Shown: one piece after another, positions 1-64,000 of the stretch | How the letters are laid out: every line of letters starts with the position of its first letter | Numbering within the stretch: the first letter of the stretch is position 1 | Assembly (NCBI GenBank): GCA_050084515.1 | Contig: CM114271.1 | Span: 2,046,001 to 2,110,000 of the forward strand | Length of the DNA: 64,000 bases | Source: Blasia pusilla | Taxonomy: Eukaryota | Direction: 5' to 3' | Notes under the pieces: model-generated | What the model was told of the DNA's origin: nothing | What the model saw: only the letters and a program-made list of their open reading frames with translations | The model's database searches: none | Made by a program: the position numbers and the translations under genes

Positions 1-182
1 TGATCAATTTTGGAAAATTTCAGGTCGATTTCTGTGTAGGATTGGTCTATGCTTCATTTGGAGCAGTAGAAAGCCTGAAATTATCTTTTTTATGAGTGAA
101 ATCGTTTATCATGGAGTATTCCTGAGCAACAATCACCGGAGAAAAGTTAGTCAAGCAGAATTACAATGTCTGGAAGTTTCGC

Positions 183-2579
183 ATGAAACAATTTCTCATG
201 GGTCAAGAACTATGGGAGCTTGTCACAGGTAATGAGGCCAAGCCAGAAGATGACTCAACAGACTTGAATGTTCACGCTTGGAACAAACGCGCAAGGCAAG
301 TAATGCACTACATTTCAATAATGATCAGTTCGCCAATGATAGGTCACATCCAAGATGTTGATATTTTGAAGGAGACTTGGGATTTATCGGAAAAGCTGTT
401 CCAGACATCTAAAAAGGCCAGAAAACTTCAATTGAAACAAAAATTGAACGAAGTAAGGAAAGGATCGCAGAGCATCAATGATTATATTTTGAGTATCATA
501 CATATTGTTGATCAATTGAATAGCATTGGAGTGACAGTAGAAGATGATGATATGATCTTATTCACTCTTCAAGGCCTTCCAAAGGATTACAAGTTCTTTG
601 AGACCTCTATCTCTGTGAGAGAGAAGTATCCAACCTTTCAAGAGTTAGTTCCTCTGTTGATCAGTGAAGAGATGCGCCTAGCAGGCAGCGGTAGCTCGTC
701 TAGTCTGCAAGAGAGTGAGCTATTTGCAGGTTATGGATCAAACAGAGGCAGGGGACGTGGCAGATTCTTACGTGGTCGTGGTGGATATCAAACATATGGA
801 GGAAGAGGCACTCAATATAACATCACTCAATCAACTATGAACCAATACCAGACACAATCACATGGTGGTGATGGTGGAAACCGTTGGGGTCGAGGTCAAC
901 AGCATAGGGTCGCTGGATCTTGCAATTACTGTGGGATAAAGGGTCACTATGCAAAGTTTTGCTTCAAGAAAAAGATAGATATGAGAACAAGAGCCTTACA
1001 GCAACAAAACTATGTGGAGCAACAACACCAAGAGCAGTACCAAGAACAACAACATTCACAAACGGAGCATCTCTTGGTCATGACTCATCATATGGGAGCA
1101 ATGGTCAAGAAAGACTCGACAGCTGATTGGTACATTGACTCCAGCGCATCAAATCACATGACCTCACAAGAAAAATGGTTCAATAGTTTGGAGCCGGTGA
1201 AAGATCCTGCAATTGTGCTCACAGAAGATGACACTCAACATCATATCACACATACCGGTAAAGTTCCAATAACATCAGATGGTCTTTGTGCTCTTGGAAA
1301 TGTTCTCTATGTTCCTACTATTGCAAGAAATCTGATCTCTGTAGGACAGATAGTAGAACAAGGTTATCAAGTGAAGTTTAACGCAGATGGTTGTTTCATT
1401 GAAACAATGGATGATCAGACTACGATAGCCAAAGGAACTAGATCTGGTAGAATGTTCAAATTAGATGTTTCTATGCCATAGATTTAAACATCAATGTATG
1501 GTCAAATCGACCAACAAGTCACAAATCTAAATGTGTGGCATAAAAGAATTGGACATATGAATCTTCAAAGATTACAGAGTCTTTCATCATCTAATATAGT
1601 AATAGGACTCCCTAAATTAGCGAGTCCTACTACGTTAGAGGTATGTCCTACTTGCCAATTTGGAAAACAAGTTAGATTTCCTTTTCCAAAGTAAGCTAGA
1701 AGAATATCCAAGATATTGGAGTTGATCCACAGTGATGTGTGGACAACATCACAACATAGCCTTAACGGTTGCCAATACTTTATTTCATTTATTGATGACT
1801 TCTCTAGATATATATGGGTATACTTTTTGAAAGCCAAGTCAGAGGTATTCTTAGTGATCCAAACATTCAGAGTTCTAGTAGAGAAGCAGACTAGACAACA
1901 CATTCTGAAATTGGGTTGTGATGGAGGAGGAGAGTATCATTCAACAGAGTTTGATGATTATTTACGTTAGAATAGCATCCAACGTCAAGTAACTTACCAT
2001 TACACTCCACAAAAAATGGAGTGGCTGAGAGGAAAAATCAACATATTGCTAAAGCGGCACGGACTATGCTGAATGAGAAGAACATGCCTTAGGTGTATTG
2101 GGCAGAGGCTGTAGCATGTGCAGTCTTCTTAATCAACCAAACTCCAATAGCAAGAGTTCATGATAAAACTCCATTCGAAGTCTTCACAGGAAGTAAACCT
2201 GATTTTTCCTTCTTGAAAGTATTTGGCTGTATTTGTTATGTTCATGTTTTTTCTGATAGACGTAAAAAAGTAGACCCCAAGTTTGAAAGATGTATCTTCA
2301 TTGGCTATGCTGATGGAACTAAGGGCTATAAGGGCTACATTCCATCCTCTAGGCAGCTTATTATCAATCGGGATGTTGTCTTTGATGAGCTAAAGTCATG
2401 GTATGCTCCATCTGAGCCTATTCCACTTCTAAACTTGTCTGTTGAGGGGGAGAATATGACTATAAACCAACAGACATTTTCTTCAACTTCTCCAAGTACT
2501 AGTGCAGGATTAGGAGAGGTCCTAGATTCATTCGTTCAATCTGCGAGTCCATGGACGAGAAGAGTACATATTCAGTCTA
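183..2579 (+). pseudogene. Copia A gag-protease-integrase (stops, frameshift)
   Basis: Zn knuckle CNYCGIKGHYAKFC; protease WYIDSSASNHMT; WHKRIGH..CPTC; integrase LIHSDVW, FIDDFSR, CDGGGEY; GKGY-like TKGYK. Confidence 0.92.
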
Positions 2580-2584
2580 TTAAC

Positions 2585-3077
2585 TGTTGGATTCTCAACA
2601 TCCACTCCTCTGAGCACCATTGATCTGATCGGCCCCCTTTTATGAGGAGAAGCGTGGATCGATGGTTCCGACTTAGACGTCGAAGGAGTCATAGTAATAT
2701 GACGTAGGTGGTTTACGGAGTAGCGTTACTAGGTTTATCTAACCCTATATTGCATCAGGGTGCGGGGCACCCTAATGCGTCGCGGGGGTCTGGAGGCGCA
2801 GCCCCTGGTATGCCAAGACGACGCGGGGATCCAGGGGCGCAGCCCACCGAAATTTTTTTCTATTAATAGAAACAAAGAAAAATGGGTAAAACCCCTAGTT
2901 TTCCCGAGTAGTCAAATAGCCGGGAGCCACAGCGGTAGCGGATTCTCGTATGTCGAGTGATCTCCTAGTTCAGGTTCCATCGAAGCTCTTCTGTGAGCGC
3001 ACGGACGGACTAGGCCACTTTGTATCTCTAAGTTTTGTAAAGATTTCAGTGATTTCGTCACTTTCTGTTTTCTCACA
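2585..3077 (+). repeat. 5' LTR of copia B
   Basis: TGTTGG...CTCACA; direct repeat of 6668-7118. Confidence 0.95.
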
Positions 3078-3088
3078 TGGTATCAGAG
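3078..3088 (+). promoter_or_regulatory. Primer binding site (initiator tRNA-Met type)
   Basis: TGGTATCAGAG directly after the 5' LTR. Confidence 0.92.
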
Positions 3089-3149
3089 TAGTAGGTTTTC
3101 GAGTATTTTGTATCTGGCGATCTAGTGTGTTTGCACAAAATCTTGAGAG

Positions 3150-6100
3150 ATGGCTACTTCTTCGTCAGTTTGTGCTCGCCCTCCTCCGATGGGTGAAGGG
3201 AAGTTAGATGGGTCTAACTATACGTTGTGGAAGTTCAAAATGAGAACTATTCTCGAATCATTTGAGATCTGGGAAACGGCCACAAGGTCGATTCAAATCC
3301 ACAAGCTAGTTTGAGTTCTGCATGTTCATCTTCATCTGGGGATATCGATCCTGTTGTATTGTTGGCATGGAGACGCAGAAACGCTGATGCTCTATATGCG
3401 ATTGTCACAAATGTAACTGATTATGTCATGACTCTCATTCAACATACAACCACTGCTGCTAAGGCGTGGAACATTTTGAAGAATCAGTATGAAACGAGGA
3501 ATGAGACTCGGATTCAGAATCTAGAGAATGAGCTTACGTCCGAGAAATTTTCAGAAGGAGAAAGCGTGGAGCAATTTTTGACAAGGATCAAGAATCTTCA
3601 AGATCAGATGGCGTCCGTAGGAATTTCAAAATCTAGCGAAGATTTGGCACGTCGGTGCATAAGGATTTTGCCTCCAAGGTATGACAGTTTGGTCACTGCA
3701 CTGAATACTCAAGTAAGACCCATGCCTCTTACTTTTGAACAATTTAGTGCAATGTTGGTAGAAGAGGAAATGCGCTTCAAAGCAAGAGAGGGAAGTGATG
3801 CAGCATTTACTGCCAACGTACAGAGAGGTAGAAATCATGATTATAATTCAAATATCAAGAAGAAATTTCCAAGAAAAACCTTCAAATGCTTTTATTGTGG
3901 TAAGCTAGGTCATCTTATCAAAGATTGTAGAAAGAGGAGTCAGGATGAGAAGAACGGTTGTTTAAGACCTAAGAAGGAGTCTGGAAATTCTGTAGAACTG
4001 GGAGAACATGAAGTAGATGCTTGGGTAGCAATGGAAGAGTTTTGCACACAGGCAGAACATTCCACTAAGACAAAGAGTGAAGATGCATGGGTGCTCGATA
4101 GTGGAGCATCTAGGCATATGACCAATCATAAGGATTGGTATAGCTCCTTACAGCCTCTACAGGAGCCCATCGTTGTTACTGTTGGGAATAATGCAAAGTG
4201 CCCCGTAGAAGGGAAAGGCACAATTTCTTTAGTCTCACAAAAAGAAGATGAAAAGAAGTTAACTGATGTACTGTACGTACCAGAGTTGAAGCAAAATTTG
4301 ATTTCAGTGGCAGTATTATGTGATCGTGACCTAGAAGTTCGTTTCAAGAAAACTGGAACAGTCATTGAGGATGCCAATGGGAAAGTAGTGGGTGAAGGTA
4401 TACGACGTGGAAATATCTACGAGTTGTATGCTTTCACGACAAGTGTAGGTACAGATCTTAGTAGCAGTAAGTTGTGGCATGAAAGATTTGGTCACCTAAG
4501 CTTTCCTTTACTAAGTCAGATGCAGAAATGTGGCATGGTTGCTGATTTACCAACAATTTCTAGAGTGTCGGATACTTGTGAAGCTTGTATGATGGGCAAG
4601 CAACACCGACAACCATTTCCACATGAGTCCAGCAATAGGGCAAAGGCTCCTCTAGAGTTGATACATGCTGGCCTCTATGGTAAAATGAGAACAGTGGCAT
4701 TAGGTGGTTCTTCCTACTTCTTTTTAGTTGTCGACGATTATAGTAGGAAGATGTGGGTGTATTTCCTTCGTGATAAGGCAAGTGCTTTTGGAAAATTTAA
4801 AGTATGGCACAAGCTGGTTGAGAATGAGACAGGAAAGAAGGTACAAAAGCTTCCCACCGATCGAGGAGGAGAATTCTTATCAACAAAATTCAACAAATAT
4901 TTGGGAGAGCATGGAATCAAGTTTACGATTAACCACGGCACATAAACCACAACAAAATGGAGTTGTTGAGCGTCGAAACCGCATAAAGTGGTGGAGATGG
5001 CAAGATGTATGATGAAAGCAAAGGTTTTGAAGGATTTTGGTGAAGTCGCACATCTTGCCGTATACATTCTAAATAGAAGTGCTACCAAGTCAGTGCAAGG
5101 CATGACTCCTCATCAATCATACTCAGGTAAGGTACCATCAGTCCAACATTTCAGGACTTTTGGTAGTGAGTGTTTTGTACATATTCCTGAAGCATCCAGG
5201 ACCAAGATGGAGTCCAAGAGCAGGAAGTGCATCTTTATGGGATACAGTGATGAGTCTAAAGCTTATCGCCTTTGGTGTCCTGAGGAAAAGAAGATGCTTG
5301 TGAGTCGTGATGTGGTGTTCCAGAAACAACCTCGTCAAGTGGCGGATATCAGTGGTCCGTCCACATTATCATCAAACGAAGAGATAACCCACCAGAGCAC
5401 ACCACAAATGTTTACATCCAGATCATCAAGAAGAAGAATTTGGTGATGATTACAAAGAGCAACCGCTCTTCCACTACGGTCGTCATACCCTAAGTGGATA
5501 AAGCAGCTCTTGGATGGTAAGGATCCACCAGCAACTGATGAAGTTGTTACACATCCAAGGAGATCCAAGAGACTAGAGGAGCAGAATAGAGCTTCCGTAC
5601 ATCTTGTCAACATGGCCCTGATGACAGAGGTCTTGAAGGTGGAAGAGCCATCATGCTTGGATGAGGCCCTGGCTCATCCTCAATGAAGAGAGGCCATGTA
5701 GATAGAGATGGACGCTATTCAGAGAAATGAAACTTGGACTTTGGTTGAAAAGCCAAAGGACAAGAAGATAATACGCACCAAGTGGATATACAAGACCAAG
5801 TACAAGTCGGACGGTACATTGGATAAATTCAAAGCGAGGTTGGTCGCACAAGGATGCTCACAAATCGAAGGTTTTGACTACTATGAGACTTTTGCTCCCA
5901 CTGCAAGGATGACAACCATTCGAATTGTTCTAGTGGTTGCAGGAACAAGACGTTGGCCTGTATACCAATACGATGTGAAGTCTGCTTTTCTGAATGGGAG
6001 TCTCAAGGAGGAGGTATATGTTTCTCAACCACCAGGTTTTGAGACACCCGGATCAGAAGAGAAATTTTGTTTACTTCATCGAGCATTGTATGGGTTGAAG

Positions 6101-6638
6101 CAATCCCCAAGGGTATGGTATCAACGAATAGATACATTCTTTCGAGAGAAGGGTCTCATCAAGAGTCCTTCAGAAGCAAATCTGTATGTGTTTTGCGAAG
6201 ATGGGATGTATATGTTGATAGTCTTGTATGTGGATGATCTGATCATCACAGGAGACCACACTAAGAAAATAGAGGAAATGAAGGGAGTGTTGAAATCCGA
6301 GTTTGAAATGTCAGATTTAGGTCTTTTGCACTACTTTATAGCATTGGAAATTTGGCAACAGTCAGATTCTATTTTTCTCTCTCAGCAGAAGTATGCTAGA
6401 GAAATCTTGAAGGCATTCGGGATGACCGAGTGTAATAGCACATAATCCTGTGTTTCATGCTCGTACAAAGCACATAGAGATCCAGTACCACTTTGTTCGT
6501 GAATTGATAGAGAGAGAGGTTTTGAAGTTAGTCTATTGTCCAACAGAGGATAACCGTGCAGACATTTTCACGAAAGCCTTGAGCGGAGATCAGCTTCATC
6601 GACATCTGAAGGGTCTTGGCATAGGTCCAAGACAGTAG
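3150..6638 (+). pseudogene. Copia B gag-pol (frameshifts, stops, internal deletion of RT end and most of RNase H)
   Basis: CFYCGKLGHLIKDC; WVLDSGASRHMT; WHERFGH; VVDDYSR; RT KARLVAQG, DVKSAFLNG, LYVDDL; jump to NPVFHARTKHIE at ~6445. Confidence 0.93.
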
Positions 6639-6667
6639 TCCACATGAGAGTGGATATTGAGGGGGGG

Positions 6668-7118
6668 TGTTGGATTCTCAACATCCACTCCTCTGAGCAC
6701 CATTGATATGATCGGCCCCCTTTTATGAGGAGAAGCCTGGATTGATGGTTCCGACTTAGACGTCGAAGGAGTCATAGTAATATGACGTAGGTGGTTTACG
6801 GAGTAGCGTTACTAGGTTTATCTAACCCTATATTGCATCAGGGTGCGGGGCACCCTGATGCGTCGCGGAGGTCCGGGGGCGCAGCCCACCGTAAATTTTT
6901 TCTATTAATAGAAACAAATAAAAATGGGTAAAAACCCTAGTTTTCCCGAGTAGTCAAATAGTCGGAGCCGTAGCGGTAGCGGATTCTCGTATGTTGAGTG
7001 ATCTCCCATTTCAGGTTCCATCGAAGCTCTTCTGTGAGCGCATGGACGGACTAGGCCACTTTGTATCTCTAAGTTTTGTAAAGATTTCAGTGATTTCGTC
7101 ACTTTCTGTTTTCTCATA
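6668..7118 (+). repeat. 3' LTR of copia B
   Basis: Follows PPT 6659-6667; terminal CA mutated to TA; 42 bp shorter than the 5' LTR. Confidence 0.95.
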
Positions 7119-7269
7119 TTAACACTAGTTAGAGCTCGAGTCAGGTGTTAGAGGCATCTACCTCTGAAAAATAACTTCGTAGATCAAGTAGACTTACACA
7201 TCCAGTTCATAGATTCATAAATGAAGGTTTCCTTCCGACACATAAAGCATATATGATGACTATCCTTCA

Positions 7270-8833
7270 AGAGTAGGAGCCGAGTTGTTTTGAAGAAGCT
7301 GCGAGTAAAGCCGAATGGATTGAAGCTACGGAGGAAGAGCTTGCTGCATTAAGATATCAACAAACATGGGAGCTGGTTGATATACCTTCCGGTAAGGAAG
7401 CTATTGGTTGCAAATGGGTTTACAAAATCAAGGGCAATCAAGATGGTACAATTAACAGATACAAAGCGAGATTGGTGGCAAAGGGTTATGCACAACAATA
7501 TGGTATCGATTATGAGGAAACATTTAGCCCTGTTATAAAGATGGCGACTACAAGAACAGTGGTTGCAGTTGTAGTAAGTAAGAAGTGGAGATTACATCAC
7601 ATGGACATCAAGAATGCCTTCTTGAATGGAGATCTATATGAGGAGGTATATATGACTCAACCACTTAAATACGAGCATCCCAAGTTTCCATTTCGCATAT
7701 GCAGGTTGAAGAAAGCTCTATACAGGCTCAAACAAGCTCCAAGAGCTTGGTATGGCAAGATTACATATGTCCTATAAGAGTTGGGTTTTTGGGTATATGA
7801 TTCTGACTCCTCGTTATATGTCTTGAGAGGAGAAGATCATACAGTTCTCATTGTGTTGTATGTTGATGATCTCTTGATTACTGGGAGTACTGAAGAAATG
7901 GTACAACAAGTCAAGCTTAAGTTACAAGTAGAATTTGATATGAAGGACTTGGGAGAACTCAAGTACTTCCTTGGTATTGAGTTTATCAAGGTTGGAGAGA
8001 GCATGTGGTTACTACAACGACAATATGCTCTTCATATGCTTTCAAAATATGGTATGAAGGCTTGTAAGCCAATCTTTACACCGTTGGACCAGAGCGTGAA
8101 GCTAAGAGTGGATGAAGGAGAGCTGCTTGCAGATTCTAATATGTACATTCGCATGGTTGGAAGTTTGATCAATCTAACTATAACCAGACCAGATTTGAGC
8201 TTTGTTGTTGGCCTAGTGAGCCAGTTTATGCAAGCACCTCGAAAACCTCACCTTGATGCTGTGAGGAGGATTATGCGGTATGTAAAATTCTCTATTCAAT
8301 TTGAGCTTCAATTAGAACCTTCTCCGAGTATTCAATTACAAGGATTCACAAATACTGATTGGGCATGAAGCGTGTCTGATCAACACTCCACATCTGGTTA
8401 TACATTTACTTTGGGAAGCGCAGTTATAAGTTGGGCTTCAAAGAAGCAACCTACAGTTGCTTTACCTTCAACAAAGGCTGAGTACAGAGGAGCAACGAAT
8501 GCAACATGTGAGGCGGTGTGGCTTCATCGATTACTTGTTGAGATTGGTGTTAGTAACTTAGGACCTAGTGTAATATATGCAGACAATATTAGTAGCATCA
8601 AGCTTGCTAATAATCTTGTGTTTCATGCTCGTACAAAGCATGTTGAAGTGCACTATCATTTTATCACAGAGAAAGTGCTTGTAGGAGAAATTGATCTTGT
8701 GTACATAGATACAAATCAGCAAATTGCTGACATCTTTACAAAGGCATTTTCTAGAGATAAGTTTGAGATGTTCAGAAAGGATTTAGGCGTTAGAGATATC
8801 AATATGAGCTTGAGGGGGAGTATTGAAGATTGA
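7270..8833 (+). pseudogene. Copia A reverse transcriptase and RNase H
   Basis: [58 protein letters not shown]; in-frame stops. Confidence 0.93.
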
Positions 8834-9138
8834 GTTACAGTCAAGCTCATGAGACACCTGAACTGCTATATTTGGCACTCATACGATGTAGGGAAGCTTA
8901 ATCTTGCTTAGTCAATTAAGCACGATTATCTTAACTATGGTTAGTTAATCATAGTTAGGCTAACTCAAGACTATGGTTAAGGGTAGGGTTAAGGTTTCTT
9001 GTACATACCCTATATACTTGAGAAGAGGACCAGCCTCCACTCATTCTCTTATTGCAAATTTTGTTCTCCATGGTGGTGTGTGTGTGTGTGTGAAAGCCGT
9101 TTTCCACTAGTTATGCTTGTTTAGCAGTTTTCCATACA
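8821..9138 (+). repeat. Probable 3' LTR of copia A
   Basis: Starts TATTGA (TG>TA) after the PPT, contains a TATATA box and a (GT)n tract, ends ATACA at the gypsy junction. Confidence 0.75.
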
Positions 9139-11528
9139 AGTTTGTGATGATGCCCTTCGGTCTGTGTAATGCATCTCCAATGTTCACCACATAGATAAAC
9201 TCCATTTTTCATGAGGAGATGGATGAGTACGTGATCATCTATATTGATGATATACTCATCTATTTGAGGTTAGTAGAAGAGCATGTGTGACATTTGAGGG
9301 CTGTGTTGTTGAAACTAAGGGCGAACAAGTTGTATGCAAATATGGATAAGAGTGAGTTCGGATTGCGCAAGATCAAGTTCTTGGGTCACGTGGTTAGCAA
9401 AGATGGAGTAAGTCCAAATATGGACAAAGTGAAAGCCATCTCCGAGTGGAAACCGCCTTCCACGGTGAAGGGAATGAGGAGGTTTATCGGAGTGGTGCAG
9501 TTCTACCAAACCTATGTGAGGAATTTTTTGGGTATTTTGAGACCTCTCACAGATTGGACCGCAAACTTTGCTAACACAACTTGGACCCAAGAATTGAATT
9601 ACGCATTCAACCGAGTCAAAGAGATCCTATCGCAGGAGCCAGTGCTGAAGCTGCTAGAGTTCGACAAGCCGTTCGAGGTTCATACGGATGCTAGTGACTT
9701 TGCGATTGCAGGAATTTTGGTAGAGGAAGGAAGACCTGTAGCCTACAAGAGTAAGAAGCTCAGCAACAATGAGAGAAGGTGGCCCACTCATGAGAAAGAT
9801 TTGTTCACGGTGGTCCATTGCTTGAGGAAGTGGGACTATTTGGGACTTCACAGGACTCGAGTATTCACCGACAACGCATCGCTCAAGTATTTTGAGACCC
9901 AGGATCAAGTACCACCGAAATAACTACGATTCCATGATACCTTGGTGTTGATGAATGGGGAACTGATCCACAAGCCATGTAAGGATAATGTCATTCTGGA
10001 TGCGTTGAGTTGCAGGACATGCCACCAACAACATAGATCTTGAGAGCAATGTTCCCTAAGGAAATAGATCTGGAAAGAAGGATTCGGGAGGGAAACATGA
10101 ACCATACTAAGGCAAGCGAGTATCTAAGGAAGTTGAAGCAGGGCAAGAAGGTGACCAACATAAGTTGAGGCATGGTTTACTAAGGTTCAAGCAGAGCAGG
10201 ATTATGTGGGCGAAGGCAAACTGCGAACCAAGGTGTTCGTGGAATGTCATGATGGACCCTTGGTAGGACATAAAGGGGAGAAATCCACGCTGGCTGTTAT
10301 GGCTAAAAGGTTCTTCTGGCCCAACATGAAACAAGATGTTGCTCAATATGTGAAGACCTGTATGACTTGTCAGTCGAACAGGGTTTCTTATGCAAAGAAA
10401 AAAGGCTTGCTACATCCCTTGCCGATTCCGGACGGGCCCTTGCACAGTGTGAGTATGGACTTCATAATGAGTCTTATAGAGTCTGAGGGATACAACTCTA
10501 TACTTGTGATAGTTGATCGGTTCAGTAAGTTGGGAAGATTCGTGCCAACAGTGGATTCAGCGACGGCGTATACAACTTCTCGACTCTTCCTGGATAGTTG
10601 GTGGCGCGCGCACAAATTGCCAAGGAGTATTGTTTCAGATCGGGATCCAAAGTTTACCAGTGACTTTGGAAACACTTGTTCAGGAGGTTCAAGACCAAGC
10701 TGAGTTTCAGCACGGCCTTCCATCCGTAGACGGATGGGCAAACAGAAAAGGTAAACTCACTCGTGAACCAGTACTTAAGGAATTACGTGAGTGTGGACCA
10801 ACGAGATTTGGCGAAGTGGCTGAGTATGGCGGAGTTCTGCTACAACTCCACCAAGCATTCTATAATTGGAGAATCTCTGTTTCTCTTGGCTTATGGATGT
10901 GAGCCAGAATGGCCTCTTGACCTAGCCCTTTTCAAAGGGTACTACATTGACACCGACCCCACAAGCGATGGCAGAAGGTTTGTTAGCGGAAAGGCGAGAT
11001 CGAGAGGAGCAAGCAAGGAGAAACCTTGAAAAGGCTCAACTGAGGTATGTGAAGCATGCTAAGGAAAGCACGTGCCAAGTAAGATTCCAAGTTGGGGAAC
11101 AACTGTGGTTGAGTGTGAAGAATCTCACTCTTCTGAAGGAGTTATCCACGAAGCTATCTGCCAAGTATGTTGGACCGTATGTGATTAAGGAAAACCCGTT
11201 TGAGGATGTGTATACATTGGAGCTGCCAGAAGAGTACATGATACATCCCACTTTCCATGTGTCATTGTTGAAGAAGTATCTTCAGGATAATGAGCGTCCC
11301 GAGCGAAGACATGCATTAAAACCACAATCGATAATCGTAAGCGAAGAACGAGAGTTTGAGGTGGAGACCATCTTGCGTTCGAGGCGTAGGGCCAACAAGT
11401 ACAAGTACTTGGTCAAGTGGAAAGGCTACCATGTGAAAGAGGCAACTTGGATTGCGGAGGCAGACTTGGAACATGCGCATGAGGTGTTGCAAGACTTCAA
11501 ACAGCTGCAAGGGACGTACTTGCATTAG
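9139..11528 (+). pseudogene. Gypsy pol: RT, RNase H, integrase, chromodomain
   Basis: MPFGLCNA, IYIDDILI, FLGHVVS, HTDASD, FTDN, H..H..C..C, SMDF, VDRFSK, VSDRDPKF, KYVGPY; chromodomain FEVETIL..YLVKWKGY..EATW. Confidence 0.93.
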
Positions 11529-12249
11529 TACATAGAGAAGCTAGAGACATGACTTGTGCCATAGGAAGCTTGGGCGAAAGGCAATTGTAACTAGAGCATA
11601 CTAGTATTGCAATAAAGGAATGCATGAATTTGGAGATTCGATGCGTGTGTTATTTGCAATTTTTCTTTGGTAGTGCATGGTAATGAGTGGTTCCTCATAC
11701 GCTTAGGATGTTGGTCAAGAGGATAGATAAGGAGTATTTGAGGCGAGAGCTGGTATTCGAATAAGTGCCTAGAACAGGACTAAGTGTGGGGTAACTAGCA
11801 CTTGGGCTTGCCTTAGCGTCGGCGGGGTAGATCACTCTATCCTGGGGCTTGGGGTGATCTCACTTGTGAGTGTATGAGTGAACTTATTGACGTGCCTAAG
11901 TCGAATACGAGAACAACCCAAGAGTAGTACAAATTGTGTACCGTGTAGACAGGTGAGATGTTTACAAGTTGTGAGCACGAGAAGTTTTAGGTAGCAACCT
12001 CAGTTAGCTTATTTGATAGGTTAGATCGGTTGAGAACGGTCTAGGCTCATTGAAGAGAAGATGCTAAATGATGCTAAGTGTTGCAAGCGACAACCTAAAA
12101 CATAAGCCAACAGGAAGAATTGTGGGTTAGCTACTAAAACGCAATTCGATGTCAAGGGGTTGGCTTCCCACAATGACTTGGTATTAAAAAGGTTTGCGTT
12201 GATGAGGGCATCAACCTCTAAAGAGGGGTCAGTGTCGTGACCCTCATAA
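9139..12249 (+). mobile_element. Ty3/gypsy chromovirus (3' half); 3' LTR split by a DNA transposon
   Basis: RT-RH-INT-chromodomain; PPT-like AAAGAGGGG ~12220-12228; LTR start TGTCGTGA at 12233. Confidence 0.9.
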
Positions 12250-15033
12250 TGGGGGTTGGTATTCTGGCAGGAGAGAGGAAGAGAGGAGAGTCTCTCTTAA
12301 AATAAAAAGGGCCAAATCCGCCTCTTCTCTTCAAAACTTTTTGACATATTTGAAATTTTTGTTTGCTTTCAAATTCATGAAATCTTTAGAAGAGAGTAGG
12401 TAGTGGTCCACATTCGGGCCTAAAGAAACCTCCTTTTTCCAGGGGGCGAAAAACAAGCAGACATCATAAGATCACTATAAACATTTTTCCATCACTTTCC
12501 ATGTGAGCCTAAGTTTCTTCACATTGCCTGTCTTAGTCTACAGTAAGCTGTGCCCAGGGGTATTTTTGTTGGAGGACCATTGGCAAATAATTTGACTAGA
12601 AGTAGCAATCTCATCTCAATGAAATGTTCAAATAAAGAGTCTAACGATAGTCTCAACAGACTGCGGTGCTTTTCAAGGTTTAACTTCTCAGAATATTTGG
12701 TTGACATTATGGATTGACATCTCTTCTTGCAAAAGAAAGGCACAAGGAAATGCATGTAAATGATTGTTGACTCTTCTTGTAGAAAGCATCAATACTCATC
12801 ATACATTATGGAAAACCATTGGCAACACAGTACCAAAATGAGAATTGTTGAGCTTCCCCCATTCCTAAGTGTCTCTGAAGTGTTAATGTGTCATGAGACC
12901 TCAACCGGATGCGCATTGGGTACGATGCCAACCTCTCTTTTTGCAGGGATTGTTGCCTGCATCATGGCTTCCCTTGAATTACCCCATAATGAATGGTGTC
13001 TGCTAAAGACCAACTTTGTGAAATGTGAACACACGAGACGATAATTGTACCAAAATATTGTTAGCTATCTGGAGTAAAGAGGAATTGATGTCCCTTCATT
13101 CAGATCCTAAATCTGAGAAATCGAGAAGCTGTACCCCTCCCAACCCGTCGGAATTTTAGAGGTTGCAACTCTTGCAACCCGTCGGAATCAGATGGCTTGC
13201 ACCCCTTGCAAGCAAGCTCACCATAACAAAGGAAAGATTTTCAGAAGTGATTCAATTCCACCCTGCACCCACAAAAATCCAACAGGTTGGCAATCCGACA
13301 AGTAGTAGGAATCCAGCACGTCTTAGAGAAGAAAAGAAGCCTACGACTGGTTTGACGATACTAGGGGAACGAACCAAAAGTGAAGAAGCTCACCACAATA
13401 CCTCAGAATTTGGTCTCATAGGGAAAGAGTCAGATCACTCAAGCAGCTAACCTGTCAAAATCCGACAACTTGCTTGGAAATGGTTAAAAAGTTGCAATGT
13501 TCAAAAAGTGAAAAGTTGCAACACGTCGGAATCAGACAGCTTGCCTGGAAATGGTTAAAAAGTTGCAGTGTTCAAAAAGTGAAAAGTTGCAACCCGTCGG
13601 AATCAGACGGGTTGCAAAATAAACATTTTGAATAGCTAGACGAACACAATCGACAAGTCAAAAATATATATTCAACTAACTTTTACAAACACCATTATCG
13701 TTTGAAAAAATCTTGTCCTTTATTACATCCGAAGGAAGCTCGGAAATGTACATTTGATCTAGTCTGTGATTTCTTCAGCCTCGTCATCTATAAATTTACT
13801 CCTAACTCTCCTAGGTTTCTGTACAAAAGGAATGTCATGGGATACAAGTGGCTCCTCTGGCCGATTGTAGACGGGGATAAAAAATGTTGGCGAATTCGAG
13901 AGCCTTGGCCCTCCCCTAGGTACACCATAACGGTCCCATGTAACCATATTTGAGTCCCACTGCCTTCCTTGGCAGTATTCTTGTACGCTCTGCAAGGTGA
14001 CACCCATCCAATATCAATATGTGCTCCGTCCTTGGAAACACCATCATGACAATCTGACAGGTCGTAGGAATCCAACACGTCTTAGAGAAGAGAAGAAGCC
14101 TATGACTTGTTTGACAATACTAGGGGAAGGAGCCAAAGTGAAGAAGCCCGCCAGAATGCCTCTAAAGTTGGACTAACAGGGAAAGAGTCCGATCACTCAC
14201 GCAGCCAATATGTCAAAATCGGACATGTTGCTTGGAAGTGGTTAAAAAGGTGCAGTGGTCAAAAAGTGAAAAGTTGCAACCCGTGGGAATCGGACAAGTT
14301 GCAAAATAAATTGTCGGAGTACATAGACGATAACAATCGACAAGACCAAAAAAGATATTCAGCAAAATTTTACAAACACCATCATCGCTCGAAAAAATCT
14401 TGTCCTTTATTACATCCGAAGGAAGCTCGGAATTGTACATTTGATATATTCTATGAATTCTTTTGCCTCGTCATCAAATAAATCCCTACTCCAAAACGCT
14501 GCAGTCAAGCTAGGTCCGTGAGTTCTTTGAACTCACTCGTCATCGTCCGAGAGCTCCTCCTGAATTACTGTCGGCCTTGCCCTCCCAATTTTTGGAATCG
14601 TGGGAAGTGACGATGGTGTCACTACCAATGGTGGGTCTGGAACCAGAGCTCTTGGCCTTGGAGGAGAGTTGTACGCCCCAACTAGCTTGTCGTAATCTGC
14701 CTTTGCCTCTTTGCAAAGGTCAAACAGTTTATGCCTTCCCTCAAGGCAAAGAATGTTCCTGCCACTATGCCATGCGCCTCTGATACTCGCCCCTTGAAAG
14801 GCCCACTAAGTCGAACACCAAGTCACCCGGCCTTGAGCACAGCTCGATGAGCGTTTGCATCAGGGCTGGCAACTTTTCCCTTCCTCCAAGTAAGGGGGTA
14901 CTGTCTTGCATGTAAATTCCGGGGGGTGGGAGGGATTGTATAAACTATCTAAGCTGTACCCATCGGAGCATGGATCCACTGGATCCAGGATCTTAAATAC
15001 TTGGAAGTTGTGCTCGGGCCGAACAAAGCGTAA
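12250..15033 (-). mobile_element. Mutator-like element copy A, right arm (terminus to last exon of the MTase-like gene)
   Basis: Reverse complement of 25747-27953; terminus (T)GGGGGTTGGTATTCTGGCAGGAGAG also seen at 40545; flanked by CCCTCATAA (12241-12249). Confidence 0.85.
14533..15030 (-). pseudogene. Last exon of ParB/amino-methyltransferase-like gene, copy A
   Basis: Hand translation REKLPALMQTLIELCSRPGDLVFDLVGLSRASIRGAWHSGRNILCLE resembles the KP..LI..S.PGD.VLD...GR....E C-terminal block of beta-class N4/N6 MTases. Confidence 0.75.
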
Positions 15034-18000
15034 TGCGAACATGCTCCGAACTTCCCCCGTCTACGAGTCTGAAACCGGCACTTGTAAGATTGTCCACTTT
15101 GTCTTGAGTGCGGTTCGTACCTATGGCGATGGGCCAAATCGTGGGGGTATTCCCCGGAGCTCCAATGGCAGCCGGATAAGACTTCCGGAAAGCGCAAGAT
15201 TCATTTGGGCAGAAGAAGTACTTCAATTGATCCCCGGTCCTTGTGAAACAATCAAAGGTTTTGAGTCCCCAAAACCCAGGCAGTGGTCATCCAGTGCTTG
15301 TACAGTTCTTATTTAGGAAAGTGCCGCATGCTCTCCTAATTCCATCAGATCCTGCCCTGCAGGTGGGTTCACGTCCTGGGTTGCTCCGAGATATATGCCA
15401 CCATTTTAGGTTGCAATCCACCTCCATTACCGGAATCCCATATTGTTGAACCACCCTAGTGACCGGATGTTGCGAACTTCCAACAACGGAGGGCTTTTGA
15501 AATAAGACATTCACTGATTTTGAAGAAGGGTCTCCATCACGGATTTGGGACGGTTTCGGGGTCCCCGAATACCTGGGCGGCATAATTTCCTCATCCAAAT
15601 CAATCACCGGATTTGTTCCTCGATGCTGCCTCTTCACCTGTCTGAAGTCAAGATACTTATCTGGTCTCCACGAGTCTCGCTCGGACTGCTCTACCACCAT
15701 CTGAATGGGACGTCTTGAAACCCGCCCATGAATATCCCCACCAATGTGTATGTCTTGCTCGAGGGGAGTTCCAGCTACGCACCGGTTGAAGGCTTCCACA
15801 TACATTTTTCATCACTCGATCTCACAGCCACCCTGATATAGAGCTCGTAGATCGACGGCCCCCTTCCTTTTGTTATGCCTTTTGTGAGGAAGATATGAGA
15901 CGCTGCAGACTGTAGCATTGCTCTTGCTTGGTCTTGTTGGCATGCCTCCACAAGTGAAATTCGTTGGCATGCTTGTGACGACCTCCAGGAGGAATGAACA
16001 CTTTCTGCTCCACTTGTGTTGGGGCAGAGGGCATTTTCATGAATGTTCAATCCCTGCAACGATGGAAATGTTAGAAGGGAACGAAAATAACTCAGGAGTA
16101 AAAAATATAAGCTACATGTCGGAACCAGACGGGTTGCAAGCCCAAGGCATCCCATGAACGACTCTGCAACCCGTCGGGTCCCGACGTGTTGCAACCTTAA
16201 ACCCACCTACTGCAACCCGTCGGAACCAGACTGGTTGCAAGCCCAAGGCATCCCATGAACGACTTTGCGACCCGTCAGGTCCCGACGTGTTGCAAACTTA
16301 AACCCACCTACTACAACCGATCGGAACTAGACGGGTTGCAAGGCCGAAGCATCCCATGAACGACTTTGCGACCCGTCGGGTCTCGACGTGTTGCAACCGT
16401 AAACCCACCTACTGCAACCCGTCGGATTCAGACGGGTTGCAAGGCCGAGGCATCCCATGAACGACTCTACAACCCGTCGGGTCCCGACGTGTTGCAACCC
16501 TAAACCCACCTACTACAACCTGTCGGATTCAGACGGGTTGCAAGAACCTATGGCCACTCTGGAAGATCCAAGTGCAAGTCCTCCAAAACCCATCCGGGTC
16601 AAACTATTTGCAGGCCTTGTATACATGCAACTTGCATACTTGTCTATGGGTTGCACCAAAATTCTGGATGCAACCCGTCGGTTTTCGTCGGGTTGCACAC
16701 TCGGGCAACCCGTCGCATCCGACAGCTTGATTGGTTTCTTCGGTTTGAAATTGCTATAGTTCCCACGCTTTTCAACTTGAGCTGCAACTTTACAAACAAT
16801 TCTCAGCGTGAGCTTGACAAGACCAAATAGTGAACTCACCTGCCGCATGAAGTTTCCACATTGTCTCATACGTACAGTCCACCAACTCAACCAAGAGCAC
16901 AACTCTTTGTACTTCCCCTCAATCGCATGCTTCCTCCACCACCCATGAAGTTCTTCTTGGCATTCCATGGCATGCTTCAAGGTTTTGTTGTCCTTGTAGC
17001 GTTGGAGTAGAGTGACATGCTCTGTCCTCTTATTCTCCTTGATGCAAGATTTGGTGTACCGGGTCACGGACTGTTGCCAATGGAAAGCATCCGACCTTTC
17101 CCTCTCCGGTTGAACCTCTCCACCCCAAAACACTTCCGAGATAGCAATTCACCCAGGTTGTGCATTGTCCGCCATGAACCCATAAATTTCCGGAGGTGGC
17201 CTTTTTTTTCCTTCACCACCTCCAATAAGAGTAACCAGCACATCTTCAAACTGCCAACGTCTTCTGCCTTTACTTCACACACAAATATAGTTTTGAGTCC
17301 CTTCTCCACATGGTCATAAACGTGAGCACCCATCGTCAACCATCCGTTCAGTACTCTGTAGCAAATATCAAAGCTTACCCAACTGCCGTAAAGATCTTCC
17401 CCTTCCCTCATTCGATCTATAAGATCGAGGCCACTCGACGGACCTATGGTTGACATTTTGAAGACATAGGCCCTAAATCCCTCGCCTCCTTGGCCCATGA
17501 ACTGCCATCTCTCAATGAATGGAAATCTGGACTTGGCCTTGATTCTGGCGATGGCATCCATTTCGGCCGTCTTTCCATCCAGAACTCGTATTTGACGCAG
17601 CAAATTTCGGAAGCATTCAGGATCAGGGAGAAATGCAAGATTTTCCCAAAGTTGTTTCTCCTCAACCGTCGTGATCTCGCCCTGTCCAAAGATTCCAAGC
17701 AATTGTTCACAAATTTGTGATGCCATTGTGAGCTTGATCACTCAGGGCTTTGAACCCGGAGAGTTTCTGTAGACCTCGGCAACTTTCTTCGCCACATCCT
17801 CCTTGATGTGTCTCTGAATTGCATCGATCACAGGATGAGTGTGGGAGCCAACATGAACTTCCGGCCTTGTGTACTTTGACGTGGAGCCCAAGTTGTGGAC
17901 AATGAAAAATATGTATGCAGGACACGCTCCCACGCAAAACTGCGATGCGTGACAATGAGGACATCGAAGGCCTCCCGGCGGTATGGTGGCACCAACCTCG

Positions 18001-18850
18001 TAAGGAGTTTCTGCATTTTGGGGGGGAATTGGGACGTATTGACTCGCCCGTTGCCCTCTAGATACGGGCATGCTGGACTTCTACACTCCAAGGCTCCGAC
18101 GCATTGGCGGCGGGAGACAATCCAAGGACCATCTCGAATTGAAGCACTAGTCCGTTGAAGCCTGCACCATCGCTGACAATCAGACTTTCTGTCCATACCC
18201 TTCAGGCGTCCTCCATCTTTCTTTTGAGCAGGAGCAGCAAGTGGAGGCAACTCAAAAATGCAATTACCATCATACGTGGGCGGCAGCTCATCGACAAGAA
18301 TGTGCTTGAACATTTTCAAGGCCAAAGATGAAAGCAAACTATTGCCTGATACTCGCAAGAGGAACGAGTAGGCGAACAGAGGGCCCGGTTGGTGTACGAC
18401 AGATCCACTGAAGTTGATAACATCCGGAATCTCTTCAGGAAGAACAACATTGTTACGAGCATGTGAAGTTGGAGTCGAAGCCGGATCTACTGAGCTAGGA
18501 GTTGCAAACGTAGAGCTTGGAGCACTAGGAAATTCTCGACCGTCTACTTGGGAAACATATGAATTCAGGGGCAGGCCGTAAACTCTGTATTGACCATTTG
18601 CTAGAGGTAGGAGATTCCATACTTTACGGTTTGCAATCACTAGTTGGATTGTCTCACCTATTATGTCCTCCGTACCGTCCACCCTAACATCCTTGGATAC
18701 AAAGATGGTTCCAATTTGGAAAAGAAATCGAACAGAGAGAAAATTTTCATCCACTGCTATGAAAGACTCAAGAGCTTGCGGCCGAACGATTTCTGATTGA
18801 GGAAGGGCCGCTAGATGACTGCCACAAGTGAGCTTCACATAATTATCCAT
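15031..18850 (-). pseudogene. MULE-type DDE transposase with N-terminal GCM/WRKY-like Zn finger, copy B (exons 18850-16840 and 16053-15031; SWIM end deleted)
   Basis: RRQCVGALECRSPAC..CPHC..C..HVGSHTHP; D1 WVSFDICY; D2 GFMADNA..AIREVF; DAFHW; E in NTSGAESVHS; intron CAG|GTGAGT..TTGCAG; frameshifts and stop. Confidence 0.8.
16117..16543. repeat. Tandem array of ~4 x 101-bp units in the transposase intron, two palindromes per unit
   Basis: GGAACCAGACGGGTTGCAAG-type motif recurs at 16121, 16222, 16323, 16424, 16525. Confidence 0.9.
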
Positions 18851-19154
18851 TCCCAAAAATTTTGTATGGGAGGAGGGTGAGAATGAGAATGAGAATCGGA
18901 TTGAGAATCGGAATGAGAATGAGAATGAGAATGAGAATTTTTAATTTATAGTGAATAGGAAATCAGATACTCTTGATAGAATTTTACTGACAAGATGAAG
19001 TTCGGTAGGTGAAATTTTCTGACACAATGGATTCAATTCTGTTGCAATCTGTTACAAGATTTGGGAAGCAGAGACGTGGGTTGCGAAGCACACTTCATTT
19101 CGTTGGAACCCGTCGGAGTCCTGGTAACTCAACTATTAACCCAAGCTAAGCAAA

Positions 19155-19722
19155 GCCTGCAACCCATCGGCTTCGGACAGGTTGCACGCTTCTGCCTTAC
19201 CTTGAAACGCAAACATGATCAAAGCTGGCAACCCGTCGCTCTCCGACAAGTTGATCGGATACCGCGCCTTCTTGCCCGAAGATGGCGGAGGCTTGTAACC
19301 CGTCGGCATCAGACGGGTTGCCCAATTATCTCACGGTGTAACACTTACATGAAGGAAGCATGCAAACCGTCTGTTCCCGACGAGTTCGCGGGTGCCGCAC
19401 CTTCTTGCCCAAAGACGGCAAGGCGTGCAACCCGTCGCCCTCCGACGGGTTGCGCAAGGGCCTTGCCTTGTTTCGCTTACATGAAGGAAGCATGCAACCT
19501 GTTGGCCTCCGACAAGTTGCGTGGGAAGCCCGTGTTGTTAACCCTTGATGAGGGAAGCGTGCAACCCAACGGTCTCCGACGGGTTGCGCGGGTACGTTCG
19601 GTTCTTGTCCGAAGACGGTGGAGGCACTCAACCTGTCGGTCTCCGATGGGTTGCTCGCGCACCTCGCGTTATCGTCCCAGGACGGCGGAGGCACGCAACC
19701 TGTCGGACTCCGACGGGTTGCC
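19155..19722. repeat. Cluster of GCAACCCGTCGG-N3-CCGACGGGTTGC palindromes in the intergenic spacer
   Basis: About nine degenerate copies; a homologous cluster lies at 35405-36190. Confidence 0.85.
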
Positions 19723-19781
19723 ATTTTTCACGTCCAGACTTCCGTAACGGCCAGCACGTCGTTGTTGGAAGGTCAACGCGA

Positions 19782-19818
19782 CCCAACGGTCAGCCCAACG
19801 GCTAGAAAAGTATAAATA
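19782..19818 (+). promoter_or_regulatory. Putative promoter: two CCAACGG (MSA-like) motifs followed by TATAAATA
   Basis: CCCAACGGTCAGCCCAACGGCTAGAAAAGTATAAATA, conserved at 36250-36286. Confidence 0.55.
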
Positions 19819-21289
19819 GGGAAGAAATTGCTCATTTCCGGTTTCTCATTTTGCGATCTCCATCGCTCTCCCGCGCAGCAGGTGATCAGATACCAAGGGG
19901 CGCTTCACACGGCGAGTCATCGCGAGACGATACGAGCGAACGATCGTGAGACGGTTTGACCAAACGATCGCGAGACAATTCGAGCTACCCATCAAGGCAA
20001 CTCATCTCGATATCAGCAAGGCCACTGATCAAGCGATTCATCATGGACATAGGTGGAGGAATTTTTAGGAAAAATGACGAGGAAAAAAGCTCAAGCAAAC
20101 AAGTCTGGGAGCTTCACTCCCAAGTCCATTAGGACTCCTGCGTCACCATCTCCAGGGCCTCGTTCGGCAAATGAGATAAGGCAGCAAGAAATCAAGGAGC
20201 GAGAAAGGGAAGCGAAGATGCACAACTAGGAGGTTCTTGCGAAACGTGTACAAGAGGCGCTCGATAAACAGAACGCAGAGGCTGAGATGTCGTAGGCCTT
20301 GAAGAAAAGAGTCGCCGACAAAAAGCGAGAAAAGAAGCGTCTGGACGCGTCGGTGAGGAGAGCAGAATTGGCTAAAGCGAGGAGGGAAAAAGAAATAGCC
20401 ATTGACGACAGCGCTACCCATCAACCGAAAGTTTTGAGATGCGGGAAATGTCTCCGATGAAGTCCGGGGACACAATCAATATAGCGGAAACGGCCGGTGT
20501 TAAAATTCATGGACGATGAGATCATGAGGACCGCTAGTGTGGAGATGGTGGACATTGCTGAAGAAGCAAGAGAGCGGTCATCCTCCTCTCCAAGCCCGGC
20601 GGAAGAAATCAACCTCTATCGGATCGACGAGTTTCCAATGGACTTGCCAGCTGCTGTCTTAGAGCTGTTGGCTGGTCAAGAAACCCACCCAATCTTTGAG
20701 CGGGTAAGAGAGGATCTGGATTTTTTGAATTATGTGAAGGCCCATCTTGCAATTTATTGGCAATTCAGTGTAGCTTACTGATCTTGTCCCGGTTGTGACA
20801 GGTGGTAAAGCAGATGGCACTGATGGAAGGCCACAACGCCCCGAGAATTCCACTCTGCCGATTGCGGACAATGGAGTACGGCCGCGAAATTCAGTCTAAC
20901 GAGGATATTGCAAAGCTCAAACAATCGAAGGTGACAGCATCCTACGTCGACAACTTCCCTCCTCTCTATGTTCAGACTTACAATGACCATGGAACCCAAG
21001 CGCTGGTTACAGAGGAGGACTTGGAAAAGCTTGAGATATTCTGGAGGATGAGAGATCAAGAATTCAGAAGGCAAGTAGAGGGGACGGAATTCAGCTGGAT
21101 GAGGAATCTGCATTTCTTCATCTGGGATGGAAATCACAGGTTCATGGCATGGACAAAGTTTGCAGAGGAGCGCCCAAACTCCTTGGAGGCACATTTTTGC
21201 GTGAAGGCAGTGGTCCTTCATCCATACCCTCATCACATGGCGACGGTGGAGATGGCCATGCATGCCATGAACACGTAAGTTTCTTCTTG

Positions 21290-21985
21290 CTGCAAACCAT
21301 CGGACTCCGACAAGTTGTTTGAGTCGCCACTATTTTTGGGATGTTGTTGGCCAAATGCAACTCGTCGGACTCCAACGAGTTGCTCGATTGATGAATGGGT
21401 TAGGATGTTTTTGGCCGAAAGCAACTCGTCGGAGTCCGACGAGTTGCTCGACAGGCCGCATTCTTTGGATGTATATTGAAGAAAGCAACTCATCGGAGTC
21501 CGATGAGTTGCTCGACTCGCCGCCTTTTTTGGATGTTTTTTGAAGAAAGCAACTCGTCGGACTCCGACAAGTTGCTCGACTCGCCGCCTTTTTTGGATGT
21601 TTTTTGAAGAAAGCAACTCGTCGGAGTACGACGAGTTGTTCGACTGACCACAGGTTTAGTATGTTTTTGGCCTAAAGCAACTCGTCGGAGTCCGACGGGT
21701 TGCTTGACTCGAAGCTATTTTTGGAGGTTTTTTTATGTTTTTGGCCGAAAGAAACTCGTCGGAGTCCGACAGATTGCATTCGGAAGTTAGAAGCTACCTT
21801 TTTCGCGTCAAATTGCAGCTTTCATTGCAATTGCGCAACTTGTCGGACTGTGACGGGTTGTTATGTTCACTTTTGATACGGACTATCTGACAACCCGTCA
21901 GACTCCGACGGGTTGCATAATTTAGCTCGTTGCTAGAATCCGACCTTGAGCTGTGACGACCTGTCGGAGTCCGACGGGTTGCAGG
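21290..21985. repeat. Intronic array with 64-bp period built on the palindrome variant GCAACTCGTCGG-N3-CCGACGAGTTGC
   Basis: Copies start at 21357, 21421, 21485, 21549, 21613, 21677, plus looser flanking copies. Confidence 0.9.
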
Positions 21986-22804
21986 AACCCATGTACCTTA
22001 CAAAATTTCTTATATTGAGTTTGGATGTGCAGGATTGTATCGGAGGGGAATGTCACCCACCACTGGATCCAGGATTGCGATCGGGTGAAGAAGGTGCTTA
22101 CGACGCACCCGGCAGAGTACAAGGGATTCTTGGGCGATGCCCTGGTAAATCAGATGCTTGCAAAGGGTGCACAGATCAAAAAGAAGACTTGGGCAAATAA
22201 GTTTATTTCCCAAGATGCAGCCATCACAATCCTTTGCTGGTCAAAGATACAGGCCGTGAAGAAGAACGCTGCATTGGAGCTGGAGCGGAGGGAGAAAGTA
22301 TCTGGGTGTGAGCGCGCAAAATTCATCCAAGCTGCAGTATGTGCAGCCACGAAGTACACGGCAAGCAAGATGCAGCGCTACATCGCCATTCTCAACCCCG
22401 AACTTGGTCCGAATTTTTACAAGGAGCTGAAGGCGATTATCAAGAGCCAGCGAAAAAGGGATGATGATCCGCAAGGTCGGATTGGGGAGAAAGTGTCCCT
22501 CGATCGCGTGCATCGATTTGCGTTGTCTGGAATAAGCGAGTTTAGGAGAATCCGACTGATGAAAATCAGTCTCGAGGGCATAGAGGCCCAGAAGAGGGCG
22601 GCATACCATCCTCCGGGTGTGTCTGATCCAGTGATCTCCCACTAGCTCCGCGAATGGTCGTTCTGGGATGCGTTGCGGGTTATCGGGAAGTCCATGTTGG
22701 ACGGTCTCCAAGTGGAGCTCAAAAGAATAGAGCCCATTCCGGATGAAGCAAACCTGGAAAGTGATGGAGATTTTGAACTTTGGCTCGATGACATCCGGGA
22801 CAAG

Positions 22805-24014
22805 TGTGATACCCACAATTTTGTACTCTTGAAGAATATATCTTTTTATTCAACAAAGACTCTTGTATATTATGATTTTTATTATGATTATTTATTATTA
22901 TGAAGAAGACTAAGTAAATCACAAAGCTCCTGGGACAAGGCAGAGAGATGGAAGATCAAGGATTTGCCTTAGAGGAGAGGAAACCGCAATAACGAAGTCT
23001 CAAGACTCAGAACGAAGCTTAACGAAGCTTAACGAAGCTCTGTATACGAAGTGCTTCGCTACATAACGAAGCATCACGAAGAAAAGAAGAACAAAGTACT
23101 TCGCTCTTTAACGAAGCACGAAGTACGAAGCACAGGAAATAAGAACGAAGCATGGAGTACTTCGTCCTCTTGAAGTCCAACGAAGCGAAGATAAGAAGGA
23201 TTGTGATTTCAAGAGACACATGTTAAAACAGTTAGACTAGGAAAGGGTACGACCCTTTGTATCAAATTGGTAGTTAGAACAATTTTGTACTGCGGATTCA
23301 CAGGGATCATAGGAAGAGATCAGAGAACCATAGATCTAGGTAGTTAGAAACAGTGAAGAGACACTAGCTTCCTCAAGAACGTTTCGAATCTTAGGATCAC
23401 TTCCACTCCAGCGAATATTTAAGAAGCAAAGCAGAAGCCATTATCATCCTTCTCTTACGAAGTCCTTATGTTGTAGGAATGGTCCGAGCAAGAGAGTAGT
23501 ACCCTCTCGAGCTTGTATACACTTTGAAGCTTTCTCGTTCTTGATGGAGTAGTAAAGCAGTCATTCATTCATTCAGATGTGCGATGCTTATGTCTGAGTA
23601 TTCTTTTTGGGTTTGCAGAATGAGGAGTGAATCAGGCGAACCTTTCTCATCAGTGAAATAATCAACCTGAGTTGTAGGAAATCTGTTTGACAGAGAGTAA
23701 TCTGCCAAGACGGATTGAGTTCCGAAAGTAGGAGAAGCCAGCTTTTGTGTTGAGATCTCTGTGAGATTTCTTGATTTCGAGAGGAAAATCTACCTGAACA
23801 TGCTGTCAATTCCACTAGAGAGAATCGAGAAAAGATCCTTGGTACCAAGAAAGATCAGAAGATATTGAAAAGACATTAAATATAACTCACACACCTTTAA
23901 ATACAACTATAACCACAGAATTGTAATTCCGAACTCTCTTTTCATCAAGCAATGATCCTCTTGGGGATTGAACGTACTAAATCGACTATAAAAAAGAAAC
24001 ACTTGTATATTACA
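22805..24014. mobile_element. Solo LTR (1210 bp) inserted in exon 3 of the ParB/MTase-like gene
   Basis: TGTGAT...ATTACA ends; TSD ACAAG at 22800-22804 and 24015-24019; empty site GGACAAGCCC in copy A at 39031. Confidence 0.93.
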
Positions 24015-25329
24015 ACAAGCCCATCAAATACCGAGGTTTCAAGATGATGTTCAAGGATTTTGTCCTCCCTCAGGCAGACCTTGACGAAGAAGTCGAGGGG
24101 AACAAAAGGGATCCTGCAAAGAAGAAGCGAGATCTTCAGGAGCAGGCGGTCGATTCAGTTCGACTAAGAGCTGCCCAATGGATGGTCTTCAGGTACCTCG
24201 TCCATCGTAAGAATGCAGGTACCTGGGGAAAAATACCGGCAGCCTGCAAATTCTAGGCTTCTCCGCCTGATGGAGAGACATTCTCCATGTACGACACGGA
24301 GATGGCTCAGCACATGCTTGATTGGGAGGTGGAGAATTGCCCGATTTGGCTGGACTTCAACGACCCTGAGGACATTACCGAGAAAGATTTACGCGTGCTT
24401 CATGATGCAGTGGCCGCCGGACAAGACGACATCCCCAATTTTGTGCACCCTGAAGACTTTTTCGAAGGAGATGCGGAAGAGCAAGCCCTCGAGACAGCGA
24501 AGTTGGCTTCCAAGGTCTGCAGAGCCAAAGACAAATCCACAACGGGTCTCAAAGGCAAGGCGAGGGGAGGGAAGAATTCCGAGGCCGAGTCTTCCCAAAG
24601 AGAGGCCGAAGATTCAAGGCCAGAGTTGGAATCGTCTGGGCGAGCGGGGAGAGAGGGTCGGACCAGGTCCTCCGCGAAAAAAACCCCACCAGAGTCTGAG
24701 GTCATAGAGACCTCGACAAGCCGACCGCAGACTCGAGAGAAGCGGAAGCGAGAGGCGCCAGGGTTGTCCCAAGGAGAATACAGTCCATCATCCTTGGGAA
24801 GACATAGAGAAACAACGCCCCAGACAAGCGTCCTCCTTCAGTTCACGAATTTACTGCATGAGCTGAAAAGTTTCAGTTCTCAAGGGTCGACACCCGCCAT
24901 TGATAAATTGACAACGTTGGGACAGAAGCTTCAACAAAACGGGCACGCTCCCTGGATGGTCAATGGAGTGGTCGAAGAGGTGGCGGTGGATCTATTGATC
25001 TGTGATTTGCCCTCGAGGTTGCGATTTTGGGACGAGAATCCGTCGGACAGAGTACCAGACTGGAATGTTCCCCTTTCTTATGACCAGATCGCGCTCCTGT
25101 TTTCCTTTGCAGACGCTTATCTGAGTGACAGGGGCTGCTTCTTAGTTTTGAATGGAGGGAGCAAGGATGAGCTTTTCAACCTCCAGTGCGTCAAGAGGTC
25201 GCTGAAGTGGAGGACGGCGCAATCGTGGATCATCAAGAACGAGTACCCACTCCGATCCGCGACGAGTCAAATTCGGATAAGGCTCTATTCCTGTCTCTAG
25301 ATTCTATATCTCCGACGTTGTTTTCTTCC

Positions 25330-25620
25330 GTGAGCAACCCGTCGAAAGGCGACAGGTTGCTGGCTTAGAGTAGCCCATGCTTGGCTGAGAGCAACCCGTC
25401 GCTTTCCGACGGGTTGCATCTTTCCCAGAAACACAGGGAAAACGCATTACCACCTGCAATTGCTTATGGTTTTTCCCTATGTTTCCGGAAAGCTGCAACC
25501 CGTCAGAAAGCGACGGGTTGCTCTCAGCCAAGCATGGACTGCTCTAAGCCAGCAACCGGTCGCCTTCCGACGGGTTGGTCATGGACAAAAACAACCCGTC
25601 AAACTCCGACAGGTTGCTCC
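25330..25620. repeat. Palindrome cluster in intron 3
   Basis: About five GCAACCCGTC..GACGGGTTGC copies; homologous cluster at 40365-40545. Confidence 0.85.
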
Positions 25621-27953
25621 AATGTTAGTATTTAAAATAAGTTCTCTAGGGTCAAGCGGAGTTCTTTGGTGACGTGTTGCACATTATGCCAAGTTGCTGA
25701 CATTGTTTCCAACGTGCTTCTTTACAGATGGACCACTCCTATGTTTACTGCTTCGTTCGGCCCGAGCACAACTTCCAGGTGTTCAAGATCCAGGATCCTG
25801 TGGATCCATGCTCAGATGGGTACAACTTAGATAGTTTATACAATTCCCCCCCGGGAATTTACATGCAAGACGGTACCCCACTTCTTGAAGGGAAAAGTCG
25901 CCAGCCCTGATGCAAATGCTCATAGAGCTCTGCTCAAGGCCGGGTGACTTTGTGTTCGACTTAGTGGGCCTTTCAGGGGCGAGTATCAAAGGCGCCTGGC
26001 ATAGTGGCAGGAACATTCTCTTCTCTGCCTCGAGGGAAGGCAGGAATTGTTTGACCTTTGCAAGGAGGAAAAGGTAGATTACGACAGGCTCGTTGGGGCG
26101 TACAACTCTCCACCAAAGCCGAGAGCTCCGGTTCCATACCCACCATTGGTAGTGACACCATTGTCACTTCCAACGATTCCCAAAATCGAGAGGGCAAGGC
26201 CGAAAGTAATTTTGCAAGAGCTCTCGGACGATGACGAGTGAGTTCAAAGAACTCAAGGACCCAGCTTGACCGCAGCGTTTGGAGTAGGGAGTTATTTGAT
26301 GATGAGGCAAAAGATTTCATAGAATAGATCAAATGTACAGTTCCGAGCTTCTTTTGGATGTAATAAAGGAGAAGATTTTTTTGAACGATGGTGGTATTTC
26401 TAAAAGTTTTCTGAATATCTTTTATGTCTTTTCGAATGTGATCTTCTATGTACTCCGCGGACTTCTATTTTGCAACCCGTTGGATTTCCACGTCTTGAAA
26501 CTTTTCACTTTTTGACCACTGCACCTTTTTAACCACTTCCAGGCAACCTGTCGGATTCCGACAGGTTTCCTGATCGGACTCTTTCCCTGTTGGTCCAACT
26601 TAAGAGGCAATCTGGCAGGCTTCTTCACTTTGGCACCTTCCCCTAGTATCGTAAAAGAAGGCGTAGGCTTCTTTTCTTCTCTCAGACATGTTGGATTCCT
26701 AGTACCTGTGGGATTGCCATCATGGTATTACCAAGGACAGAGCACATATTGATACTGAATGGGTGTCACATTGCAGAGCGTACAAGATATACTGCCGAGG
26801 AAGGCGGTGGGACTCAAATCAGGTTACATGGGACCGTTATGGTGTACCTAGGGGGGCAAGGCTCTCGAATTCACCAAAATTTTCAATCCCCGTCTACAAT
26901 CGGCCAGAGGAGCCACTTGTATCCCAGGACATTCCTTTTGTATAGGAACCTAGGAGAGTTAGGAGTAAATTTGTAGATGACGAGGCTGAAGAAATCATAG
27001 ACTAGGTCAAATGTACATTTCCGAGGTTCCTTTGGAGGTAATAAAGGACGAGATTTTTTCAACCGATAATGGTGTTTGTAAAATTTTTCTGGAAATGTTT
27101 TTTGGACTTGTGGATTGTGTTCTTTTAGCTACTCAGAATTACAATTTTGCAACCCGTATGATTCCGACGGGTTGCAACTTTAAGCTTTTTTCCCACTGCA
27201 ACTTTCTAACCATTTCCAAGCAAGCTGTCGGATTCCGACAGGTTGGCTGCTTTAGTGATCGGACTCTTTCCCTGTGAGACCAACTTCTGATGCATTGTGG
27301 CGGGCTTCTTAACTTTTGGCTCGTTCCCCTACATTCGTCAAACCAGTTGTAGGCTTCTTTTCTTGTCTAAGATGTGCAGGATTCCTACTACCTGTCGGAT
27401 TGCCATTTTGGATTCCCAACCCGTTGGATTTTCGTGGGTGCAGGGTGGAAGGGAATCACTTATCGAAATCTTTCCTTTCTTATGGTGAGTTTGCTTGCAA
27501 GGGGTGCAAGCCATCTGATTCCGATGGGTTGCAAGAGTTGGAGGCCCCCAAGAGTTGCAACCTGAAAAATTCCGACGGGTTGGGAGGATCTGAATGAATC
27601 GACATCACTTCCTCTTTACTCCAGACAACTAACAATATTTTGGTTCAATTATCGTATCATGTGTTCACATTTCACAAAGTTGGTCTTGAGCAAACACCAC
27701 TCATAACCAACAGTAAGTTGGTTATGAGGCAATTCAGGGAAGGCCATGATGCAGGCAACAATCCCTGCAAAAAGAGAGGTTGCCATCGTACTGATGCGCA
27801 TCCGGGTGGTGCTCCAACAAAAATACCCATGGGCACTGCTTATTGTAGACCGAGACAGGAAATGTTAAGAAACTTAGGCTCACATGGAGAGTGGTGGAAA
27901 AATGTTTGTAGTGGTCTTGTGATGTCTACTTTTTTTTCGCCCCCTGGAAAAGG

Positions 27954-30074
27954 CGTGAGGCTGGGATGGCTGCTCAAATACAGTAGCTACAACAGCAGAT
28001 TGTAGCTATGGCATTGAGGTTACCCAATGCCGGATCCATGGCATCGACGTCTTATGGAGCCGCTAGAGATATGGAGGATCCTGGTTGGATAAGCGGGGTT
28101 GCCCCAATGGAGGCCGCCGTAGATGTTACGTGTGGAGCAGTCGCAGAGTTGGATCCACAGCGAGGAGAAGCCAGGAAATAGACCAGGCTTCTTCAGTCCT
28201 TCACGTTGTCCGAGGCGATGAGGACCCCATCAATGGGTCCTGATCAGAGTTCCTCGAGAGTTGGTGATGTTTTTGGTGTGTAGGCATGGAGGGCGATGGG
28301 AGAAGCAAGTGCAATGATTCCTATTGCTGATGCTGAGGAGGAGCATGTGTCGAGCACATTGTTGGGGGCGGCCACCGTTGTGTCGTGCGCTCCTTTATTT
28401 TCTGCTTCCAATGTTATAGCTTTGGGAGGTATGCCCCTCAAGGTTTCTGGTTGGCCGCTATACTATGTGAGCGTAGAGTTGGAGTTTCTCCATCACGTTT
28501 AGAGGTGATTGTAGAGGAGGTGATGGACCTGCCCTTGGAGCGGATGCTCGGGCTGTTCACGTCAGATTCATGGTAGGCTGCAACTGCTAGGATGGCGGAG
28601 ATGCCAATTAGACCCGCGATAGAGCGTGCCATGGCTTCTCCTAGTGTTGTGTTGTTGGGTAACCGGGGAGAGGTCTTGCAGTTGGTGAGTCCCGGAGGTA
28701 GAGCTTTTAGTCCACTGTGCGTCTTGTTGGATTCAGGAGCGCAACCCCTGATGTTGGGGAAAGCGTCATTCAGAGGATTGGGCTTGACGAGAGCCAATGT
28801 GGAGCATTTTCCATTCCAGATATAGACATCCTTGGGTGGAGCGAGTACCACCCAATATATCATCCGAGAGGAGGTCGTGGTGAGGATTTTCCCAAGACAT
28901 CCTACGGATGAGTCTGTGGTGCGAGCCAAGGCGATAGTGACTGATGAAGAGTCCTATGACGTCTTGGTTGATGGTGTAGTGTTATATCCGATTGGGGTTT
29001 TTCCTGGATTACTGGGAGGATTCAGCGTCCTACAAACTAGGTAGGCAATCAAGTAATGGGCGCCTTAGCTCATTACCCATTCGATTCATAGGTGTAGTGA
29101 TCGAGCGAGGTCGAGGAGAGATGGTGACCTTAGCAGCATTTAGCAGCCTCATCACTTGGCCTAGAGATTTGATTAAGGGACATGTCCATGCAAAGGATAC
29201 TCCCATTCCTAACATTTCTATGGAGAGGAGTGTCATGGTAGCCCCATCAGTCCGTGGAGGAGATGTGTCGCTTTGGGGGCCGACTGAGGAGCTTCGACGC
29301 TTAGCCACTAAGCATGTGCAGACCGCGTGGAGCAAGATGTTTGCACCAGAGTGTGAATGGGTCAAAGGAACGTGAGGTACCTAGGAATGCTGCTATAACC
29401 CCTTTGGACACCACCCCGATTGTGTGTTGCATCCCAGAGGAGGGTATTTGGGTGTTGGATCTCTTTGGAGGGATCATCACTGGGTTAGCTGTTGTTTTGC
29501 AAGCTGGAGTGCGCATGCAGCAATACCTGTATGCGGAGATTGATGATGTTGCGAAACGCGCTTCACTTCACCATGTGGCGCAGTTATGCCTCTATTTCCT
29601 CGACTTGTTATCTGTGTCCGCCATTCAGGGTTACCAAAGTTCGCTACCGAGGGACATTTCATTGTTGGGGGCGCAGGACTTGGAGCGGGTAGGGACTATA
29701 GACTTGGTCATTGTTGGTTGGCCATGTCACGGCCTGTCGAGTGTTGGACGGGATAGCGGATTAGCTGACTCTCGCTCCAAGTTGTTTTGGGAGATGATGC
29801 GGATCTTGCAACACTTGCAAAAGCATCAGTCTTGTCCTCCAGCATACATTCTGGAGAATGTATCGATTTTGGGTGATTTGAGGCCCTTTGTGGTGACAAG
29901 TGCCCATTTGATGCACGTATGGATCGGCCTGGTAGTTTTTTTGGATGCGGTGAGTGTGGGTTCACAAGCACATTGCCCGTGTGTGTGGTGGACCAACTTG
30001 GTGCCACATGAGGTGTTACGGAGGGCTTATGCGAGAGTGGAGCGTCCCTCTGATTTTTTGGTGGATTCTATATT
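27954..30074 (+). mobile_element. Ty3/gypsy D fragment: gag tail, protease, C5 DNA methyltransferase
   Basis: VLLDSGAQP protease followed by MTase; homologous to 48350-49590 and to the minus strand of 56400-58500. Confidence 0.88.
29380..30074 (+). pseudogene. DNMT3-like C5-cytosine methyltransferase domain in gypsy D, truncated at the 3' end by an LTR junction
   Basis: Motif I VLDLFGGI, II YAEID, IV DLVIVGWPC, VI ILENV, VIII-like GSQAHCPCVWWTN. Confidence 0.88.
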
Positions 30075-31033
30075 TGTCGTATGCCTACTCTCCTTGAGCG
30101 TCAATCTTAGTGTTGCAGAAGCGTACGTTCAGTAGGTCATGCTCTCATTGCCAACTTGCACCCAAACGCACTCATGTTAGTCTAGCTTTGGGTCAAGCGG
30201 CCTCCCAACCCACCGAGTGCTCAACTCAGCATCTCTCATTCCTAGGTTCCCAACACGGGCAAGTCTTCCGAGACTTGGGACAGACTTTTTGGTTAGTCCA
30301 GGTACCTGAAATGGCGTTTGCACGCCTAACAGTCCCAACTTTCCAACAGACCTCGCATGAGCCCTAATCAAGACTCAATGATATGAGTCACAAGTTGGAA
30401 TCCAATCAGGATCTCTGAAATGCCTCTATTAAACTTGGTTTGGGTTTTGAATCCCAACACCAAACTCTTGATCTGTTCCGTGCCCTTGAGTTGCCCCACG
30501 GCGCCCAAAGTGGGGTTCAAGTCCCAAGCACTCTTGGAGACCTTCCCCCTTACTTGTACTTCTACGAAACTCAGGGGTCCCCCCATCTTTGGAAAAGACC
30601 ACCCGAGCCCCTCTTTTTTGCCCTCAACCCGACTCCTCTTACATTTTGTTTTGGCCCATTTCTCAACCGTTGCGCAAGAGTTTGCAAAGATCTTTCGTGC
30701 GTTGAAACCGACTTGGCATAATATTTCCAACGCTACCTTACTTGTGCCAAACACATCTTGGGACTCAAATTTATGGTCAAAACTACAATTGGAAACTCCC
30801 AACACTGCCCGCGTCTCAAGTTCGGTTTTCACCCCTTGGCCGCGTCTCATCCAAGATTTGATTCCTCTCAAGTCCAAGTTCCGCATTTGGTTTCGGTTTC
30901 TTGGTTGCGACCATAAACGCATGAAACACTCAAAATGCGCATCTCGCCCTTATGTTGCCTTAACTCCAAAGCGCAAACCATCCTAGCGTGAGCTCGCTAG
31001 AGTTTTCGCTTGGTGCTTGTTTGGTTATGAGGG
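30075..31033 (-). repeat. Remainder of the chromovirus 3' LTR, inverted
   Basis: On the minus strand it begins with TSD CCCTCATAA and ends ...ATACGACA, the inverted match to the LTR start TGTCGT at 12233. Confidence 0.8.
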
Positions 31034-31447
31034 GAGGTGCGGTAAGAGGAGAGGAAGAGAGGAGAGAGGAGAGAGGAAACTACCTTCAACCCAAAGAGAT
31101 AATTTTTTTTAAGAGAGTTTCCTTTGATTTGAAGAGAGTTTCCGTTGGGTTGAAGAGAGGAAACTTTTTGTGTGATTTTTTTTGCACGTTTCTTCTCAAT
31201 TCTTAAGCACTCCCACAAATTTTTTCCCCTCTTCCACATTTTAGCAACCCATGTGAGTCCGACGAGTTGCAAATTGCACAAAGTTTAGAAAACTGAAAAA
31301 TCAGTGGAATCATAAGTGTGGAACCAATCACTTTTTCTATCCAAGGTCTGGAAAAAATCTCTCATTTGCCTTGGGCTGAATAGAGTTCAAGCTCAAAGTG
31401 AAGGTTTTGGAAAATGAAAGTACGATATAAAACCTCATTTTGCATCC

Positions 31448-34400
31448 TCAAAGTGGTTTGTTTAGAATACTTCGCACTTCTTTGAGGGACAGAATTGGTT
31501 GGTGGATTCCTACTCCTACCTCCGACTCTCTTAAAATTACAAGCAACATATAGTACATGTACTTACAAGGGAAATACCTTTTGCCACTTGTCTCTCTTTG
31601 GACAAAGTCATCACATTAACATGTGGGAAAGCAACAGATGTGCACCACATACACCCTTGTGACACTTGAATTTACAATGTTGTTCCTGACCCAATACATC
31701 CTTCCGATTCCATTGCCACAAGGGACATCTTTTGTGGCGATGATCTCCATTTTTGCCTCTCGAGCTGATGCAATTCGCTTTGCTCTCTCCACCGTTAGCC
31801 TACACATTGTGTTTCTCTTCACCCCATTTCTAGACTCAAACAAAAATAGTGGATTGAGATCATCCACCTTCTCCGAGTACATGTTGACATCAATCTTGGG
31901 TTGGATACGAAATGCAAAGGTCTCTCTAATGCGAACATGCTTTGAACTTCCTCCGTTTACCAGTCTGAAACCGGCACTTGTAAGATTTTCCACTTCGTCT
32001 TGAGTGCAATTTGTACCTACTGCAATGGGCCAAATCGTGGGGGTATTCCCCGGAGCTCCAATGGCAGCCAGATAAGACTTCTGGAAAGCGCGAGTTTCAT
32101 TTGGGCAGAAGAAGTACTTCAATTGATCCCCGTTCCTCATGAAAGAATCAAAGGTTTTGAGTCCCCAAAACCCAGGCAGTGGTCGTACAGTCCTTGTATT
32201 GTTCTTATTTAGGAAAGTGCCGCATGCTCTCCTAATACCATCAGATCCTGCCCTGCAAGTGGGTCCACGTCTAGGGTTCCTCTGAGATATATGCCACCGT
32301 TTCAGGTTGCAATCCACCTCCATGACCGGAATCCCATATTGTTGAACCACCCCAGCGATCAGATGTTGCGAACTTCCAGCAATAGAGGGCTTTTGAAATA
32401 AAACATTCGCTGATTTTGGAGAAGTTACTCCATTACAGATTTGGGAGCAATCCGGGGTCCCCAAATACCTGGGCGGCGTAATTTCCTCATCCAAATCAAT
32501 CACCGGAATCATTCCTCGATGCTGCCTCTTCACTTGCATGAAGTCAAGATACTTATCTGGTCTCCATGAGTCTCGCTCGGACTGCTCTACCACCATCTGT
32601 ATAGGACGTCTAGAAACGTATCCACAAATATTCCCACCAATATGTATATCTTGCTCGAGGGGAGTTCCTGCTACGCACCGGTTAAAGGCTTCCACATAGA
32701 GTTTCTCATCACCAGATCTCACAGCTGCCCTGACATAGAGCTCGTAGATTAAAGGCCCCCTTCCTTTTGTTATGCCTTTTGTGAGGAAGATATGGGATGC
32801 TGCAGACTGTAGCATTGCTCTTGCTTGGTCTTGTTGGCATGCCTCCACAAGTGAAATTCTTTGGCATGCTTGTGACGACCTCAAGGAGGAATGAACACTT
32901 TTCGCTCCACTTGTGTTGGGGCAGAGGGCATTTTCATGAATATTCAATCCCTGCAAGAACCCCAATGTGAGAAGGGAACAAAAATAACTCAAAAGTCAAA
33001 GAAATAAGTTCCCTGTCAGAACCAGACGGGTTGCAAGGCCGAGGCATCCCATGAACGACTCTGCGACCTGTCGGTTCCTGACGTGTTGCAACACCCAAGA
33101 ACCACAAGTTGGTTGGTTTTTTCGGTTTGAAATCCCTATAGTGCCCACGCTTCTCAACTTTAGTTGCAACTCTTCAAACAATTTTCAGCGTGAGCTTGAC
33201 GAGACAAATTAGTGAACTTACCTCCCGCATGAAGTTTCCCCATTGTCTCATTCGTATAGTCCACCAACTCAGCCAAGAGCATAACTCTTTGTACTTCCCC
33301 TCAATCGCATGTTTCCTCCACCACCCATGAAGTTCTTCTTGGCATTCCATGATCTGTTTCAAGGTTTTGCTGTCCTTGCAGCGTTGGAGTAGAGTGACAT
33401 GCTCTGTCCTCTTATTCTCCTTGATGCAAGATTTGGTGTACCGGGTCACACACTGTTGCCAATGGAAAACATCCGACCTTTCCCTCTCCGGTTGAACCTC
33501 TCCACTCCATAACATTTCCCTGATAGCAATCCACCTAAGTTGTGCATTGTCCGCCATGAACCCATAAATTTCCGGAGGTGGCCTTTTGTTTTCCTTCACC
33601 ACCTCCAATAACCCTAACCAGCACATCTTCAAACTGCCAACGTCATCTGCTTTTACTTCACAGAAAAATATAGTTTTGAGTCCCTTCTCCACATGGTCAT
33701 AAACGTGAGCACCCATTGTCAACCATGCATTTTGCACTCTGAAGCAAATATCAAAGCTTACCCAGCTGCCGTAAAGATCTTCCCCTTCCCTCATTCGATC
33801 TATAAGATCGAGGCCACTCGACACACCTGTCGTTGATATTTTTAAGACGTAGGCCCTGGATCGTTTGCCTCATTGGCCCATGAACTTCCATCTCTAAATG
33901 AATGGAGTTGGCCTTGATTCTGGCAATGGAATCCATTTCGGCCGTATTTCCATCTTGTACCCGTATTTGATGCAGCAAATTCCGAAAGCATTCAGGATCA
34001 GCGAGAAATGTGAGATTTTCCTTGAGTTGTTTCTCCTCAGTAGCCGTGATCTCGCCTTGTCCAGGGATTCCAAGCAGTTGTTCACAAATTTGTGATGTTG
34101 TTGTTAACTTGACCACTTTGGGCTTTGAACGCGGAGAGTTCTGTAGACCTCGGCCACTTTCTTCGCCACATCTCTGAATTGCATCGGTCACAGGATGAGT
34201 GTGAGAGCCAACATGAAATGCCAGCCTTATGTACTCTGACGTGGAAACCCAAGTCGTGTACAATGAAAAATATGTATGCAGGACACGCTCCAACACAGAA
34301 AGGGGATGCCTGACAATGAGGACATCAATGGCCTCCCGGTGGTATGGTGGCACAGACCTCATATGGAGTTTCTGCATTCTTGGGGGGAACTTGCGACGTA

Positions 34401-35212
34401 TTGACTCGCTCGTTGCGGTCTAGATACGGGCATGCTGGACTTCTACACTCTAAGGCTCCAACGCATTGGCGGCGGGAGACAATCCAAGGACCATCTAGAA
34501 TTGAAGCACTAGTCCGTTGAAGCTTGCACCATCGATGAAAATCAGACTTTCTGTCCATACCCTTCAAGCGTCCTCCATCTATCTTTTGAGCAGGAGCAGC
34601 AAGTGGAGGCAACTCAAAAATGCAATTACCATCGTACGTGGGCGGCAACTCGTCGACAAGAATGTGCTTGAACATTTTCAAGGCGAGAGACGACAACAAA
34701 CTATTGCTTGATACTCGCAAGAGGAATGAGTAGGCGGAAAGAGGGCCCGGTTGGTGTCCGACAGATCCATTGAGGTTGACAACAGCCGGAATGTCTTCAG
34801 GAAGTACAACATTGTAATGAACGTGTGAAGTTGGATTTGATGCCGGATCTACTAAGCTAGGAGTTGCAAATGTAGAGCTTGGTGCGCTAGGAAATTCTCG
34901 ACCGTCTACCTCGGAAACTAAGGAATTCAGAGGCAAGCCGTAAACTCTATATTGACCATTTGCTAGAGGTAGGAGATTCCATACTTTACGGTCTCCAATC
35001 ACTGGCTGGATTTTCTCACCTATTATGTCCTCCGTACCATCCACCCTAACATCCTTGGACATAAAGATTGTTCCAATTTGGAGAAGAAATTGAACTGAGA
35101 GAAATTTTTCATCCATTGGTATGAAAGACTCACGAGCTTGCGGTCGAACGATTTCTGATTGAGGAAGGGCTGCTAGATGACTGCCACAAGTGAGCTTCAC
35201 ATAATTATCCAT
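31448..35212 (-). pseudogene. GCM-like/MULE DDE/SWIM transposase, copy A (exons 35212-33222 and 32950-31448)
   Basis: SFDICF, FMADNA, DVFHW; third catalytic residue E>K (GAKSVH); SWIM-like CFPTC*CDDF..PCKY; frameshifts. Confidence 0.82.
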
Positions 35213-36573
35213 TCCCAAAATATTCCACCGGGAGGAGACCGGAAATAAGAATGAGGATAAGAATGGGAATGGGAATGGGTATGAGAATGAGAATGAGAAT
35301 GTTTAATTTATAGTGAATAGGGACTCAAATTCTCCTGTTAGAATTTGACTGACAAGATGAAGTTTGGTAGGTGAGAATGTCTGACATCATGTATTCAATT
35401 TTTTTGCAACCTGTCGGAGTCCAATGGGTTGCAGAAATTGGGAATCACAGACGTGGGTTGCGAAGCACCCAGTTCCATTTTTTGTTTCGGTGTCCCAATG
35501 TAAGTTGGAACCTGTCGGAGTCCGTTGGAACCCGTCAGAGTCCCTTCTTGCCGACCAATGGTCTTTCGAGTCGATTTTGCTAGCATCAAACACCAGACAT
35601 CGCTTGCATTTGCTAAGGCAACCAATCGTTGGGGACTGTTACGCGATTGTCCAACTCAGGGTAGACCTTGTGACCCGTCGTATTGTAAGGGGTTGCCTCG
35701 GACTATGCGTTGTTGCATTGTTACCCGAGGGATAGAAAAGCGTGCAACCTGTCGGTAACCGACGGGTTGCTCAGGTTCCTAGCCTATTACCCCAAGATGA
35801 GGGAAGCGTGCAACCCCTCGGCCTCCGACGAGTTGCGCAGGTACCCCGCCTTGTTATCCCAAGATGAGGGAAGCGTGCAACCCGTCGGCCTCCGACAGGT
35901 TGCGCAAGTGCCTCACCTTGTAATGCTTCCATGAAGGAACCGTGCAACCCATCGGCCTCCGCCGAGTTGCGCAGGTACCCCACCTTGTTATCCCAAGACG
36001 AGGGACGCGTGCAACCCCCCGGTCTCCGACGGGTTGTGCGGGTACCTTGCGTTCTTGCCCGAAGACGGCGGAGGCGCGTAACCTATCGGTCTCCGACGGG
36101 TTTCCAGGATAGCTCGGCTTTTTAACCAGAGGAGGACAGATGCCTGCAACCCGCGAGAAGCGTGCAACCCGTCGGAGCCGTCGGGTTGGTGGTTTTCACG
36201 TCCACACTTCCATGATGGCCGACACGTCGCCGTCGAAACAACGGTGCGATCCAACGGTCAGCCCAACGGCTCGAAAAGTATAAATAGGCGAGGGTTCGCT
36301 CATTTCCGGTTTTTCGTTTCGTGATCTCGATTGCCCTTCCGCGCAGCTGCTGACCAGATACCAAGGGGCGCTTTATACGGCGACTCATCGCAAGACGATT
36401 CGAGCGAACGATCGCGAGACTATTCGAGCGACTCATCAAGGCGACTCATCATGACATCAGCAAGACGACTCATCAAGGCGACTCATCGTGACATCAACAA
36501 GACAACTCATCAAGGCGACTCATCGTGTACAAAAAGTAACTTTGTTGTCGAGGAGGAGGCATTTTCGGAAACA

Positions 36574-39500
36574 ATGACGAGGAAAAAATCTCAAGCAAGC
36601 AAGGTTGGGAGCTTCACTCCCAAATCCATGAGGACTCCTGCATCACCATCTCCAGGGCCTCGTTCGGCCAATGAGATAAGGCAACATGAGATCGAGGAGC
36701 GGGAAAGGGAAGCGGATATGCACAGGCAAGAGCTTCTTGCAAAACGTGTTATGGAGGCGCTCGAAAAACAGAACGCAGAGGCTGAGGCGTTGCAAGCCTT
36801 GAAGAAAAGGATCGCCGAGGAATAGCGTGAAAAGAAGCGTTGGTGAGGAGAACAAAATTGGCAAAAGCTTGAAGGGAAAAAGCGATTGCCATTGAAGAAA
36901 GCCCGCCCCGTCCAACCGAAAGTGTGGAGATGCAGGAAATGTCCCCGATGAAGTTTGGGGACACAATCAATATAAAATTGGATGAGGAAACGGCAGAAGT
37001 TCAAGTGACGAACGATGAGGTCATGAGGACCACCAACGTGGAGATGGTGGACATCTCTGAAGAAGCAGGATAGCAGTATTCCTTGTCTTTGAGCCCGGCG
37101 GAAGAAATCGACCTCTATTGGATCAACGAGTTTCCAGTGGACTTGCCAACTGCTGTCCCAGAGTAGTTGGCGGGCCATGACACCGACCCAATCTTTGAGC
37201 GGGTAAGAAACGATCTTGGATCTTCAAGTTATGTGAAGGCCCATGTTTCAATTCATTGGCAATTCAGTGTAGTTTATTGAATTTGTCCCCGTTGTGACAG
37301 TATTAAAGCAGATGGCACTAATGGAGGGCCAGAACGCCCCGAGAATTCCACTCTTCCAATTTCGGACAATGGAGTACGTCCGCGAAATTCAGTCTGACGA
37401 GGATATTGAGAAGCTGAAACAGTCGGCAGCGACAACATCCTATATCAACAGCTTCCCTCCATTCTATGTTCAGCATTACGATCAACATGGAATCCAAGCG
37501 TTGGTGACGGAGGAGGACTTAGAAGCGCTCGACACATTCTAGAGGATGAGAGATCAGGAATTCAGAAGAGCGATTGAGGGGACGGAATTCAGCTGGATGC
37601 GGAACCTCTATTTCTTCATTTGGGATGGAAACCACATGTTCATGGCGTGGACCTAGTTTGCAGAGGAGCGCCAAAATTCATTGGAGGCGCATTTTTGCGT
37701 GAAGGCAGTTGTGCTAAATCCATACCCTCATCACATGGCGACGGTGGAAATGGCCATGCATGCCATGAACACGTAAGTTTCCTCTTCCTTTTTTTTTTAT
37801 TGCTGCAAACCGTCTGACTCTGACAAGTTGTTTAACTAGTGGTAACAAAACATCGGATGCCTAAAAGCAACTCGTCGGAGTACGACGAGTTGCTTGACCG
37901 GCCACTATTTTTAGGATGTTTTTGGCCGAAAGCAACTCGTCGGACTCCAACGGGTTGCATTCGCCGCCACGGGTAGGTGATCGGAGTAGGGGAGCTTGAT
38001 TTTTAGCATCAAATTGTTGCTTTACTTGAAATTGCGCAACCAGTTGGACTCCGACATGTTCAGAGAGTGGTTTCAACCCGTCGGAGTCCGAGGAATTGTA
38101 ACCAGGAAATTACAAATCTGAATGCAATCCGTGGGACTCTGATAGGTTGCAATATTTAGCTCTTAGGTACCATTTCGACCATAAGGTGTAGCGACCTGTC
38201 GGAGTACGACATGTTGCAGGAACCGATGTAGCTTGCAAAAATTCTTATAGTGTGTTTGGATGTGCAGGATTGTATATGAGGGGAACGTCACCCACCACTG
38301 GATCCAGGATTGCGACCGGGTGAAGAAAGTGCTAGCGACGCACTCGGCAGAGTACAAGGGGTTCTTGGGCGATGCTCTTGTAAATGAGATGCTGGCGAAG
38401 GGGGCTCAAATAAAAAAAAAGACTTGGGCAAATACATTTATTTCCTAAGATGCAACCGTGACAATCCTTTGCTGGTCGAAGATACAGGCCGCCAAGAAGA
38501 GCGCTTCATTGGAGCTGGAGCGGAGGGAGAATGTGTCTGTGTCTGAGCATGCTAAGTTCATCCAAGCTTCAGTATCTGCAGCTACGAAGTACACTGCAAG
38601 CAAGATGCAACGCTACATCGCCATTCTCAACCCCGAACTTGGCCTCGATTTCTACAAGGAGCTGAAGGCGATAATCAAGTGCCAGTCGAAGAGGGATGAA
38701 GATCCGCAAGGTTGGATTGGGGAGAAAGTGTCTCTCGACCGCGTCCATAGATTTGCCTTGTCTGGAATTTTGGAATTTAGGAGAATCCGACTATGAAAAC
38801 CAGTCTCGAGGGCAGAGAGGCCCAAAAGAGGGCGGCACACCATCCTCCGGGTGTCTTTGATCCAGTGATCTCCCACTGGCTCCGTGAATGGTCATTCTGG
38901 GACGCGTTGCGGCTTCTCGGAAGTCCATGCTCGTGGGTCTCCAAGCGGAGCTGAAAAAAATAGAGCCTATTCTGGAGGAAGCAAACCTGGAGAGTGCTGA
39001 AGATTTTAAACTTTGGCTTGATGACATCCGGGACAAGCCCATGAAAAACCCAGGCTTCAGGATGATGTTCAAGGATCACATCCTCCCTCAAGCAGACTTG
39101 GATGAAGAAATAGAGGCGAAGAAAAGGGATTTCGCAAAGAAGAAGCGAGATCTTCAAGAGCAGGCGGCCGATGCATCTCGACAAAGAGCTGCCCAACGGA
39201 TGGTGTTCAGGTACCTCATCCATTGTAAGCATGCAGGTACCTGGCAAAAAGTACCGGTAGCCTGCAAATTGTGGGCTTCTCCGCCTCATGGAGAGGCATT
39301 TTCTATGTACGACATGGAGATGGCACAGGGCATGTCCGATAGGGAGGTTGACAATTGCCCAATCTGGTTGGACTTCAACGACCCTGAGGACATAACCGAG
39401 AAAAATCTACGCCTGGTCTATGATGCAGTGGCCGTAGGTAGGGACGACATCCCGAATTTTGTGCAGCCTGAAGACTTTTTTGAAGGAGATGCGGAGGAGC

Positions 39501-40308
39501 AAGCCATCGAGACAGCGGAGTTGGTGTCCAAGGTCGTCACCGCCAAGGACAAATCTACAACAGGTGTGAAAGCAAAGGCAAGGGGATCGAAGAATTTTGA
39601 GGCCGAGTCTTCCAAAAAAGAGGCTGAGAATTCAGACGAGAGGCGGAATCGTCCAGGTGAGCGGGGAGAGAGGGCCGGACGAGGTCCTCCGCCAAGAAAA
39701 CTCCAACAGAGTCTGAGATAATAGAGATCCCAACAAGCCGACCGCAGACTCGAGAAAAGCGGAAGCGAGAGGCGCCACGTTTGTCCCAGGGAGCAGACCA
39801 GGATGTGGAATACACTCCATCATCCTTGGGCAAACATAGAGAAACAATGACCCGGACAAGCATCATCATTCACTGCACGAATCTTCTGGATGAGTTGCAA
39901 AGTTTCAGTTCCCAAGAGTTGACACCCGCCATCGACAAATTAACAATGTTGGGATGGAAGCTTCAACGAAATGGGCACGCTCCCTACACGGTCCATGGGG
40001 AGGTCGAGGAGGTGGCCATGGATCTCCTCGTCGCTGATTTTCCCTCTGGGTTGCGCTTGTGGGATGAAAATCCGTCTGACAATGTCCCAGACTGGAATGT
40101 CCCTCTTACCTGTGACCAGATCCCGCTCATGTTTTCCTTTGCAGACGCTTATCTCAGTGACAGGGGCTATTTCTTGGTCTTAACTGGAGGAAGCAAGGAC
40201 GAGCTCTTCAACCTGCAGTGCGTGAAGAGGTCGCTGACGTGGAGGACGGTGCAATCGTGGGTCATCAAGAACGAGTTCCCACTCCGATCGGCGACGAGTC
40301 AAATCTGG
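36574..40308 (+). pseudogene. ParB-like + amino-MTase-like gene, copy A, exons 1-3
   Basis: MTRKKSQ start; IWDGNHMFMAW; MDLLVADFPSG..FADAYLSDRGYFLV; donor TGG|GTAAGG at 40308; many stops. Confidence 0.72.
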
Positions 40309-40544
40309 GTAAGGGCTCTAAATCCATATACAATTTGTCCTGCTCCGACGGTTTGCATCTCTGCATGCAACCCGTCGGATTGTCTAAGCTGGTCACTACG
40401 GTGTTGCAATCCGTCTGAAAGCGATGGGTTGCAAATTTACCACAAGTCTCTATTGGGTGAATGCAACCCGTCGGAACCGGACGGGTTGCAAGTGCTTATG
40501 CTTTTCCTTGTGTTTCTAGAATGATGCAACCCGTCTGAAAGCAA

Positions 40545-40739
40545 CGGGGGCTGGTATTCTGGCAGGAGAGAGTAAGAGAGGAGAGGAAGAGAGGAAGAGA
40601 GGAGAGTCTCTCTTAAAAAAAAAGGGCCAAATCCGCCTCCTCTCTTCAAAACTTTTTGACATATTTGAAATTTTTATTTGTTTTCAAATCCATGAAATCT
40701 TTAGAAGAGAGTAGGTAGTGGTCCACATTTGGCCCTAAA
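40545..40739 (-). mobile_element. Terminal ~195 bp of the Mutator-like right end (inferred displaced end of copy B)
   Basis: Matches 12250-12424, which is the part missing from the arm that stops at 27953. Confidence 0.85.
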
Positions 40740-41831
40740 TGGGAACGGCTCCGTCCATGATACATAATATGGATCATAGTATAGTCGACATGCCTCAATC
40801 TCCTAAGCATATATGTGGGAGAACTCATGGTAATTGTCCATGGGCACCCCCTTTAAATGCTGGAACATACCCTTCCATGTTGTAAACGGGTTGAACTCTC
40901 TAGAGTTCCTAGCCCGATGTGAGTCACACCAACTCCTAAACTCCGCAATAAAGTCATGTAGCTCTATAGTGCCTACAGCACCCAAAAACCTACGTAGTCC
41001 TCTACCTCGGTCGTCCATCTCGTACGCCCAACTGGTAGGACCACTCAATGTATACGGTGGATCACTAACACACTCCTCTACACATTTCCCCTCGTCTGAA
41101 GACGAAACAGAAGGAGATCAAGGTGGTCTCTCACATGGAGACCCTCAAAACCTCGCACCCCTCTGGATAAACCCTCCAGAGCTACTCTCAGGTCCACTAC
41201 CTTGCCTCTCAAAATCCTGAAAGGACACAGTGATGACCCTTGTGCCCCTCTCACATGATCACTCTCAATCTTGCGAGTAATTCCTCAATCACTCAAACTA
41301 AACATGCAGCACTCAATCTACCTACTCTCATTAAGATGTGTGTTGTGCGGCAACAAGCTGCGTGGTGCGGAAAATCAACTGATCTATCGTCTCATCGACA
41401 AACCATCCTCATTTTTGGACATCCCACACAGGTTTATATCCCCTAAACCCATACATCATCGATGCTCTCAGCATCACGACGAAACCCAATATCCCAAATA
41501 ACTTCCCATCACCCGAAAATCCCTAACACGTGTAGGAAAAAAGACTAGAATGAGTAACTTAACAATAAATATCGATAAAGCTCCACAGCAAGTGCAAATC
41601 TTCACCCCTACTCGGTCGTAAGGACAACTCCTCCAAGTATCATGTCGTACTTCCGTGATACTGACAATGCACGAATCTCCTCGATGTGTAGTGTAGGTCC
41701 AACGGTTCGGCGCGACACTACGGTTTGGAATGACTATAAATGGCACGGCACTCAGGAATGGAGTGTAGCACTCGGCGCCATACCCTCCTCAGTCAACAAA
41801 ATGTAATCTGCTCCTAGTGATGGTGCGGCTC
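40740..41831 (-). mobile_element. Gypsy D 5' leader and gag N-terminus
   Basis: SGPTSWAYEMDDRGRG..FRSWCDS..YVSWTEPFP; reverse-complement match to 46776-47878. Confidence 0.85.
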
Positions 41832-42916
41832 TGTTCTAGTGTGGAGAGCCTTTCTTTGAGTGAGGACGGACCTTCTAGTTACAACGGACGTGGCTGATGC
41901 AAGTCAAACTCTATAAGAATTTCTCTTTTTTCAATACAGAATTATTATGTAAGCCCACCATTCTCTCATGATAGGAATCATGAATGGTAGTGTCGAGGCG
42001 ATCACTTCTTCATAATATGGAATCCCGAAATTCCTAACTATGAAGTTCTTGTAAACTACTTTACGTTTGTACACAAGGAAAATACCACAACTAGTGTTAA
42101 ACCCTAATCGAGCAAGCCTATTGACGTTCATGGATAGCTATATAAGGGCATACAAAGTGCAATCCCATGTCCTTCCGTATATGACTATAGGAAGAATCAC
42201 GGGAGTTGAAGATTGCATGACTTGATTCATGAACACGTCCCCAAAGTGATAAACTAGATAGCGAGTGAACCAGTGCCTATCTACAAAGGCAATCTTAACG
42301 TGGTACGGGTTAAGGAAAGGAAAATCCGGCACAACTTGTGCTCCATCCCTATCCACACTTGACAAACATCCTCTACTCTCATCTAGAATGGGATTTGGCG
42401 GAGTTGCTCTCCAAAGAGGGCTAATCCACTCTCATTGGGAAAATAACAAGCCAAACCATCCTCTATTTCTATTATGACTAAACTCATCTAAGGTGACAAG
42501 TCTTTCATCTCCACATATACCACACTCTATAAACCTCTTGAAGAATAGACCAAGGTCAAGTTGCTCTCCCAAGAGGGGTAATCCACTCTCATTGGAAGAG
42601 CAAGCAATCCCAAAGCCATACACTCAAGAGTGACACAAGAGACTCAAGATATGAAGTAGAAGGTGATAAAACCCTTGAAGGTCTCTCCTCTTTATATACT
42701 TACAAGAGATCCACAAGATTACGAAATAAGACTAATCTTATCTTGTGCCACATGGCTTCCTCTCAAGGCTTAGCCAATCATATTTTGCCCCGGAAAACCT
42801 ACTCTCTCAGGTTTCCCGGGGCCTCAGTAGGTCATCATTAACCTCCTGAGTCTATCCTCCACTACTCGTGAAGGCGCTCTACTAGATTGCACCGATCTAT
42901 CCAAAAAGACGTGACA
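41832..42916 (-). repeat. LTR-like sequence (~1085 bp) without TSD
   Basis: Minus strand TGTCAC...AGAACA; its first ~100 bp resemble 45034-45130; it truncates gypsy D exactly at its boundary. Confidence 0.65.
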
Positions 42917-43442
42917 GATGAGTATCTTTTTGCATGTGCATATGTATATGCATATCGTGCAAGTAACTTGCATCTATGTTATGAGACCTTCGCGATTGAG
43001 CTAGTCTTTATGACTGGGAATTTTTTGGCGAGCATTCTAAATATTTCAAGTGCTTACAACTGTAACAGAAGCCTTACATTTTTTTGCAAGTATTCCAAAA
43101 TTCTGGAGTGTAAGAAACCATACGAGTCCAAATTGGTTATTACTCTCAAAATACGTGAGAAGTTTATTAGTGAGTGATGTGTGGGCCCTGAAAACTCCCC
43201 CTATATGTCAATAAATGATTGGGATGACTATCTAGAGAGAATTTTAGAATGGAGGGAAAATTTTGAGTAACTACATTCAAACAATGATTTTTCACTTCAC
43301 ATCCAATCGTTGTCATTGAGTGATATTTTTGCCCAAAAGTTTGTGGCAAAATCACTTAAGAGTGTTGTGGAGCAAGATATATGGGTATTAACAACATCAA
43401 CATCCAAGAATTGGGATATGGCAAGTTGGAGGTTCATATGGA

Positions 43443-43560
<118 letters not shown>

Positions 43561-44785
43561 TTCCAATGATCTCTAGCGACTCTAAAGGGGACATGCTCTT
43601 CTAGACAAGGGTGAGCACATGAATTCTAAAAGGCCTTTAAGAGCATATCAATTATTTAGTTATTTTTATTTATTTTGGATATTTCCTTATTATTTAAAAG
43701 AGTTCTAGCATTTGAAAATATTTCGGCTTAATTTGTGACAATACCTAACTTACGACACTCATCTAGAATCCGATGATTGCCCCAATAAGAAGACATATGA
43801 GCATACCTTTGAAGACTGGTACATCCTTCCAACCTTGGTATGTTAGAAAATAACTTCCACGAATCTTCATAGTTATAATTTATGGGCTATTTTTATTTCA
43901 AGAACTAACATTGCCTATAATCCCATTTGATGCCGTACTAGCAGTAGGAAGGAGACGTGGGGTTGCTTAGAAATGCTCCAAAAATCCATATAGATGTCAT
44001 ACTGAAGGTCTAGGAGATTGCAAGGGATAAGTTCAGGTTGATGAGGAGGATGACTTGTCAATTGGAGTTGGATAGAGAGTCCATATCGCAAAGTTTTGAG
44101 GAGGGAGGACGTGGATGCCAATGTGGATGACCTCAAGGTTGATATAGAGATGCATATGGCATGCTCGGTAGCATGTGCATAATTAGATGTCATGGAGTGC
44201 AGTGGTAGGGACTCTAAGTAAGATATATTGTACATATGGGATGAACAAGGGGACGAGTTGTAAATTACTTCTAAGAACTCAAAATTTTGTATACCACCAT
44301 TTTGGGTACACTTAATGTTTTCCAACTCTTGACCTTAATTTTCATGATATAATGTTGTTGATTTTCTCATCAAATCATTTATACTTTGAAACTTCTTGGG
44401 AATAAATTTCAAAATATATTTGCAAGTATTTTCCGATTTTCTTGCGAGTATGCACTTGCAATTTACTTCACTTTTACGCATACTAGAAGGCACAAATTAC
44501 TCATTCAAGACTTGTAAGACCCTCACACATTTGTGAGCACATCTCTTACAACACTCTCACAAAGTAGCATCTTGGACTAAAAGTTTTGGAGTATCTAGTG
44601 AATGCTTTTATTTTATTTTATGAATGCTTTGAAAGTCTTCTACGTGTGTAAGAAATGGCCCTTCAGACTCCCCTATTGTGAGTGTGTTCTATACACACAT
44701 AAACAAAAGATATCAAACTCACTCATGACATCTTCAAACATAGATGATCATGTACCAAAATATCCCTAGGTAAGATTATTGATCA

Positions 44786-44942
<157 letters not shown>

Positions 44943-45033
44943 AACTTTCTTTGTCATTTTTCATACGATTCGTTCCTCATTGGAATATGGTGCAACAGTA
45001 TGGGATACCAACACCAAACAAAGGGAGAGGCTT

Positions 45034-45912
45034 TGTCACAACTTTTTAGGATATATCGGAGAGATCTGGTAGAGCGTCTTTGCGAGTAGAGTAGGACAAG
45101 CTCATGAGGTCGAGGATGACCTGCTAAAGTCAAAGGTAACTTGCGAGATCAGGTTTTCCCTTTGTTTCGGCTCATTTGGAGCCATATAGAGAAACTTACT
45201 ATTTTTGGTAATTTTCCATTTGGAGCATAGTTGACTTTCCACTTTGGGAAGTGGATCTTGACCCGCTACAGTAGGTCAAGAGCCAAGGAGATGACCTGGA
45301 AGCATAGGTTACCGAGGAGAGAGCTTGGGAGAGGGAAGGGGATATACCTCAATGAGAGAGAGTTTGAGAGCTCATTCTCTCTTTGTTGAATCTCTTGGCA
45401 CAAGGTGGTGTAGCTATGGTCCCTTGCCTTGTGAGTGTAACCCAAGCCTCTCATGAGGAGAGTGGGTTTGGTTTGAAATGAGAGAGATTGCACACATTTG
45501 AGAGCTATGGTGTTGAGAGAGATTAGATCTACTTGACTTGCAAAAAGAGAATGAGTGAGCTATGGTGTTGAATGAGATTAGATCTTCATGGGGGAGCTCG
45601 CTCATCACTCGCTGGTTTTATAGGTTGGGGATTGTATTCCCCATGTAGCGGTTCATGGGAGTGCTCACCAGAGCAAGAGCCGCTTACTTTTGATGTTTCC
45701 TTTGGCGATTTTTCGTGTGGAAGAGTGGCGCACGGAAGCACTGCCCAAGTTTTGATAGGGATTGAGTATGGGGGTGGATTGCCCCATGCTGGTGCTCCCA
45801 AGAGCACCATGTAGCTTTCTGATTTGTATTTTCACAGGTTTTACATTCTCGTTGGGAGAAAGAAGCGCTGCCAAATTTTGCTAAGGAGACAGAGACGTTG
45901 GGCTGCACAACA
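45034..45912 (+). repeat. LTR-like sequence related to 41832-42916 (3' boundary uncertain)
   Basis: Starts TGTCACAAC after purine tract AAAGGGAGAGG; similar 5' end; candidate end CACAACA. Confidence 0.45.
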
Positions 45913-46399
45913 GTCCCTGTCAGTTTTTGGTGGAAAATCAAATGGAGAAACCAATTGACAAGGTTGTAGATCGGGAAGTGGTATACGGTGCTAAAGAAAT
46001 GGTGCACAATTTGGAGATTGGAGCATGGAGTATGATCATTTTTGTTGGGCTGCCATAGCCACCGTTCCAAGGTGTGAATGAAATTTCAAAAATTTTGGGT
46101 AGATATTCTTTCTTGAGAGATAGAAAAAAAATCAGTTTACTTGGTGGATAGGACAAGTGAATTCAGTTATTTGGAGGTAGGGTGAGTAGATCCCATTTTT
46201 GTGGGATGTTGATCCTCAATCTTAGGAGGGATTTGTGGTAAGGCATTCAATTTATAGACCTATGAGGAAGGGGGCTGTCAAGTAAGGAAAGATAGTGGAG
46301 ATCCAATTTTCCTGGGGAGTTATTCTAGTTAAAAAAGAAATATAAAAAAATTAGCGGGGGACAATATTTGTCCTACCACGTCCTAGCCAACTGTCCCGG

Positions 46400-49300
46400 A
46401 GACGCGCAAACCGGTTGTGGACTTGCTACCGCCGTTGTATGTTGTGTGGTTCATCGACGCTTTTAGGGCCGCTACCAGGTTGTCAGACCTCCTGGTGCCA
46501 AAAAACTATTGAGCCGCCCCGCAACCATGTGCTCCTCCGTCCAACCCTGCGTTACTGCCGCCCGTAGAGCCGGGCGTTTGAATCTCTATCCTAGACCACT
46601 GCGGCTGCTTGTGTTCACTAGCGACCGTTTTCATTTTTGGATTGATGAGGTCGTTGTGTTCCATCCGCTTTGTTATGCCGTGATTTGTAGCCGCTTGAGG
46701 ATGATCGAGTACCATGTTGTGACGCCTATAGCCACGCCGTGCCGCTTGTGGCGGCACCGCACCGTCTCGATCGCCGAGCCGCACCATCATTGGAGAGCAG
46801 AGCGTGTATTGTTGTTGAGGAGGGCATGCCGCTGGGTGCCGCACCCTATTACCGAGTGCCGTGCTATTTTTAGCCATTCCGTGTTGCGAGTGCCGCACCG
46901 TACCGTTGGACCCGCACTGCACATCGAGGAGATTTGAGCATTGTCAATACTAGAGGAGTACAACTTGCTGCTTGGAGGAGTTGTCTTTACGACCGAGTTG
47001 GGGTCGAGATTTGCAGTTGCTGAGGAGTGACATCGATATTTATTGTCAGGTTATCCATTCTAGTCTTTTGCCTTGCACGTGTTAGGGATTTTTGGGTATT
47101 GGGAAGTTATTTGGGGATATTCGATTTTGAATGTGTGTGATGCAGATGCTGAGAGCATCATTGATGTATGGGTTTAGGGGACATAGATCTGTATGGGATG
47201 TCAAGAGTTGAGGGTATGTCCTATCATGAGATGATAGGATAGTAGTCTATTTTCCGCACCGCACCACTTGTTGCCATACAGCACACGTCTTAGTGAGAGA
47301 GTGTGGATTGAGTGCCTCCTATTTAGTTGAATGCTTTAGTGATTACTTGCGAGGTTGAGAGTGATTGTGTGAGGGGGGCACGAGGGTTATCACGGCATCC
47401 TTCTGGGGCTTTGAGAGGCGAGGTGGTGGACTTGAGAGTAGCTCTAGAGGGTTGATCCGGAGTGGTGCGAGGTTTCGAGAGTTTCCACATGAGAGACCAC
47501 CTCGATCTTCTTCTTTGTCGTCTTTAGACAAGGGGAGGGAGGAGGAGTGTGCTAGTGATCCACTATACACATTGAGTGGTTCCACCAGTTGGGCGTACGA
47601 GATGGACGATCGGGGTAGAGGACCGTGTAGGTTTTCGGGTTGTATAGGCACTATAGAGTTATACGACTTCATTACGGAGTTTAGAAGTTGGTGTGACTCA
47701 CAGCGGGCTAGGAACTCCAGAGAGTTCAACCCATTTACAGCATGGAATGGAATGTTCCAGCAATTAGAGGGGGCACCCATGGACGATTACCATGAGTTCT
47801 CGCAGAGATATGCCCATGAGATTGAGACTTGGAGATTACTATGACCCACATTATGTGTCATGGACTGAGCCATTTCCAGATAAGGAGGAGGAGTTAGGAG
47901 AGGGTTCCTCCACCAGTGATGTTGTAGGAGGGGTGATTCGCATTGGAGCAGTTGCATCGTCCAATCGAGTTTGTATCAAGTTCAACCCCGTGGTTGAGTT
48001 CTTCGCTGAGTTGAGGGAGAGCTACCAAGGGGTACAAACGGAGAAGTTGCAGAGCATCCACGACTTCCAGAGGCGACCAATTTAGAGTTTGCGTGAGGCC
48101 TACACCCGCTTGCGCTGGTTGATTAACGTCACTCAAGGGGTGACAAAGACTTAGGCTATCCAATCATGGTATGCGATGGTAACCGAACCCTGCGGACATG
48201 TGTGCGAGAGGAGGTTCTTCTTATGAACACGTCCCCTACGTTGAGAGATGTTTTTAGGACCGCCGAGAATATTGAGCAACATGGCAGAGGAGACCGTAGC
48301 TACCATGGGTTGTGGGCGAGAGCAGTCACGAATGCCTGCACCACCAATGCAGCAACGTGGATTCCAAGTATAGGTTTGTGGCACCACGAGCATCGATGAG
48401 GACCCTATCGATGGATCTTCATCAGAGTTCCCGGAGAGTTGGTGATATTGTTGGTATGCACGCACAGAGGGCAATGGGAGAAGCGAGTATGATGATGCCT
48501 ATTGCTGATGCTCAGGGGGAGCATGTGTTGAGTACGATGTTGGGGGCGACCATGATGGTGTGTCGTGCTCCGCTGTTTTCTGCTTCCGATGTTATGATAT
48601 TGGGAGATATGTCAACCGAGGTGTTCTGGCTGGCGGCTGCGCTATGTGAAGGTGGAGATGGAGTTCCTACATCACGTTCAAAGATGATTGCAAAGGAGGT
48701 GATGGATCTGCCCTTGGAGCTTATGCTCGGGCCTTCCATGTCAGATTCATGGCAGGCAGCGGCTGCTAGGTTGGCGGAGATGCCCGCGATAGAGCGTGCC
48801 ATGGCTTCTCCTGGTGTTTTTTTGTTGGATAATCGGGGAGAGGTCTTCCAATTGGTGAGTCCAGGAGAGCTTTTAGTCCATTTGCACAGAGGAACCCGAG
48901 CTAGCCGAGAGTGCTATGATGACGCCCTTGGATACCACATCCATTGTGGCGCATCCCAGAGGAGGGTATTCGGGTGTTGGATCTCTTTGGAGGGATTAGC
49001 ACTGGGTTAGCTGTTGTTTTGCAGGAAAGAGTATGCGTACAACAATAGATGTACATGGAGATTGATAATGTTGCGAGGCGCGCTTCACTTCACCATGTGG
49101 CACAATTATGCCTCCGTTTTCCCAACTTGTTGTTTGCGTCCGTTGTCGAGGGATACTAAAATTCCCTACCGAGGGATATTTCATTGTTGGGGGGGCAAGA
49201 CTTGGAGCGGGTAGGGACCATAGACTTGGTCATTGCTCGTTGGCCGTGTCAAGGCCAGTCGGGTGTTGGGCGGGATAGTAGATTAGCTGACTCATGTCTA

Positions 49301-51965
49301 GGTTGTTTTGGGAGATGATGCGGATCTTGCAACATTTACAGGAGCATCAGTCCCGTCCTTCACCATACATTCTAGAGAATGTGCCAATTTTGGGCGATTT
49401 GAGGTTCCGCGTGGTGACAAATGCACATAAGGTGCGTGCGTGGATTGACTCGGCAGTATTGCTGGATGCGGCGAGTGTAGGTTCACGAGCAGATCGCCCG
49501 CATCTTTGGTGGACCAACTTGGTAACACTTGAGGTTTTGCGGAGGGCGTATGCTAGAGTGGAGTGCATTTGTTGGTGGATTCTATTCTGGATCCAGGTCG
49601 TCAATCACAGACAATGAGGCACGATGATCGACAGCCGTTGATTGTGGTCAACACAATTGGCATGCCACGGGCAGCCTTTCCCATATTTGTGAGTTTTCCC
49701 GCTTTCTATGCATTCAAGGAGGCTAGACGTGGCTTGGGTTGGGATGATCAGGTCGAGTGGTTGGTGGAGCCCCACGCCAATGAGCGAGAGCGAGCGATGG
49801 GATTCCCCACAAGGATGACGGTAGTACCGTCACTATCAGAGGCATCACGACGTCATGTCTTGGGTAAGATGTTGGACCTGAATTGCTTGACATGGATTTT
49901 TAGCTTAGGAGTAGCTGAGCAACATCGTTTGAGATTGCGACAAATGACAGTTGTTGTGTTGGTGAGCCCCATGCCTACCAAGACGGTTGAGGCAGTGGCT
50001 GGGGATGAGACCCGAGGAGATCGATACACCATGGGTGATTGAGAGAGACACCCTTGGATTTCTTGGGATGTGTTGCAGGTATGTTGGGAGATGATAGCTA
50101 TAGCATCGAGCGTGGTTCTGGATACTACACGTGAAGGAGATTCGATTTTGCAATTGGGTGTAAGACAACACTTGAGTTTGATTGTCCGAGACGGGATTGC
50201 ACCATAGCAACCATTGACACCCACGCCGGAGAGTCCTACCGTAGTCACGATGGAGACTTGGGAGCCAAACATGGGCCCTAAGTTGATAGGAGGAGAGCGG
50301 TGCCAGATACATCAGTTCCTAAGGAGTTATAGGAGTTTTTTTGCATTTAGCAGGCATGATTTGGGTACACTGAAGGGTCTAGGGATTCGCATTGAGTTGT
50401 CGAGTGACACGCCGATCTTCTGACGACTCTACAGGTATAGTGACAATGAGAGGGCTCTGATACAGAGTAGGAGCCATGACTTGGTGGGAGTAGGACTAGT
50501 GGAGATGTCACATGGAGAGTATGCATGTGCCACTATCATGCCTACCAAGAAGGATGTGCATGGCAACTGGACGAATAGGCGGATGTGTGGAGATTACCGA
50601 CCCATCAATCGGTAGACAAAGTCAGATAGGTATGTTGTGCCCATCCCCAAGGAGATCTTTGATGCGATTGGGCATGCAAAGGTCTTCAATTCATTGGATT
50701 TGTGAGGCGGATACCATCAGTTGCCTATCAGATTGGAGGACAAGAACAAGACAACACTTTGGGGCATCGATGCTCACGGGAAGGATTGTTTGTACCAGTG
50801 GTGGTTCTTACCATTCGGGTTAAAGAACGCCCCAACTGAGTTTTAGAGGGTCATGGATAGGATCTTGGTAGGTATGGATTTTGCTAGATGTTATATTGAT
50901 GACATCGTAGTCTTTAGCGTCACGGTTGAGGAGCATGAGCGATATCTAGAGGAGGTGTTTCAACAAGTATAGTTACATGGGCTAAAGCTACATCTAGGCA
51001 AGTGCAAGTTCTTCTACAACCAGATTGAGTACTTGGGTCATACGATATACCCAGGGGGCCTTGGTGTGCAGCAGACAAAGATAGAGGCTATTTCACGCAT
51101 TCCACGCCGTACAGATATGAGTCGAGTTCGTGCATTCATGGGATTGGCAAACTTCTATCAACGGTACGTCAAGGGTTTCAGTTTGATTGCGAAGCCGCTG
51201 ACCTTGGTAACCAAGGTGGATCAGGAGTGGCACTAGGGGGATGAGCAGGAGAGAGCATTTCAACTCTCAAGGACTGATTTATGTCCGCGCCCATATTGAG
51301 GAGACCGATCAAGGGGCATTCTTTCTAGTTGCATACAGATTGGAGCATGTTGGGGCTTGGAGTCGTGCTCACCCAACATGACGATGAGGGTAGAGAGTTT
51401 GTGATGGCTTACTCTAGTCCCTTGAACAACATTGCAGAGGCAAAGTATAGCTCGTATGAGGGTGAGTGCTTGGCTGCGGTGTGGGCTATCGCACATTTCA
51501 AGTGTTATCTATTCGGCAATCCCTTTACCATCAATACTGATCATCAGCCACTTAAGTGGTTGATGGAGTCCGACAAGCTTAAAGGGATGCTTGCGAGGTG
51601 GGCTCTTTTATTGCAGGAGTATGACTTCCAAGTGGTGCAAAGACCTAGGATGCTCAACCAGTATGCAGATGGTTTGAGCCATAACCCATGCCTGAGTCAA
51701 CAAGATGCAACTAGAGCTCGTTGGCATGGTGAGAGTGATAAGGAGTTGGTGCCAAGATGGCACGCGTTAGCCTATTTGGGCTTGTTGGCTATGGAGAGCC
51801 AGATTACTGAGACTTTGATGGCAAGGTCTGATGGAGAGTTCTTAGATCCAGGGGCCAATTAGGAGATGACAGGTGGCAGAGACATTCACGACGATGGAAT
51901 GATCTTGGAGTACCTGCCTATTGGCAGCGTCGCGAGCACAATGGGTGCTAGAGAGCGGGATCGGA
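46400..51965 (+). mobile_element. Ty3/gypsy F with C5 methyltransferase (decayed; start approximate; interrupted at 51965 by gypsy E)
   Basis: gag ~47365-48300; protease deleted near 48870; MTase ~48900-49930; RT (RMCGDYRP, PFGLKNAP, YIDDI); RNase H (TDWS, YEGECLA, TDHQPL). Confidence 0.88.
48900..49930 (+). pseudogene. DNMT3-like C5 methyltransferase domain in gypsy F
   Basis: RVLDLFGGISTGL, DLVIARWPCQ, YILENV, GSRADRPHLWWTN, ERERAMGF (IX), RRHVLGKMLD (X); frameshifts. Confidence 0.85.
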
Positions 51966-52548
51966 TGTCGTGCAAATCCACATCGTCATACAACATACAT
52001 CGCTGACATACCAGACTCACATACATACATAACATAGAGGAGAGCATACACAAACACAAGTGTACCACAACTGAAATCCGTGAAAGATTCTATACGTGTG
52101 TAAAACACGTATAGAATCACATACAATCGAGCCAAACCCACTCCACGATGGGAGAATCCAGGTCGAAGCTTTCGAAAACCACCATAGCCAAGAGCTCTAC
52201 TCACTACCAAGGCTAACTCCCAACGCAACATGATCAACTCAAAGAACTAATTGTTCTTTGAGTACACTCCACACTATACCTTCCAACCTAAGGGCGGGCC
52301 CTACTGGAAAAGTCACCCTCAACGGAGTAACCCCCAACCCTATGTATGAAACCACATCCCTACCTAGACACTACTGCACTATATAAGGTATGGCCTCTAC
52401 TAGAACACTATACTCTACGACATAATCCGTATGGTCATGATAGTTGTCATGCGAATCCACATCGTTATTCAACATACATCGCTGACATACCACACTCACA
52501 TACATACATAACATAGACGAGAGCATACACAAACACAAGTGTACCACA
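51966..52548 (-). repeat. 3' LTR of gypsy E, with ~105-bp direct repeats at both ends
   Basis: Minus strand TGTGGTAC...CACGACA; 51966-52072 is repeated at 52445-52551. Confidence 0.8.
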
Positions 52549-52723
52549 ACTCGCCCCCCTAATTGGCAGTTAGGTCCCTCTAACTCCTAGGTAGCCCTAT
52601 ACATCTACTACATGCTATACACCTTCGTGGGTGCACGAATCAGAAGGTCAGGTGCGAGGTTGCCCCATCGTTAGTCGCACATCTATAATCCATATCATGC
52701 AAAGATCAAGTCATCTATCCCTC

Positions 52724-52870
52724 CTAAGTACATTGAGGACAAATCCACCTTCCAGTAGGAACAACATCCATACGTGGAGTCAAACACATCATGTGCCAAC
52801 CCCTAGAACACCGATCACACACCAACATACGCGTTGCGTTACCAGCAGACCCACACAACATGCACCTCAA
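52724..52870 (-). pseudogene. PHD finger at the C-terminus of gypsy E integrase
   Basis: CMLC..MLVCDRCSRGWHMMCLTP..VPTGRWICPQC (C4HC3 with the conserved W). Confidence 0.93.
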
Positions 52871-55800
52871 GCTAGCACGTATCATAGCTAAGCTTGGGTC
52901 AACAGTACCACCACATTTGGAAGATGACATGGCGTAAAATTACGTACATGGTCCTTCCAAACAACTCCGTCACGACCCTCCAACATGAGAACTCCAGAAG
53001 CTAACACCTCTCGTACTCGTAAAATAGTGCGGCATGCCATCACATCCAACGTTGTCGGTGCAATCTGCTGCAAATAGACATAGTCCCCCACATGGAACCT
53101 ACAAATCGATGGTCGATAACCTCCACCCCGAATGGTTGCATACTGCAACGTATCCATGTGTTGAGCAATGGCAAGATTCTCAAAGGCTGTTGGCATAACT
53201 CTCCAAAAGAGCTCTGCCCGTTGAGAACACACTCTCATCCACATCACTGGGTCATCAAGGTTCACCACTTCACTAGACTCCCGACGAATTGCTGTTGGCA
53301 AGTCTGGATCTCGGCCGTTTAACAGAAAATAAGGTGAGAAGGAAGCCAAGGATGCTTGGCGACTGAACCTATACCCCATGGCTAACCATGAAAACTGAAT
53401 ATCCCTGTCTCCAAGATGCCCCTTCTGTAGGCCATACTTGCACAATTCCCTCTTCACCAACTGAACCACACGCTCAGCCAAACCATCCGCCTCTGGATGA
53501 TCTCAAGACGTGGTCCGATGACCAATCAACGTCTTGTCACACAAGACCTGAAACTCACCTTGAAACTCTGTACCCTAGTCCATCAGCACCTCAGTTGGTG
53601 CACCAAAATGACTAAGCAGTCTATCAAGAAACGCATACGTCGTTCCCTCACTTGCCTTGTCAGGTAATGTCACCAACTCAATCCACTTGGAGAAGTGCTC
53701 CACCATCACCAACACATATCGATGATGTTGTATAGTCAACGATAACGGTCCCGCAAAGTCCACACTCCAACGTTAACCCAACCCCATAATAGGTAAGGGG
53801 TGTAACTATGGTGTAGGGGCATTGAATAATGCCCTCACACGGTCACAAACCATATAATGTGACACCAAATTCTGCACCTAAGTATGCATGCCACGCCACC
53901 AATATTGACCAAGGAGTAAACTATATGTACGCTTTACCCCAAAATGTCCCAACTCCTCATGGGTATTTTGCACAATGCGCTCTCTCTGAGCCAAATACGG
54001 CACCACTCGTACTCTACCATCCTCCCACACACGGAGAATATGTGTTCCCTCCAATCGATACCTCCTAGCACGTTGAAGAACACGGTCTCGCTCCTTGGCA
54101 CTCACTATGCCTAGCACCCTACTGGTCCGTAGGAACTCCAACACCAACGCATCATCATGAATATCACGCTGATCCGTACCACTATCTCCAACCTCAGGAT
54201 CTAAAGGTTGGCCATCTACCCTCTGACTAGAGTAAGATGTCATGTGGTGCTCCATACTAGAGTCCACCCCTAACCAACATAAAAAGGCACATGCATGCCA
54301 ACCTGGCACCATCTCCTCATCAACCTCGCCATGCCATCTAGCCCCAGTTGCATCCTCTTGGCTAATACATGGGTTCCTACTCAACCCATCAGCATCAAGG
54401 TTGGCAATTCCAGGTCTATGTACCACCTAGAAGTCATACTCTTGTAAGATAAGAGCCCATCGTGCAAGCTTCCATGTAAGCTTGTCAGACTCCATCAACC
54501 ACTTGAGCGGCGGGTGATCAGTAACAAGGGTAGACTGTGTGCCAAAAAAGTAACACCTAAAGTGTGCCACAACCCACACTACTGCCAAGCACTCTCCCTC
54601 ATATGAACTATAGCGCAACTCCGCTGCATTATTCGAACGACTTGCATAGGCCACCACAAACTCCATGTGCTCATCATCATGTTGTTTCAACACCGCTCTA
54701 AGTCCCAACATACTCCAATCAGTGTGCAACTGAAATGGGCGCCCTCTGATAGGTCTCCTCAAGATAGCCGCGGCCACCAACTGGGCCTTGAGCTCCACAA
54801 AAGCTCTCTCTTGATCATCTCCCTAATGCCACTCCTGATCTGATTTCAGCAATTGGTTCAAAGACTTTGCCATAGCACTAAATCCCTTCACATACCTCCG
54901 ATAGTAGTTCGCCAATCCCATGAATGCCCGACCTCTACTCACATCTACCGAACGAGGAATAAGTGCAATAGCCTCCACTTTTTCTTGCTGAACTCCCAAA
55001 CCACTTGGATAGATCACATGACCCAAGTACTCAACATCCTCATGGAAGAACGTACACTTTCTTGGATGCAAACGTAGACCATGAGCTTTCAACCAATCAA
55101 ACACAATCTGCAAATGTATCTGATGCTCCTCCATCGTGTTACTGAATACCAAGATATCATTAATGTAACACCGAACAAAATCCAACCCTGCTCGGATCTT
55201 GTCCATCACTCTCTGAAACTCGGCAGGTGCATTCTTCAACCCAAAGGGTAAGAATTTCCACTGGTACAAACAATCCTTGCCATGAGAGTTGACACCCCAA
55301 AATGCTATCTTTGCCTTGTCACTCTCTTGAATCGGCAACTGATGGTATCTTGCTCGAAGATCCAAAGTACTGAAAATCTTTGCCTATCCCACCACATCAA
55401 AGATCTCCTCAGGTGTAGGCATGGCATACCTATCAACCTTGGTTTGTTGATTGATAGGACGGTAATCTCCACACATCCGCCTATCCGTGTAGTTGCCATG
55501 CACATCCTTTTTAGCAGGCATGATAGTGGCTGATGCATACTCTCCATGCGACAACTCCACTAATCCAACCTCCAAAAGGTCCAATGTCCTACTCTCAATC
55601 AGATCCCTCTCCATATCACTATATCGGTAGGGACGACGGAAGATTGGCGTGTCACTAGCCAAATCAATCCGTATACCGGGTCCAACCAAAGCACCCAACT
55701 CCTTCATGCTAAAGGCAAAACAACTCCTATAAGCACGTAGGAATTGTGTCAAGCGTCGTTTCTCACCTTCCATAAGCTTGGGCCCAAGTAATGGCTCCCA

Positions 55801-56084
55801 AGTCTCCTCCACTAGCACACTAGAGGGAGAGGACGACGCCATTGGCTGCTATGCAACCCCCTCACAAGATAGTACACCCTTAGCTACACCATCATCTGAG
55901 CAAATAACTCCTCCACCAGCATAAGCAACCAACTCCACATGCCCAGCCATTACATCCCATTTATTCCAAGGATGCAAAATACTACTCTCCTCGCCCCCAG
56001 CTGATGCCTCTATCGTCTCGGTAGCCATCGAGCTCATCACAAGGGGTGGAAGACCCACAGACATAGTCCGAAGTTGATGCTGCT

Positions 56085-57070
56085 CGGCCATACCAAGACT
56101 CAAAATCCAGGTCAAATAATTCAGGTCCATGGCTTGACCCAACACATGACGTCGTGAAGCTTCAGAAATGGAAGCAACCGTTGTCACACCAGTAGCAAAT
56201 CCCATCACACGCTCTCTCTCATCAGCGTTAGGCTCCACCAACTATCGCACATGAGAATCCCATACAAGCCCAGGACCATCTTCTGTGTAGGCATGTGATG
56301 AGGGAAAACTCACAAATGTGGGTAATGCCATCCTAGGCTGCCCCACACGGTTCACCACTGCCATGGGTGACCGATCAATAACCCTCACCACATGAGAAAG
56401 TCGCCTAGTATCCAAGATACTATCCACTGTAAGGAAAGGATCCCGCTACACTGCATCATATGCTCGACGTAGAACCTCCCTAGGCAACAAGTTTGTCCAC
56501 CACAAGCGTGGACGATGTGCACGCGTCCAACAACACCGCTGGTCCAATCCAAGACCGCACCTCATGAACACTCGCCATCATCCGGGTTCGAGTGTCACCC
56601 AACAATGGAACATTCTCCACAATGTAAGCTAGAGCACGTGCCTGATGAACCTGAAGATGTTGTGTCACACGCAACATCTCCCAAAACAATCGAGATCTAG
56701 GGTCATGTAATCCCTCACTACGACCAGCACGTGTATGAAACTAATATGGCCATCCAACAATCACCAAATCTACAGGACCAACCCTCTCAAGGTCTTGCGC
56801 TCCCAACAATGCAATGTGTGACGGCAAAGCACGTTGGTACCCACGATTAGCTTATGGCGGCAACAACTCAGGATATCTCCACATCAACTGACCAATATGT
56901 TGGGATGAGACTCTCTGGGCCGTCTCATCTCGCTCCACATACCCGTATCTCCGCACAAGAATACCGGCCTGCAACACTGTAGCCAAACCAGTGCTAATCC
57001 CACCAAAGAGATCTAACACACATATGCCCTCCGGCGGATACAACCATACAATGGGTGTAGTATCCAAAGG
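56085..57070 (-). pseudogene. DNMT3-like C5 methyltransferase domain in gypsy E
   Basis: VLDLFGGISTGL, YVERD, DLVIVGWPY* (catalytic C lost), YIVENV, ERERVMGF, RRHVLGQAMD. Confidence 0.85.
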
Positions 57071-59505
57071 GGATAATCCAAGTGGACCAGAAGTAGGAGT
57101 CCACCATGGAGCCTCCTCTTCCTTGTAAGGTATAATAGCCTCACACCAAGCCTCCTGCACTAGGCGATCAGCCTCCTGCCGTAGTGCACACCATGAACTC
57201 CAAAGTGGCACATCCAACGATGAGGATACCATTGCTGCAAAACTAGGGACCTCGTCTACCTCCTCATGCACAGGATCCATAGCACAAAGGTTACCCTCCA
57301 AAAAGTCTCCTGGCCAAGTGACTACTCCACTACAACTAGCCACAAATGCTAACACTATTGGGGAAGACCCTCTTGGTCTAGCCCCATAAATAAATTTCAC
57401 AGGAACCTGGCTCATACGTCCATCCCCGGACTGCCAACCAGGTCTATAAGATGCTGTCTCAGTCTAGTACTCCATCTGAAAACCCATCGGGTACAATACT
57501 GCTCCTCCAATTAGTACATCATACGACTCGGCCGATGTGACCACTGCAAGTACTCCCAACCTAGAGCTATCAGTTGCATTATATGGTCTCAACTGTATAG
57601 ACAACTTCCCCCGTGTCATGAAATGAGACCTATCATTGGCTCCTCCAAGTGATGTCTGAATCTGGAATGGGCAAGGCTCAAGCTCTGACCTCTGAATACC
57701 CAAACCAATACATGTTGCCTTTCCCAACATCAAAGGTTGGGCACCAGAGTCTAACAAGACTCTATCTGGTCTATACACCTGTCTTGTAGGACTCACCAAT
57801 AGGAATATCCCACTCCGGTTGTCCAACATACAAACACCAAGTGTAAGCCTCTCATGATCAATAGTTGGCCGGGCTGGTAACGCATCCATCTTCGTCGCTG
57901 TTGCTTGCCAAGTAGCACTGGTACTCAATGCTACACTTGACATAGAGGGTTGCTCCACCGCAACATTCTCATCCACCTTAGCACTTGTAGCAATAACACT
58001 CTCATGTTCACACAACGTTGCTGCTAGTTGAAATACAGAAGCTAAGTCAACTCCTAAGGCCATCAACTTAGTGGTTGAAAACAATGGGGATTCCAACATT
58101 GAAGTTGCCATCCGCAATACTACACTGGATGTTGCATCTGTGTCTACTACACGCGATGTAGATGCCTCAATCCCCACTGTAGGCTCAATAGGGTGCGTAG
58201 GAACCATGGATGGAGTCCTAAGCACTTCAGACAACAAGAATGACTGGGGGAGCCTAGCCTGCCTCCCAACCTCACCCCTCTGTGGGCCCAACTCCACAGT
58301 AGCACCACGTGGCTCTAACGCTCGAGTGGCTCCTCTCGTAATTGCAGCTGATGCCTCAACCTGTGCTGCACTCGCCATATAAGAGAGATCATCCCCTCCA
58401 TAAGAGGTGGAAGCCCCTCCTCCCGAACCTGCTCTATGTTGGATACCAACCATAGTAGCCAACCTCTGCTCCAACTGCTCAATCCTAGCAGCCATAGCTG
58501 ACTCTATCGTAGTGGTAGGGGCAACCACTGTAGGCTCTCCAACCGATGGTCCACCTCTACCACCCCTACCACTTCTACAACCTTGGCCTCTCGGAGCTAC
58601 TCCACCACGGCCACAGCCTGATCTCAACTCTGGATGAAGATCAAAGCAACGCTCTCGAGGATGACCTAGTCTCCCACAATGATCACACTGAGTTGGAGAT
58701 GACTGAGGTCCATCCTCCAAAGTCCGTCTCCCATCCTCTTGGGGACAAAACCTCCTAACATGATCACCTCCACATGTCCAACATGACTGTCCTTGCTACG
58801 GGGCAGCAAATGAAGGCAATGGTCTCTACGCAAGCATCCCTCTAGGACCTAACTGAGGTCGTGTGGACCCCCCACGACTCCCACTACTACTACCACCACC
58901 ACTACTATAAGATTGTGAGGTGGATTGCTGAACACGAGAAGTAGTAGTTGTATCCCTACTGAATGTGGATGTCACCACCCTCTCCTCCACCATGTTAAGC
59001 TCAATCTTCTTAGATAGAGCAAACACATGGGCCAATGTGGATGAATCATCACTCATAAGAGTAGCATCACGTACCCTACGGCGTAACTCTCTGTCCAAGA
59101 TCCCATACCAAAATTGGACTGCCTAAGCCTCAGTCACACCCTAGGTCACTGAAATCAAGCGTCGCATACGAGTGTATGCCTCACGAAGACTCTCATCAGT
59201 CTTTCGCTCAAATTCCTGAAGACTCCTCAACTTCTCTGTCTTCACCCCCTGATAGTTCTTCTTCAACCTTTTGAAGAACTCTACAACCAGGCTGAATGAT
59301 GGTGGGGCACTAGTACCCCCACTAGAACCTCCATGGGTACCTCCACTGGTACCCCCACTCCAGCTCGTACTCGCACCACTCAACCTTGGGGTGGCTGACA
59401 AAGTAAGAGCAATACTCCCAATACCACCATGGATGATAGACACATAGTCCGGAGACCAATATTGTCTCCACGCCTCAATCTCAGCAGCATGGTCCCTCCT
59501 AAACT

Positions 59506-62500
59506 GAGGTGCGGTAAGAGAAGAGGAAGAGAGGAAGAGAGGAGAGAGGAGAGAGGAGAGAGCAAACTACCTTCAACCGAAAGAGATACTTTTTTTTAAG
59601 AGAGTTTCCTGTGATTTGAAGAAAGTTTCTGTTGGGTTGAAGAAAGGAACTTTTTGTGTAAATTTGTTTGCACTTTTCTGCTCAGTTCTTAAGCACTCCC
59701 ACAGTTTTTTTTTCCTCTTCCACATTTTGGCAACCCCTCTGAGTCCGACGAGTTGCAAATTGCACAAAGTTTAGAAAACTGAAAAATCAGTGGAATCATA
59801 AGTGTGGAACCAATCAATTTTTCCATCCAAGGTCTGGAAAAATCTATCATATGCCCTCGGCTAAATAGAGTTCAAGCTCAAAGTGAAGGTTCTGGAAAAA
59901 TGAAAGTACAGTCTAAAACCTCATTTTGCATCCTCAAAGTGGTTTGTTTAAAATACTTCGCACTTCTTTGAGGGACAGAATTGGTTGGTGGATTCCTACT
60001 CCTACCTCCGACTCTCTTAAAACTACAAGCAACACATAGTACATGTACTTACAAGGGAAATACCTTTTGCCACTTGTCTCTCTTTGGACAAAGTCATCAC
60101 ATGAACATGTGGGAAAGCAACAGATGTGCACCACATACACCCCTATGACACTTGAATTTACAGTGTTGTTCCTAACCCAATACATCCTTCCTATTCCATT
60201 GCCACTGTGGACATCTTTTGTGGCGATGATCTCCATTTTTGCCTCTCGAGCTGATGCAATTCGCTTTGCTCTCTCCACCGTTGGCCTACATATTTTGTTT
60301 CTCTTCACCCCATTTCTAGACTCAAACAGAAATAGTGGATTGAGATCATCCACCTTCTCCGGGTACATGTTGACGTCAATCTTGGGTTGAATACGAAATG
60401 CGAAGGTCTCTGAAATGCGAATATGCTCTAAACTTCCTCCATCTATGAGTCTGAAACCGACACTTGTAAGATTGGCCACTTCATCTTGAGTGCAATTCGT
60501 ACCTGCGACGATGGGCCAAATTGTGGGGGTATTCCCCCAAGCTCCAATGGCAGCCGGATAAGACTTGCGGAAAGCGCAAGATTCATTTGGGCAAAAGAAG
60601 TACTTCAATTGATCCCCGGTCCTCGTGAAACGATCAAAGGTTTTGAGTCCCCAAAACCCACGCAGTGGTTGTCCAGTCCTTGTATAGTTCTTATTTAGGA
60701 AAGTGCCGCATGCTCTCCTAATGCCATCAGATCCTACCCTGCAAGTGGGTCCACGTCCAGGGTTGCTCCAAGATATATGCCACTGTTTCAGGTTGCAATC
60801 CACCTCCATGACCGAAATCCCATACTGTTGAACCACCCCAGCAACCGGATGTTGCGAACTTCCAGCAACATAGGGCTTTTGAAATAAAACATTCGCTGAT
60901 TTTGGAGAAGTTACTCCATCACGGATTTGGGAGCAATCCGGGGTCCCCAAATACCTAGGCGGCGTAATTTCCTCATCCAGATCAATCACCCGATTCGTTC
61001 CTCGATGCTGCCTCTTCACCTGCCTGAAGTCAAGATACTTATCTGGTCTCCACAAGTCTCGCTCGGACTGCTCTACCACCATCTGTATGGGACGTCTTGA
61101 AACGCGCCTAGGAATATCCCCACCAATGTGTACGTCTTGCTCGAGGGGAGTTCCTGCTACGCATCGATTGAAGGCTTCCACAAAGAGTTTCTCATCACCC
61201 AATCTCACAACCGTCCTGACATAGAGCTCGTAGATCGAAGGCCCCCTTCGTTTTGTTATGCCTTTTGTGAGGAAGATATGGGATGCTTTAGATTGTAGCA
61301 TTGCTCTTGCTTGGTCTTGTTGGCATGCCTCCACAAGTGAAATTCTTTGGCATACTTGTGACGACCTCCACGAGGAATGAACACTTTTTGCTCCACTTGT
61401 CTTGGGGCAGAGGGCATTTTCATGAATGTTCAATCCCTCCAACAACGACACTGTGAGAAGGGAACCAAAATAGCTCCATGAGCAAAGAAAAAAGCTACTT
61501 GTCGAAACGCGATGGGTTGCAAGTCAAAGGCATCCCATGAATGACTCTGTAACCCATTGGTTTCCGACGTGTTGCAACACCCAAGAACCACCTACTGCAA
61601 CCGGTCGGATTTCGACGGGTTGCAAGTAAATTTGGCCATGCGACTTGCAACCCATCCTTTTTCGACTGGTTGCACTCTCAAGCAACCCGTCAACTCGTCT
61701 GATTCCGACGGATTGCAAGTAAATTTGGCCGTGCGACTTGCAACCCGTCGGGTTCCAACTTGTTGTACACTCAGGAAACCCGTCGGTAAGCGACGGGTTG
61801 AACACTCAAGGAGGCAACATGTCGCATCCGACAAGTTTCTTGGTTTCTTCGGTTTGAAATCCCTATAGTGCCCACGCTTCTCACCTTTAGCTGCAACTCT
61901 TCAAACAATTTTCAGCGAGACAAATTAGTGAACTCACCTCCCGCATGAAGTTTCCCCATTGTCTCATTCTTACAGTCCACCAACTCAACCAAGAGCATAA
62001 CTCTTTGTACTTCCCCTCAATCGCATGTTTCCTCCACCACCCATGAATTTCTTCTTGGCATTCCATGGCCTCTTTCAAGGTTTTGCTATCCTTGCAGCGT
62101 TGGAGTAGAGTGACATGCTCTGTCCTCTTATTCTCCTTGATGCAAGATTTGCTGTAGTGGGTCATAGATTGTTGACAATGGAAAGCATCCAACCTTTCTC
62201 TCTTCGGTTGAACCTCCCCACCCCAAAACACTTCCCTGATAGCAATCCACCCAGGTTGTGCATTGTCCGCCATGAACCCATAAATTTCCGGAGGTGGCCT
62301 TTTTTTTTCCTTCACCACCTCCAATAAGAGTAACCAACACATCTTCAAACTGCCAACGTCTTCTGCTTTTACTTCACAGAAAAATATAGTTTTGAGTCCC
62401 TTCTCCACATAGTCATAAACCTGAGCACCCATTGTCAACCATCCGTTCAGCACTCTGTAGCAAATATCAAAGCTTACCCAGCTCCCGTAAAGATCTTCCC

Positions 62501-64000
62501 CTTCCCTCATTCGATCTATAAGATCGAGGCCACTCGACGGACCTGTCATTGACATTTTGAAGTCATAGGCCGTGGATCCTTCGCCTCCCTGGCCCATGAA
62601 CTGCCATCTCTAAATGAATGGAAATCTGGAGTTTGCCCTGATTATTGCAATGGCATCCATTCCGGCCCTCTTTCCATCTAGTACCTGTATTTGACTCAGC
62701 AAATTCCGGAAGCATTCAGGATCAGCGAGAGATGCGAGATTTTCCCAGAGTTGTTTCTCCTCAACAACCGTGATCTCGCCTTGTCTAGGGATTCCAAGAA
62801 ATTGTTCACAAATTTGTGATGTTGTTGTTAGCTTGATCACTCCAAGCTTTGAACCCGAGAGTTTCTGAAGACCTCGGCCACTTTCTTCGCCACATCCTCC
62901 TTGATGTGTCTCTCAATTGCATCGATCACAGGATGAGTGTGGGAGCCAACATGAACTACTAGCCTTGTGTACTCTGACGTGGAGCCCAAGTCGTGGACAA
63001 TGAAAAATATGTATGCAGGACACGCTCCAACGCAAAAAGGGGATGCTTGACAATTAGGTCATCGATGGCCTCCCGGAGGTATGGTGGCATCAACCTCATA
63101 TGGAGTTTATGCATTCTTGGGGGGGAATTGCGACATATTGACCTGCCCGTTGCACTCTAGATAGGGGCATGCTAGACTTCTACACTCTAAGGCTCCAACA
63201 CATTGGCGGCGGGAGACAATCCAGGACCATCTAGAATTGAAGCACTAGTCCGTTAAAGCCTGCACCATCGATGACAATCAGACTTTCTGTCCATACCCTT
63301 CAAGCGTCCTCCATCTTTCTTTTGAGCAGGAGCAGCAAGTGGAGGCAACTCAAAAATATAATTACCATCGTACGTGGACGGCAACTCGTCGAAAAGAATG
63401 TGCTTGAACATTTTCAAGGCGAGAGACGATAGCAAACTATTGCCTGATACTCGTAAGAGGAATGAGTAGGCGGACAGAGGGCCCGGTTGGTGTCCGACCG
63501 ATCCACTGAGGTTGACAACAGCGGGAATTTCTTCAGGAAGTACAACATTGTAACGAACGTGTGAAGTTGGAGTCAATGTCGGATCTATTGAGCTAGGAGT
63601 TGCAAACGTAGAGCTCGGTGCATTAGGAAATTCTCGACCGTCTACTTGGGAAACTAAGGAATTCAGAGGCAAGCCGTAAACTCTGTATTGACCATTTGCT
63701 AGAGGTAGGAGATTCCATACTTTACGGTCTTCAATCACTGGCTGGATTGTCTCACCTATTATGTCCTCCGTACCATCCACCCTAACATCCTTAGACACAA
63801 AGATGGTTCCAATTGGGAGAAGAAATCGAACTGAGAGAAAATTTTCATCCACTGGTATGAAAGACTCACGAGCTTGCGGTCGAATGATTTTGGATTGAGG
63901 AAGGGCCGCTAGATGACTGCCACAAGTGAGCTTCACATAGTTGTCCATTCCCAAAAGATTCCACTAGGAGGAGACAGAGAATAAGAATGAGGATAAGAGT
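59506..64000. mobile_element. Mutator-like element copy C, left part (runs off the window)
   Basis: Left terminus GAGGTGCGGTAAGAG; colinear with 31034-35260; cleanly interrupts gypsy E gag. Confidence 0.9.
59934..63948 (-). pseudogene. GCM-like/MULE DDE/SWIM transposase, copy C (exons 63948-61938 and 61436-59934)
   Basis: SFDICY, FMADNA, DAFHC, GAKSVH; SWIM-like PTCSCDDF..FPCKYMYYVL; exon 2 open for ~500 codons. Confidence 0.83.

Follow-up and report, generated by a model that had tools for sequence, protein, structure and literature searches.

Three related copies of one DNA transposon family lie in a 64,000-nt stretch of the Blasia pusilla genome (GCA_050084515.1, contig CM114271.1, positions 2,046,001-2,110,000 of the forward strand), referred to here as the window. 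The evidence supports an element of about 12 kb that carries a DDE/SWIM-type transposase gene, a divergent accessory gene (gene 2) and its own palindromic sites. Our best explanation as a whole, which we hold to be moderately probable, is a cut-and-paste family of Mutator-like type that is present in many copies and by now mostly silent, and whose accessory protein would be ParB-like at one end, a dead methylase at the other, and would act on the element's own palindromes.

Copies, boundaries and abundance

Self-BLAST bears out the three copies of the original prediction, with 80-91% likeness among them: B 15031-25287 matches A 31927-40320 at 80-90% identity, B matches C 60414-63991 at 89-90%, and A 31046-35262 matches C 59534-63998 at 90-91%. 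Copies A and B each have a minus-strand transposase gene and a plus-strand gene 2, both intron-bearing, and C, as far as the window reaches, shows the transposase gene only, as had been predicted. The copies and the pieces around them are as follows.

12250-12432, plus strand: end piece X with an 8-bp linker; GA-rich start; 12272-12424 matches 40588-40739 at 95%, in the same orientation
12433-15033, plus strand: the right subterminal arm again, inverted and detached, directly against the truncated copy B; two palindrome sites (13174, 13589)
15031-27951, unstranded: copy B, with both genes; about 0.9 kb is missing at its transposase side, and X at the other
25745-27951, plus strand: right subterminal arm of copy B; palindrome sites at 26543 and 27149; low-level plus-strand transcription
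31034-40544, unstranded: copy A, with both genes; left (transposase-side) end common with C; cut about 0.2 kb past gene 2
40545-40739, plus strand: second copy of end piece X, directly followed by an unrelated inverted-repeat element (40740-47878)
59506-64000, unstranded: copy C, left end present, running on to the edge of the window; within the window, transposase pseudogene only

No copy has both ends within the window, and none is intact or complete. The ends had been called shared; this holds for the left boundary of A and C (31034 and 59506) and not for B, which DNA reads show to be truncated at 15031: 2028 of them run on leftwards from there as A and C do. The other end of B, behind 27951, is likewise loose, with 1163 DNA reads continuing from it into the reverse complement of 12405-12434. 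We read end piece X as the outer terminus on the gene-2 side of the element, inverted at 12250-12432. The stretch 12250-15033 had been interpreted as the left end of a copy A split by B, but it consists of an inverted 25745-27951 (81-90%) plus the 183-bp X; within it, 13525-15033 is 87.6% identical to the reverse complement of 25745-27239, and 12435-12579 is 90% identical to that of 27807-27951. Copy B also has a private 1.2-kb insertion at 22800-24014, across which 341 DNA reads join 22799 to 24015.

The 9-bp target site duplication of the original prediction was not recovered: no direct repeat of 8-10 bp with at most one mismatch was found at any pairing of 7 left with 6 right boundaries, each taken with 8 bp to either side, and no clear terminal inverted repeat could be demonstrated for the window copies. 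These copies are dead relics: A and B are truncated, the edge of the window cuts off C, and the three transposase genes are all broken. Of the autonomous family of 12-13 kb that had been proposed, the size stands at about 12 kb, and the window copies themselves are not autonomous.

Among 12,895,792 sampled DNA reads, 323,539 (2.5 in 100) map at a likeness of at least 85% to 14500-28500, a stretch that includes the private insertion of B and about 0.5 kb of another repeat; the majority of these reads are 85-95% alike. RNA reads number only 709-830 per 10-12 million, and are strand-specific as predicted from the two genes. Beside the frameshifts of B most DNA reads have an extra base (2341 of 3561 behind 17201), so that the common form of the family is less broken than B.

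The transposase gene and its superfamily

15065-18940, minus strand: transposase pseudogene of copy B (ORF pieces; tblastx to relatives; tblastn with P0142 gives three frames and two stops)
31460-35302, minus strand: transposase pseudogene of copy A; catalytic E changed to K; reading frame ends where the SWIM-type motif begins
59934-63963, minus strand: transposase pseudogene of copy C; D1 62466-62468, D2 62265-62267, DxxH 62178-62189, SWIM-type remnant (CxC..CxY) 60045-60107

The protein once encoded would be a DDE transposase of large size, with Cys/His clusters in its N-terminal part, a D-D-(C/D)xxH-E series and a C-terminal SWIM-type zinc finger. Compared with a single-ORF homologue, each of the three genes has two frameshifts and 2-5 in-frame stops. 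The motifs originally named survive in part: D, D and DxxH are present, the catalytic E is retained in B only (codon 16003-16005; K in A and C), and the SWIM-type motif is reduced in C to its CxC..CxY remnant. An intron of the B gene holds a 101-bp repeat array with palindromes (16101-16700). We found 141 homologues at E ≤ 1e-3, the best being 44% identical. Across 13 aligned sequences D48 and D115 do not vary, and the E motif and CxC..CxH are kept in all four C-terminal exons available from relatives, one of which has a Pfam SWIM match at the expected position (E 0.03).

Membership in Mutator had been predicted, along with a Pfam match of the MULE PF10551 type, but the MULE and Transposase_mut models matched none of 19 window pieces, 15 homologues and four C-terminal exons of relatives. 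An hhalign comparison with IS256 places D2 and CxxH in register, its score falling from 28.8 (P 0.011) to 18.5 (P 0.22) after re-alignment. Since no Pfam model matches and the IS256 link is weak and unstable, Mutator-like is our best guess at the superfamily from sequence comparison, and not an established membership. The same blank Pfam result, the same instability and the roughly 400 residues that separate the E motif from the SWIM-type motif would suit a transposase from elsewhere, either another DDE superfamily with (C/D)xxH and zinc fingers (KDZ/Zisupton) or an unnamed one; moreover, ParB-like and methylase accessory genes of red algae are reported to ride on Zisupton elements too (10.1101/2025.02.11.637652). 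We consider such an origin rather unlikely. Since no transposase family at all turned up in the Pfam scans, the KDZ model, which is part of Pfam, did not match either. The W..L..G / D / CxxH segments aligned in consistent register with IS256 only (DDE_Tnp_1 scored 12.2), and N..SE..H around E together with a C-terminal SWIM finger is an arrangement typical of MuDR-type transposases.

Gene 2 and the palindromic sites

20485-25285, plus strand: gene 2 of copy B (ORFs, HMM matches and hhalign; RNA reads on the expected strand)
20799-21275, plus strand: its ParB-like exon; DGNHR at 21126-21140
21333-21982, plus strand: 64-bp palindrome array in one of its introns
from 22019, plus strand: its middle exons
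24015-25285, plus strand: its last large exon; methylase-like domain 24899-25267, DLPS 25004-25015
36325-40344, plus strand: gene 2 of copy A; ParB-like part 37273-37814, frameshifted
39931-40344, plus strand: methylase-like domain of copy A; DFPS 40036-40047; GTAAG-type donor after the last conserved residues
19159-19721, unstranded: palindrome array between the divergent genes of B; 67-bp period; six sites at ≤3 mismatches
35740-36170, unstranded: intergenic palindrome array of copy A; 67-bp period

That gene 2 belongs to the element is supported by its conservation beside the transposase gene in some distant relatives. Among 80 related loci, HMM matches to the ParB-like part occur in 10 and to the C-terminal domain in 9; in 9 of the 10 ParB-bearing loci gene 2 lies upstream of the transposase on the opposite strand, and an exon end and a middle motif are common to the gene 2 of the relatives and of the window. 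At the sensitivity of these HMMs, gene 2 was not detected in 12 of the 20 relatives with at least 6 kb of upstream flank.

In the gene 2 product, a ParB/Srx-like module (DGNHR) would occupy the N-terminal part, followed by a helical middle; the C-terminal domain would go back to the motif-IV half of an N6/N4 amino-methyltransferase and has lost the catalytic (D/N/S)PP(Y/F/W) loop. A methylase-like C-terminal domain, aligned with PF01555 in the correct register, is supported: the 89-row gene 2 family scored 34.7 in hhalign against 37 bacterial PF01555 ORFs (P 3.5e-4, probability 37.5%), with VDLLVADFPSG placed on VDlIfaDPPYn and with motif IV, the next helix-strand and a 'GF..' segment in the right order. 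None of six controls exceeded 15.8, and the best of 30 column shuffles reached 15.9. The 12 best HMM matches among 90 mixed bacterial ORFs were all PF01555 proteins, at the DPPY region, and atlas leads for gene 2 were PF01555 clusters at 0.88 and 0.87. The N-terminal DGNHR appears ParB-like by motif only, the label resting on that motif, one weak Pfam match (DUF1015, E 0.028) and language-model leads; the atlas lists one ParB_N-bearing cluster, and the ParB-like profile scored 12.6-14.5 against bacterial ParB_N, much as controls did. Of the ParB-plus-methyltransferase gene first proposed, then, the predicted DGNHR and the D(L/F)PS at the methylase-like catalytic spot are both present and the PF01555 alignment was obtained, whereas ParB_N gave no profile signal and the catalytic motif is gone.

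Could these likenesses be chance or convergence in a lineage-specific protein of another fold? Scans with the Pfam, PHROG, NCBIfam and PADLOC models backed neither MULE nor ParB nor methylase for any window piece, profiles had no match among sequences of solved structures, and two structure predictions (pLDDT 35.3 and 47.1) were too poor for fold use; such a reading would also suit the blank ParB comparison, the missing catalytic motif and the modest hhalign probability. We nonetheless think it improbable, given an hhalign score twice that of any control, the correct motif order, and the atlas independently yielding both PF01555 clusters and a ParB_N-bearing one. Algal transposons are also reported with the same domain order, divergent placement and inverted-repeat arrays (PMC12477816; 10.1101/2025.02.11.637652).

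The methylase-like domain probably no longer methylates. The full (D/N/S)PP(Y/F/W) motif occurs in none of the 72 family rows with letters at that site; the first column of the loop is N in 27, D in 18 and E in 8, P is found in 41 rows, and the aromatic position is S, R or G. That gene 2 might instead encode an active N6A/N4C methyltransferase with an unusual catalytic loop, marking the element's own DNA, we regard as very improbable. The loop often retains its first residue (D/N) and one proline, activity is predicted for the published algal proteins (PMC12477816), and relatives have further exons 3' of the methylase-like domain that could hold the SAM-binding part; against this, the exon that comes next in the relatives shows no readable FxGxG-type motif, and tblastx of the right arm of B gave no conserved downstream coding piece except one match to one locus, on the other strand.

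The predicted repeated cis sites are far above chance: at ≤3 mismatches there are 40 occurrences of a family-specific 12+3+12 palindrome, all of them inside the copies, whereas none of 100 shuffles yields a single one. The majority are internal: they occupy the promoter region common to the two genes, introns of both, and the sequence directly 3' of gene 2. Others lie in the subterminal arms. We infer that the accessory protein may bind these palindromes sequence-specifically (the transposase could do so instead), with the arrays in the shared promoter region, introns and subterminal arms as candidate sites. Such binding might control transcription or chromatin state of the element or gather its ends, by analogy with ParB/KorB, which act on parS-like sites, or with TnpA, which acts on En/Spm subterminal repeats. 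Subterminal repeats are bound by the transposase in many DNA transposons, and the presence of sites in the subterminal arms and of N-terminal Cys/His clusters in the transposase would agree with its binding the arrays as subterminal or internal enhancer-like repeats, gene 2 acting otherwise. This division of roles seems to us doubtful, because most sites are internal, relatives with gene 2 cluster palindromes of different sequence at the same places, and red-algal arrays adjoin the ParB-like gene (10.1101/2025.02.11.637652).

Comparison with known systems

With MuDR/MULE and IS256 transposases the family has in common D, D, CxxH, E and a C-terminal SWIM-type finger, and the profile alignment, weak as it is, keeps the register; unlike them, it has no Pfam match and has a long insert between E and SWIM. 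The Mutator accessory genes mudrB and VANC are not known to be related to gene 2. En/Spm TnpA and plasmid KorB/ParB, accessory DNA-binding proteins that act on repeated or palindromic sites across their own element and control expression or synapsis, serve as working models for gene 2 only, with no homology claimed.

Bacterial and phage ParB_N + N6_N4_Mtase fusions (13 ORFs in 4 bacterial genomes) have the same domain order as gene 2, but keep DPPY and are much shorter (about 445-500 aa). Against this near-identical fusion set hhalign gave no signal (12.8), the signal appearing only with the broader PF01555 set. The eukaryotic forms probably go back ultimately to such fusions (Iyer et al., PMC4738411).

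The original prediction held that no Mutator accessory gene has a ParB/amino-methyltransferase architecture. This is contradicted by accessory genes on transposons already published for brown, red and green algae: in two reports (10.1101/2025.02.11.637652; PMC12477816), ParB-like and PF01555-methylase accessory genes are described on a Chondrus Mutator, red-algal Plavaka and Zisupton, brown-algal Sola1 and green-algal transposons, with ParB-like + N4C/N6A-methylase genes divergent from the transposase and beside inverted-repeat arrays. Sola1-1_Ec32 of Ectocarpus is likewise a giant DNA transposon with one gene opposite to the transposase strand, whose protein is proposed by its authors to bind and modify its own element; set beside our family by description, it differs in its Sola1 transposase and brown-algal host, and its protein is a predicted active methylase, whereas the catalytic tetrapeptide is lost family-wide in gene 2 (PMC12477816). 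In red algae, PAG2 of Plavaka combines a PF01555 methylase with SET and PAG3 a ParB-like module with a 2OG oxygenase, and genes of these types also occur on Chondrus Mutator and Zisupton elements (10.1101/2025.02.11.637652). As in the Blasia family, the ParB-like and PF01555-type modules travel on DNA transposons, inverted-repeat tandem arrays adjoin the ParB-like gene, and the copies are mostly degenerate and weakly expressed; the red-algal ParB likeness is visible by HHpred only. Host lineage and transposase differ, and the Plavaka modules are divided between two proteins with SET and 2OG domains, where gene 2 is one protein without those (10.1101/2025.02.11.637652). One feature that sets the Blasia family apart from the published algal cases is the loss of the methylase catalytic motif.

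Copies, ends and abundance of the element

Self-comparison of the window finds one repeat family present in three copies, A, B and C, which carry a transposase gene and, divergent from it in A and B, an accessory gene (gene 2, with a ParB-like exon and a methylase-like domain). The parts referred to below are as follows.

12250-12432: 183-bp end piece X, ahead of an inverted arm
12433-15033: inverted copy (81-90%) of copy B's own right-hand 2.2 kb, adjoining B
15031-27951: copy B
22800-24014: 1.2-kb insertion in gene 2 of copy B
25745-27951: right subterminal region of B (the arm)
31034-40544: copy A
40545-40739: X2, second copy of X (95%, same orientation)
59506 to the window end: copy C

B (15031-25287) matches A (31927-40320) at 89-90% identity over the transposase part and 80-87% over the gene-2 part; C matches B at 89-90% (60414-63991) and A at 90-91% (59534-63998 against 31046-35262). 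A and C have a common start point (31034 and 59506), where a G-rich and then GA-rich terminus follows unrelated flanks, and the first 0.9 kb of both is missing from B.

The original prediction took A to be split by B, which the DNA reads do not support. Leftwards past 15030, 2028 reads run on with an extension identical to C 60382-60411, and B is therefore truncated at that point; past 27951, 1163 reads run right into the reverse complement of 12405-12434, and the arm therefore ends in X in most copies. In our reading the full element, about 12 kb, has the 31034-type end on one side and the reverse complement of X on the other, and 12250-15033 is a right end that became detached and inverted. 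The 9-bp TSD that had been claimed for the copies was likewise not recovered: no direct repeat of 8-10 bp lies at any boundary pair tested in the window, where no copy has both ends. The GA-rich termini bear only a loose likeness to one another. A further 341 DNA reads join 22799 to 24015, so the 1.2 kb between was inserted only in B or in a minority of copies; A and many genomic copies lack this insertion, which is itself high-copy, and its flanks share 5 letters at the join in those reads.

One DNA run and three RNA runs were mapped on 14500-28500, with a likeness threshold of 85% or more for the DNA count. At that threshold 323,539 of the 12,895,792 sampled DNA reads (2.5 in 100) fall on this interval, which also includes the insertion private to B and some 0.5 kb of a different repeat. 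The transposon family is old and very abundant.

DNA reads on 14500-28500 by likeness
99% or more: 3,410
95-99%: 51,085
90-95%: 150,595
under 90%: 118,449

Transcription is sparse, with only 709, 830 and 777 RNA reads on the interval from 10-12 million each. Over the transposase the first mate is mostly plus-strand, and over gene 2 and the right arm mostly minus-strand, as expected of two divergent genes provided that the libraries are reverse-stranded, as is usual. Nearly all of these reads are less than 95% alike to B, so the RNA comes from other copies. No RNA splice joint appeared among the best 15 joints listed (ranked by support, mostly DNA reads), so that the intron borders were placed by breaks in the ORFs and by exon ends common with relatives. 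Some RNA reads (10-48 per run) hold only the 75-nt pieces 20820-20895 and 23670-23744 between unrelated flanks, those with the former lying on the strand opposite to gene 2; these are element fragments embedded in other transcripts.

Other repeats surround the copies.

126-11525 (+): copia-type pieces (gag, RVT_2, integrase) and gypsy-type polyprotein pieces (RNase H, SH3, chromo)
2585-3075 and 6668-7116: direct repeat (94-97%), possibly LTRs
28577-28822: protease-like stretch of a DNMT-bearing repeat
29305-30132 (+): ORF piece of the same repeat matching the Pfam C-5 cytosine DNA methylase PF00145 (E 6.9e-12), with a paralogous stretch at 48925-49563
40740-47878: 7.1-kb element with 1.1-kb inverted arms (80%), beginning exactly at the end of X2; no ORF reaching 200 aa
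43445-44940: long perfect inverted repeats (113-127 nt) that shift by 2 nt, hence two facing dinucleotide-repeat tracts
47852-48082: gag-like stretch in the second copy of the DNMT-bearing repeat
50252-51777 and 54281-55807: 1.5-kb inverted arms (73% identity) bounding a 5.6-kb unit
52891-58795 (-): ORFs of 203-443 aa near that unit, without Pfam match

The DNMT-bearing piece is part of a different repeat of high copy number, with a DNA depth of about 3500 in the adjacent bin 28043-28500; this repeat appears to be a retroelement with a DNMT domain. The same order is seen twice, at 27954-30042 after B and 47879-49563 after A: a two-gene copy, next terminal material (either the arm or X with another element), and last the DNMT-bearing repeat. 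According to the DNA reads, most genomic copies of this repeat are preceded by another sequence, which does not occur in the window.

A decayed transposase with a Mutator-type signature

All three transposase genes are broken, each with 2 frameshifts and 2-5 in-frame stops relative to the single-ORF homologue P0142; beside B's frameshifts most DNA reads have an extra base (2341 of 3561 behind 17201). Among 1.8 billion proteins, a 240-residue piece of copy C matched 141 at E<=1e-3, the best 44% identical and most being ORF fragments that stop at a common exon border. The liverwort Calypogeia fissa is the only source-named organism among the ten homologue clusters looked up. Scanning metagenome contigs with the transposase gave 600 pattern matches, 399 of them confirmed as relatives, and 80 loci were kept.

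All 13 aligned sequences have the two aspartates D48 and D115, the second of which is followed by a (C/D)xxH motif in DxxH or CxxH variants. The next exon holds a conserved N.(S/A)E..H motif whose E is kept in all four relatives compared and in copy B; at this catalytic position copies A and C have K. About 400 residues further on, all four relatives keep CxC..CxH, the SWIM zinc finger pattern CxCxnCxH, which in copy C reads CxC..CxY, with H replaced by Y.

The Mutator-like assignment of the original prediction thus finds its D, D, (C/D)xxH, E signature and SWIM-type motif in the window family and its relatives. It gains nothing from Pfam, which recognised no transposase family, MULE (PF10551) and Transposase_mut (PF00872) included, in 19 window pieces, 15 homologues and four relatives' exons; a SWIM match in one of those four exons (E 0.03) was below the cut-off. 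An hhalign comparison with 27 bacterial IS256 ORFs scored 28.8 (P 0.011), with W..L..G, the second D and CxxH in register, against at most 16.2 for the controls (DDE_Tnp_1 12.2; ISL3 was left out for having too few usable ORFs, 3 of 5 of them from an unpublished genome). After one odd row was dropped and the rest re-aligned, the register was the same and the score 18.5 (P 0.22). DDE cores in which (C/D)xxH sits between the second D and E are found outside Mutator too. Mutator elements have a TSD of about 9 bp and terminal inverted repeats; the KDZ/Zisupton TSD is 8 bp, and Pfam contains a KDZ transposase model. Because Pfam is silent and the IS256 score is unstable on re-alignment, we use "Mutator-like" as what seems the best-fitting label by signature, and not as demonstrated membership. 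PHROG, NCBIfam and PADLOC scans likewise returned nothing relevant to the transposase or to gene 2. This transposase clade, unrecognised by the four scans run here, is new, and annotation pipelines relying on Pfam, NCBIfam, PHROG and PADLOC will miss it.

An accessory gene with ParB-like and methylase-like parts

The window's own gene-2 pieces found zero homologues when used as queries, and homologues were reached only after seeding with relatives from the metagenome loci. There, weak tblastn matches revealed a conserved exon upstream of the transposase on the opposite strand, which has the motif F.(I/V)WDGNH(R/Q/H)..AW and the same exon end in common with window 20799-21275. An HMM of this ParB-like part, built from six seeds, matched 10 of the 80 loci (five seeds, two near-duplicates of seeds and three new), and one of the C-terminal domain matched nine. 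Among the 20 loci with at least 6 kb of upstream flank, eight carry the ParB-like exon and 12 neither domain. The middle of the protein is also common to the window and relatives (a ...P.(F/L)GP.F.K... stretch). Gene 2 has therefore long accompanied part of the transposase family and was not captured recently.

What is ParB-like is a conserved DGxHR-type motif that follows a hydrophobic strand; the window reads FFIWDGNHRFMAW there, and relatives F.VWDGNH..AW. Pfam gave only DUF1015 for this part (E 0.028), a family akin to ParB. The atlas leads, language-model-based cluster suggestions that serve as hints only, were two clusters, in which 11% of members carry ParB_N and 31% carry DUF3723, respectively; no literature linking DUF3723 to ParB was found. 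Against bacterial ParB_N the hhalign scores (12.6-14.5) were at the level of the controls, bacterial ParB-methylase fusions gave no signal, and a family-model scan of the 10 ParB-like members gave zero matches. The AF2 model was unusable (pLDDT 35.3), and profile searches against sequences of solved structures found nothing relevant.

For the C-terminal domain, a profile search with nine sequences collected 131 further fragments, with no Pfam domain among the 120 listed. The resulting 89-row family alignment scored 34.7 by hhalign (P 3.5e-4, probability 37.5%) against 37 bacterial PF01555 ORFs; six controls and 30 column shuffles reached at most 15.9. The match covers 87 columns in register in the motif-IV half of the domain, with the strand before motif IV, motif IV, an ...L...G..hh strand and a GF segment in order. 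We regard this as weak to moderate support for profile similarity to PF01555. The Pfam PF01555 HMM itself does not match the domain; among 90 mixed bacterial ORFs the best 12 HMM matches were all PF01555, at the DPPY region, each with E 0.11 or worse. Atlas leads pointed to PF01555 clusters (0.88 and 0.87), and the AlphaFold model was unusable (pLDDT 47.1).

Motif IV, (D/N/S)PP(Y/F/W), occurs in none of the 72 family rows with letters at that position, the window reading DFPS and DLPS. The SAM-binding motif I (FxGxG) is not readable in the relatives' next conserved exon, and no gene-2 exons were found in the window downstream of the methylase-like domain. We read the domain as methylase-derived with catalysis probably lost. 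Of the proposed ParB plus N4C/N6A-methyltransferase-like architecture, the DGNHR motif and the PF01555 profile score stand, whereas the ParB_N profile was blank and the catalytic motif is missing.

Fusion ORFs of ParB_N and N6_N4 methylase (445-498 aa) recur in bacterial loci L245-L263 (G011, G039, G067, G083), at least six of them in one of those genomes.

The element's own repeated cis sites, also predicted, were borne out: a palindrome with 12-nt arms and a 3-nt spacer has 40 sites at <=3 mismatches, against 0 in 100 shuffles, and all 40 lie inside the copies.

Location of palindromes within the element
Transposase intron: array, 101-bp period
Between the two genes: array, 67-bp period
Intron after the ParB-like exon: array, 64-bp period
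After gene 2: sites
Arms: sites

Relatives have clusters of other palindromes between the genes and ahead of the C-terminal-domain exon, with arms of CTCCAACT type where the window has GCAACCCGTCGG type. The gene-2 product may bind the element's own palindromes without methylating them.

Significance and relation to described elements

We offer, as a speculative scenario that we think rather unlikely to hold as a whole, that in a eukaryotic transposon lineage reaching into the land-plant side a bacterial-type ParB-methylase would have become a non-catalytic ParB/KorB-like reader of the element's own parS-like palindromes, co-evolving with these sites between sublineages. The land-plant side is invoked because a liverwort protein is the only one with a named source among the relatives looked up. 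If true, each sublineage would have a private address system governing its silencing or transposition.

Few accessory genes enable a transposon to bind its own DNA or mark it; such genes are relevant to the ways in which mobile elements evade or adjust silencing by the host. Reports of the ParB-plus-methylase type have so far come from algae. To this the window and about 400 metagenome relatives add a lineage whose repeats on 14500-28500 take about 2.5% of sampled DNA reads, a transposase missing from the database scans, and a methylase module that is seemingly catalytically dead yet conserved; with this combination, a role of such proteins in DNA binding alone becomes a testable proposition.

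The family is a real, abundant and decayed DNA transposon family, and a transposon with a ParB-methylase-type accessory gene is a kind already described. Besides the transposase clade, the lineage is new, and so is the catalytic motif's apparent disappearance from the whole family. Among the papers listed on liverworts, mosses, ferns and lycophytes none mentions ParB-like proteins, and the supplements of the algal papers might list more hosts. In Ectocarpus, the 21.5-kb Sola1-1_Ec32 encodes, opposite its transposase, a 1104-aa protein with ParB-like and N4C/N6A methylase domains (PMC12477816). Plavaka elements have accessory genes combining PF01555 with SET and ParB-like with 2OG domains, with tandem inverted-repeat arrays beside the ParB-like gene, and these accessory genes also occur on Chondrus Mutator and Zisupton elements (10.1101/2025.02.11.637652). 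ParB-HTH-fused Dam-type methylases are described from chlorophytes and chytrids (PMC4738411). Like these eukaryotic ParB-methylase accessory genes, gene 2 of the window lies inside the element, divergent from the transposase and adjoining inverted-repeat arrays.

What the first reader, a model, noticed from the sequence alone, without database searches (positions are those of the whole stretch)
13130..40545. One 27-bp palindrome repeated dozens of times, apparently only in non-coding parts of the element
Seen: GCAACCCGTCGG-N3-CCGACGGGTTGC (12-bp arms) in the transposase intron, introns 2 and 3 of the accessory gene, the intergenic spacer and both subterminal regions (e.g. 13588, 16412, 19426, 21677, 25391, 27149, 31245, 35876, 40463, 59731, 61597). 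I saw none in exons or in flanking retroelements, although the sequence around each copy differs by region. Known: ParB proteins load at palindromic parS sites, and Arabidopsis VANDAL MULEs accumulate short VANC-binding motifs in non-coding tandem repeats. Inference: self-recognition sites for the element's ParB/MTase-like protein or its transposase, i.e. a sequence-specific anti-silencing or self-marking system.
Basis: partly seen in the sequence, partly recalled or inferred. Interest (0 to 1): 0.86.

Follow-up and report, generated by a model that had tools for sequence, protein, structure and literature searches.

The report
Transposon's own palindrome address arrays
A plant-type jumping gene carries dozens of copies of one 27-base palindrome in its introns, promoter region and end regions, most likely landing sites for one of its own proteins, a design already proposed for a few other transposons.

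Summary
The palindrome is real. There are 40 copies at up to 3 mismatches against 0 in 100 shuffles and 66 at up to 5. Of 133 half-sites, 131 lie in one transposon family.

The range 13130-40545 is not one element. The window holds three diverged copies (A 12250-27951, B 31033-40550, C 59507 to the window end) plus a terminal fragment.

The sites sit in verified GT..AG introns of the transposase and accessory genes, in the divergent intergenic region and in subterminal DNA. None of the 66 lies in an exon.

Seven repeat-unit contexts share only the palindrome: arms 87% identical, flanks 27.5%. Between copies the arms are better kept than the flanks, 85% against 77%.

The accessory protein has a ParB/Srx fold and a divergent N6/N4-methylase-like tail. 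The transposase looks Mutator-like.

In 6 of 25 groups of distant relatives from metagenomes, the ParB-like exon is accompanied by a different recurrent palindrome.

Best reading (0.55): family-specific binding-site arrays for an element-encoded dimeric protein, as with VANDAL/VANC and red-algal PAG3. Binding was not tested. This is a new variant of a known kind.

The parts
12250..27951 (+). Copy A of the element. It has long inverted arms (about 12250-15033 against 25745-27951). It is degenerate and cut short at its right end.
   Evidence: Self-BLAST pairs 12905-15033 with 27805-25745 at 81-88% identity. WGS reads continue after 27951 with the reverse complement of the block at 12405-12435 (loose ends).
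31033..40550 (+). Copy B of the element. Its left end is intact and its right end region is missing.
   Evidence: Five collinear BLAST blocks to copy A at 80-90% identity. The left end is shared with copy C from 31033/59507.
59507..64000 (+). Copy C of the element. It runs off the end of the window.
   Evidence: Matches 31046-35262 at 90.5-91.3% identity.
40550..40739 (+). Fragment D. It is a left terminal block like 12256-12424.
   Evidence: 94.9% identity over 157 bp; sequences read.
31616..35212 (-). Transposase gene of copy B. It looks Mutator-like and has an N-terminal zinc finger of WRKY-GCM1 type. Its intron lies at 32952-33211.
   Evidence: ORFs. ESM Atlas links the core to MULE/ZSWIM RNaseH-like clusters at 0.94. 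The homologous zinc-finger piece of copy A resembles FAR1/GCM/DBD_Tnp_Mut-like clusters. The donor AG|GTAAGT and the acceptor TTGCAG|G were read. Stranded RNA reads fit the minus strand.
15031..18850 (-). Transposase gene of copy A. It is truncated at its 3' end and frameshifted. Its intron lies at about 16055-16829.
   Evidence: ORFs. The intron bounds are transferred from copy B through the BLAST offsets.
20829..21275 (+). Accessory gene of copy A: the exon that encodes the ParB/Srx-fold domain with a D-G-N-H-R motif.
   Evidence: 119 homologs at E<=1e-3 and alignment A1. The AF2 model has pLDDT 89. The best Foldseek hits are ParB, Noc, KorB and sulfiredoxin.
22033..22804 (+). Accessory gene of copy A: the exon that encodes an all-helical domain of unknown fold.
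   Evidence: Collinear tblastn of the Riccia homologs. The AF2 model has pLDDT 79. No Foldseek match was better than E=0.76.
24113..25285 (+). Accessory gene of copy A: the exon with the methylase-like motif IV region (D-L-P-S).
   Evidence: tblastn of P0122 and P0124; ORF.
25729..25990 (+). Accessory gene of copy A: the last exon, with the methylase motif I region. An inverted second copy lies at 14801-14914 on the minus strand.
   Evidence: The acceptor TTTACAG| was read. tblastn of P0120/P0122 hits 14914-14801 at E=5e-4; translation.
13140..14302 (.). Array 1, in the left arm of copy A. Its mirror lies at 26472-27583 in the right arm.
16111..16716 (.). Array 2, in the transposase intron of copy A. 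It has 10 full sites in 101-bp units that each hold two sites. Its counterparts lie at 33023-33089 in copy B and 61509-61801 in copy C.
19105..19721 (.). Array 3, between the divergent transposase and accessory genes of copy A, with a 67-bp period. Its counterpart in copy B lies at 35406-36189.
21292..21982 (.). Array 4, in the accessory intron 21276-22032 of copy A. It has 11 sites at a 64-bp period, and 9 of the 11 carry T at arm position 6. Its counterpart in copy B lies at 37805-38217.
25334..25617 (.). Array 5, in the last accessory intron of copy A. Its counterpart in copy B lies at 40345-40537.
31244..31270 (.). A single site about 210 bp inside the left end of copy B. Its counterpart in copy C lies at 59730-59756.

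Best explanation
The 27-bp palindrome is the family-specific cis 'address' of a high-copy DNA transposon of Mutator-like type. A dimeric, sequence-specific protein encoded by the element binds it.

The site has been multiplied by tandem-repeat formation wherever the element tolerates it. These places are the region between the divergently transcribed transposase and accessory genes, one transposase intron, two accessory-gene introns and the subterminal DNA. Every copy therefore offers a dense cluster of sites.

I think the binder is more likely the accessory protein (ParB/Srx fold plus N6/N4-methylase-like domain; about 0.45 of the total) than the zinc finger of the transposase (about 0.3). 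I think the effect is regulatory: recognition of own copies, then de-repression or marking. The models are VANC on VANDAL21 and the proposal for PAG3 in red-algal Plavaka elements. I do not think the sites position the cleavage at the ends.

Shown here: the existence of the motif, its confinement, its placement, its conservation, the protein folds, and lineage-specific palindromes in relatives. Inferred: binding, which protein binds, and the effect.
For: 1. Excess over chance: 40 sites against 0 in 100 shuffles.
2. Confinement: 131 of 133 half-sites lie inside family DNA, and the roughly 31 kb of other repeats in the window hold no full site.
3. Seven repeat-unit contexts share only the palindrome. 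Arms are 87% identical and 40-nt flanks 27.5%, over 21 pairs of array consensuses.
4. Between copies the arms are 85.3% identical (553/648) and the +/-40-nt flanks 76.6% (1731/2260). Non-CpG arm positions are 89.4% identical. The pairs are counted in both directions.
5. Arrays sit at homologous places in copies A, B and C but differ in unit number. WGS reads show further unit gains and losses in other copies, for example 165 reads that go back 78 bp at 33092 and 264 reads that skip 71 bp at 21285. VANC target arrays behave the same way (PMC5735166, section 9).
6. The element encodes two candidate binders. One is a ParB/Srx-fold protein (pLDDT 89; Foldseek top hits ParB, Noc, KorB and Srx with probability up to 1.00). 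The other is a transposase with a zinc finger resembling the WRKY-GCM1 type.
7. In 6 of 25 groups of metagenome loci found through the ParB-like exon, a different palindrome recurs 4-11 times close to that exon. The same detector found none in the two non-family parts of the window.
8. Independent precedent: tandem arrays of inverted repeats next to a ParB-like accessory gene in red-algal transposons (bioRxiv 10.1101/2025.02.11.637652, section 8).
9. The outermost roughly 200 bp of the ends carry no site. This fits an internal regulatory role better than end recognition.
Against: - No binding, methylation or expression effect was or could be tested here.
- No ParB-type helix-turn-helix was found. 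The domain after the ParB/Srx fold has no structural match.
- Pfam does not recognise the ParB-like exon, the transposase or the full homologs. The methylase assignment is below threshold (23.7-26.2 bits against a cut-off of 26.7; PDB DpnA at E=0.28), and motif IV is D-x-P-S/T rather than the canonical form.
- The conservation test leans on BLAST alignments that the palindromes themselves may anchor.
- Only 27 of 66 sites were covered by a between-copy alignment.
- 19 of 25 relative groups showed no recurrent palindrome, although many are short contigs.
- No transposase could be recognised in the relatives' loci, so the link to the accessory gene rather than to the whole element is not established.
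- The copies here are old and decaying by transitions at CpG positions.
Confidence: 0.55

Rival explanations
1. The sites are transposase binding sites used for transposition itself, that is for synapsis or stimulation by subterminal repeats. The accessory protein plays no part. The internal arrays are overflow of the same sites.
For: The transposase has an N-terminal zinc finger resembling FAR1/GCM/DBD_Tnp_Mut clusters. Sites lie in both inverted arms of copy A and about 210 bp inside the left end of copies B and C. The AtMu1c transposase binds its own ends and activates cognate copies (bioRxiv 10.64898/2026.08.24.746577, section 7).
Against: The outer roughly 200 bp of the ends carry no site. 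Of the 31 full sites in copies A and B that lie in arrays 2 and 4-5, all lie in introns, and a further 15 lie in the intergenic region. The ChIP signal of AtMu1c is described as sharp peaks at the terminal repeats. The Atlas recognition value for the zinc finger is below the tool's mark (2103 against 2300).
Confidence: 0.25
2. The sites are a structural by-product. A stable hairpin-forming sequence promotes replication slippage and unequal exchange, so palindrome-bearing minisatellites arise and spread inside the element without any binding function.
For: Single strands fold at -13.7 to -16.1 kcal/mol, with z-scores of -4.9 to -8.0 against shuffles. All arrays are tandem and vary in unit number. 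Many sites are decayed, with 168 of 792 mirror pairs broken on one side.
Against: The same palindrome occurs in seven unrelated unit contexts, which slippage of one unit cannot produce. Arms are better conserved than flanks between copies. Relatives have their own recurrent palindromes, some of them dispersed with different flanks, as in L022 and L023.
Confidence: 0.1
3. The palindromes act in RNA, as intron or UTR hairpins that affect splicing or stability or that yield small RNAs.
For: Arrays 2, 4 and 5 are transcribed as parts of introns. RNA reads cover array 4 at 5-14x on the sense strand.
Against: Symmetric double changes show no excess: 16 were seen against 17.8 expected under independence, and the 12 complementary ones are all C-to-T with G-to-A. 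One-sided changes that keep a G-U pair are not favoured on either strand (43 and 49, against 76 others). Arrays also lie in the intergenic region and in the arms. A 12-bp stem is short for dicing, which is my own knowledge. The RNA over array 4 comes from one diverged copy with a foreign 5' part (loose end at 21447). No Rfam family matches.
Confidence: 0.05
4. The sites are bound by a host protein. This could be a transcription factor that the element borrows, or a host silencing factor that recognises the family.
For: The densest conserved array lies between the two divergent genes, where a promoter would be. The inner part of each arm resembles the core of the plant DRE/CRT stress element; this is recalled from memory and was not tested.
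Against: Relatives carry quite different palindromes. That fits co-evolving element-encoded binders better than one conserved host factor. A 27-bp palindrome is longer than usual plant cis-elements, which is my own knowledge.
Confidence: 0.05

Closest known systems
VANDAL21 / VANC21 anti-silencing system of Arabidopsis (Hosaka et al. 2017, PMC5735166; outline and sections 8-9 read)
   Same: - It is a Mutator-type element.
- A short family-specific motif lies at high density in non-coding parts, namely introns of accessory genes and the region upstream of the transposase.
- The motifs sit in tandem repeats whose unit number changes between related copies.
- The motif is rare outside the family.
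   Different: - The VANC motif is 9 bases long and arrayed in one orientation. Here the site is a 27-bp palindrome.
- VANC carries DUF1985/DUF287 (paper). The accessory protein here has a ParB/Srx fold plus a methylase-like domain and no Pfam hit.
- Binding and hypomethylation are shown for VANC and are untested here.
Red-algal Plavaka accessory gene PAG3 with adjacent tandem inverted repeats (Bostrychia genome preprint, bioRxiv 10.1101/2025.02.11.637652; section 8 read; supplements not seen)
   Same: A DNA transposon carries an accessory protein with a ParB-like N-terminal domain, with tandem arrays of inverted repeats next to the gene. The authors propose that the protein binds and modifies its own transposon. 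A DNA N6-adenine methylase-like accessory gene (PAG2) sits in the same elements.
   Different: - In the red alga the ParB-like domain is fused to a 2OG-dependent oxygenase, and the methylase is a separate gene. Here ParB/Srx and the methylase-like domain are in one protein.
- The host there is a red alga and the transposon is of the EnSpm/Plavaka type. Here the transposase looks Mutator-like and the relatives are bryophyte proteins.
- Here the palindromes also fill the introns of both genes.
- The preprint's repeat sequences are in figures and supplements that I could not see.
Bacterial ParB-parS and phage ParB-CTPase fold fused to N6_N4 methyltransferase (PMC12704722; passages read)
   Same: - The fold of the N-terminal domain is shared (Foldseek hits to ParB, Noc and KorB).
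- The domain pairing ParB fold plus PF01555-type methylase is reported as enriched in phages.
- The targets of ParB are palindromes that can occur in several copies.
   Different: - No helix-turn-helix and no C-terminal dimerisation domain were found.
- Pfam PF02195 does not hit.
- There is no ParA partner.
- The host is eukaryotic and the gene has introns.
- The sites lie in tandem arrays of dozens.
AtMu1c transposase and Spm TnpA as sequence-specific regulators of their own elements (bioRxiv 10.64898/2026.08.24.746577; abstract, section 7 and passages read)
   Same: An element-encoded DNA binder recognises cognate copies and causes local hypomethylation and activation.
   Different: Binding there is reported at the terminal repeats (AtMu1c), and the methylation effect mainly at subterminal regions (TnpA). 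Here most sites are internal, and no palindromic arrays are mentioned in the parts of that text I searched.

Membership tests
Mutator superfamily (MULE) DNA transposon | DDE transposase of the MULE/MuDR type | tested here: inconclusive
   Pfam gives no hit even at E<=10. Two word-based homolog searches found nothing. ESM Atlas feature search places the core with MULE / ZSWIM1-3 RNaseH-like clusters at 0.94 with 171 shared features, and all ten best hits that carry a family share that family or clan.
Mutator superfamily (MULE) DNA transposon | N-terminal zinc-finger DNA-binding domain of WRKY-GCM1 type | tested here: inconclusive
   The Atlas links it to 'FAR1 domain-containing' (0.94), GCM, FAR1 and DBD_Tnp_Mut clusters, but the recognition value is 2103, below the mark of 2300. 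A C-x2-C ... H-x-H pattern can be read in the ORF.
Mutator superfamily (MULE) DNA transposon | Terminal inverted repeats | tested here: inconclusive
   Copy A has inverted arms of more than 2 kb, and reads from other copies extend the right arm into the inverted terminal block. Copies B and C show only their left ends.
Mutator superfamily (MULE) DNA transposon | Target-site duplication of about 9-11 bp | not testable with these tools
   No copy in the window has both ends intact, and no genome is held.
VANC-type anti-silencing system | Accessory protein of the VANC family (DUF1985/DUF287) | tested here: not met
   No such Pfam domain appears on any tested ORF of the element. The accessory protein has another fold.
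VANC-type anti-silencing system | Family-specific motif at high density in non-coding tandem repeats of the element | tested here: met
VANC-type anti-silencing system | Protein binds the motif and causes loss of DNA methylation | not testable with these tools
   This needs EMSA or ChIP and methylomes.
ParB-parS type system | ParB N-terminal (CTPase, ParB/Srx) fold | tested here: met
   The AF2 model has pLDDT 89.0 and pTM 0.83. The best Foldseek hit is 6sdk_A, a ParB dimer (E=5.9e-3, probability 1.00, TMq 0.46), followed by Noc, KorB, sulfiredoxin, SbnI and PadC. D-G-N-H-R is nearly invariant in 32 sequences. The match is at the fold level only: Pfam and PDB sequence searches were negative.
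ParB-parS type system | Helix-turn-helix DNA-binding domain after the N-terminal domain | tested here: not met
   The next exon folds as a helical domain (pLDDT 79) with no Foldseek match better than E=0.76 and no ParB chain among those listed.
ParB-parS type system | Palindromic loading sites on the same replicon or element | tested here: met
   The match is in geometry only; loading is untested.
Beta-class N6/N4 DNA methyltransferase (PF01555) | Motif I (SAM-binding) region at the C-terminus | tested here: inconclusive
   PF01555 hits 3 of 6 Riccia homologs at E=9.4e-6 to 5.2e-5 and 23.7-26.2 bits, below the cut-off of 26.7. One homolog, P0143, carries a precomputed PF01555. The profile against the PDB finds only DpnA adenine methylase, at E=0.28. 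The window exon matches this region at 45% over 40 residues.
Beta-class N6/N4 DNA methyltransferase (PF01555) | Catalytic motif IV (D/S/N)-P-P-(Y/F/W) | tested here: not met
   At the aligned place the window copies read D-L-P-S (A) and D-F-P-S (B), and the Riccia consensus reads D-x-P-T. The canonical form of the motif is recalled from memory and from the TSPPY mention.
Red-algal PAG3-type accessory gene | ParB-like N-terminal domain with adjacent tandem inverted repeats | tested here: met
   compared with the description in the preprint.
Red-algal PAG3-type accessory gene | 2OG-dependent oxygenase domain | tested here: not met
   No such Pfam hit on the window ORFs or on 16 scanned homologs. 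The C-terminus is methylase-like instead.

The most novel reading that the evidence does not exclude
A bryophyte Mutator-like transposon has taken over a phage-type ParB-CTPase/N6-N4-methylase fusion and uses it as bacteria use ParB. The protein would load as a dimer at parS-like palindromes that the element has sown through all its non-coding DNA. It would then spread or act locally to mark or shield the element, either by adenine or N4-cytosine methylation or by blocking 5mC. That would give each lineage a private self-recognition code that co-diverges with its protein. Relatives of this gene could also bear on the origin of the prokaryote-type N4-cytosine methylases of liverworts.
Probability: 0.2. 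Interest if true: 0.85.

Novelty: new variant of a known kind. Interest (0 to 1): 0.62.

Why it matters
Only a few transposons are known or proposed to recognise their own copies through dense arrays of a private motif. These are VANDAL/VANC, Spm/TnpA, AtMu1 and, as a proposal, red-algal PAG3.

This case would extend the principle in three ways:
- to a bryophyte-type genome;
- to a different protein, a ParB/Srx fold fused to a methylase-like domain;
- to a different site geometry, a long palindrome that implies a dimer.

Because relatives carry different palindromes, the family offers a natural series for asking how a binder and its sites co-evolve. It would also show whether a bacterial partition-type module can work on eukaryotic chromatin. 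Such pairs could serve as orthogonal DNA-targeting parts.

Two searches for ParB together with Mutator-like elements or liverwort transposons found no description of this architecture. The nearest text found is the red-algal preprint.

Tried and rejected
- Whole-genome scan for confinement: no genome is held.
- Homologs of the transposase core: none were found in the near or the longer length class, and Pfam is silent.
- Profile of the ParB-like exon against PDB sequences: only a chance hit to a ribosomal protein.
- Helix-turn-helix after the ParB fold: the model has no structural relative.
- phmmer of a Riccia C-terminal fragment against the PDB: only E>=1.
- Homodimer prediction for the ParB/Srx exon: 'no answer', score 0.00. 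This counts neither for nor against.
- RNA evidence for splicing: the joints table of read laying was filled by the DNA run that I had added, so RNA joints were not visible. The introns rest on splice-site sequence and homolog colinearity instead.
- RNA holders: no RNA holder is listed among the indexed runs. This says nothing about expression.
It was repeated with the smaller alignment A2.
- tblastn of the window's transposase and other accessory exons against the 46 loci: only the ParB exon hits.
- Window half-site in the relatives' loci: 1 hit at up to 2 mismatches in 46 loci, so the motif itself is not shared.
- Rfam: no family at gathering score in 12000-41000.
- Earlier findings of this scan: none.
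- Hairpin selection: rejected as the main constraint, because symmetric double changes show no excess.
- The C5 DNA methylase fragment at 29305-30135: rejected as part of the element. It lies in the spacer between copies A and B and recurs at 48925-49563 beside gypsy-type sequence.

Full report
**Observation**

The pattern GCAACCCGTCGG-N3-CCGACGGGTTGC occurs 40 times at up to 3 mismatches, and 100 dinucleotide-preserving shuffles gave none. At up to 5 mismatches there are 66 sites. The outer five bases of each arm are nearly invariant: A4, T24 and T25 are present in 66 of 66 sites. The central triplet is mostly A-N-T. Most variation is C-to-T or G-to-A at the four CpG positions. That pattern is what decay of methylated cytosines would give; this is an inference. 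Of 133 half-sites at up to 2 mismatches, 131 lie in 13140-40526 or 59730-63381.

**What the region is**

- Copy A runs from about 12250 to 27951. It has inverted arms of more than 2 kb (12905-15033 against 27805-25745, 81-88% identical).
- Copy B (31033-40550) is collinear with the interior of A at 80-90% identity.
- Copy C (59507 to the window end) matches B at 90.5-91.3%.
- A 190-bp block at 40550-40739 repeats the left terminal block of A (94.9%). I read it as the start of a fourth, truncated copy.

WGS reads from the same species label continue beyond 27951 with the inverted terminal block, so this copy of A is cut short at its right end. About 3 kb between A and B belongs to another repeat that carries a C5 DNA methylase fragment. 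The flanks are copia-type and gypsy-type elements.

WGS depth over the family is about 200-1100 reads when about 1% of one run is read at 88% likeness or more. The family is therefore high-copy. An exact copy number cannot be given without the genome size.

**Genes: the transposase**

On the minus strand lies a transposase gene. Pfam does not recognise it and word-based searches found no relative. The feature search of the ESM Atlas places its core with MULE / ZSWIM RNaseH-like clusters (0.94). It places an N-terminal Cys/His-rich piece with FAR1, GCM and DBD_Tnp_Mut-like clusters, at a recognition value below the tool's mark. Stranded RNA reads cover this gene at 3-9x in the expected orientation.

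**Genes: the accessory gene**

On the plus strand lies the accessory gene.
- Its exon at 20829-21275 has 119 relatives at E<=1e-3 in the representative library, with a nearly invariant D-G-N-H-R.
- With that alignment AlphaFold gives pLDDT 89. Foldseek ranks ParB, Noc, KorB, sulfiredoxin, SbnI and PadC first (best E=5.9e-3, probability 1.00). This is a ParB/Srx fold.
- The next exon folds into a helical domain with no structural relative, so no ParB-type helix-turn-helix was found.
- The C-terminal part aligns with multi-copy proteins of Riccia sorocarpa.
- Three of the six Riccia proteins scanned touch PF01555 (N6/N4 DNA methylase) just below threshold. The profile's only PDB hits are DpnA-type adenine methylases, at E=0.28.
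- The window's last exon matches the motif I region.
- Motif IV reads D-L-P-S or D-F-P-S instead of the canonical form, so catalytic activity is doubtful.

**Where the sites are**

Three introns were verified.
- The transposase intron in B lies at 32952-33211, with donor AG|GTAAGT and acceptor TTGCAG|G.
- The accessory intron in A lies at 21276-22032, with GTAAGT at the donor end and TGCAG at the acceptor end. Homologous proteins run straight across this junction.
- The last accessory intron in A lies at about 25285-25728.

Arrays 2, 4 and 5 lie inside these introns. Array 3 lies between the two divergent start codons. Array 1 lies in the arms of A. One site lies about 210 bp inside the left end of B and C. 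No site lies in an exon. The outermost roughly 200 bp of the ends carry none.

**Is the palindrome itself the maintained unit?**

The arrays have different periods (34, 71, 46/101, 67, 64 and 93 bp). Seven array consensuses share 87% identity in the arms but 27.5% in 40 nt of flank, which is the random level.

For the 27 of 66 sites covered by an alignment between copies, the arms are 85.3% identical (553/648) and the +/-40-nt flanks 76.6% (1731/2260). Non-CpG arm positions are 89.4% identical. There are two caveats. The pairs are counted in both directions, and the palindromes may anchor the alignments.

Unit numbers differ between A, B and C. For example, the transposase intron holds 10, 1 and 6 full sites in A, B and C. 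They differ again among other genomic copies (joints).

**Hairpin or binding site?**

The single strand folds well, at -13.7 to -16.1 kcal/mol. Symmetric double changes, however, are no more frequent than independence predicts (16 against 17.8). Broken pairs are common (168 of 792), and changes that keep a G-U pair are not favoured on either strand. I take this as evidence against pairing being the selected property. It does not exclude that hairpins help the arrays to grow.

**Relatives**

A scan of metagenome contigs with the conserved WDGN stretch gave 46 loci that encode the ParB-like exon. They fall into 25 groups.

The window's motif is absent from them: there is 1 weak half-site in 46 loci. 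Six groups carry their own recurrent palindrome near the exon:
- L002: a core with 6-9-bp arms, 5-7 sites in two arrays;
- L003: 10-bp arms with a 2-nt spacer, 5 sites;
- L022: 9-bp arms with an 8-nt spacer, 5 dispersed sites;
- the L023 group: 10-bp arms with a 6-nt spacer, 11 sites on both sides of the exon;
- the L032 group: 11-bp arms with an 18-19-nt spacer, 9 sites just upstream;
- the L040 group: 4 sites.

By the fixed detector, 4 of the 12 groups that have a contig of 9 kb or more are positive. None of the 13 groups with only shorter contigs is positive, and neither of the two non-family parts of the window is. The other 19 groups showed nothing. Many are short or decayed, and no transposase could be recognised in any locus. 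The link is therefore to this gene's neighbourhood, not provably to the gene.

**Comparison with what is known**

- VANDAL21's VANC21 binds a 9-base motif that is dense in non-coding tandem repeats, namely introns of VANB/VANC and the region upstream of VANA, and these repeats change quickly between copies (PMC5735166, sections 8-9). The anatomy here is the same in those respects. It differs in motif geometry and in the protein.
- A red-alga genome preprint reports Plavaka transposons with a ParB-like/2OG-oxygenase accessory gene flanked by tandem arrays of inverted repeats, and a separate N6-adenine methylase-like gene. It proposes self-binding. This is the closest precedent.
- Fusions of the ParB-CTPase fold to N6_N4 methyltransferase are reported as enriched in phages (PMC12704722, passages).
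- The AtMu1c transposase alone binds its terminal repeats and activates cognate copies. This keeps the transposase in play as the binder.
- Liverworts have host methylases of prokaryotic N4 type (bioRxiv 10.1101/2021.02.12.428880, passages). I did not compare them with this protein.
- Searches for ParB with Mutator-like elements, or with liverwort transposable elements, found no description of this architecture.

**Verdict**

The best-supported explanation (0.55) is an array of family-specific binding sites for an element-encoded dimeric protein, with a regulatory or self-marking role. The accessory ParB/Srx-methylase-like protein is a somewhat more likely binder than the transposase. Nothing about binding or effect is shown.

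This is a new variant of a known kind. It is interesting mainly for the protein type, the palindromic geometry and the lineage-specific sites in relatives.

Noticed in passing
window 28216-30135 and 48394-49563: A C5 cytosine DNA methylase fragment (PF00145, E=6.9e-12 on 29305-30135) lies in a repeat that is present twice at about 81% identity. The second copy lies 0.7-2 kb upstream of gypsy-type RT/RNase H on the same strand. Among the bins laid, 28668-29331 has the highest RNA depth (30-39x). This may be a retroelement-borne DNMT.
   Followed up: partly
window 14801-14914 (minus strand) and about 25856-25969 (plus strand): The long inverted arms of copy A include the last exon of the accessory gene (methylase motif I region). 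The left arm therefore carries an inverted second copy of that exon next to the truncated 3' end of the transposase gene.
   Followed up: partly
window 22799-24015: Copy A has a 1215-bp stretch inside the accessory gene that copy B lacks. 46 WGS reads skip it, so it is polymorphic among family copies. It is probably a nested insertion.
   Followed up: no
window 21447-22017: RNA reads over accessory-intron array 4 are 5-14x deep, more than over the neighbouring exons. All carry the same set of differences, and 30 reads in X18 have a foreign sequence before 21447. They come from one diverged fragment that is transcribed as part of something else.
   Followed up: no
window 12256-12300, 31033-31080, 40556-40606, 59507-59562: All visible left ends of the family start with a purine-rich GA tract of 30-50 bp, in the same orientation. 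It is not clear whether this is the true terminal repeat.
   Followed up: partly
loci L002, L003, L022, L023-L025/L027, L032/L033, L040: Metagenome contigs that encode distant relatives of the ParB-like exon each carry a different recurrent palindrome (4-11 sites) within a few kb of that exon.
   Followed up: yes
window 43441-43558 and 44789-44939: Two long dinucleotide runs lie 1.2 kb apart on complementary strands: (GA)58 and (CT)75.
   Followed up: no
proteins P0010, P0012, P0122 and 29 others: The accessory protein family is annotated as dozens of 'hypothetical' genes on many contigs of Riccia sorocarpa. UniRef labels some of them 'Trimethylguanosine synthase', a name that the Pfam scans here do not support.
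   Followed up: partly

What the first reader, a model, noticed from the sequence alone, without database searches (positions are those of the whole stretch)
27954..59505. Gypsy family encoding a DNMT3-like cytosine methyltransferase between protease and RT (three copies)
Seen: C5-MTase motifs I, II, IV, VI and VIII in copies D, F and E, with IX/X in F and E. The catalytic PC is intact in D (GWPC) and F (RWPC). The AHRPRLWWTN-like segment resembles DNMT3 AHRARYFWGN. Known: retrotransposon-borne DNMTs are reported in dinoflagellates and charophyte algae. Inference: if the host is a land plant, this extends the range. The copies are clearly diverged, implying an old, successful lineage that may methylate its own cDNA.
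Basis: partly seen in the sequence, partly recalled or inferred. Interest (0 to 1): 0.75.

Follow-up and report, generated by a model that had tools for sequence, protein, structure and literature searches.

The report
Liverwort retrotransposon carrying DNMT3-like methyltransferase
These are three broken copies of a very abundant liverwort jumping gene that carries its own DNA cytosine methyltransferase, a kind described before from a green alga; it appears to make the enzyme in bulk with its particle protein and to hide its integration tips inside its terminal repeat, which points to an unusual way of inserting into the genome.

Summary
Three decayed Ty3/Gypsy copies carry a DNMT3-fold C5 methyltransferase (Pfam, AlphaFold/Foldseek to DNMT3A). 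The host is a liverwort, judged from its own DNMT3 gene. The family covers about a fifth of 200 kb sampled and has relatives in Marchantia, Calypogeia, Sphagnum, Closterium and Klebsormidium; it is the land-plant branch of KnitGypsy-Dnmt3 (de Mendoza 2018). The methyltransferase is under purifying selection (dN/dS about 0.1) and is not a recent capture of host DNMT3. Enzyme activity, readthrough and the circle route are inferred, not shown; base composition gives no support for self-methylation. All three window copies are dead.

The parts
27994..30071 (+). Copy 1 (D/E-type subfamily): end of gag region, protease (LDSGAQP 28727-28747), methyltransferase motifs I-VIII (29458-29997); cut off at both ends
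29422..30071 (+). Copy 1 C5 methyltransferase, PC intact, motif VIII arginines lost, no IX/X
   Evidence: PF00145 6.9e-12; motifs
40740..42916 (-). Fourth fragment of the family: start of repeat A, part of the leader and the gag N-terminus; no methyltransferase
45034..45540 (+). Copy 2, 5' repeat A (starts TGTC; target duplication GCTT matches the 3' end outside the window)
45371..45380 (+). Copy 2, presumed RNA 5' end inside A, complementary to the primer site after A
   Evidence: start site inferred from a TATA-like box about 28 nt upstream
45546..45555 (+). Copy 2, self-priming site directly after A
47614..48391 (+). Copy 2 gag, followed by deletions that remove the protease motif
48944..49900 (+). 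Copy 2 C5 methyltransferase, motifs I-X, RWPC at 49238, frameshifted
50205..50213 (+). Copy 2 amber stop with readthrough context TAG CAA CCA
50208..51969 (+). Copy 2 RT (YIDD 50892) and RNase H; interrupted by insertion of copy 3
57800..59505 (-). Copy 3 (F-type subfamily) gag with CCHC zinc knuckle (58646-58687); 5' part displaced by a 12.5-kb insertion
   Evidence: weak Retrotrans_gag hit E 0.01, below cut-off
57734..57754 (-). Copy 3 aspartic protease active-site motif LDSGAQP
   Evidence: relatives hit Asp_protease_2 weakly
56100..57040 (-). Copy 3 C5 methyltransferase, motifs I-X, catalytic cysteine lost
55843..55851 (-). Copy 3 amber stop with readthrough context TAG CAG CCA, ending ORF1
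52904..55848 (-). Copy 3 ORF2: RT, RNase H, integrase (H2C2 and core)
   Evidence: Pfam RVT_1 4e-28, RT_RNaseH 1e-32, Integrase_H2C2 3e-9
52727..52903 (-). PHD finger at the end of integrase
   Evidence: PF00628 5.7e-12; PDB PHD fingers down to 2e-16
52552..52561 (-). Polypurine-tract-like G run directly before repeat B1
52443..52551 (-). Repeat B1 (ends GACA)
52436..52450 (-). B|A junction, palindrome GACA-NN-TGTC (decayed in this copy)
52072..52440 (-). Repeat A2
51966..52072 (-). Repeat B2, element 3' end; target duplication TCCG matches the 5' end at 73988

Best explanation
A liverwort Ty3/Gypsy retrotransposon family of the KnitGypsy-Dnmt3 lineage. Shown from sequence: A - leader - ORF1 (Gag, protease, DNMT3-fold methyltransferase) - amber stop - ORF2 (RT, RNase H, integrase, PHD) - G-rich tract - B|A-B, with TG..CA ends and 4-bp target duplications. 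Inferred working cycle: (1) the RNA starts inside A; most ribosomes stop after the methyltransferase and a minority read through TAG-CAR-YYA, so each particle holds far more methyltransferase than RT. (2) The RNA 5' end folds back on the site just after A and primes the minus strand without tRNA; the plus strand is primed at the tract before B. The real LTR is therefore B+A and the linear cDNA is BA-coding-BA, whose natural ends carry no TG..CA. (3) The two ends are joined (the A-B joint) and integrase opens the molecule at the palindrome inside the 5' LTR, nicking after CA on both strands, which yields A-coding-B|A-B. (4) The methyltransferase acts in the particle on the new cDNA, as a DNMT3-type de novo enzyme, so the copy integrates already methylated; the PHD finger reads histone H3 tails at the target. 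Step 4 is the least certain.
For: Fold and motifs: AlphaFold model pLDDT 94.7, Foldseek best hits all DNMT3A/B/C, top 8e-20, TM 0.71/0.83; catalytic Cys and the ENV Glu invariant in 46 aligned relatives. Selection: dN/dS 0.083-0.117 in 8 of 8 comparisons of one F-type frame with D/E-type frames. Stop: 1506 exact genome matches to the flanking pattern, control 0; 92 TAG and 4 TAA among the first 100 listed (hand count); same TAG-CAR-CCA in the second subfamily and TAR-CAR-YYN at 69 or 76 codons before RT in 23 of 33 metagenome loci with a methyltransferase; CAR YYA is the TMV readthrough signal, 6-10% in transgenic plants (PMC2754532). Repeats: both A and B pairs in 7 of 10 long stretches and in metagenome loci L134, L150, L151; 593 exact B|A junctions, control 0. 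Target duplications: exact in 10 of 14 copies whose 5' end was found, of 20 tried. Priming: 13-16 nt perfect complement in 6 of 6 own-genome elements outside the window, with different sequence in the two subfamilies, against at most 8-9 nt in 49 control windows per element; fold z -4.0 and -3.0. G tract before B in 11 of 11 elements shown. A-B joint precise to one base in 25 of 28 resolved ends; one keeps 167 nt of primer site and leader, one a 17-nt tract-like insert.
Against: No activity, expression or readthrough measured. Isolated KnitGypsy domain gave no methylation in yeast (PMC5890265). No extra CG or CHG depletion against neighbouring elements. A circle has two equal palindromes, so a permuted A-B|A-coding-B form is expected, yet 0 of 30 junction loci show it; this asymmetry is unexplained. 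Self-priming complement was only 6 nt in 2 of 3 metagenome elements and 10 nt in window copy 2. The readthrough context is absent from the 6 most distant metagenome loci (42% methyltransferase identity or less) and from 4 closer decayed ones, and the Klebsormidium gene model has one open frame. dS is near saturation (1.9-2.4). Most copies are dead: PC intact in 20 of 30, ENV in 26 of 30, both motif VIII arginines in 9 of 30.
Confidence: 0.6

Rival explanations
1. Same element, but the DNMT domain is kept for a non-catalytic or non-cDNA job: binding nucleic acid in the particle as part of Gag, methylating the RNA, or shielding the att palindrome by binding.
For: Position in the abundant ORF1 suits a structural role; no compositional trace of self-methylation; yeast test negative for KnitGypsy.
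Against: Catalytic Cys and Glu invariant, motif VIII arginines and SAM-binding glycine nearly invariant over 46 relatives from algae to liverworts, which a pure binder need not keep; best structural matches are DNA enzymes.
Confidence: 0.2
2. The A-coding-B-A-B form arises on a linear molecule by an extra RT template jump or by a DIRS/Ngaro-type use of the internal B|A junction as template for both ends, without a two-LTR circle opened by integrase.
For: No permuted integrants in 30 loci; the A-B joint is precise and shares one base, as a template jump would; de Mendoza describes the repeat order as that of DIRS.
Against: B starts exactly after a conserved purine tract and A ends exactly at the self-priming site, which are the natural ends of an ordinary BA-coding-BA cDNA; aberrant joints keep primer-site or tract-like sequence; 4-bp duplications and TG..CA ends show a DDE integrase, and no tyrosine recombinase was seen in Pfam scans of the element or relatives.
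Confidence: 0.3
3. The methyltransferase is a recently captured host DNMT3 fragment riding neutrally, and the stop is decay.
For: Most copies carry many TAG/TGA stops from C-to-T decay, and TAG can arise from CAG.
Against: dN/dS about 0.1; AU test rejects a clade of host DNMT3 plus liverwort element enzymes, p 0.0007; the same domain in the same slot in Klebsormidium and Closterium; 92 TAG against 1 CAG in 100 copies.
Confidence: 0.02

Closest known systems
KnitGypsy-Dnmt3 of Klebsormidium nitens (de Mendoza et al. 2018, PMC5890265; parts 1-4 of 7 read)
   Same: Gypsy domains with DDE integrase, Dnmt3-like domain, DIRS-like repeat order, purifying selection. Klebsormidium KFL_009030040 (P0363) has the same order protease-DNMT-RT-RH-IN, 45% DNMT and 44% RT identity, and falls in the same clade.
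   Different: Land-plant host; about a fifth of sampled DNA against few copies; readthrough stop placing the DNMT in the Gag ORF (the paper places it in the Pol ORF with RT); PHD finger, self-priming, purine tract and att palindrome not mentioned in the text I read (0 hits for PHD; figures and the main supplement not seen).
Chlorophyte Gypsy elements with RT-RH-DNMT-IN-PHD (Scenedesmus KAF8056149, Chromochloris Cz02g39130; database proteins)
   Same: Same methyltransferase clade (SH-aLRT 98-99) and C-terminal PHD.
   Different: Methyltransferase sits between RNase H and integrase; separate group in both trees. I found no paper describing them.
SymbioDIRS-Dnmt3 (PMC5890265)
   Same: Dnmt3-type domain in a retroelement with split repeats; shown to methylate CG de novo in yeast.
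   Different: Tyrosine recombinase, dinoflagellate host, independent capture.
Tf1/Sushi and Tcn1 self-priming Gypsy elements (PMC6317226, passages)
   Same: No tRNA primer site; RNA 5' end predicted to prime.
   Different: Those are chromoviruses with ordinary LTRs; this family has a PHD, no chromodomain, and split repeats.
Host plant DNMT3 (MpDNMT3i type, PMC6453930) and human DNMT3A
   Same: Unpermuted motif order and fold.
   Different: No DUF3444, no introns, long branch apart from host DNMT3 and DRM; motif IV reads GWPC, not GGFPC/GGSPC.
Phygy/Selgy of REXdb (PMC6317226)
   Same: Non-chromovirus Gypsy of seed-free plants.
   Different: Phygy prefers NCGN targets; the 14 left-hand target sites read here show no such bias. 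No methyltransferase or PHD mentioned for them. REXdb sequences could not be compared.

Membership tests
KnitGypsy-Dnmt3 lineage (Gypsy-DNMT3) | Ty3/Gypsy domain set and order (protease, RT, RNase H, DDE integrase) | tested here: met
KnitGypsy-Dnmt3 lineage (Gypsy-DNMT3) | Intronless, unpermuted Dnmt3-related domain with conserved catalytic residues | tested here: met
   residues decayed in many copies
KnitGypsy-Dnmt3 lineage (Gypsy-DNMT3) | Repeats arranged A-coding-B-A-B | tested here: met
KnitGypsy-Dnmt3 lineage (Gypsy-DNMT3) | Common ancestry of DNMT and RT with the Klebsormidium element | tested here: met
   DNMT-before-RT clade SH-aLRT 100 and 90; RT split SH-aLRT 100 with long-branch animal outgroups unresolved inside it; quick trees only
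KnitGypsy-Dnmt3 lineage (Gypsy-DNMT3) | DNMT in one uninterrupted Pol ORF with RT | tested here: not met
   same frame but a conserved amber stop between them; hence a variant, not a plain member
KnitGypsy-Dnmt3 lineage (Gypsy-DNMT3) | Purifying selection on the DNMT | tested here: met
   dN/dS 0.083-0.117
Active C5 cytosine methyltransferase | Methyl transfer to cytosine | not testable with these tools
   motifs and fold only
Host plant DNMT3 | C-terminal DUF3444, introns, clade with host DNMT3 | tested here: not met
   host gene found separately on C4; AU p 0.0007
DIRS/Ngaro tyrosine-recombinase elements | Tyrosine recombinase, no target duplication | tested here: not met
   rve integrase and 4-bp duplications
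Self-priming LTR elements (Tf1-like) | Primer site after the 5' repeat complementary to the RNA 5' end | tested here: inconclusive
   complement 13-16 nt in own-genome elements, 11/6/6 nt in three metagenome ones; RNA start not mapped
Phygy/Selgy (REXdb) | RT clade and NCGN target preference | tested here: inconclusive
   no NCGN bias; RT tree against REXdb not possible

The most novel reading that the evidence does not exclude
An LTR retrotransposon lineage of streptophytes that must join its cDNA ends and integrate from a circle opened by a retroviral-type integrase at a palindrome inside the LTR, and that loads its particle with a DNMT3-type enzyme at Gag levels. The enzyme methylates the cDNA and may decide which of the two att palindromes (each holds CTG cytosines on both strands) is cut, which would explain why only one of the two possible integrated forms is seen. 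Marchantia polymorpha carries the family, so this can be tested in a genetic model.
Probability: 0.3. Interest if true: 0.88.

Novelty: new variant of a known kind. Interest (0 to 1): 0.72.

Why it matters
What a retrotransposon gains from its own cytosine methyltransferase has been open since 2018, when the only plant-side example was a low-copy algal element whose domain showed no activity in yeast. Here the same lineage is a dominant repeat in a land plant and is present in the model liverwort Marchantia, where methylation mutants and reporters exist. The readthrough stop predicts that the enzyme is a bulk particle component, not a minor Pol passenger. The repeat anatomy gives a concrete reading of the DIRS-like ends and predicts integration by way of joined ends, which LTR elements are not thought to use. 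Practically, such elements lack paired LTRs at their ends and may be missed or mis-trimmed by LTR finders, and their ORF1 products are annotated as host methyltransferase genes in bryophyte proteomes.

Tried and rejected
Expression: no RNA holder listed; the four small-share runs are contigs of unknown kind, cover the whole element patchily and include the nested junction, so they say nothing on transcription. CG/CHG depletion as a sign of self-methylation: none beyond neighbours; transitions between A1 and A2 run 13.6% at CG, 12.1% at CHG, 5.7% at CHH sites, which reflects host methylation after insertion. Host lineage by DRM homologues was not decisive (52-55% to mosses, a lycophyte and seed plants); matK search found nothing; three DNMT3 motif patterns failed or gave a chance hit before a fourth found the gene; PF11926 found only a DnaJ-type gene. 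ESM Atlas gave only generic DNA_methylase clusters. First reading of A1/A2 as ordinary LTRs was dropped when B appeared. The idea that the two junction bases come from flanking host DNA was dropped: 88 of the first 100 are GC, AC, GT or AT, as expected from decay of GC (hand count). tRNA scan of three element stretches found none (not a test of a tRNA primer site). The careful 62-row tree did not finish; quick trees are reported. The genome-share sample stopped at 20 stretches on C1-C4.
Full report
Observation. Six-frame translation shows three decayed copies of one Gypsy family. I label them by position: copy 1 (27994-30071, +), copy 2 (45034-51969, +) and copy 3 (59505-51966, -). Copy 3 is nested in copy 2, which resumes at 74021 beyond the window, and is itself split by a 12.5-kb insertion; their target duplications match across the gaps (GCTT and TCCG). 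Methyltransferase motifs I, II, IV, VI and VIII occur in all three, IX and X in copies 2 and 3, and PF00145 hits copy 1 at 6.9e-12. Only copy 3 shows protease, methyltransferase and RT together, and it has lost the catalytic cysteine. All three are dead.

The domain. A naturally open 336-residue frame from another copy (L021, P0001) matches human DNMT3A best in the PDB (6e-12), then DNMT3B, DRM2 (1e-5) and M.HhaI (4e-4). Its AlphaFold model has pLDDT 94.7 and all 32 Foldseek rows shown are DNMT3 entries, top 8e-20. The catalytic Cys and ENV Glu are invariant in 46 aligned relatives. Between the two subfamilies dN/dS is 0.083-0.117 in 8 of 8 comparisons, against 0.016-0.088 for three ORF2 stretches and 0.18 for protease plus linker; dS is near saturation and all comparisons share one F-type copy.

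Host and abundance. The genome has 390 Mb in 26 contigs. Its own multi-exon DNMT3 gene shares with Marchantia MpDNMT3i residues that the moss, lycophyte and gymnosperm rows of the Yaari alignment lack (YSCEV, FLAENV, YWSNIP, GHKMGLHGQ; PMC6453930 supplement, compared by eye; hornworts are not in that alignment). I therefore call the host a liverwort. The methyltransferase search gave 12594 first-look candidates, of which 150 were scored, all at E below 1e-94. In 20 evenly spaced 10-kb stretches of C1-C4 the family covers 21% (standard error 7%) with 7 methyltransferase places in 200 kb. A1/A2 identity runs from 88 to 99% in 14 copies and 99.5% in one F-type copy, so insertion went on over a long span up to fairly recent times.

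Range and ancestry. Named relatives are Calypogeia fissa (70%), Marchantia polymorpha (57-68% over most of the domain), Sphagnum (46-55%), and by ORF2 also Riccia, Coleochaete, Closterium, Tetraselmis and Klebsormidium. Klebsormidium KFL_009030040 has the order protease-DNMT-RT-RH-IN and is taken here to be a KnitGypsy-Dnmt3 copy (inferred from species and domains). In the methyltransferase tree all 52 element enzymes group apart from host DNMT3, DRMs and two phage enzymes (SH-aLRT 98); the 29 that lie before RT form a clade (100) holding Klebsormidium, Closterium and a bryophyte group (100) (quick tree). The RT tree separates the same two architectures, with long-branch outgroups unresolved. 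A clade of host DNMT3 with the liverwort element enzymes is rejected (AU p 0.0007). Only one host DNMT3 was available, so the ultimate donor, host or viral, is not settled. 28 of 31 metagenome loci with enough upstream DNA carry the methyltransferase (several are the same insertion in different assemblies).

Readthrough stop. One F-type copy has open frames of 1254 and 934 codons separated only by TAG CAG CCA. Copies 2 and 3 have the stop at the same place. Genome-wide, 1506 places match the flanking pattern, control 0, and 92 of the first 100 read TAG, 4 TAA, 1 CAG, 3 other (hand count). 23 of 33 metagenome loci with a methyltransferase have TAR-CAR-YYN 69 or 76 codons before RT; the 6 most distant and 4 decayed closer ones do not. 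CAR YYA after UAG is the TMV readthrough signal, giving 6-10% in transgenic plants (PMC2754532, passages). So ORF1 is Gag-protease-DNMT and ORF2, ending in a PHD finger, is reached by readthrough. This is inference from a conserved signal.

Repeats and ends. Self-comparison shows A (about 515 or 368 bp) - coding - B (about 128 or 110 bp) - A - B, the order de Mendoza gives for KnitGypsy in a figure legend. Ends are TGTC and GACA, with exact 4-bp duplications in 10 of 14 copies, one mismatch in 2 and no match in 2; 6 of 20 had no 5' end in the stretch fetched. The inner B|A junction is GACA-NN-TGTC, 593 exact places, a perfect palindrome when NN is GC, as in the F-type copy and L187. B begins right after a conserved G-rich tract in 11 of 11 elements shown, and A ends right where a 13-16 nt perfect complement to a site within A begins, that site lying about 28 nt after a TATA-like box; the two subfamilies differ on both sides of the pairing; controls reach 8-9 nt; two of three metagenome elements reach only 6. 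Self-priming is known for Tf1/Sushi and predicted for Tcn1 (PMC6317226).

Mechanism. B start and A end are thus the natural ends of an ordinary cDNA with LTR = B+A, and the A-B joint is their union: precise to one base in 25 of 28 resolved ends, with one keeping primer site and leader and one a tract-like insert; 11 of 39 were unresolved. Nicks after CA on both strands of the palindrome would leave recessed CA ends with 2-base overhangs, the form integrase inserts (established knowledge; IS3-family circle junctions and foamy-virus LTR junction cleavage are recalled precedents, not checked). Opening at the 5' palindrome gives exactly the genomic form. The weak point is that opening at the other palindrome should give a permuted form, seen in 0 of 30 loci. 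The methyltransferase most likely acts on the cDNA in the particle; nothing here shows it, and composition is neutral on it. The PHD resembles those of KMT2C/D, CHD4, DPF and KDM5; that many of these read unmethylated H3K4 is recalled, and its specificity is untested.

Novelty. Gypsy-borne DNMT3 is known from Klebsormidium (PMC5890265; parts 1-4 of 7, passages of the review file; figures and the main supplement not seen). Two later papers refer to it as found in streptophytes without naming land plants in the passages I saw (PMC12344493; bioRxiv 10.64898/2026.05.21.726589; their supplements not seen and may list bryophytes). Ten library searches and passage checks of PMC6317226, PMC11982613, PMC11244446, PMC12885004, PMC9985172 and the Chlamydomonas v6 preprint (section 17; a Gypsy with PHD) found no report of the family in bryophytes, of the readthrough stop, or of the repeat mechanism; the library lacks most subscription papers. 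Earlier unchecked notes of this scan saw the family in moss-like genomes and an internal att palindrome in another Gypsy; I reached both readings before seeing them and they are not independent support. Verdict: a real, new variant of a known kind; interest 0.72.

Noticed in passing
window 12435-27951 (also about 31400-40700 and 59900-72000): A large element family with terminal inverted repeats (arms 12435-12579 and 27807-27951, 90% alike), several ORFs and internal 64-, 67- and 101-bp tandem arrays; three copies here, one inserted into copy 3's gag. One ORF ends in a C-x-C...C-K-Y motif that recalls a SWIM finger of Mutator-like transposases (recalled). Pfam gave no hit above cut-off on five of its ORFs.
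   Followed up: no
G000:C20 and C23 (L031-L034): Small contigs with phage-like genes (terminase-like ORF, stand-alone methyltransferases); the C23 enzyme has DNMT3-like motifs. Probably co-assembled phage DNA.
   Followed up: partly
outside window, 73451-73988: Copy 3's 5' end reads A, B, then about 60 bp identical to the flank of its own 3' end, then the leader: apparently overwritten from the 3' end after insertion.
   Followed up: partly
L096, L097 (G000:C1, 65 kb apart): Two close DRM paralogues in opposite orientation, only 52-55% identical to any database DRM.
   Followed up: partly
L219 7323-8324: A methyltransferase hit with no DNA match to either subfamily used here, so at least a third subfamily exists and the 21% share is a lower bound.
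   Followed up: no
P0319; P0462: A Coleochaete scutata transcript encodes a stand-alone ORF2-like protein 67% identical, hinting at expression in a charophyte; a relative is filed in NCBI under an uncultured cyanobacterial bin, probably plant DNA in the bin.
   Followed up: no
window 126-11525: Three Copia remnants and a chromodomain-type Gypsy remnant (9291-11525), unrelated to the finding.
   Followed up: no
L186, L187, L190: A distant metagenome group (38-39% methyltransferase identity) has TAG CTC ACC 42-45 codons before RT; L187 keeps a 16-bp perfect B|A palindrome and the G tract.
   Followed up: partly
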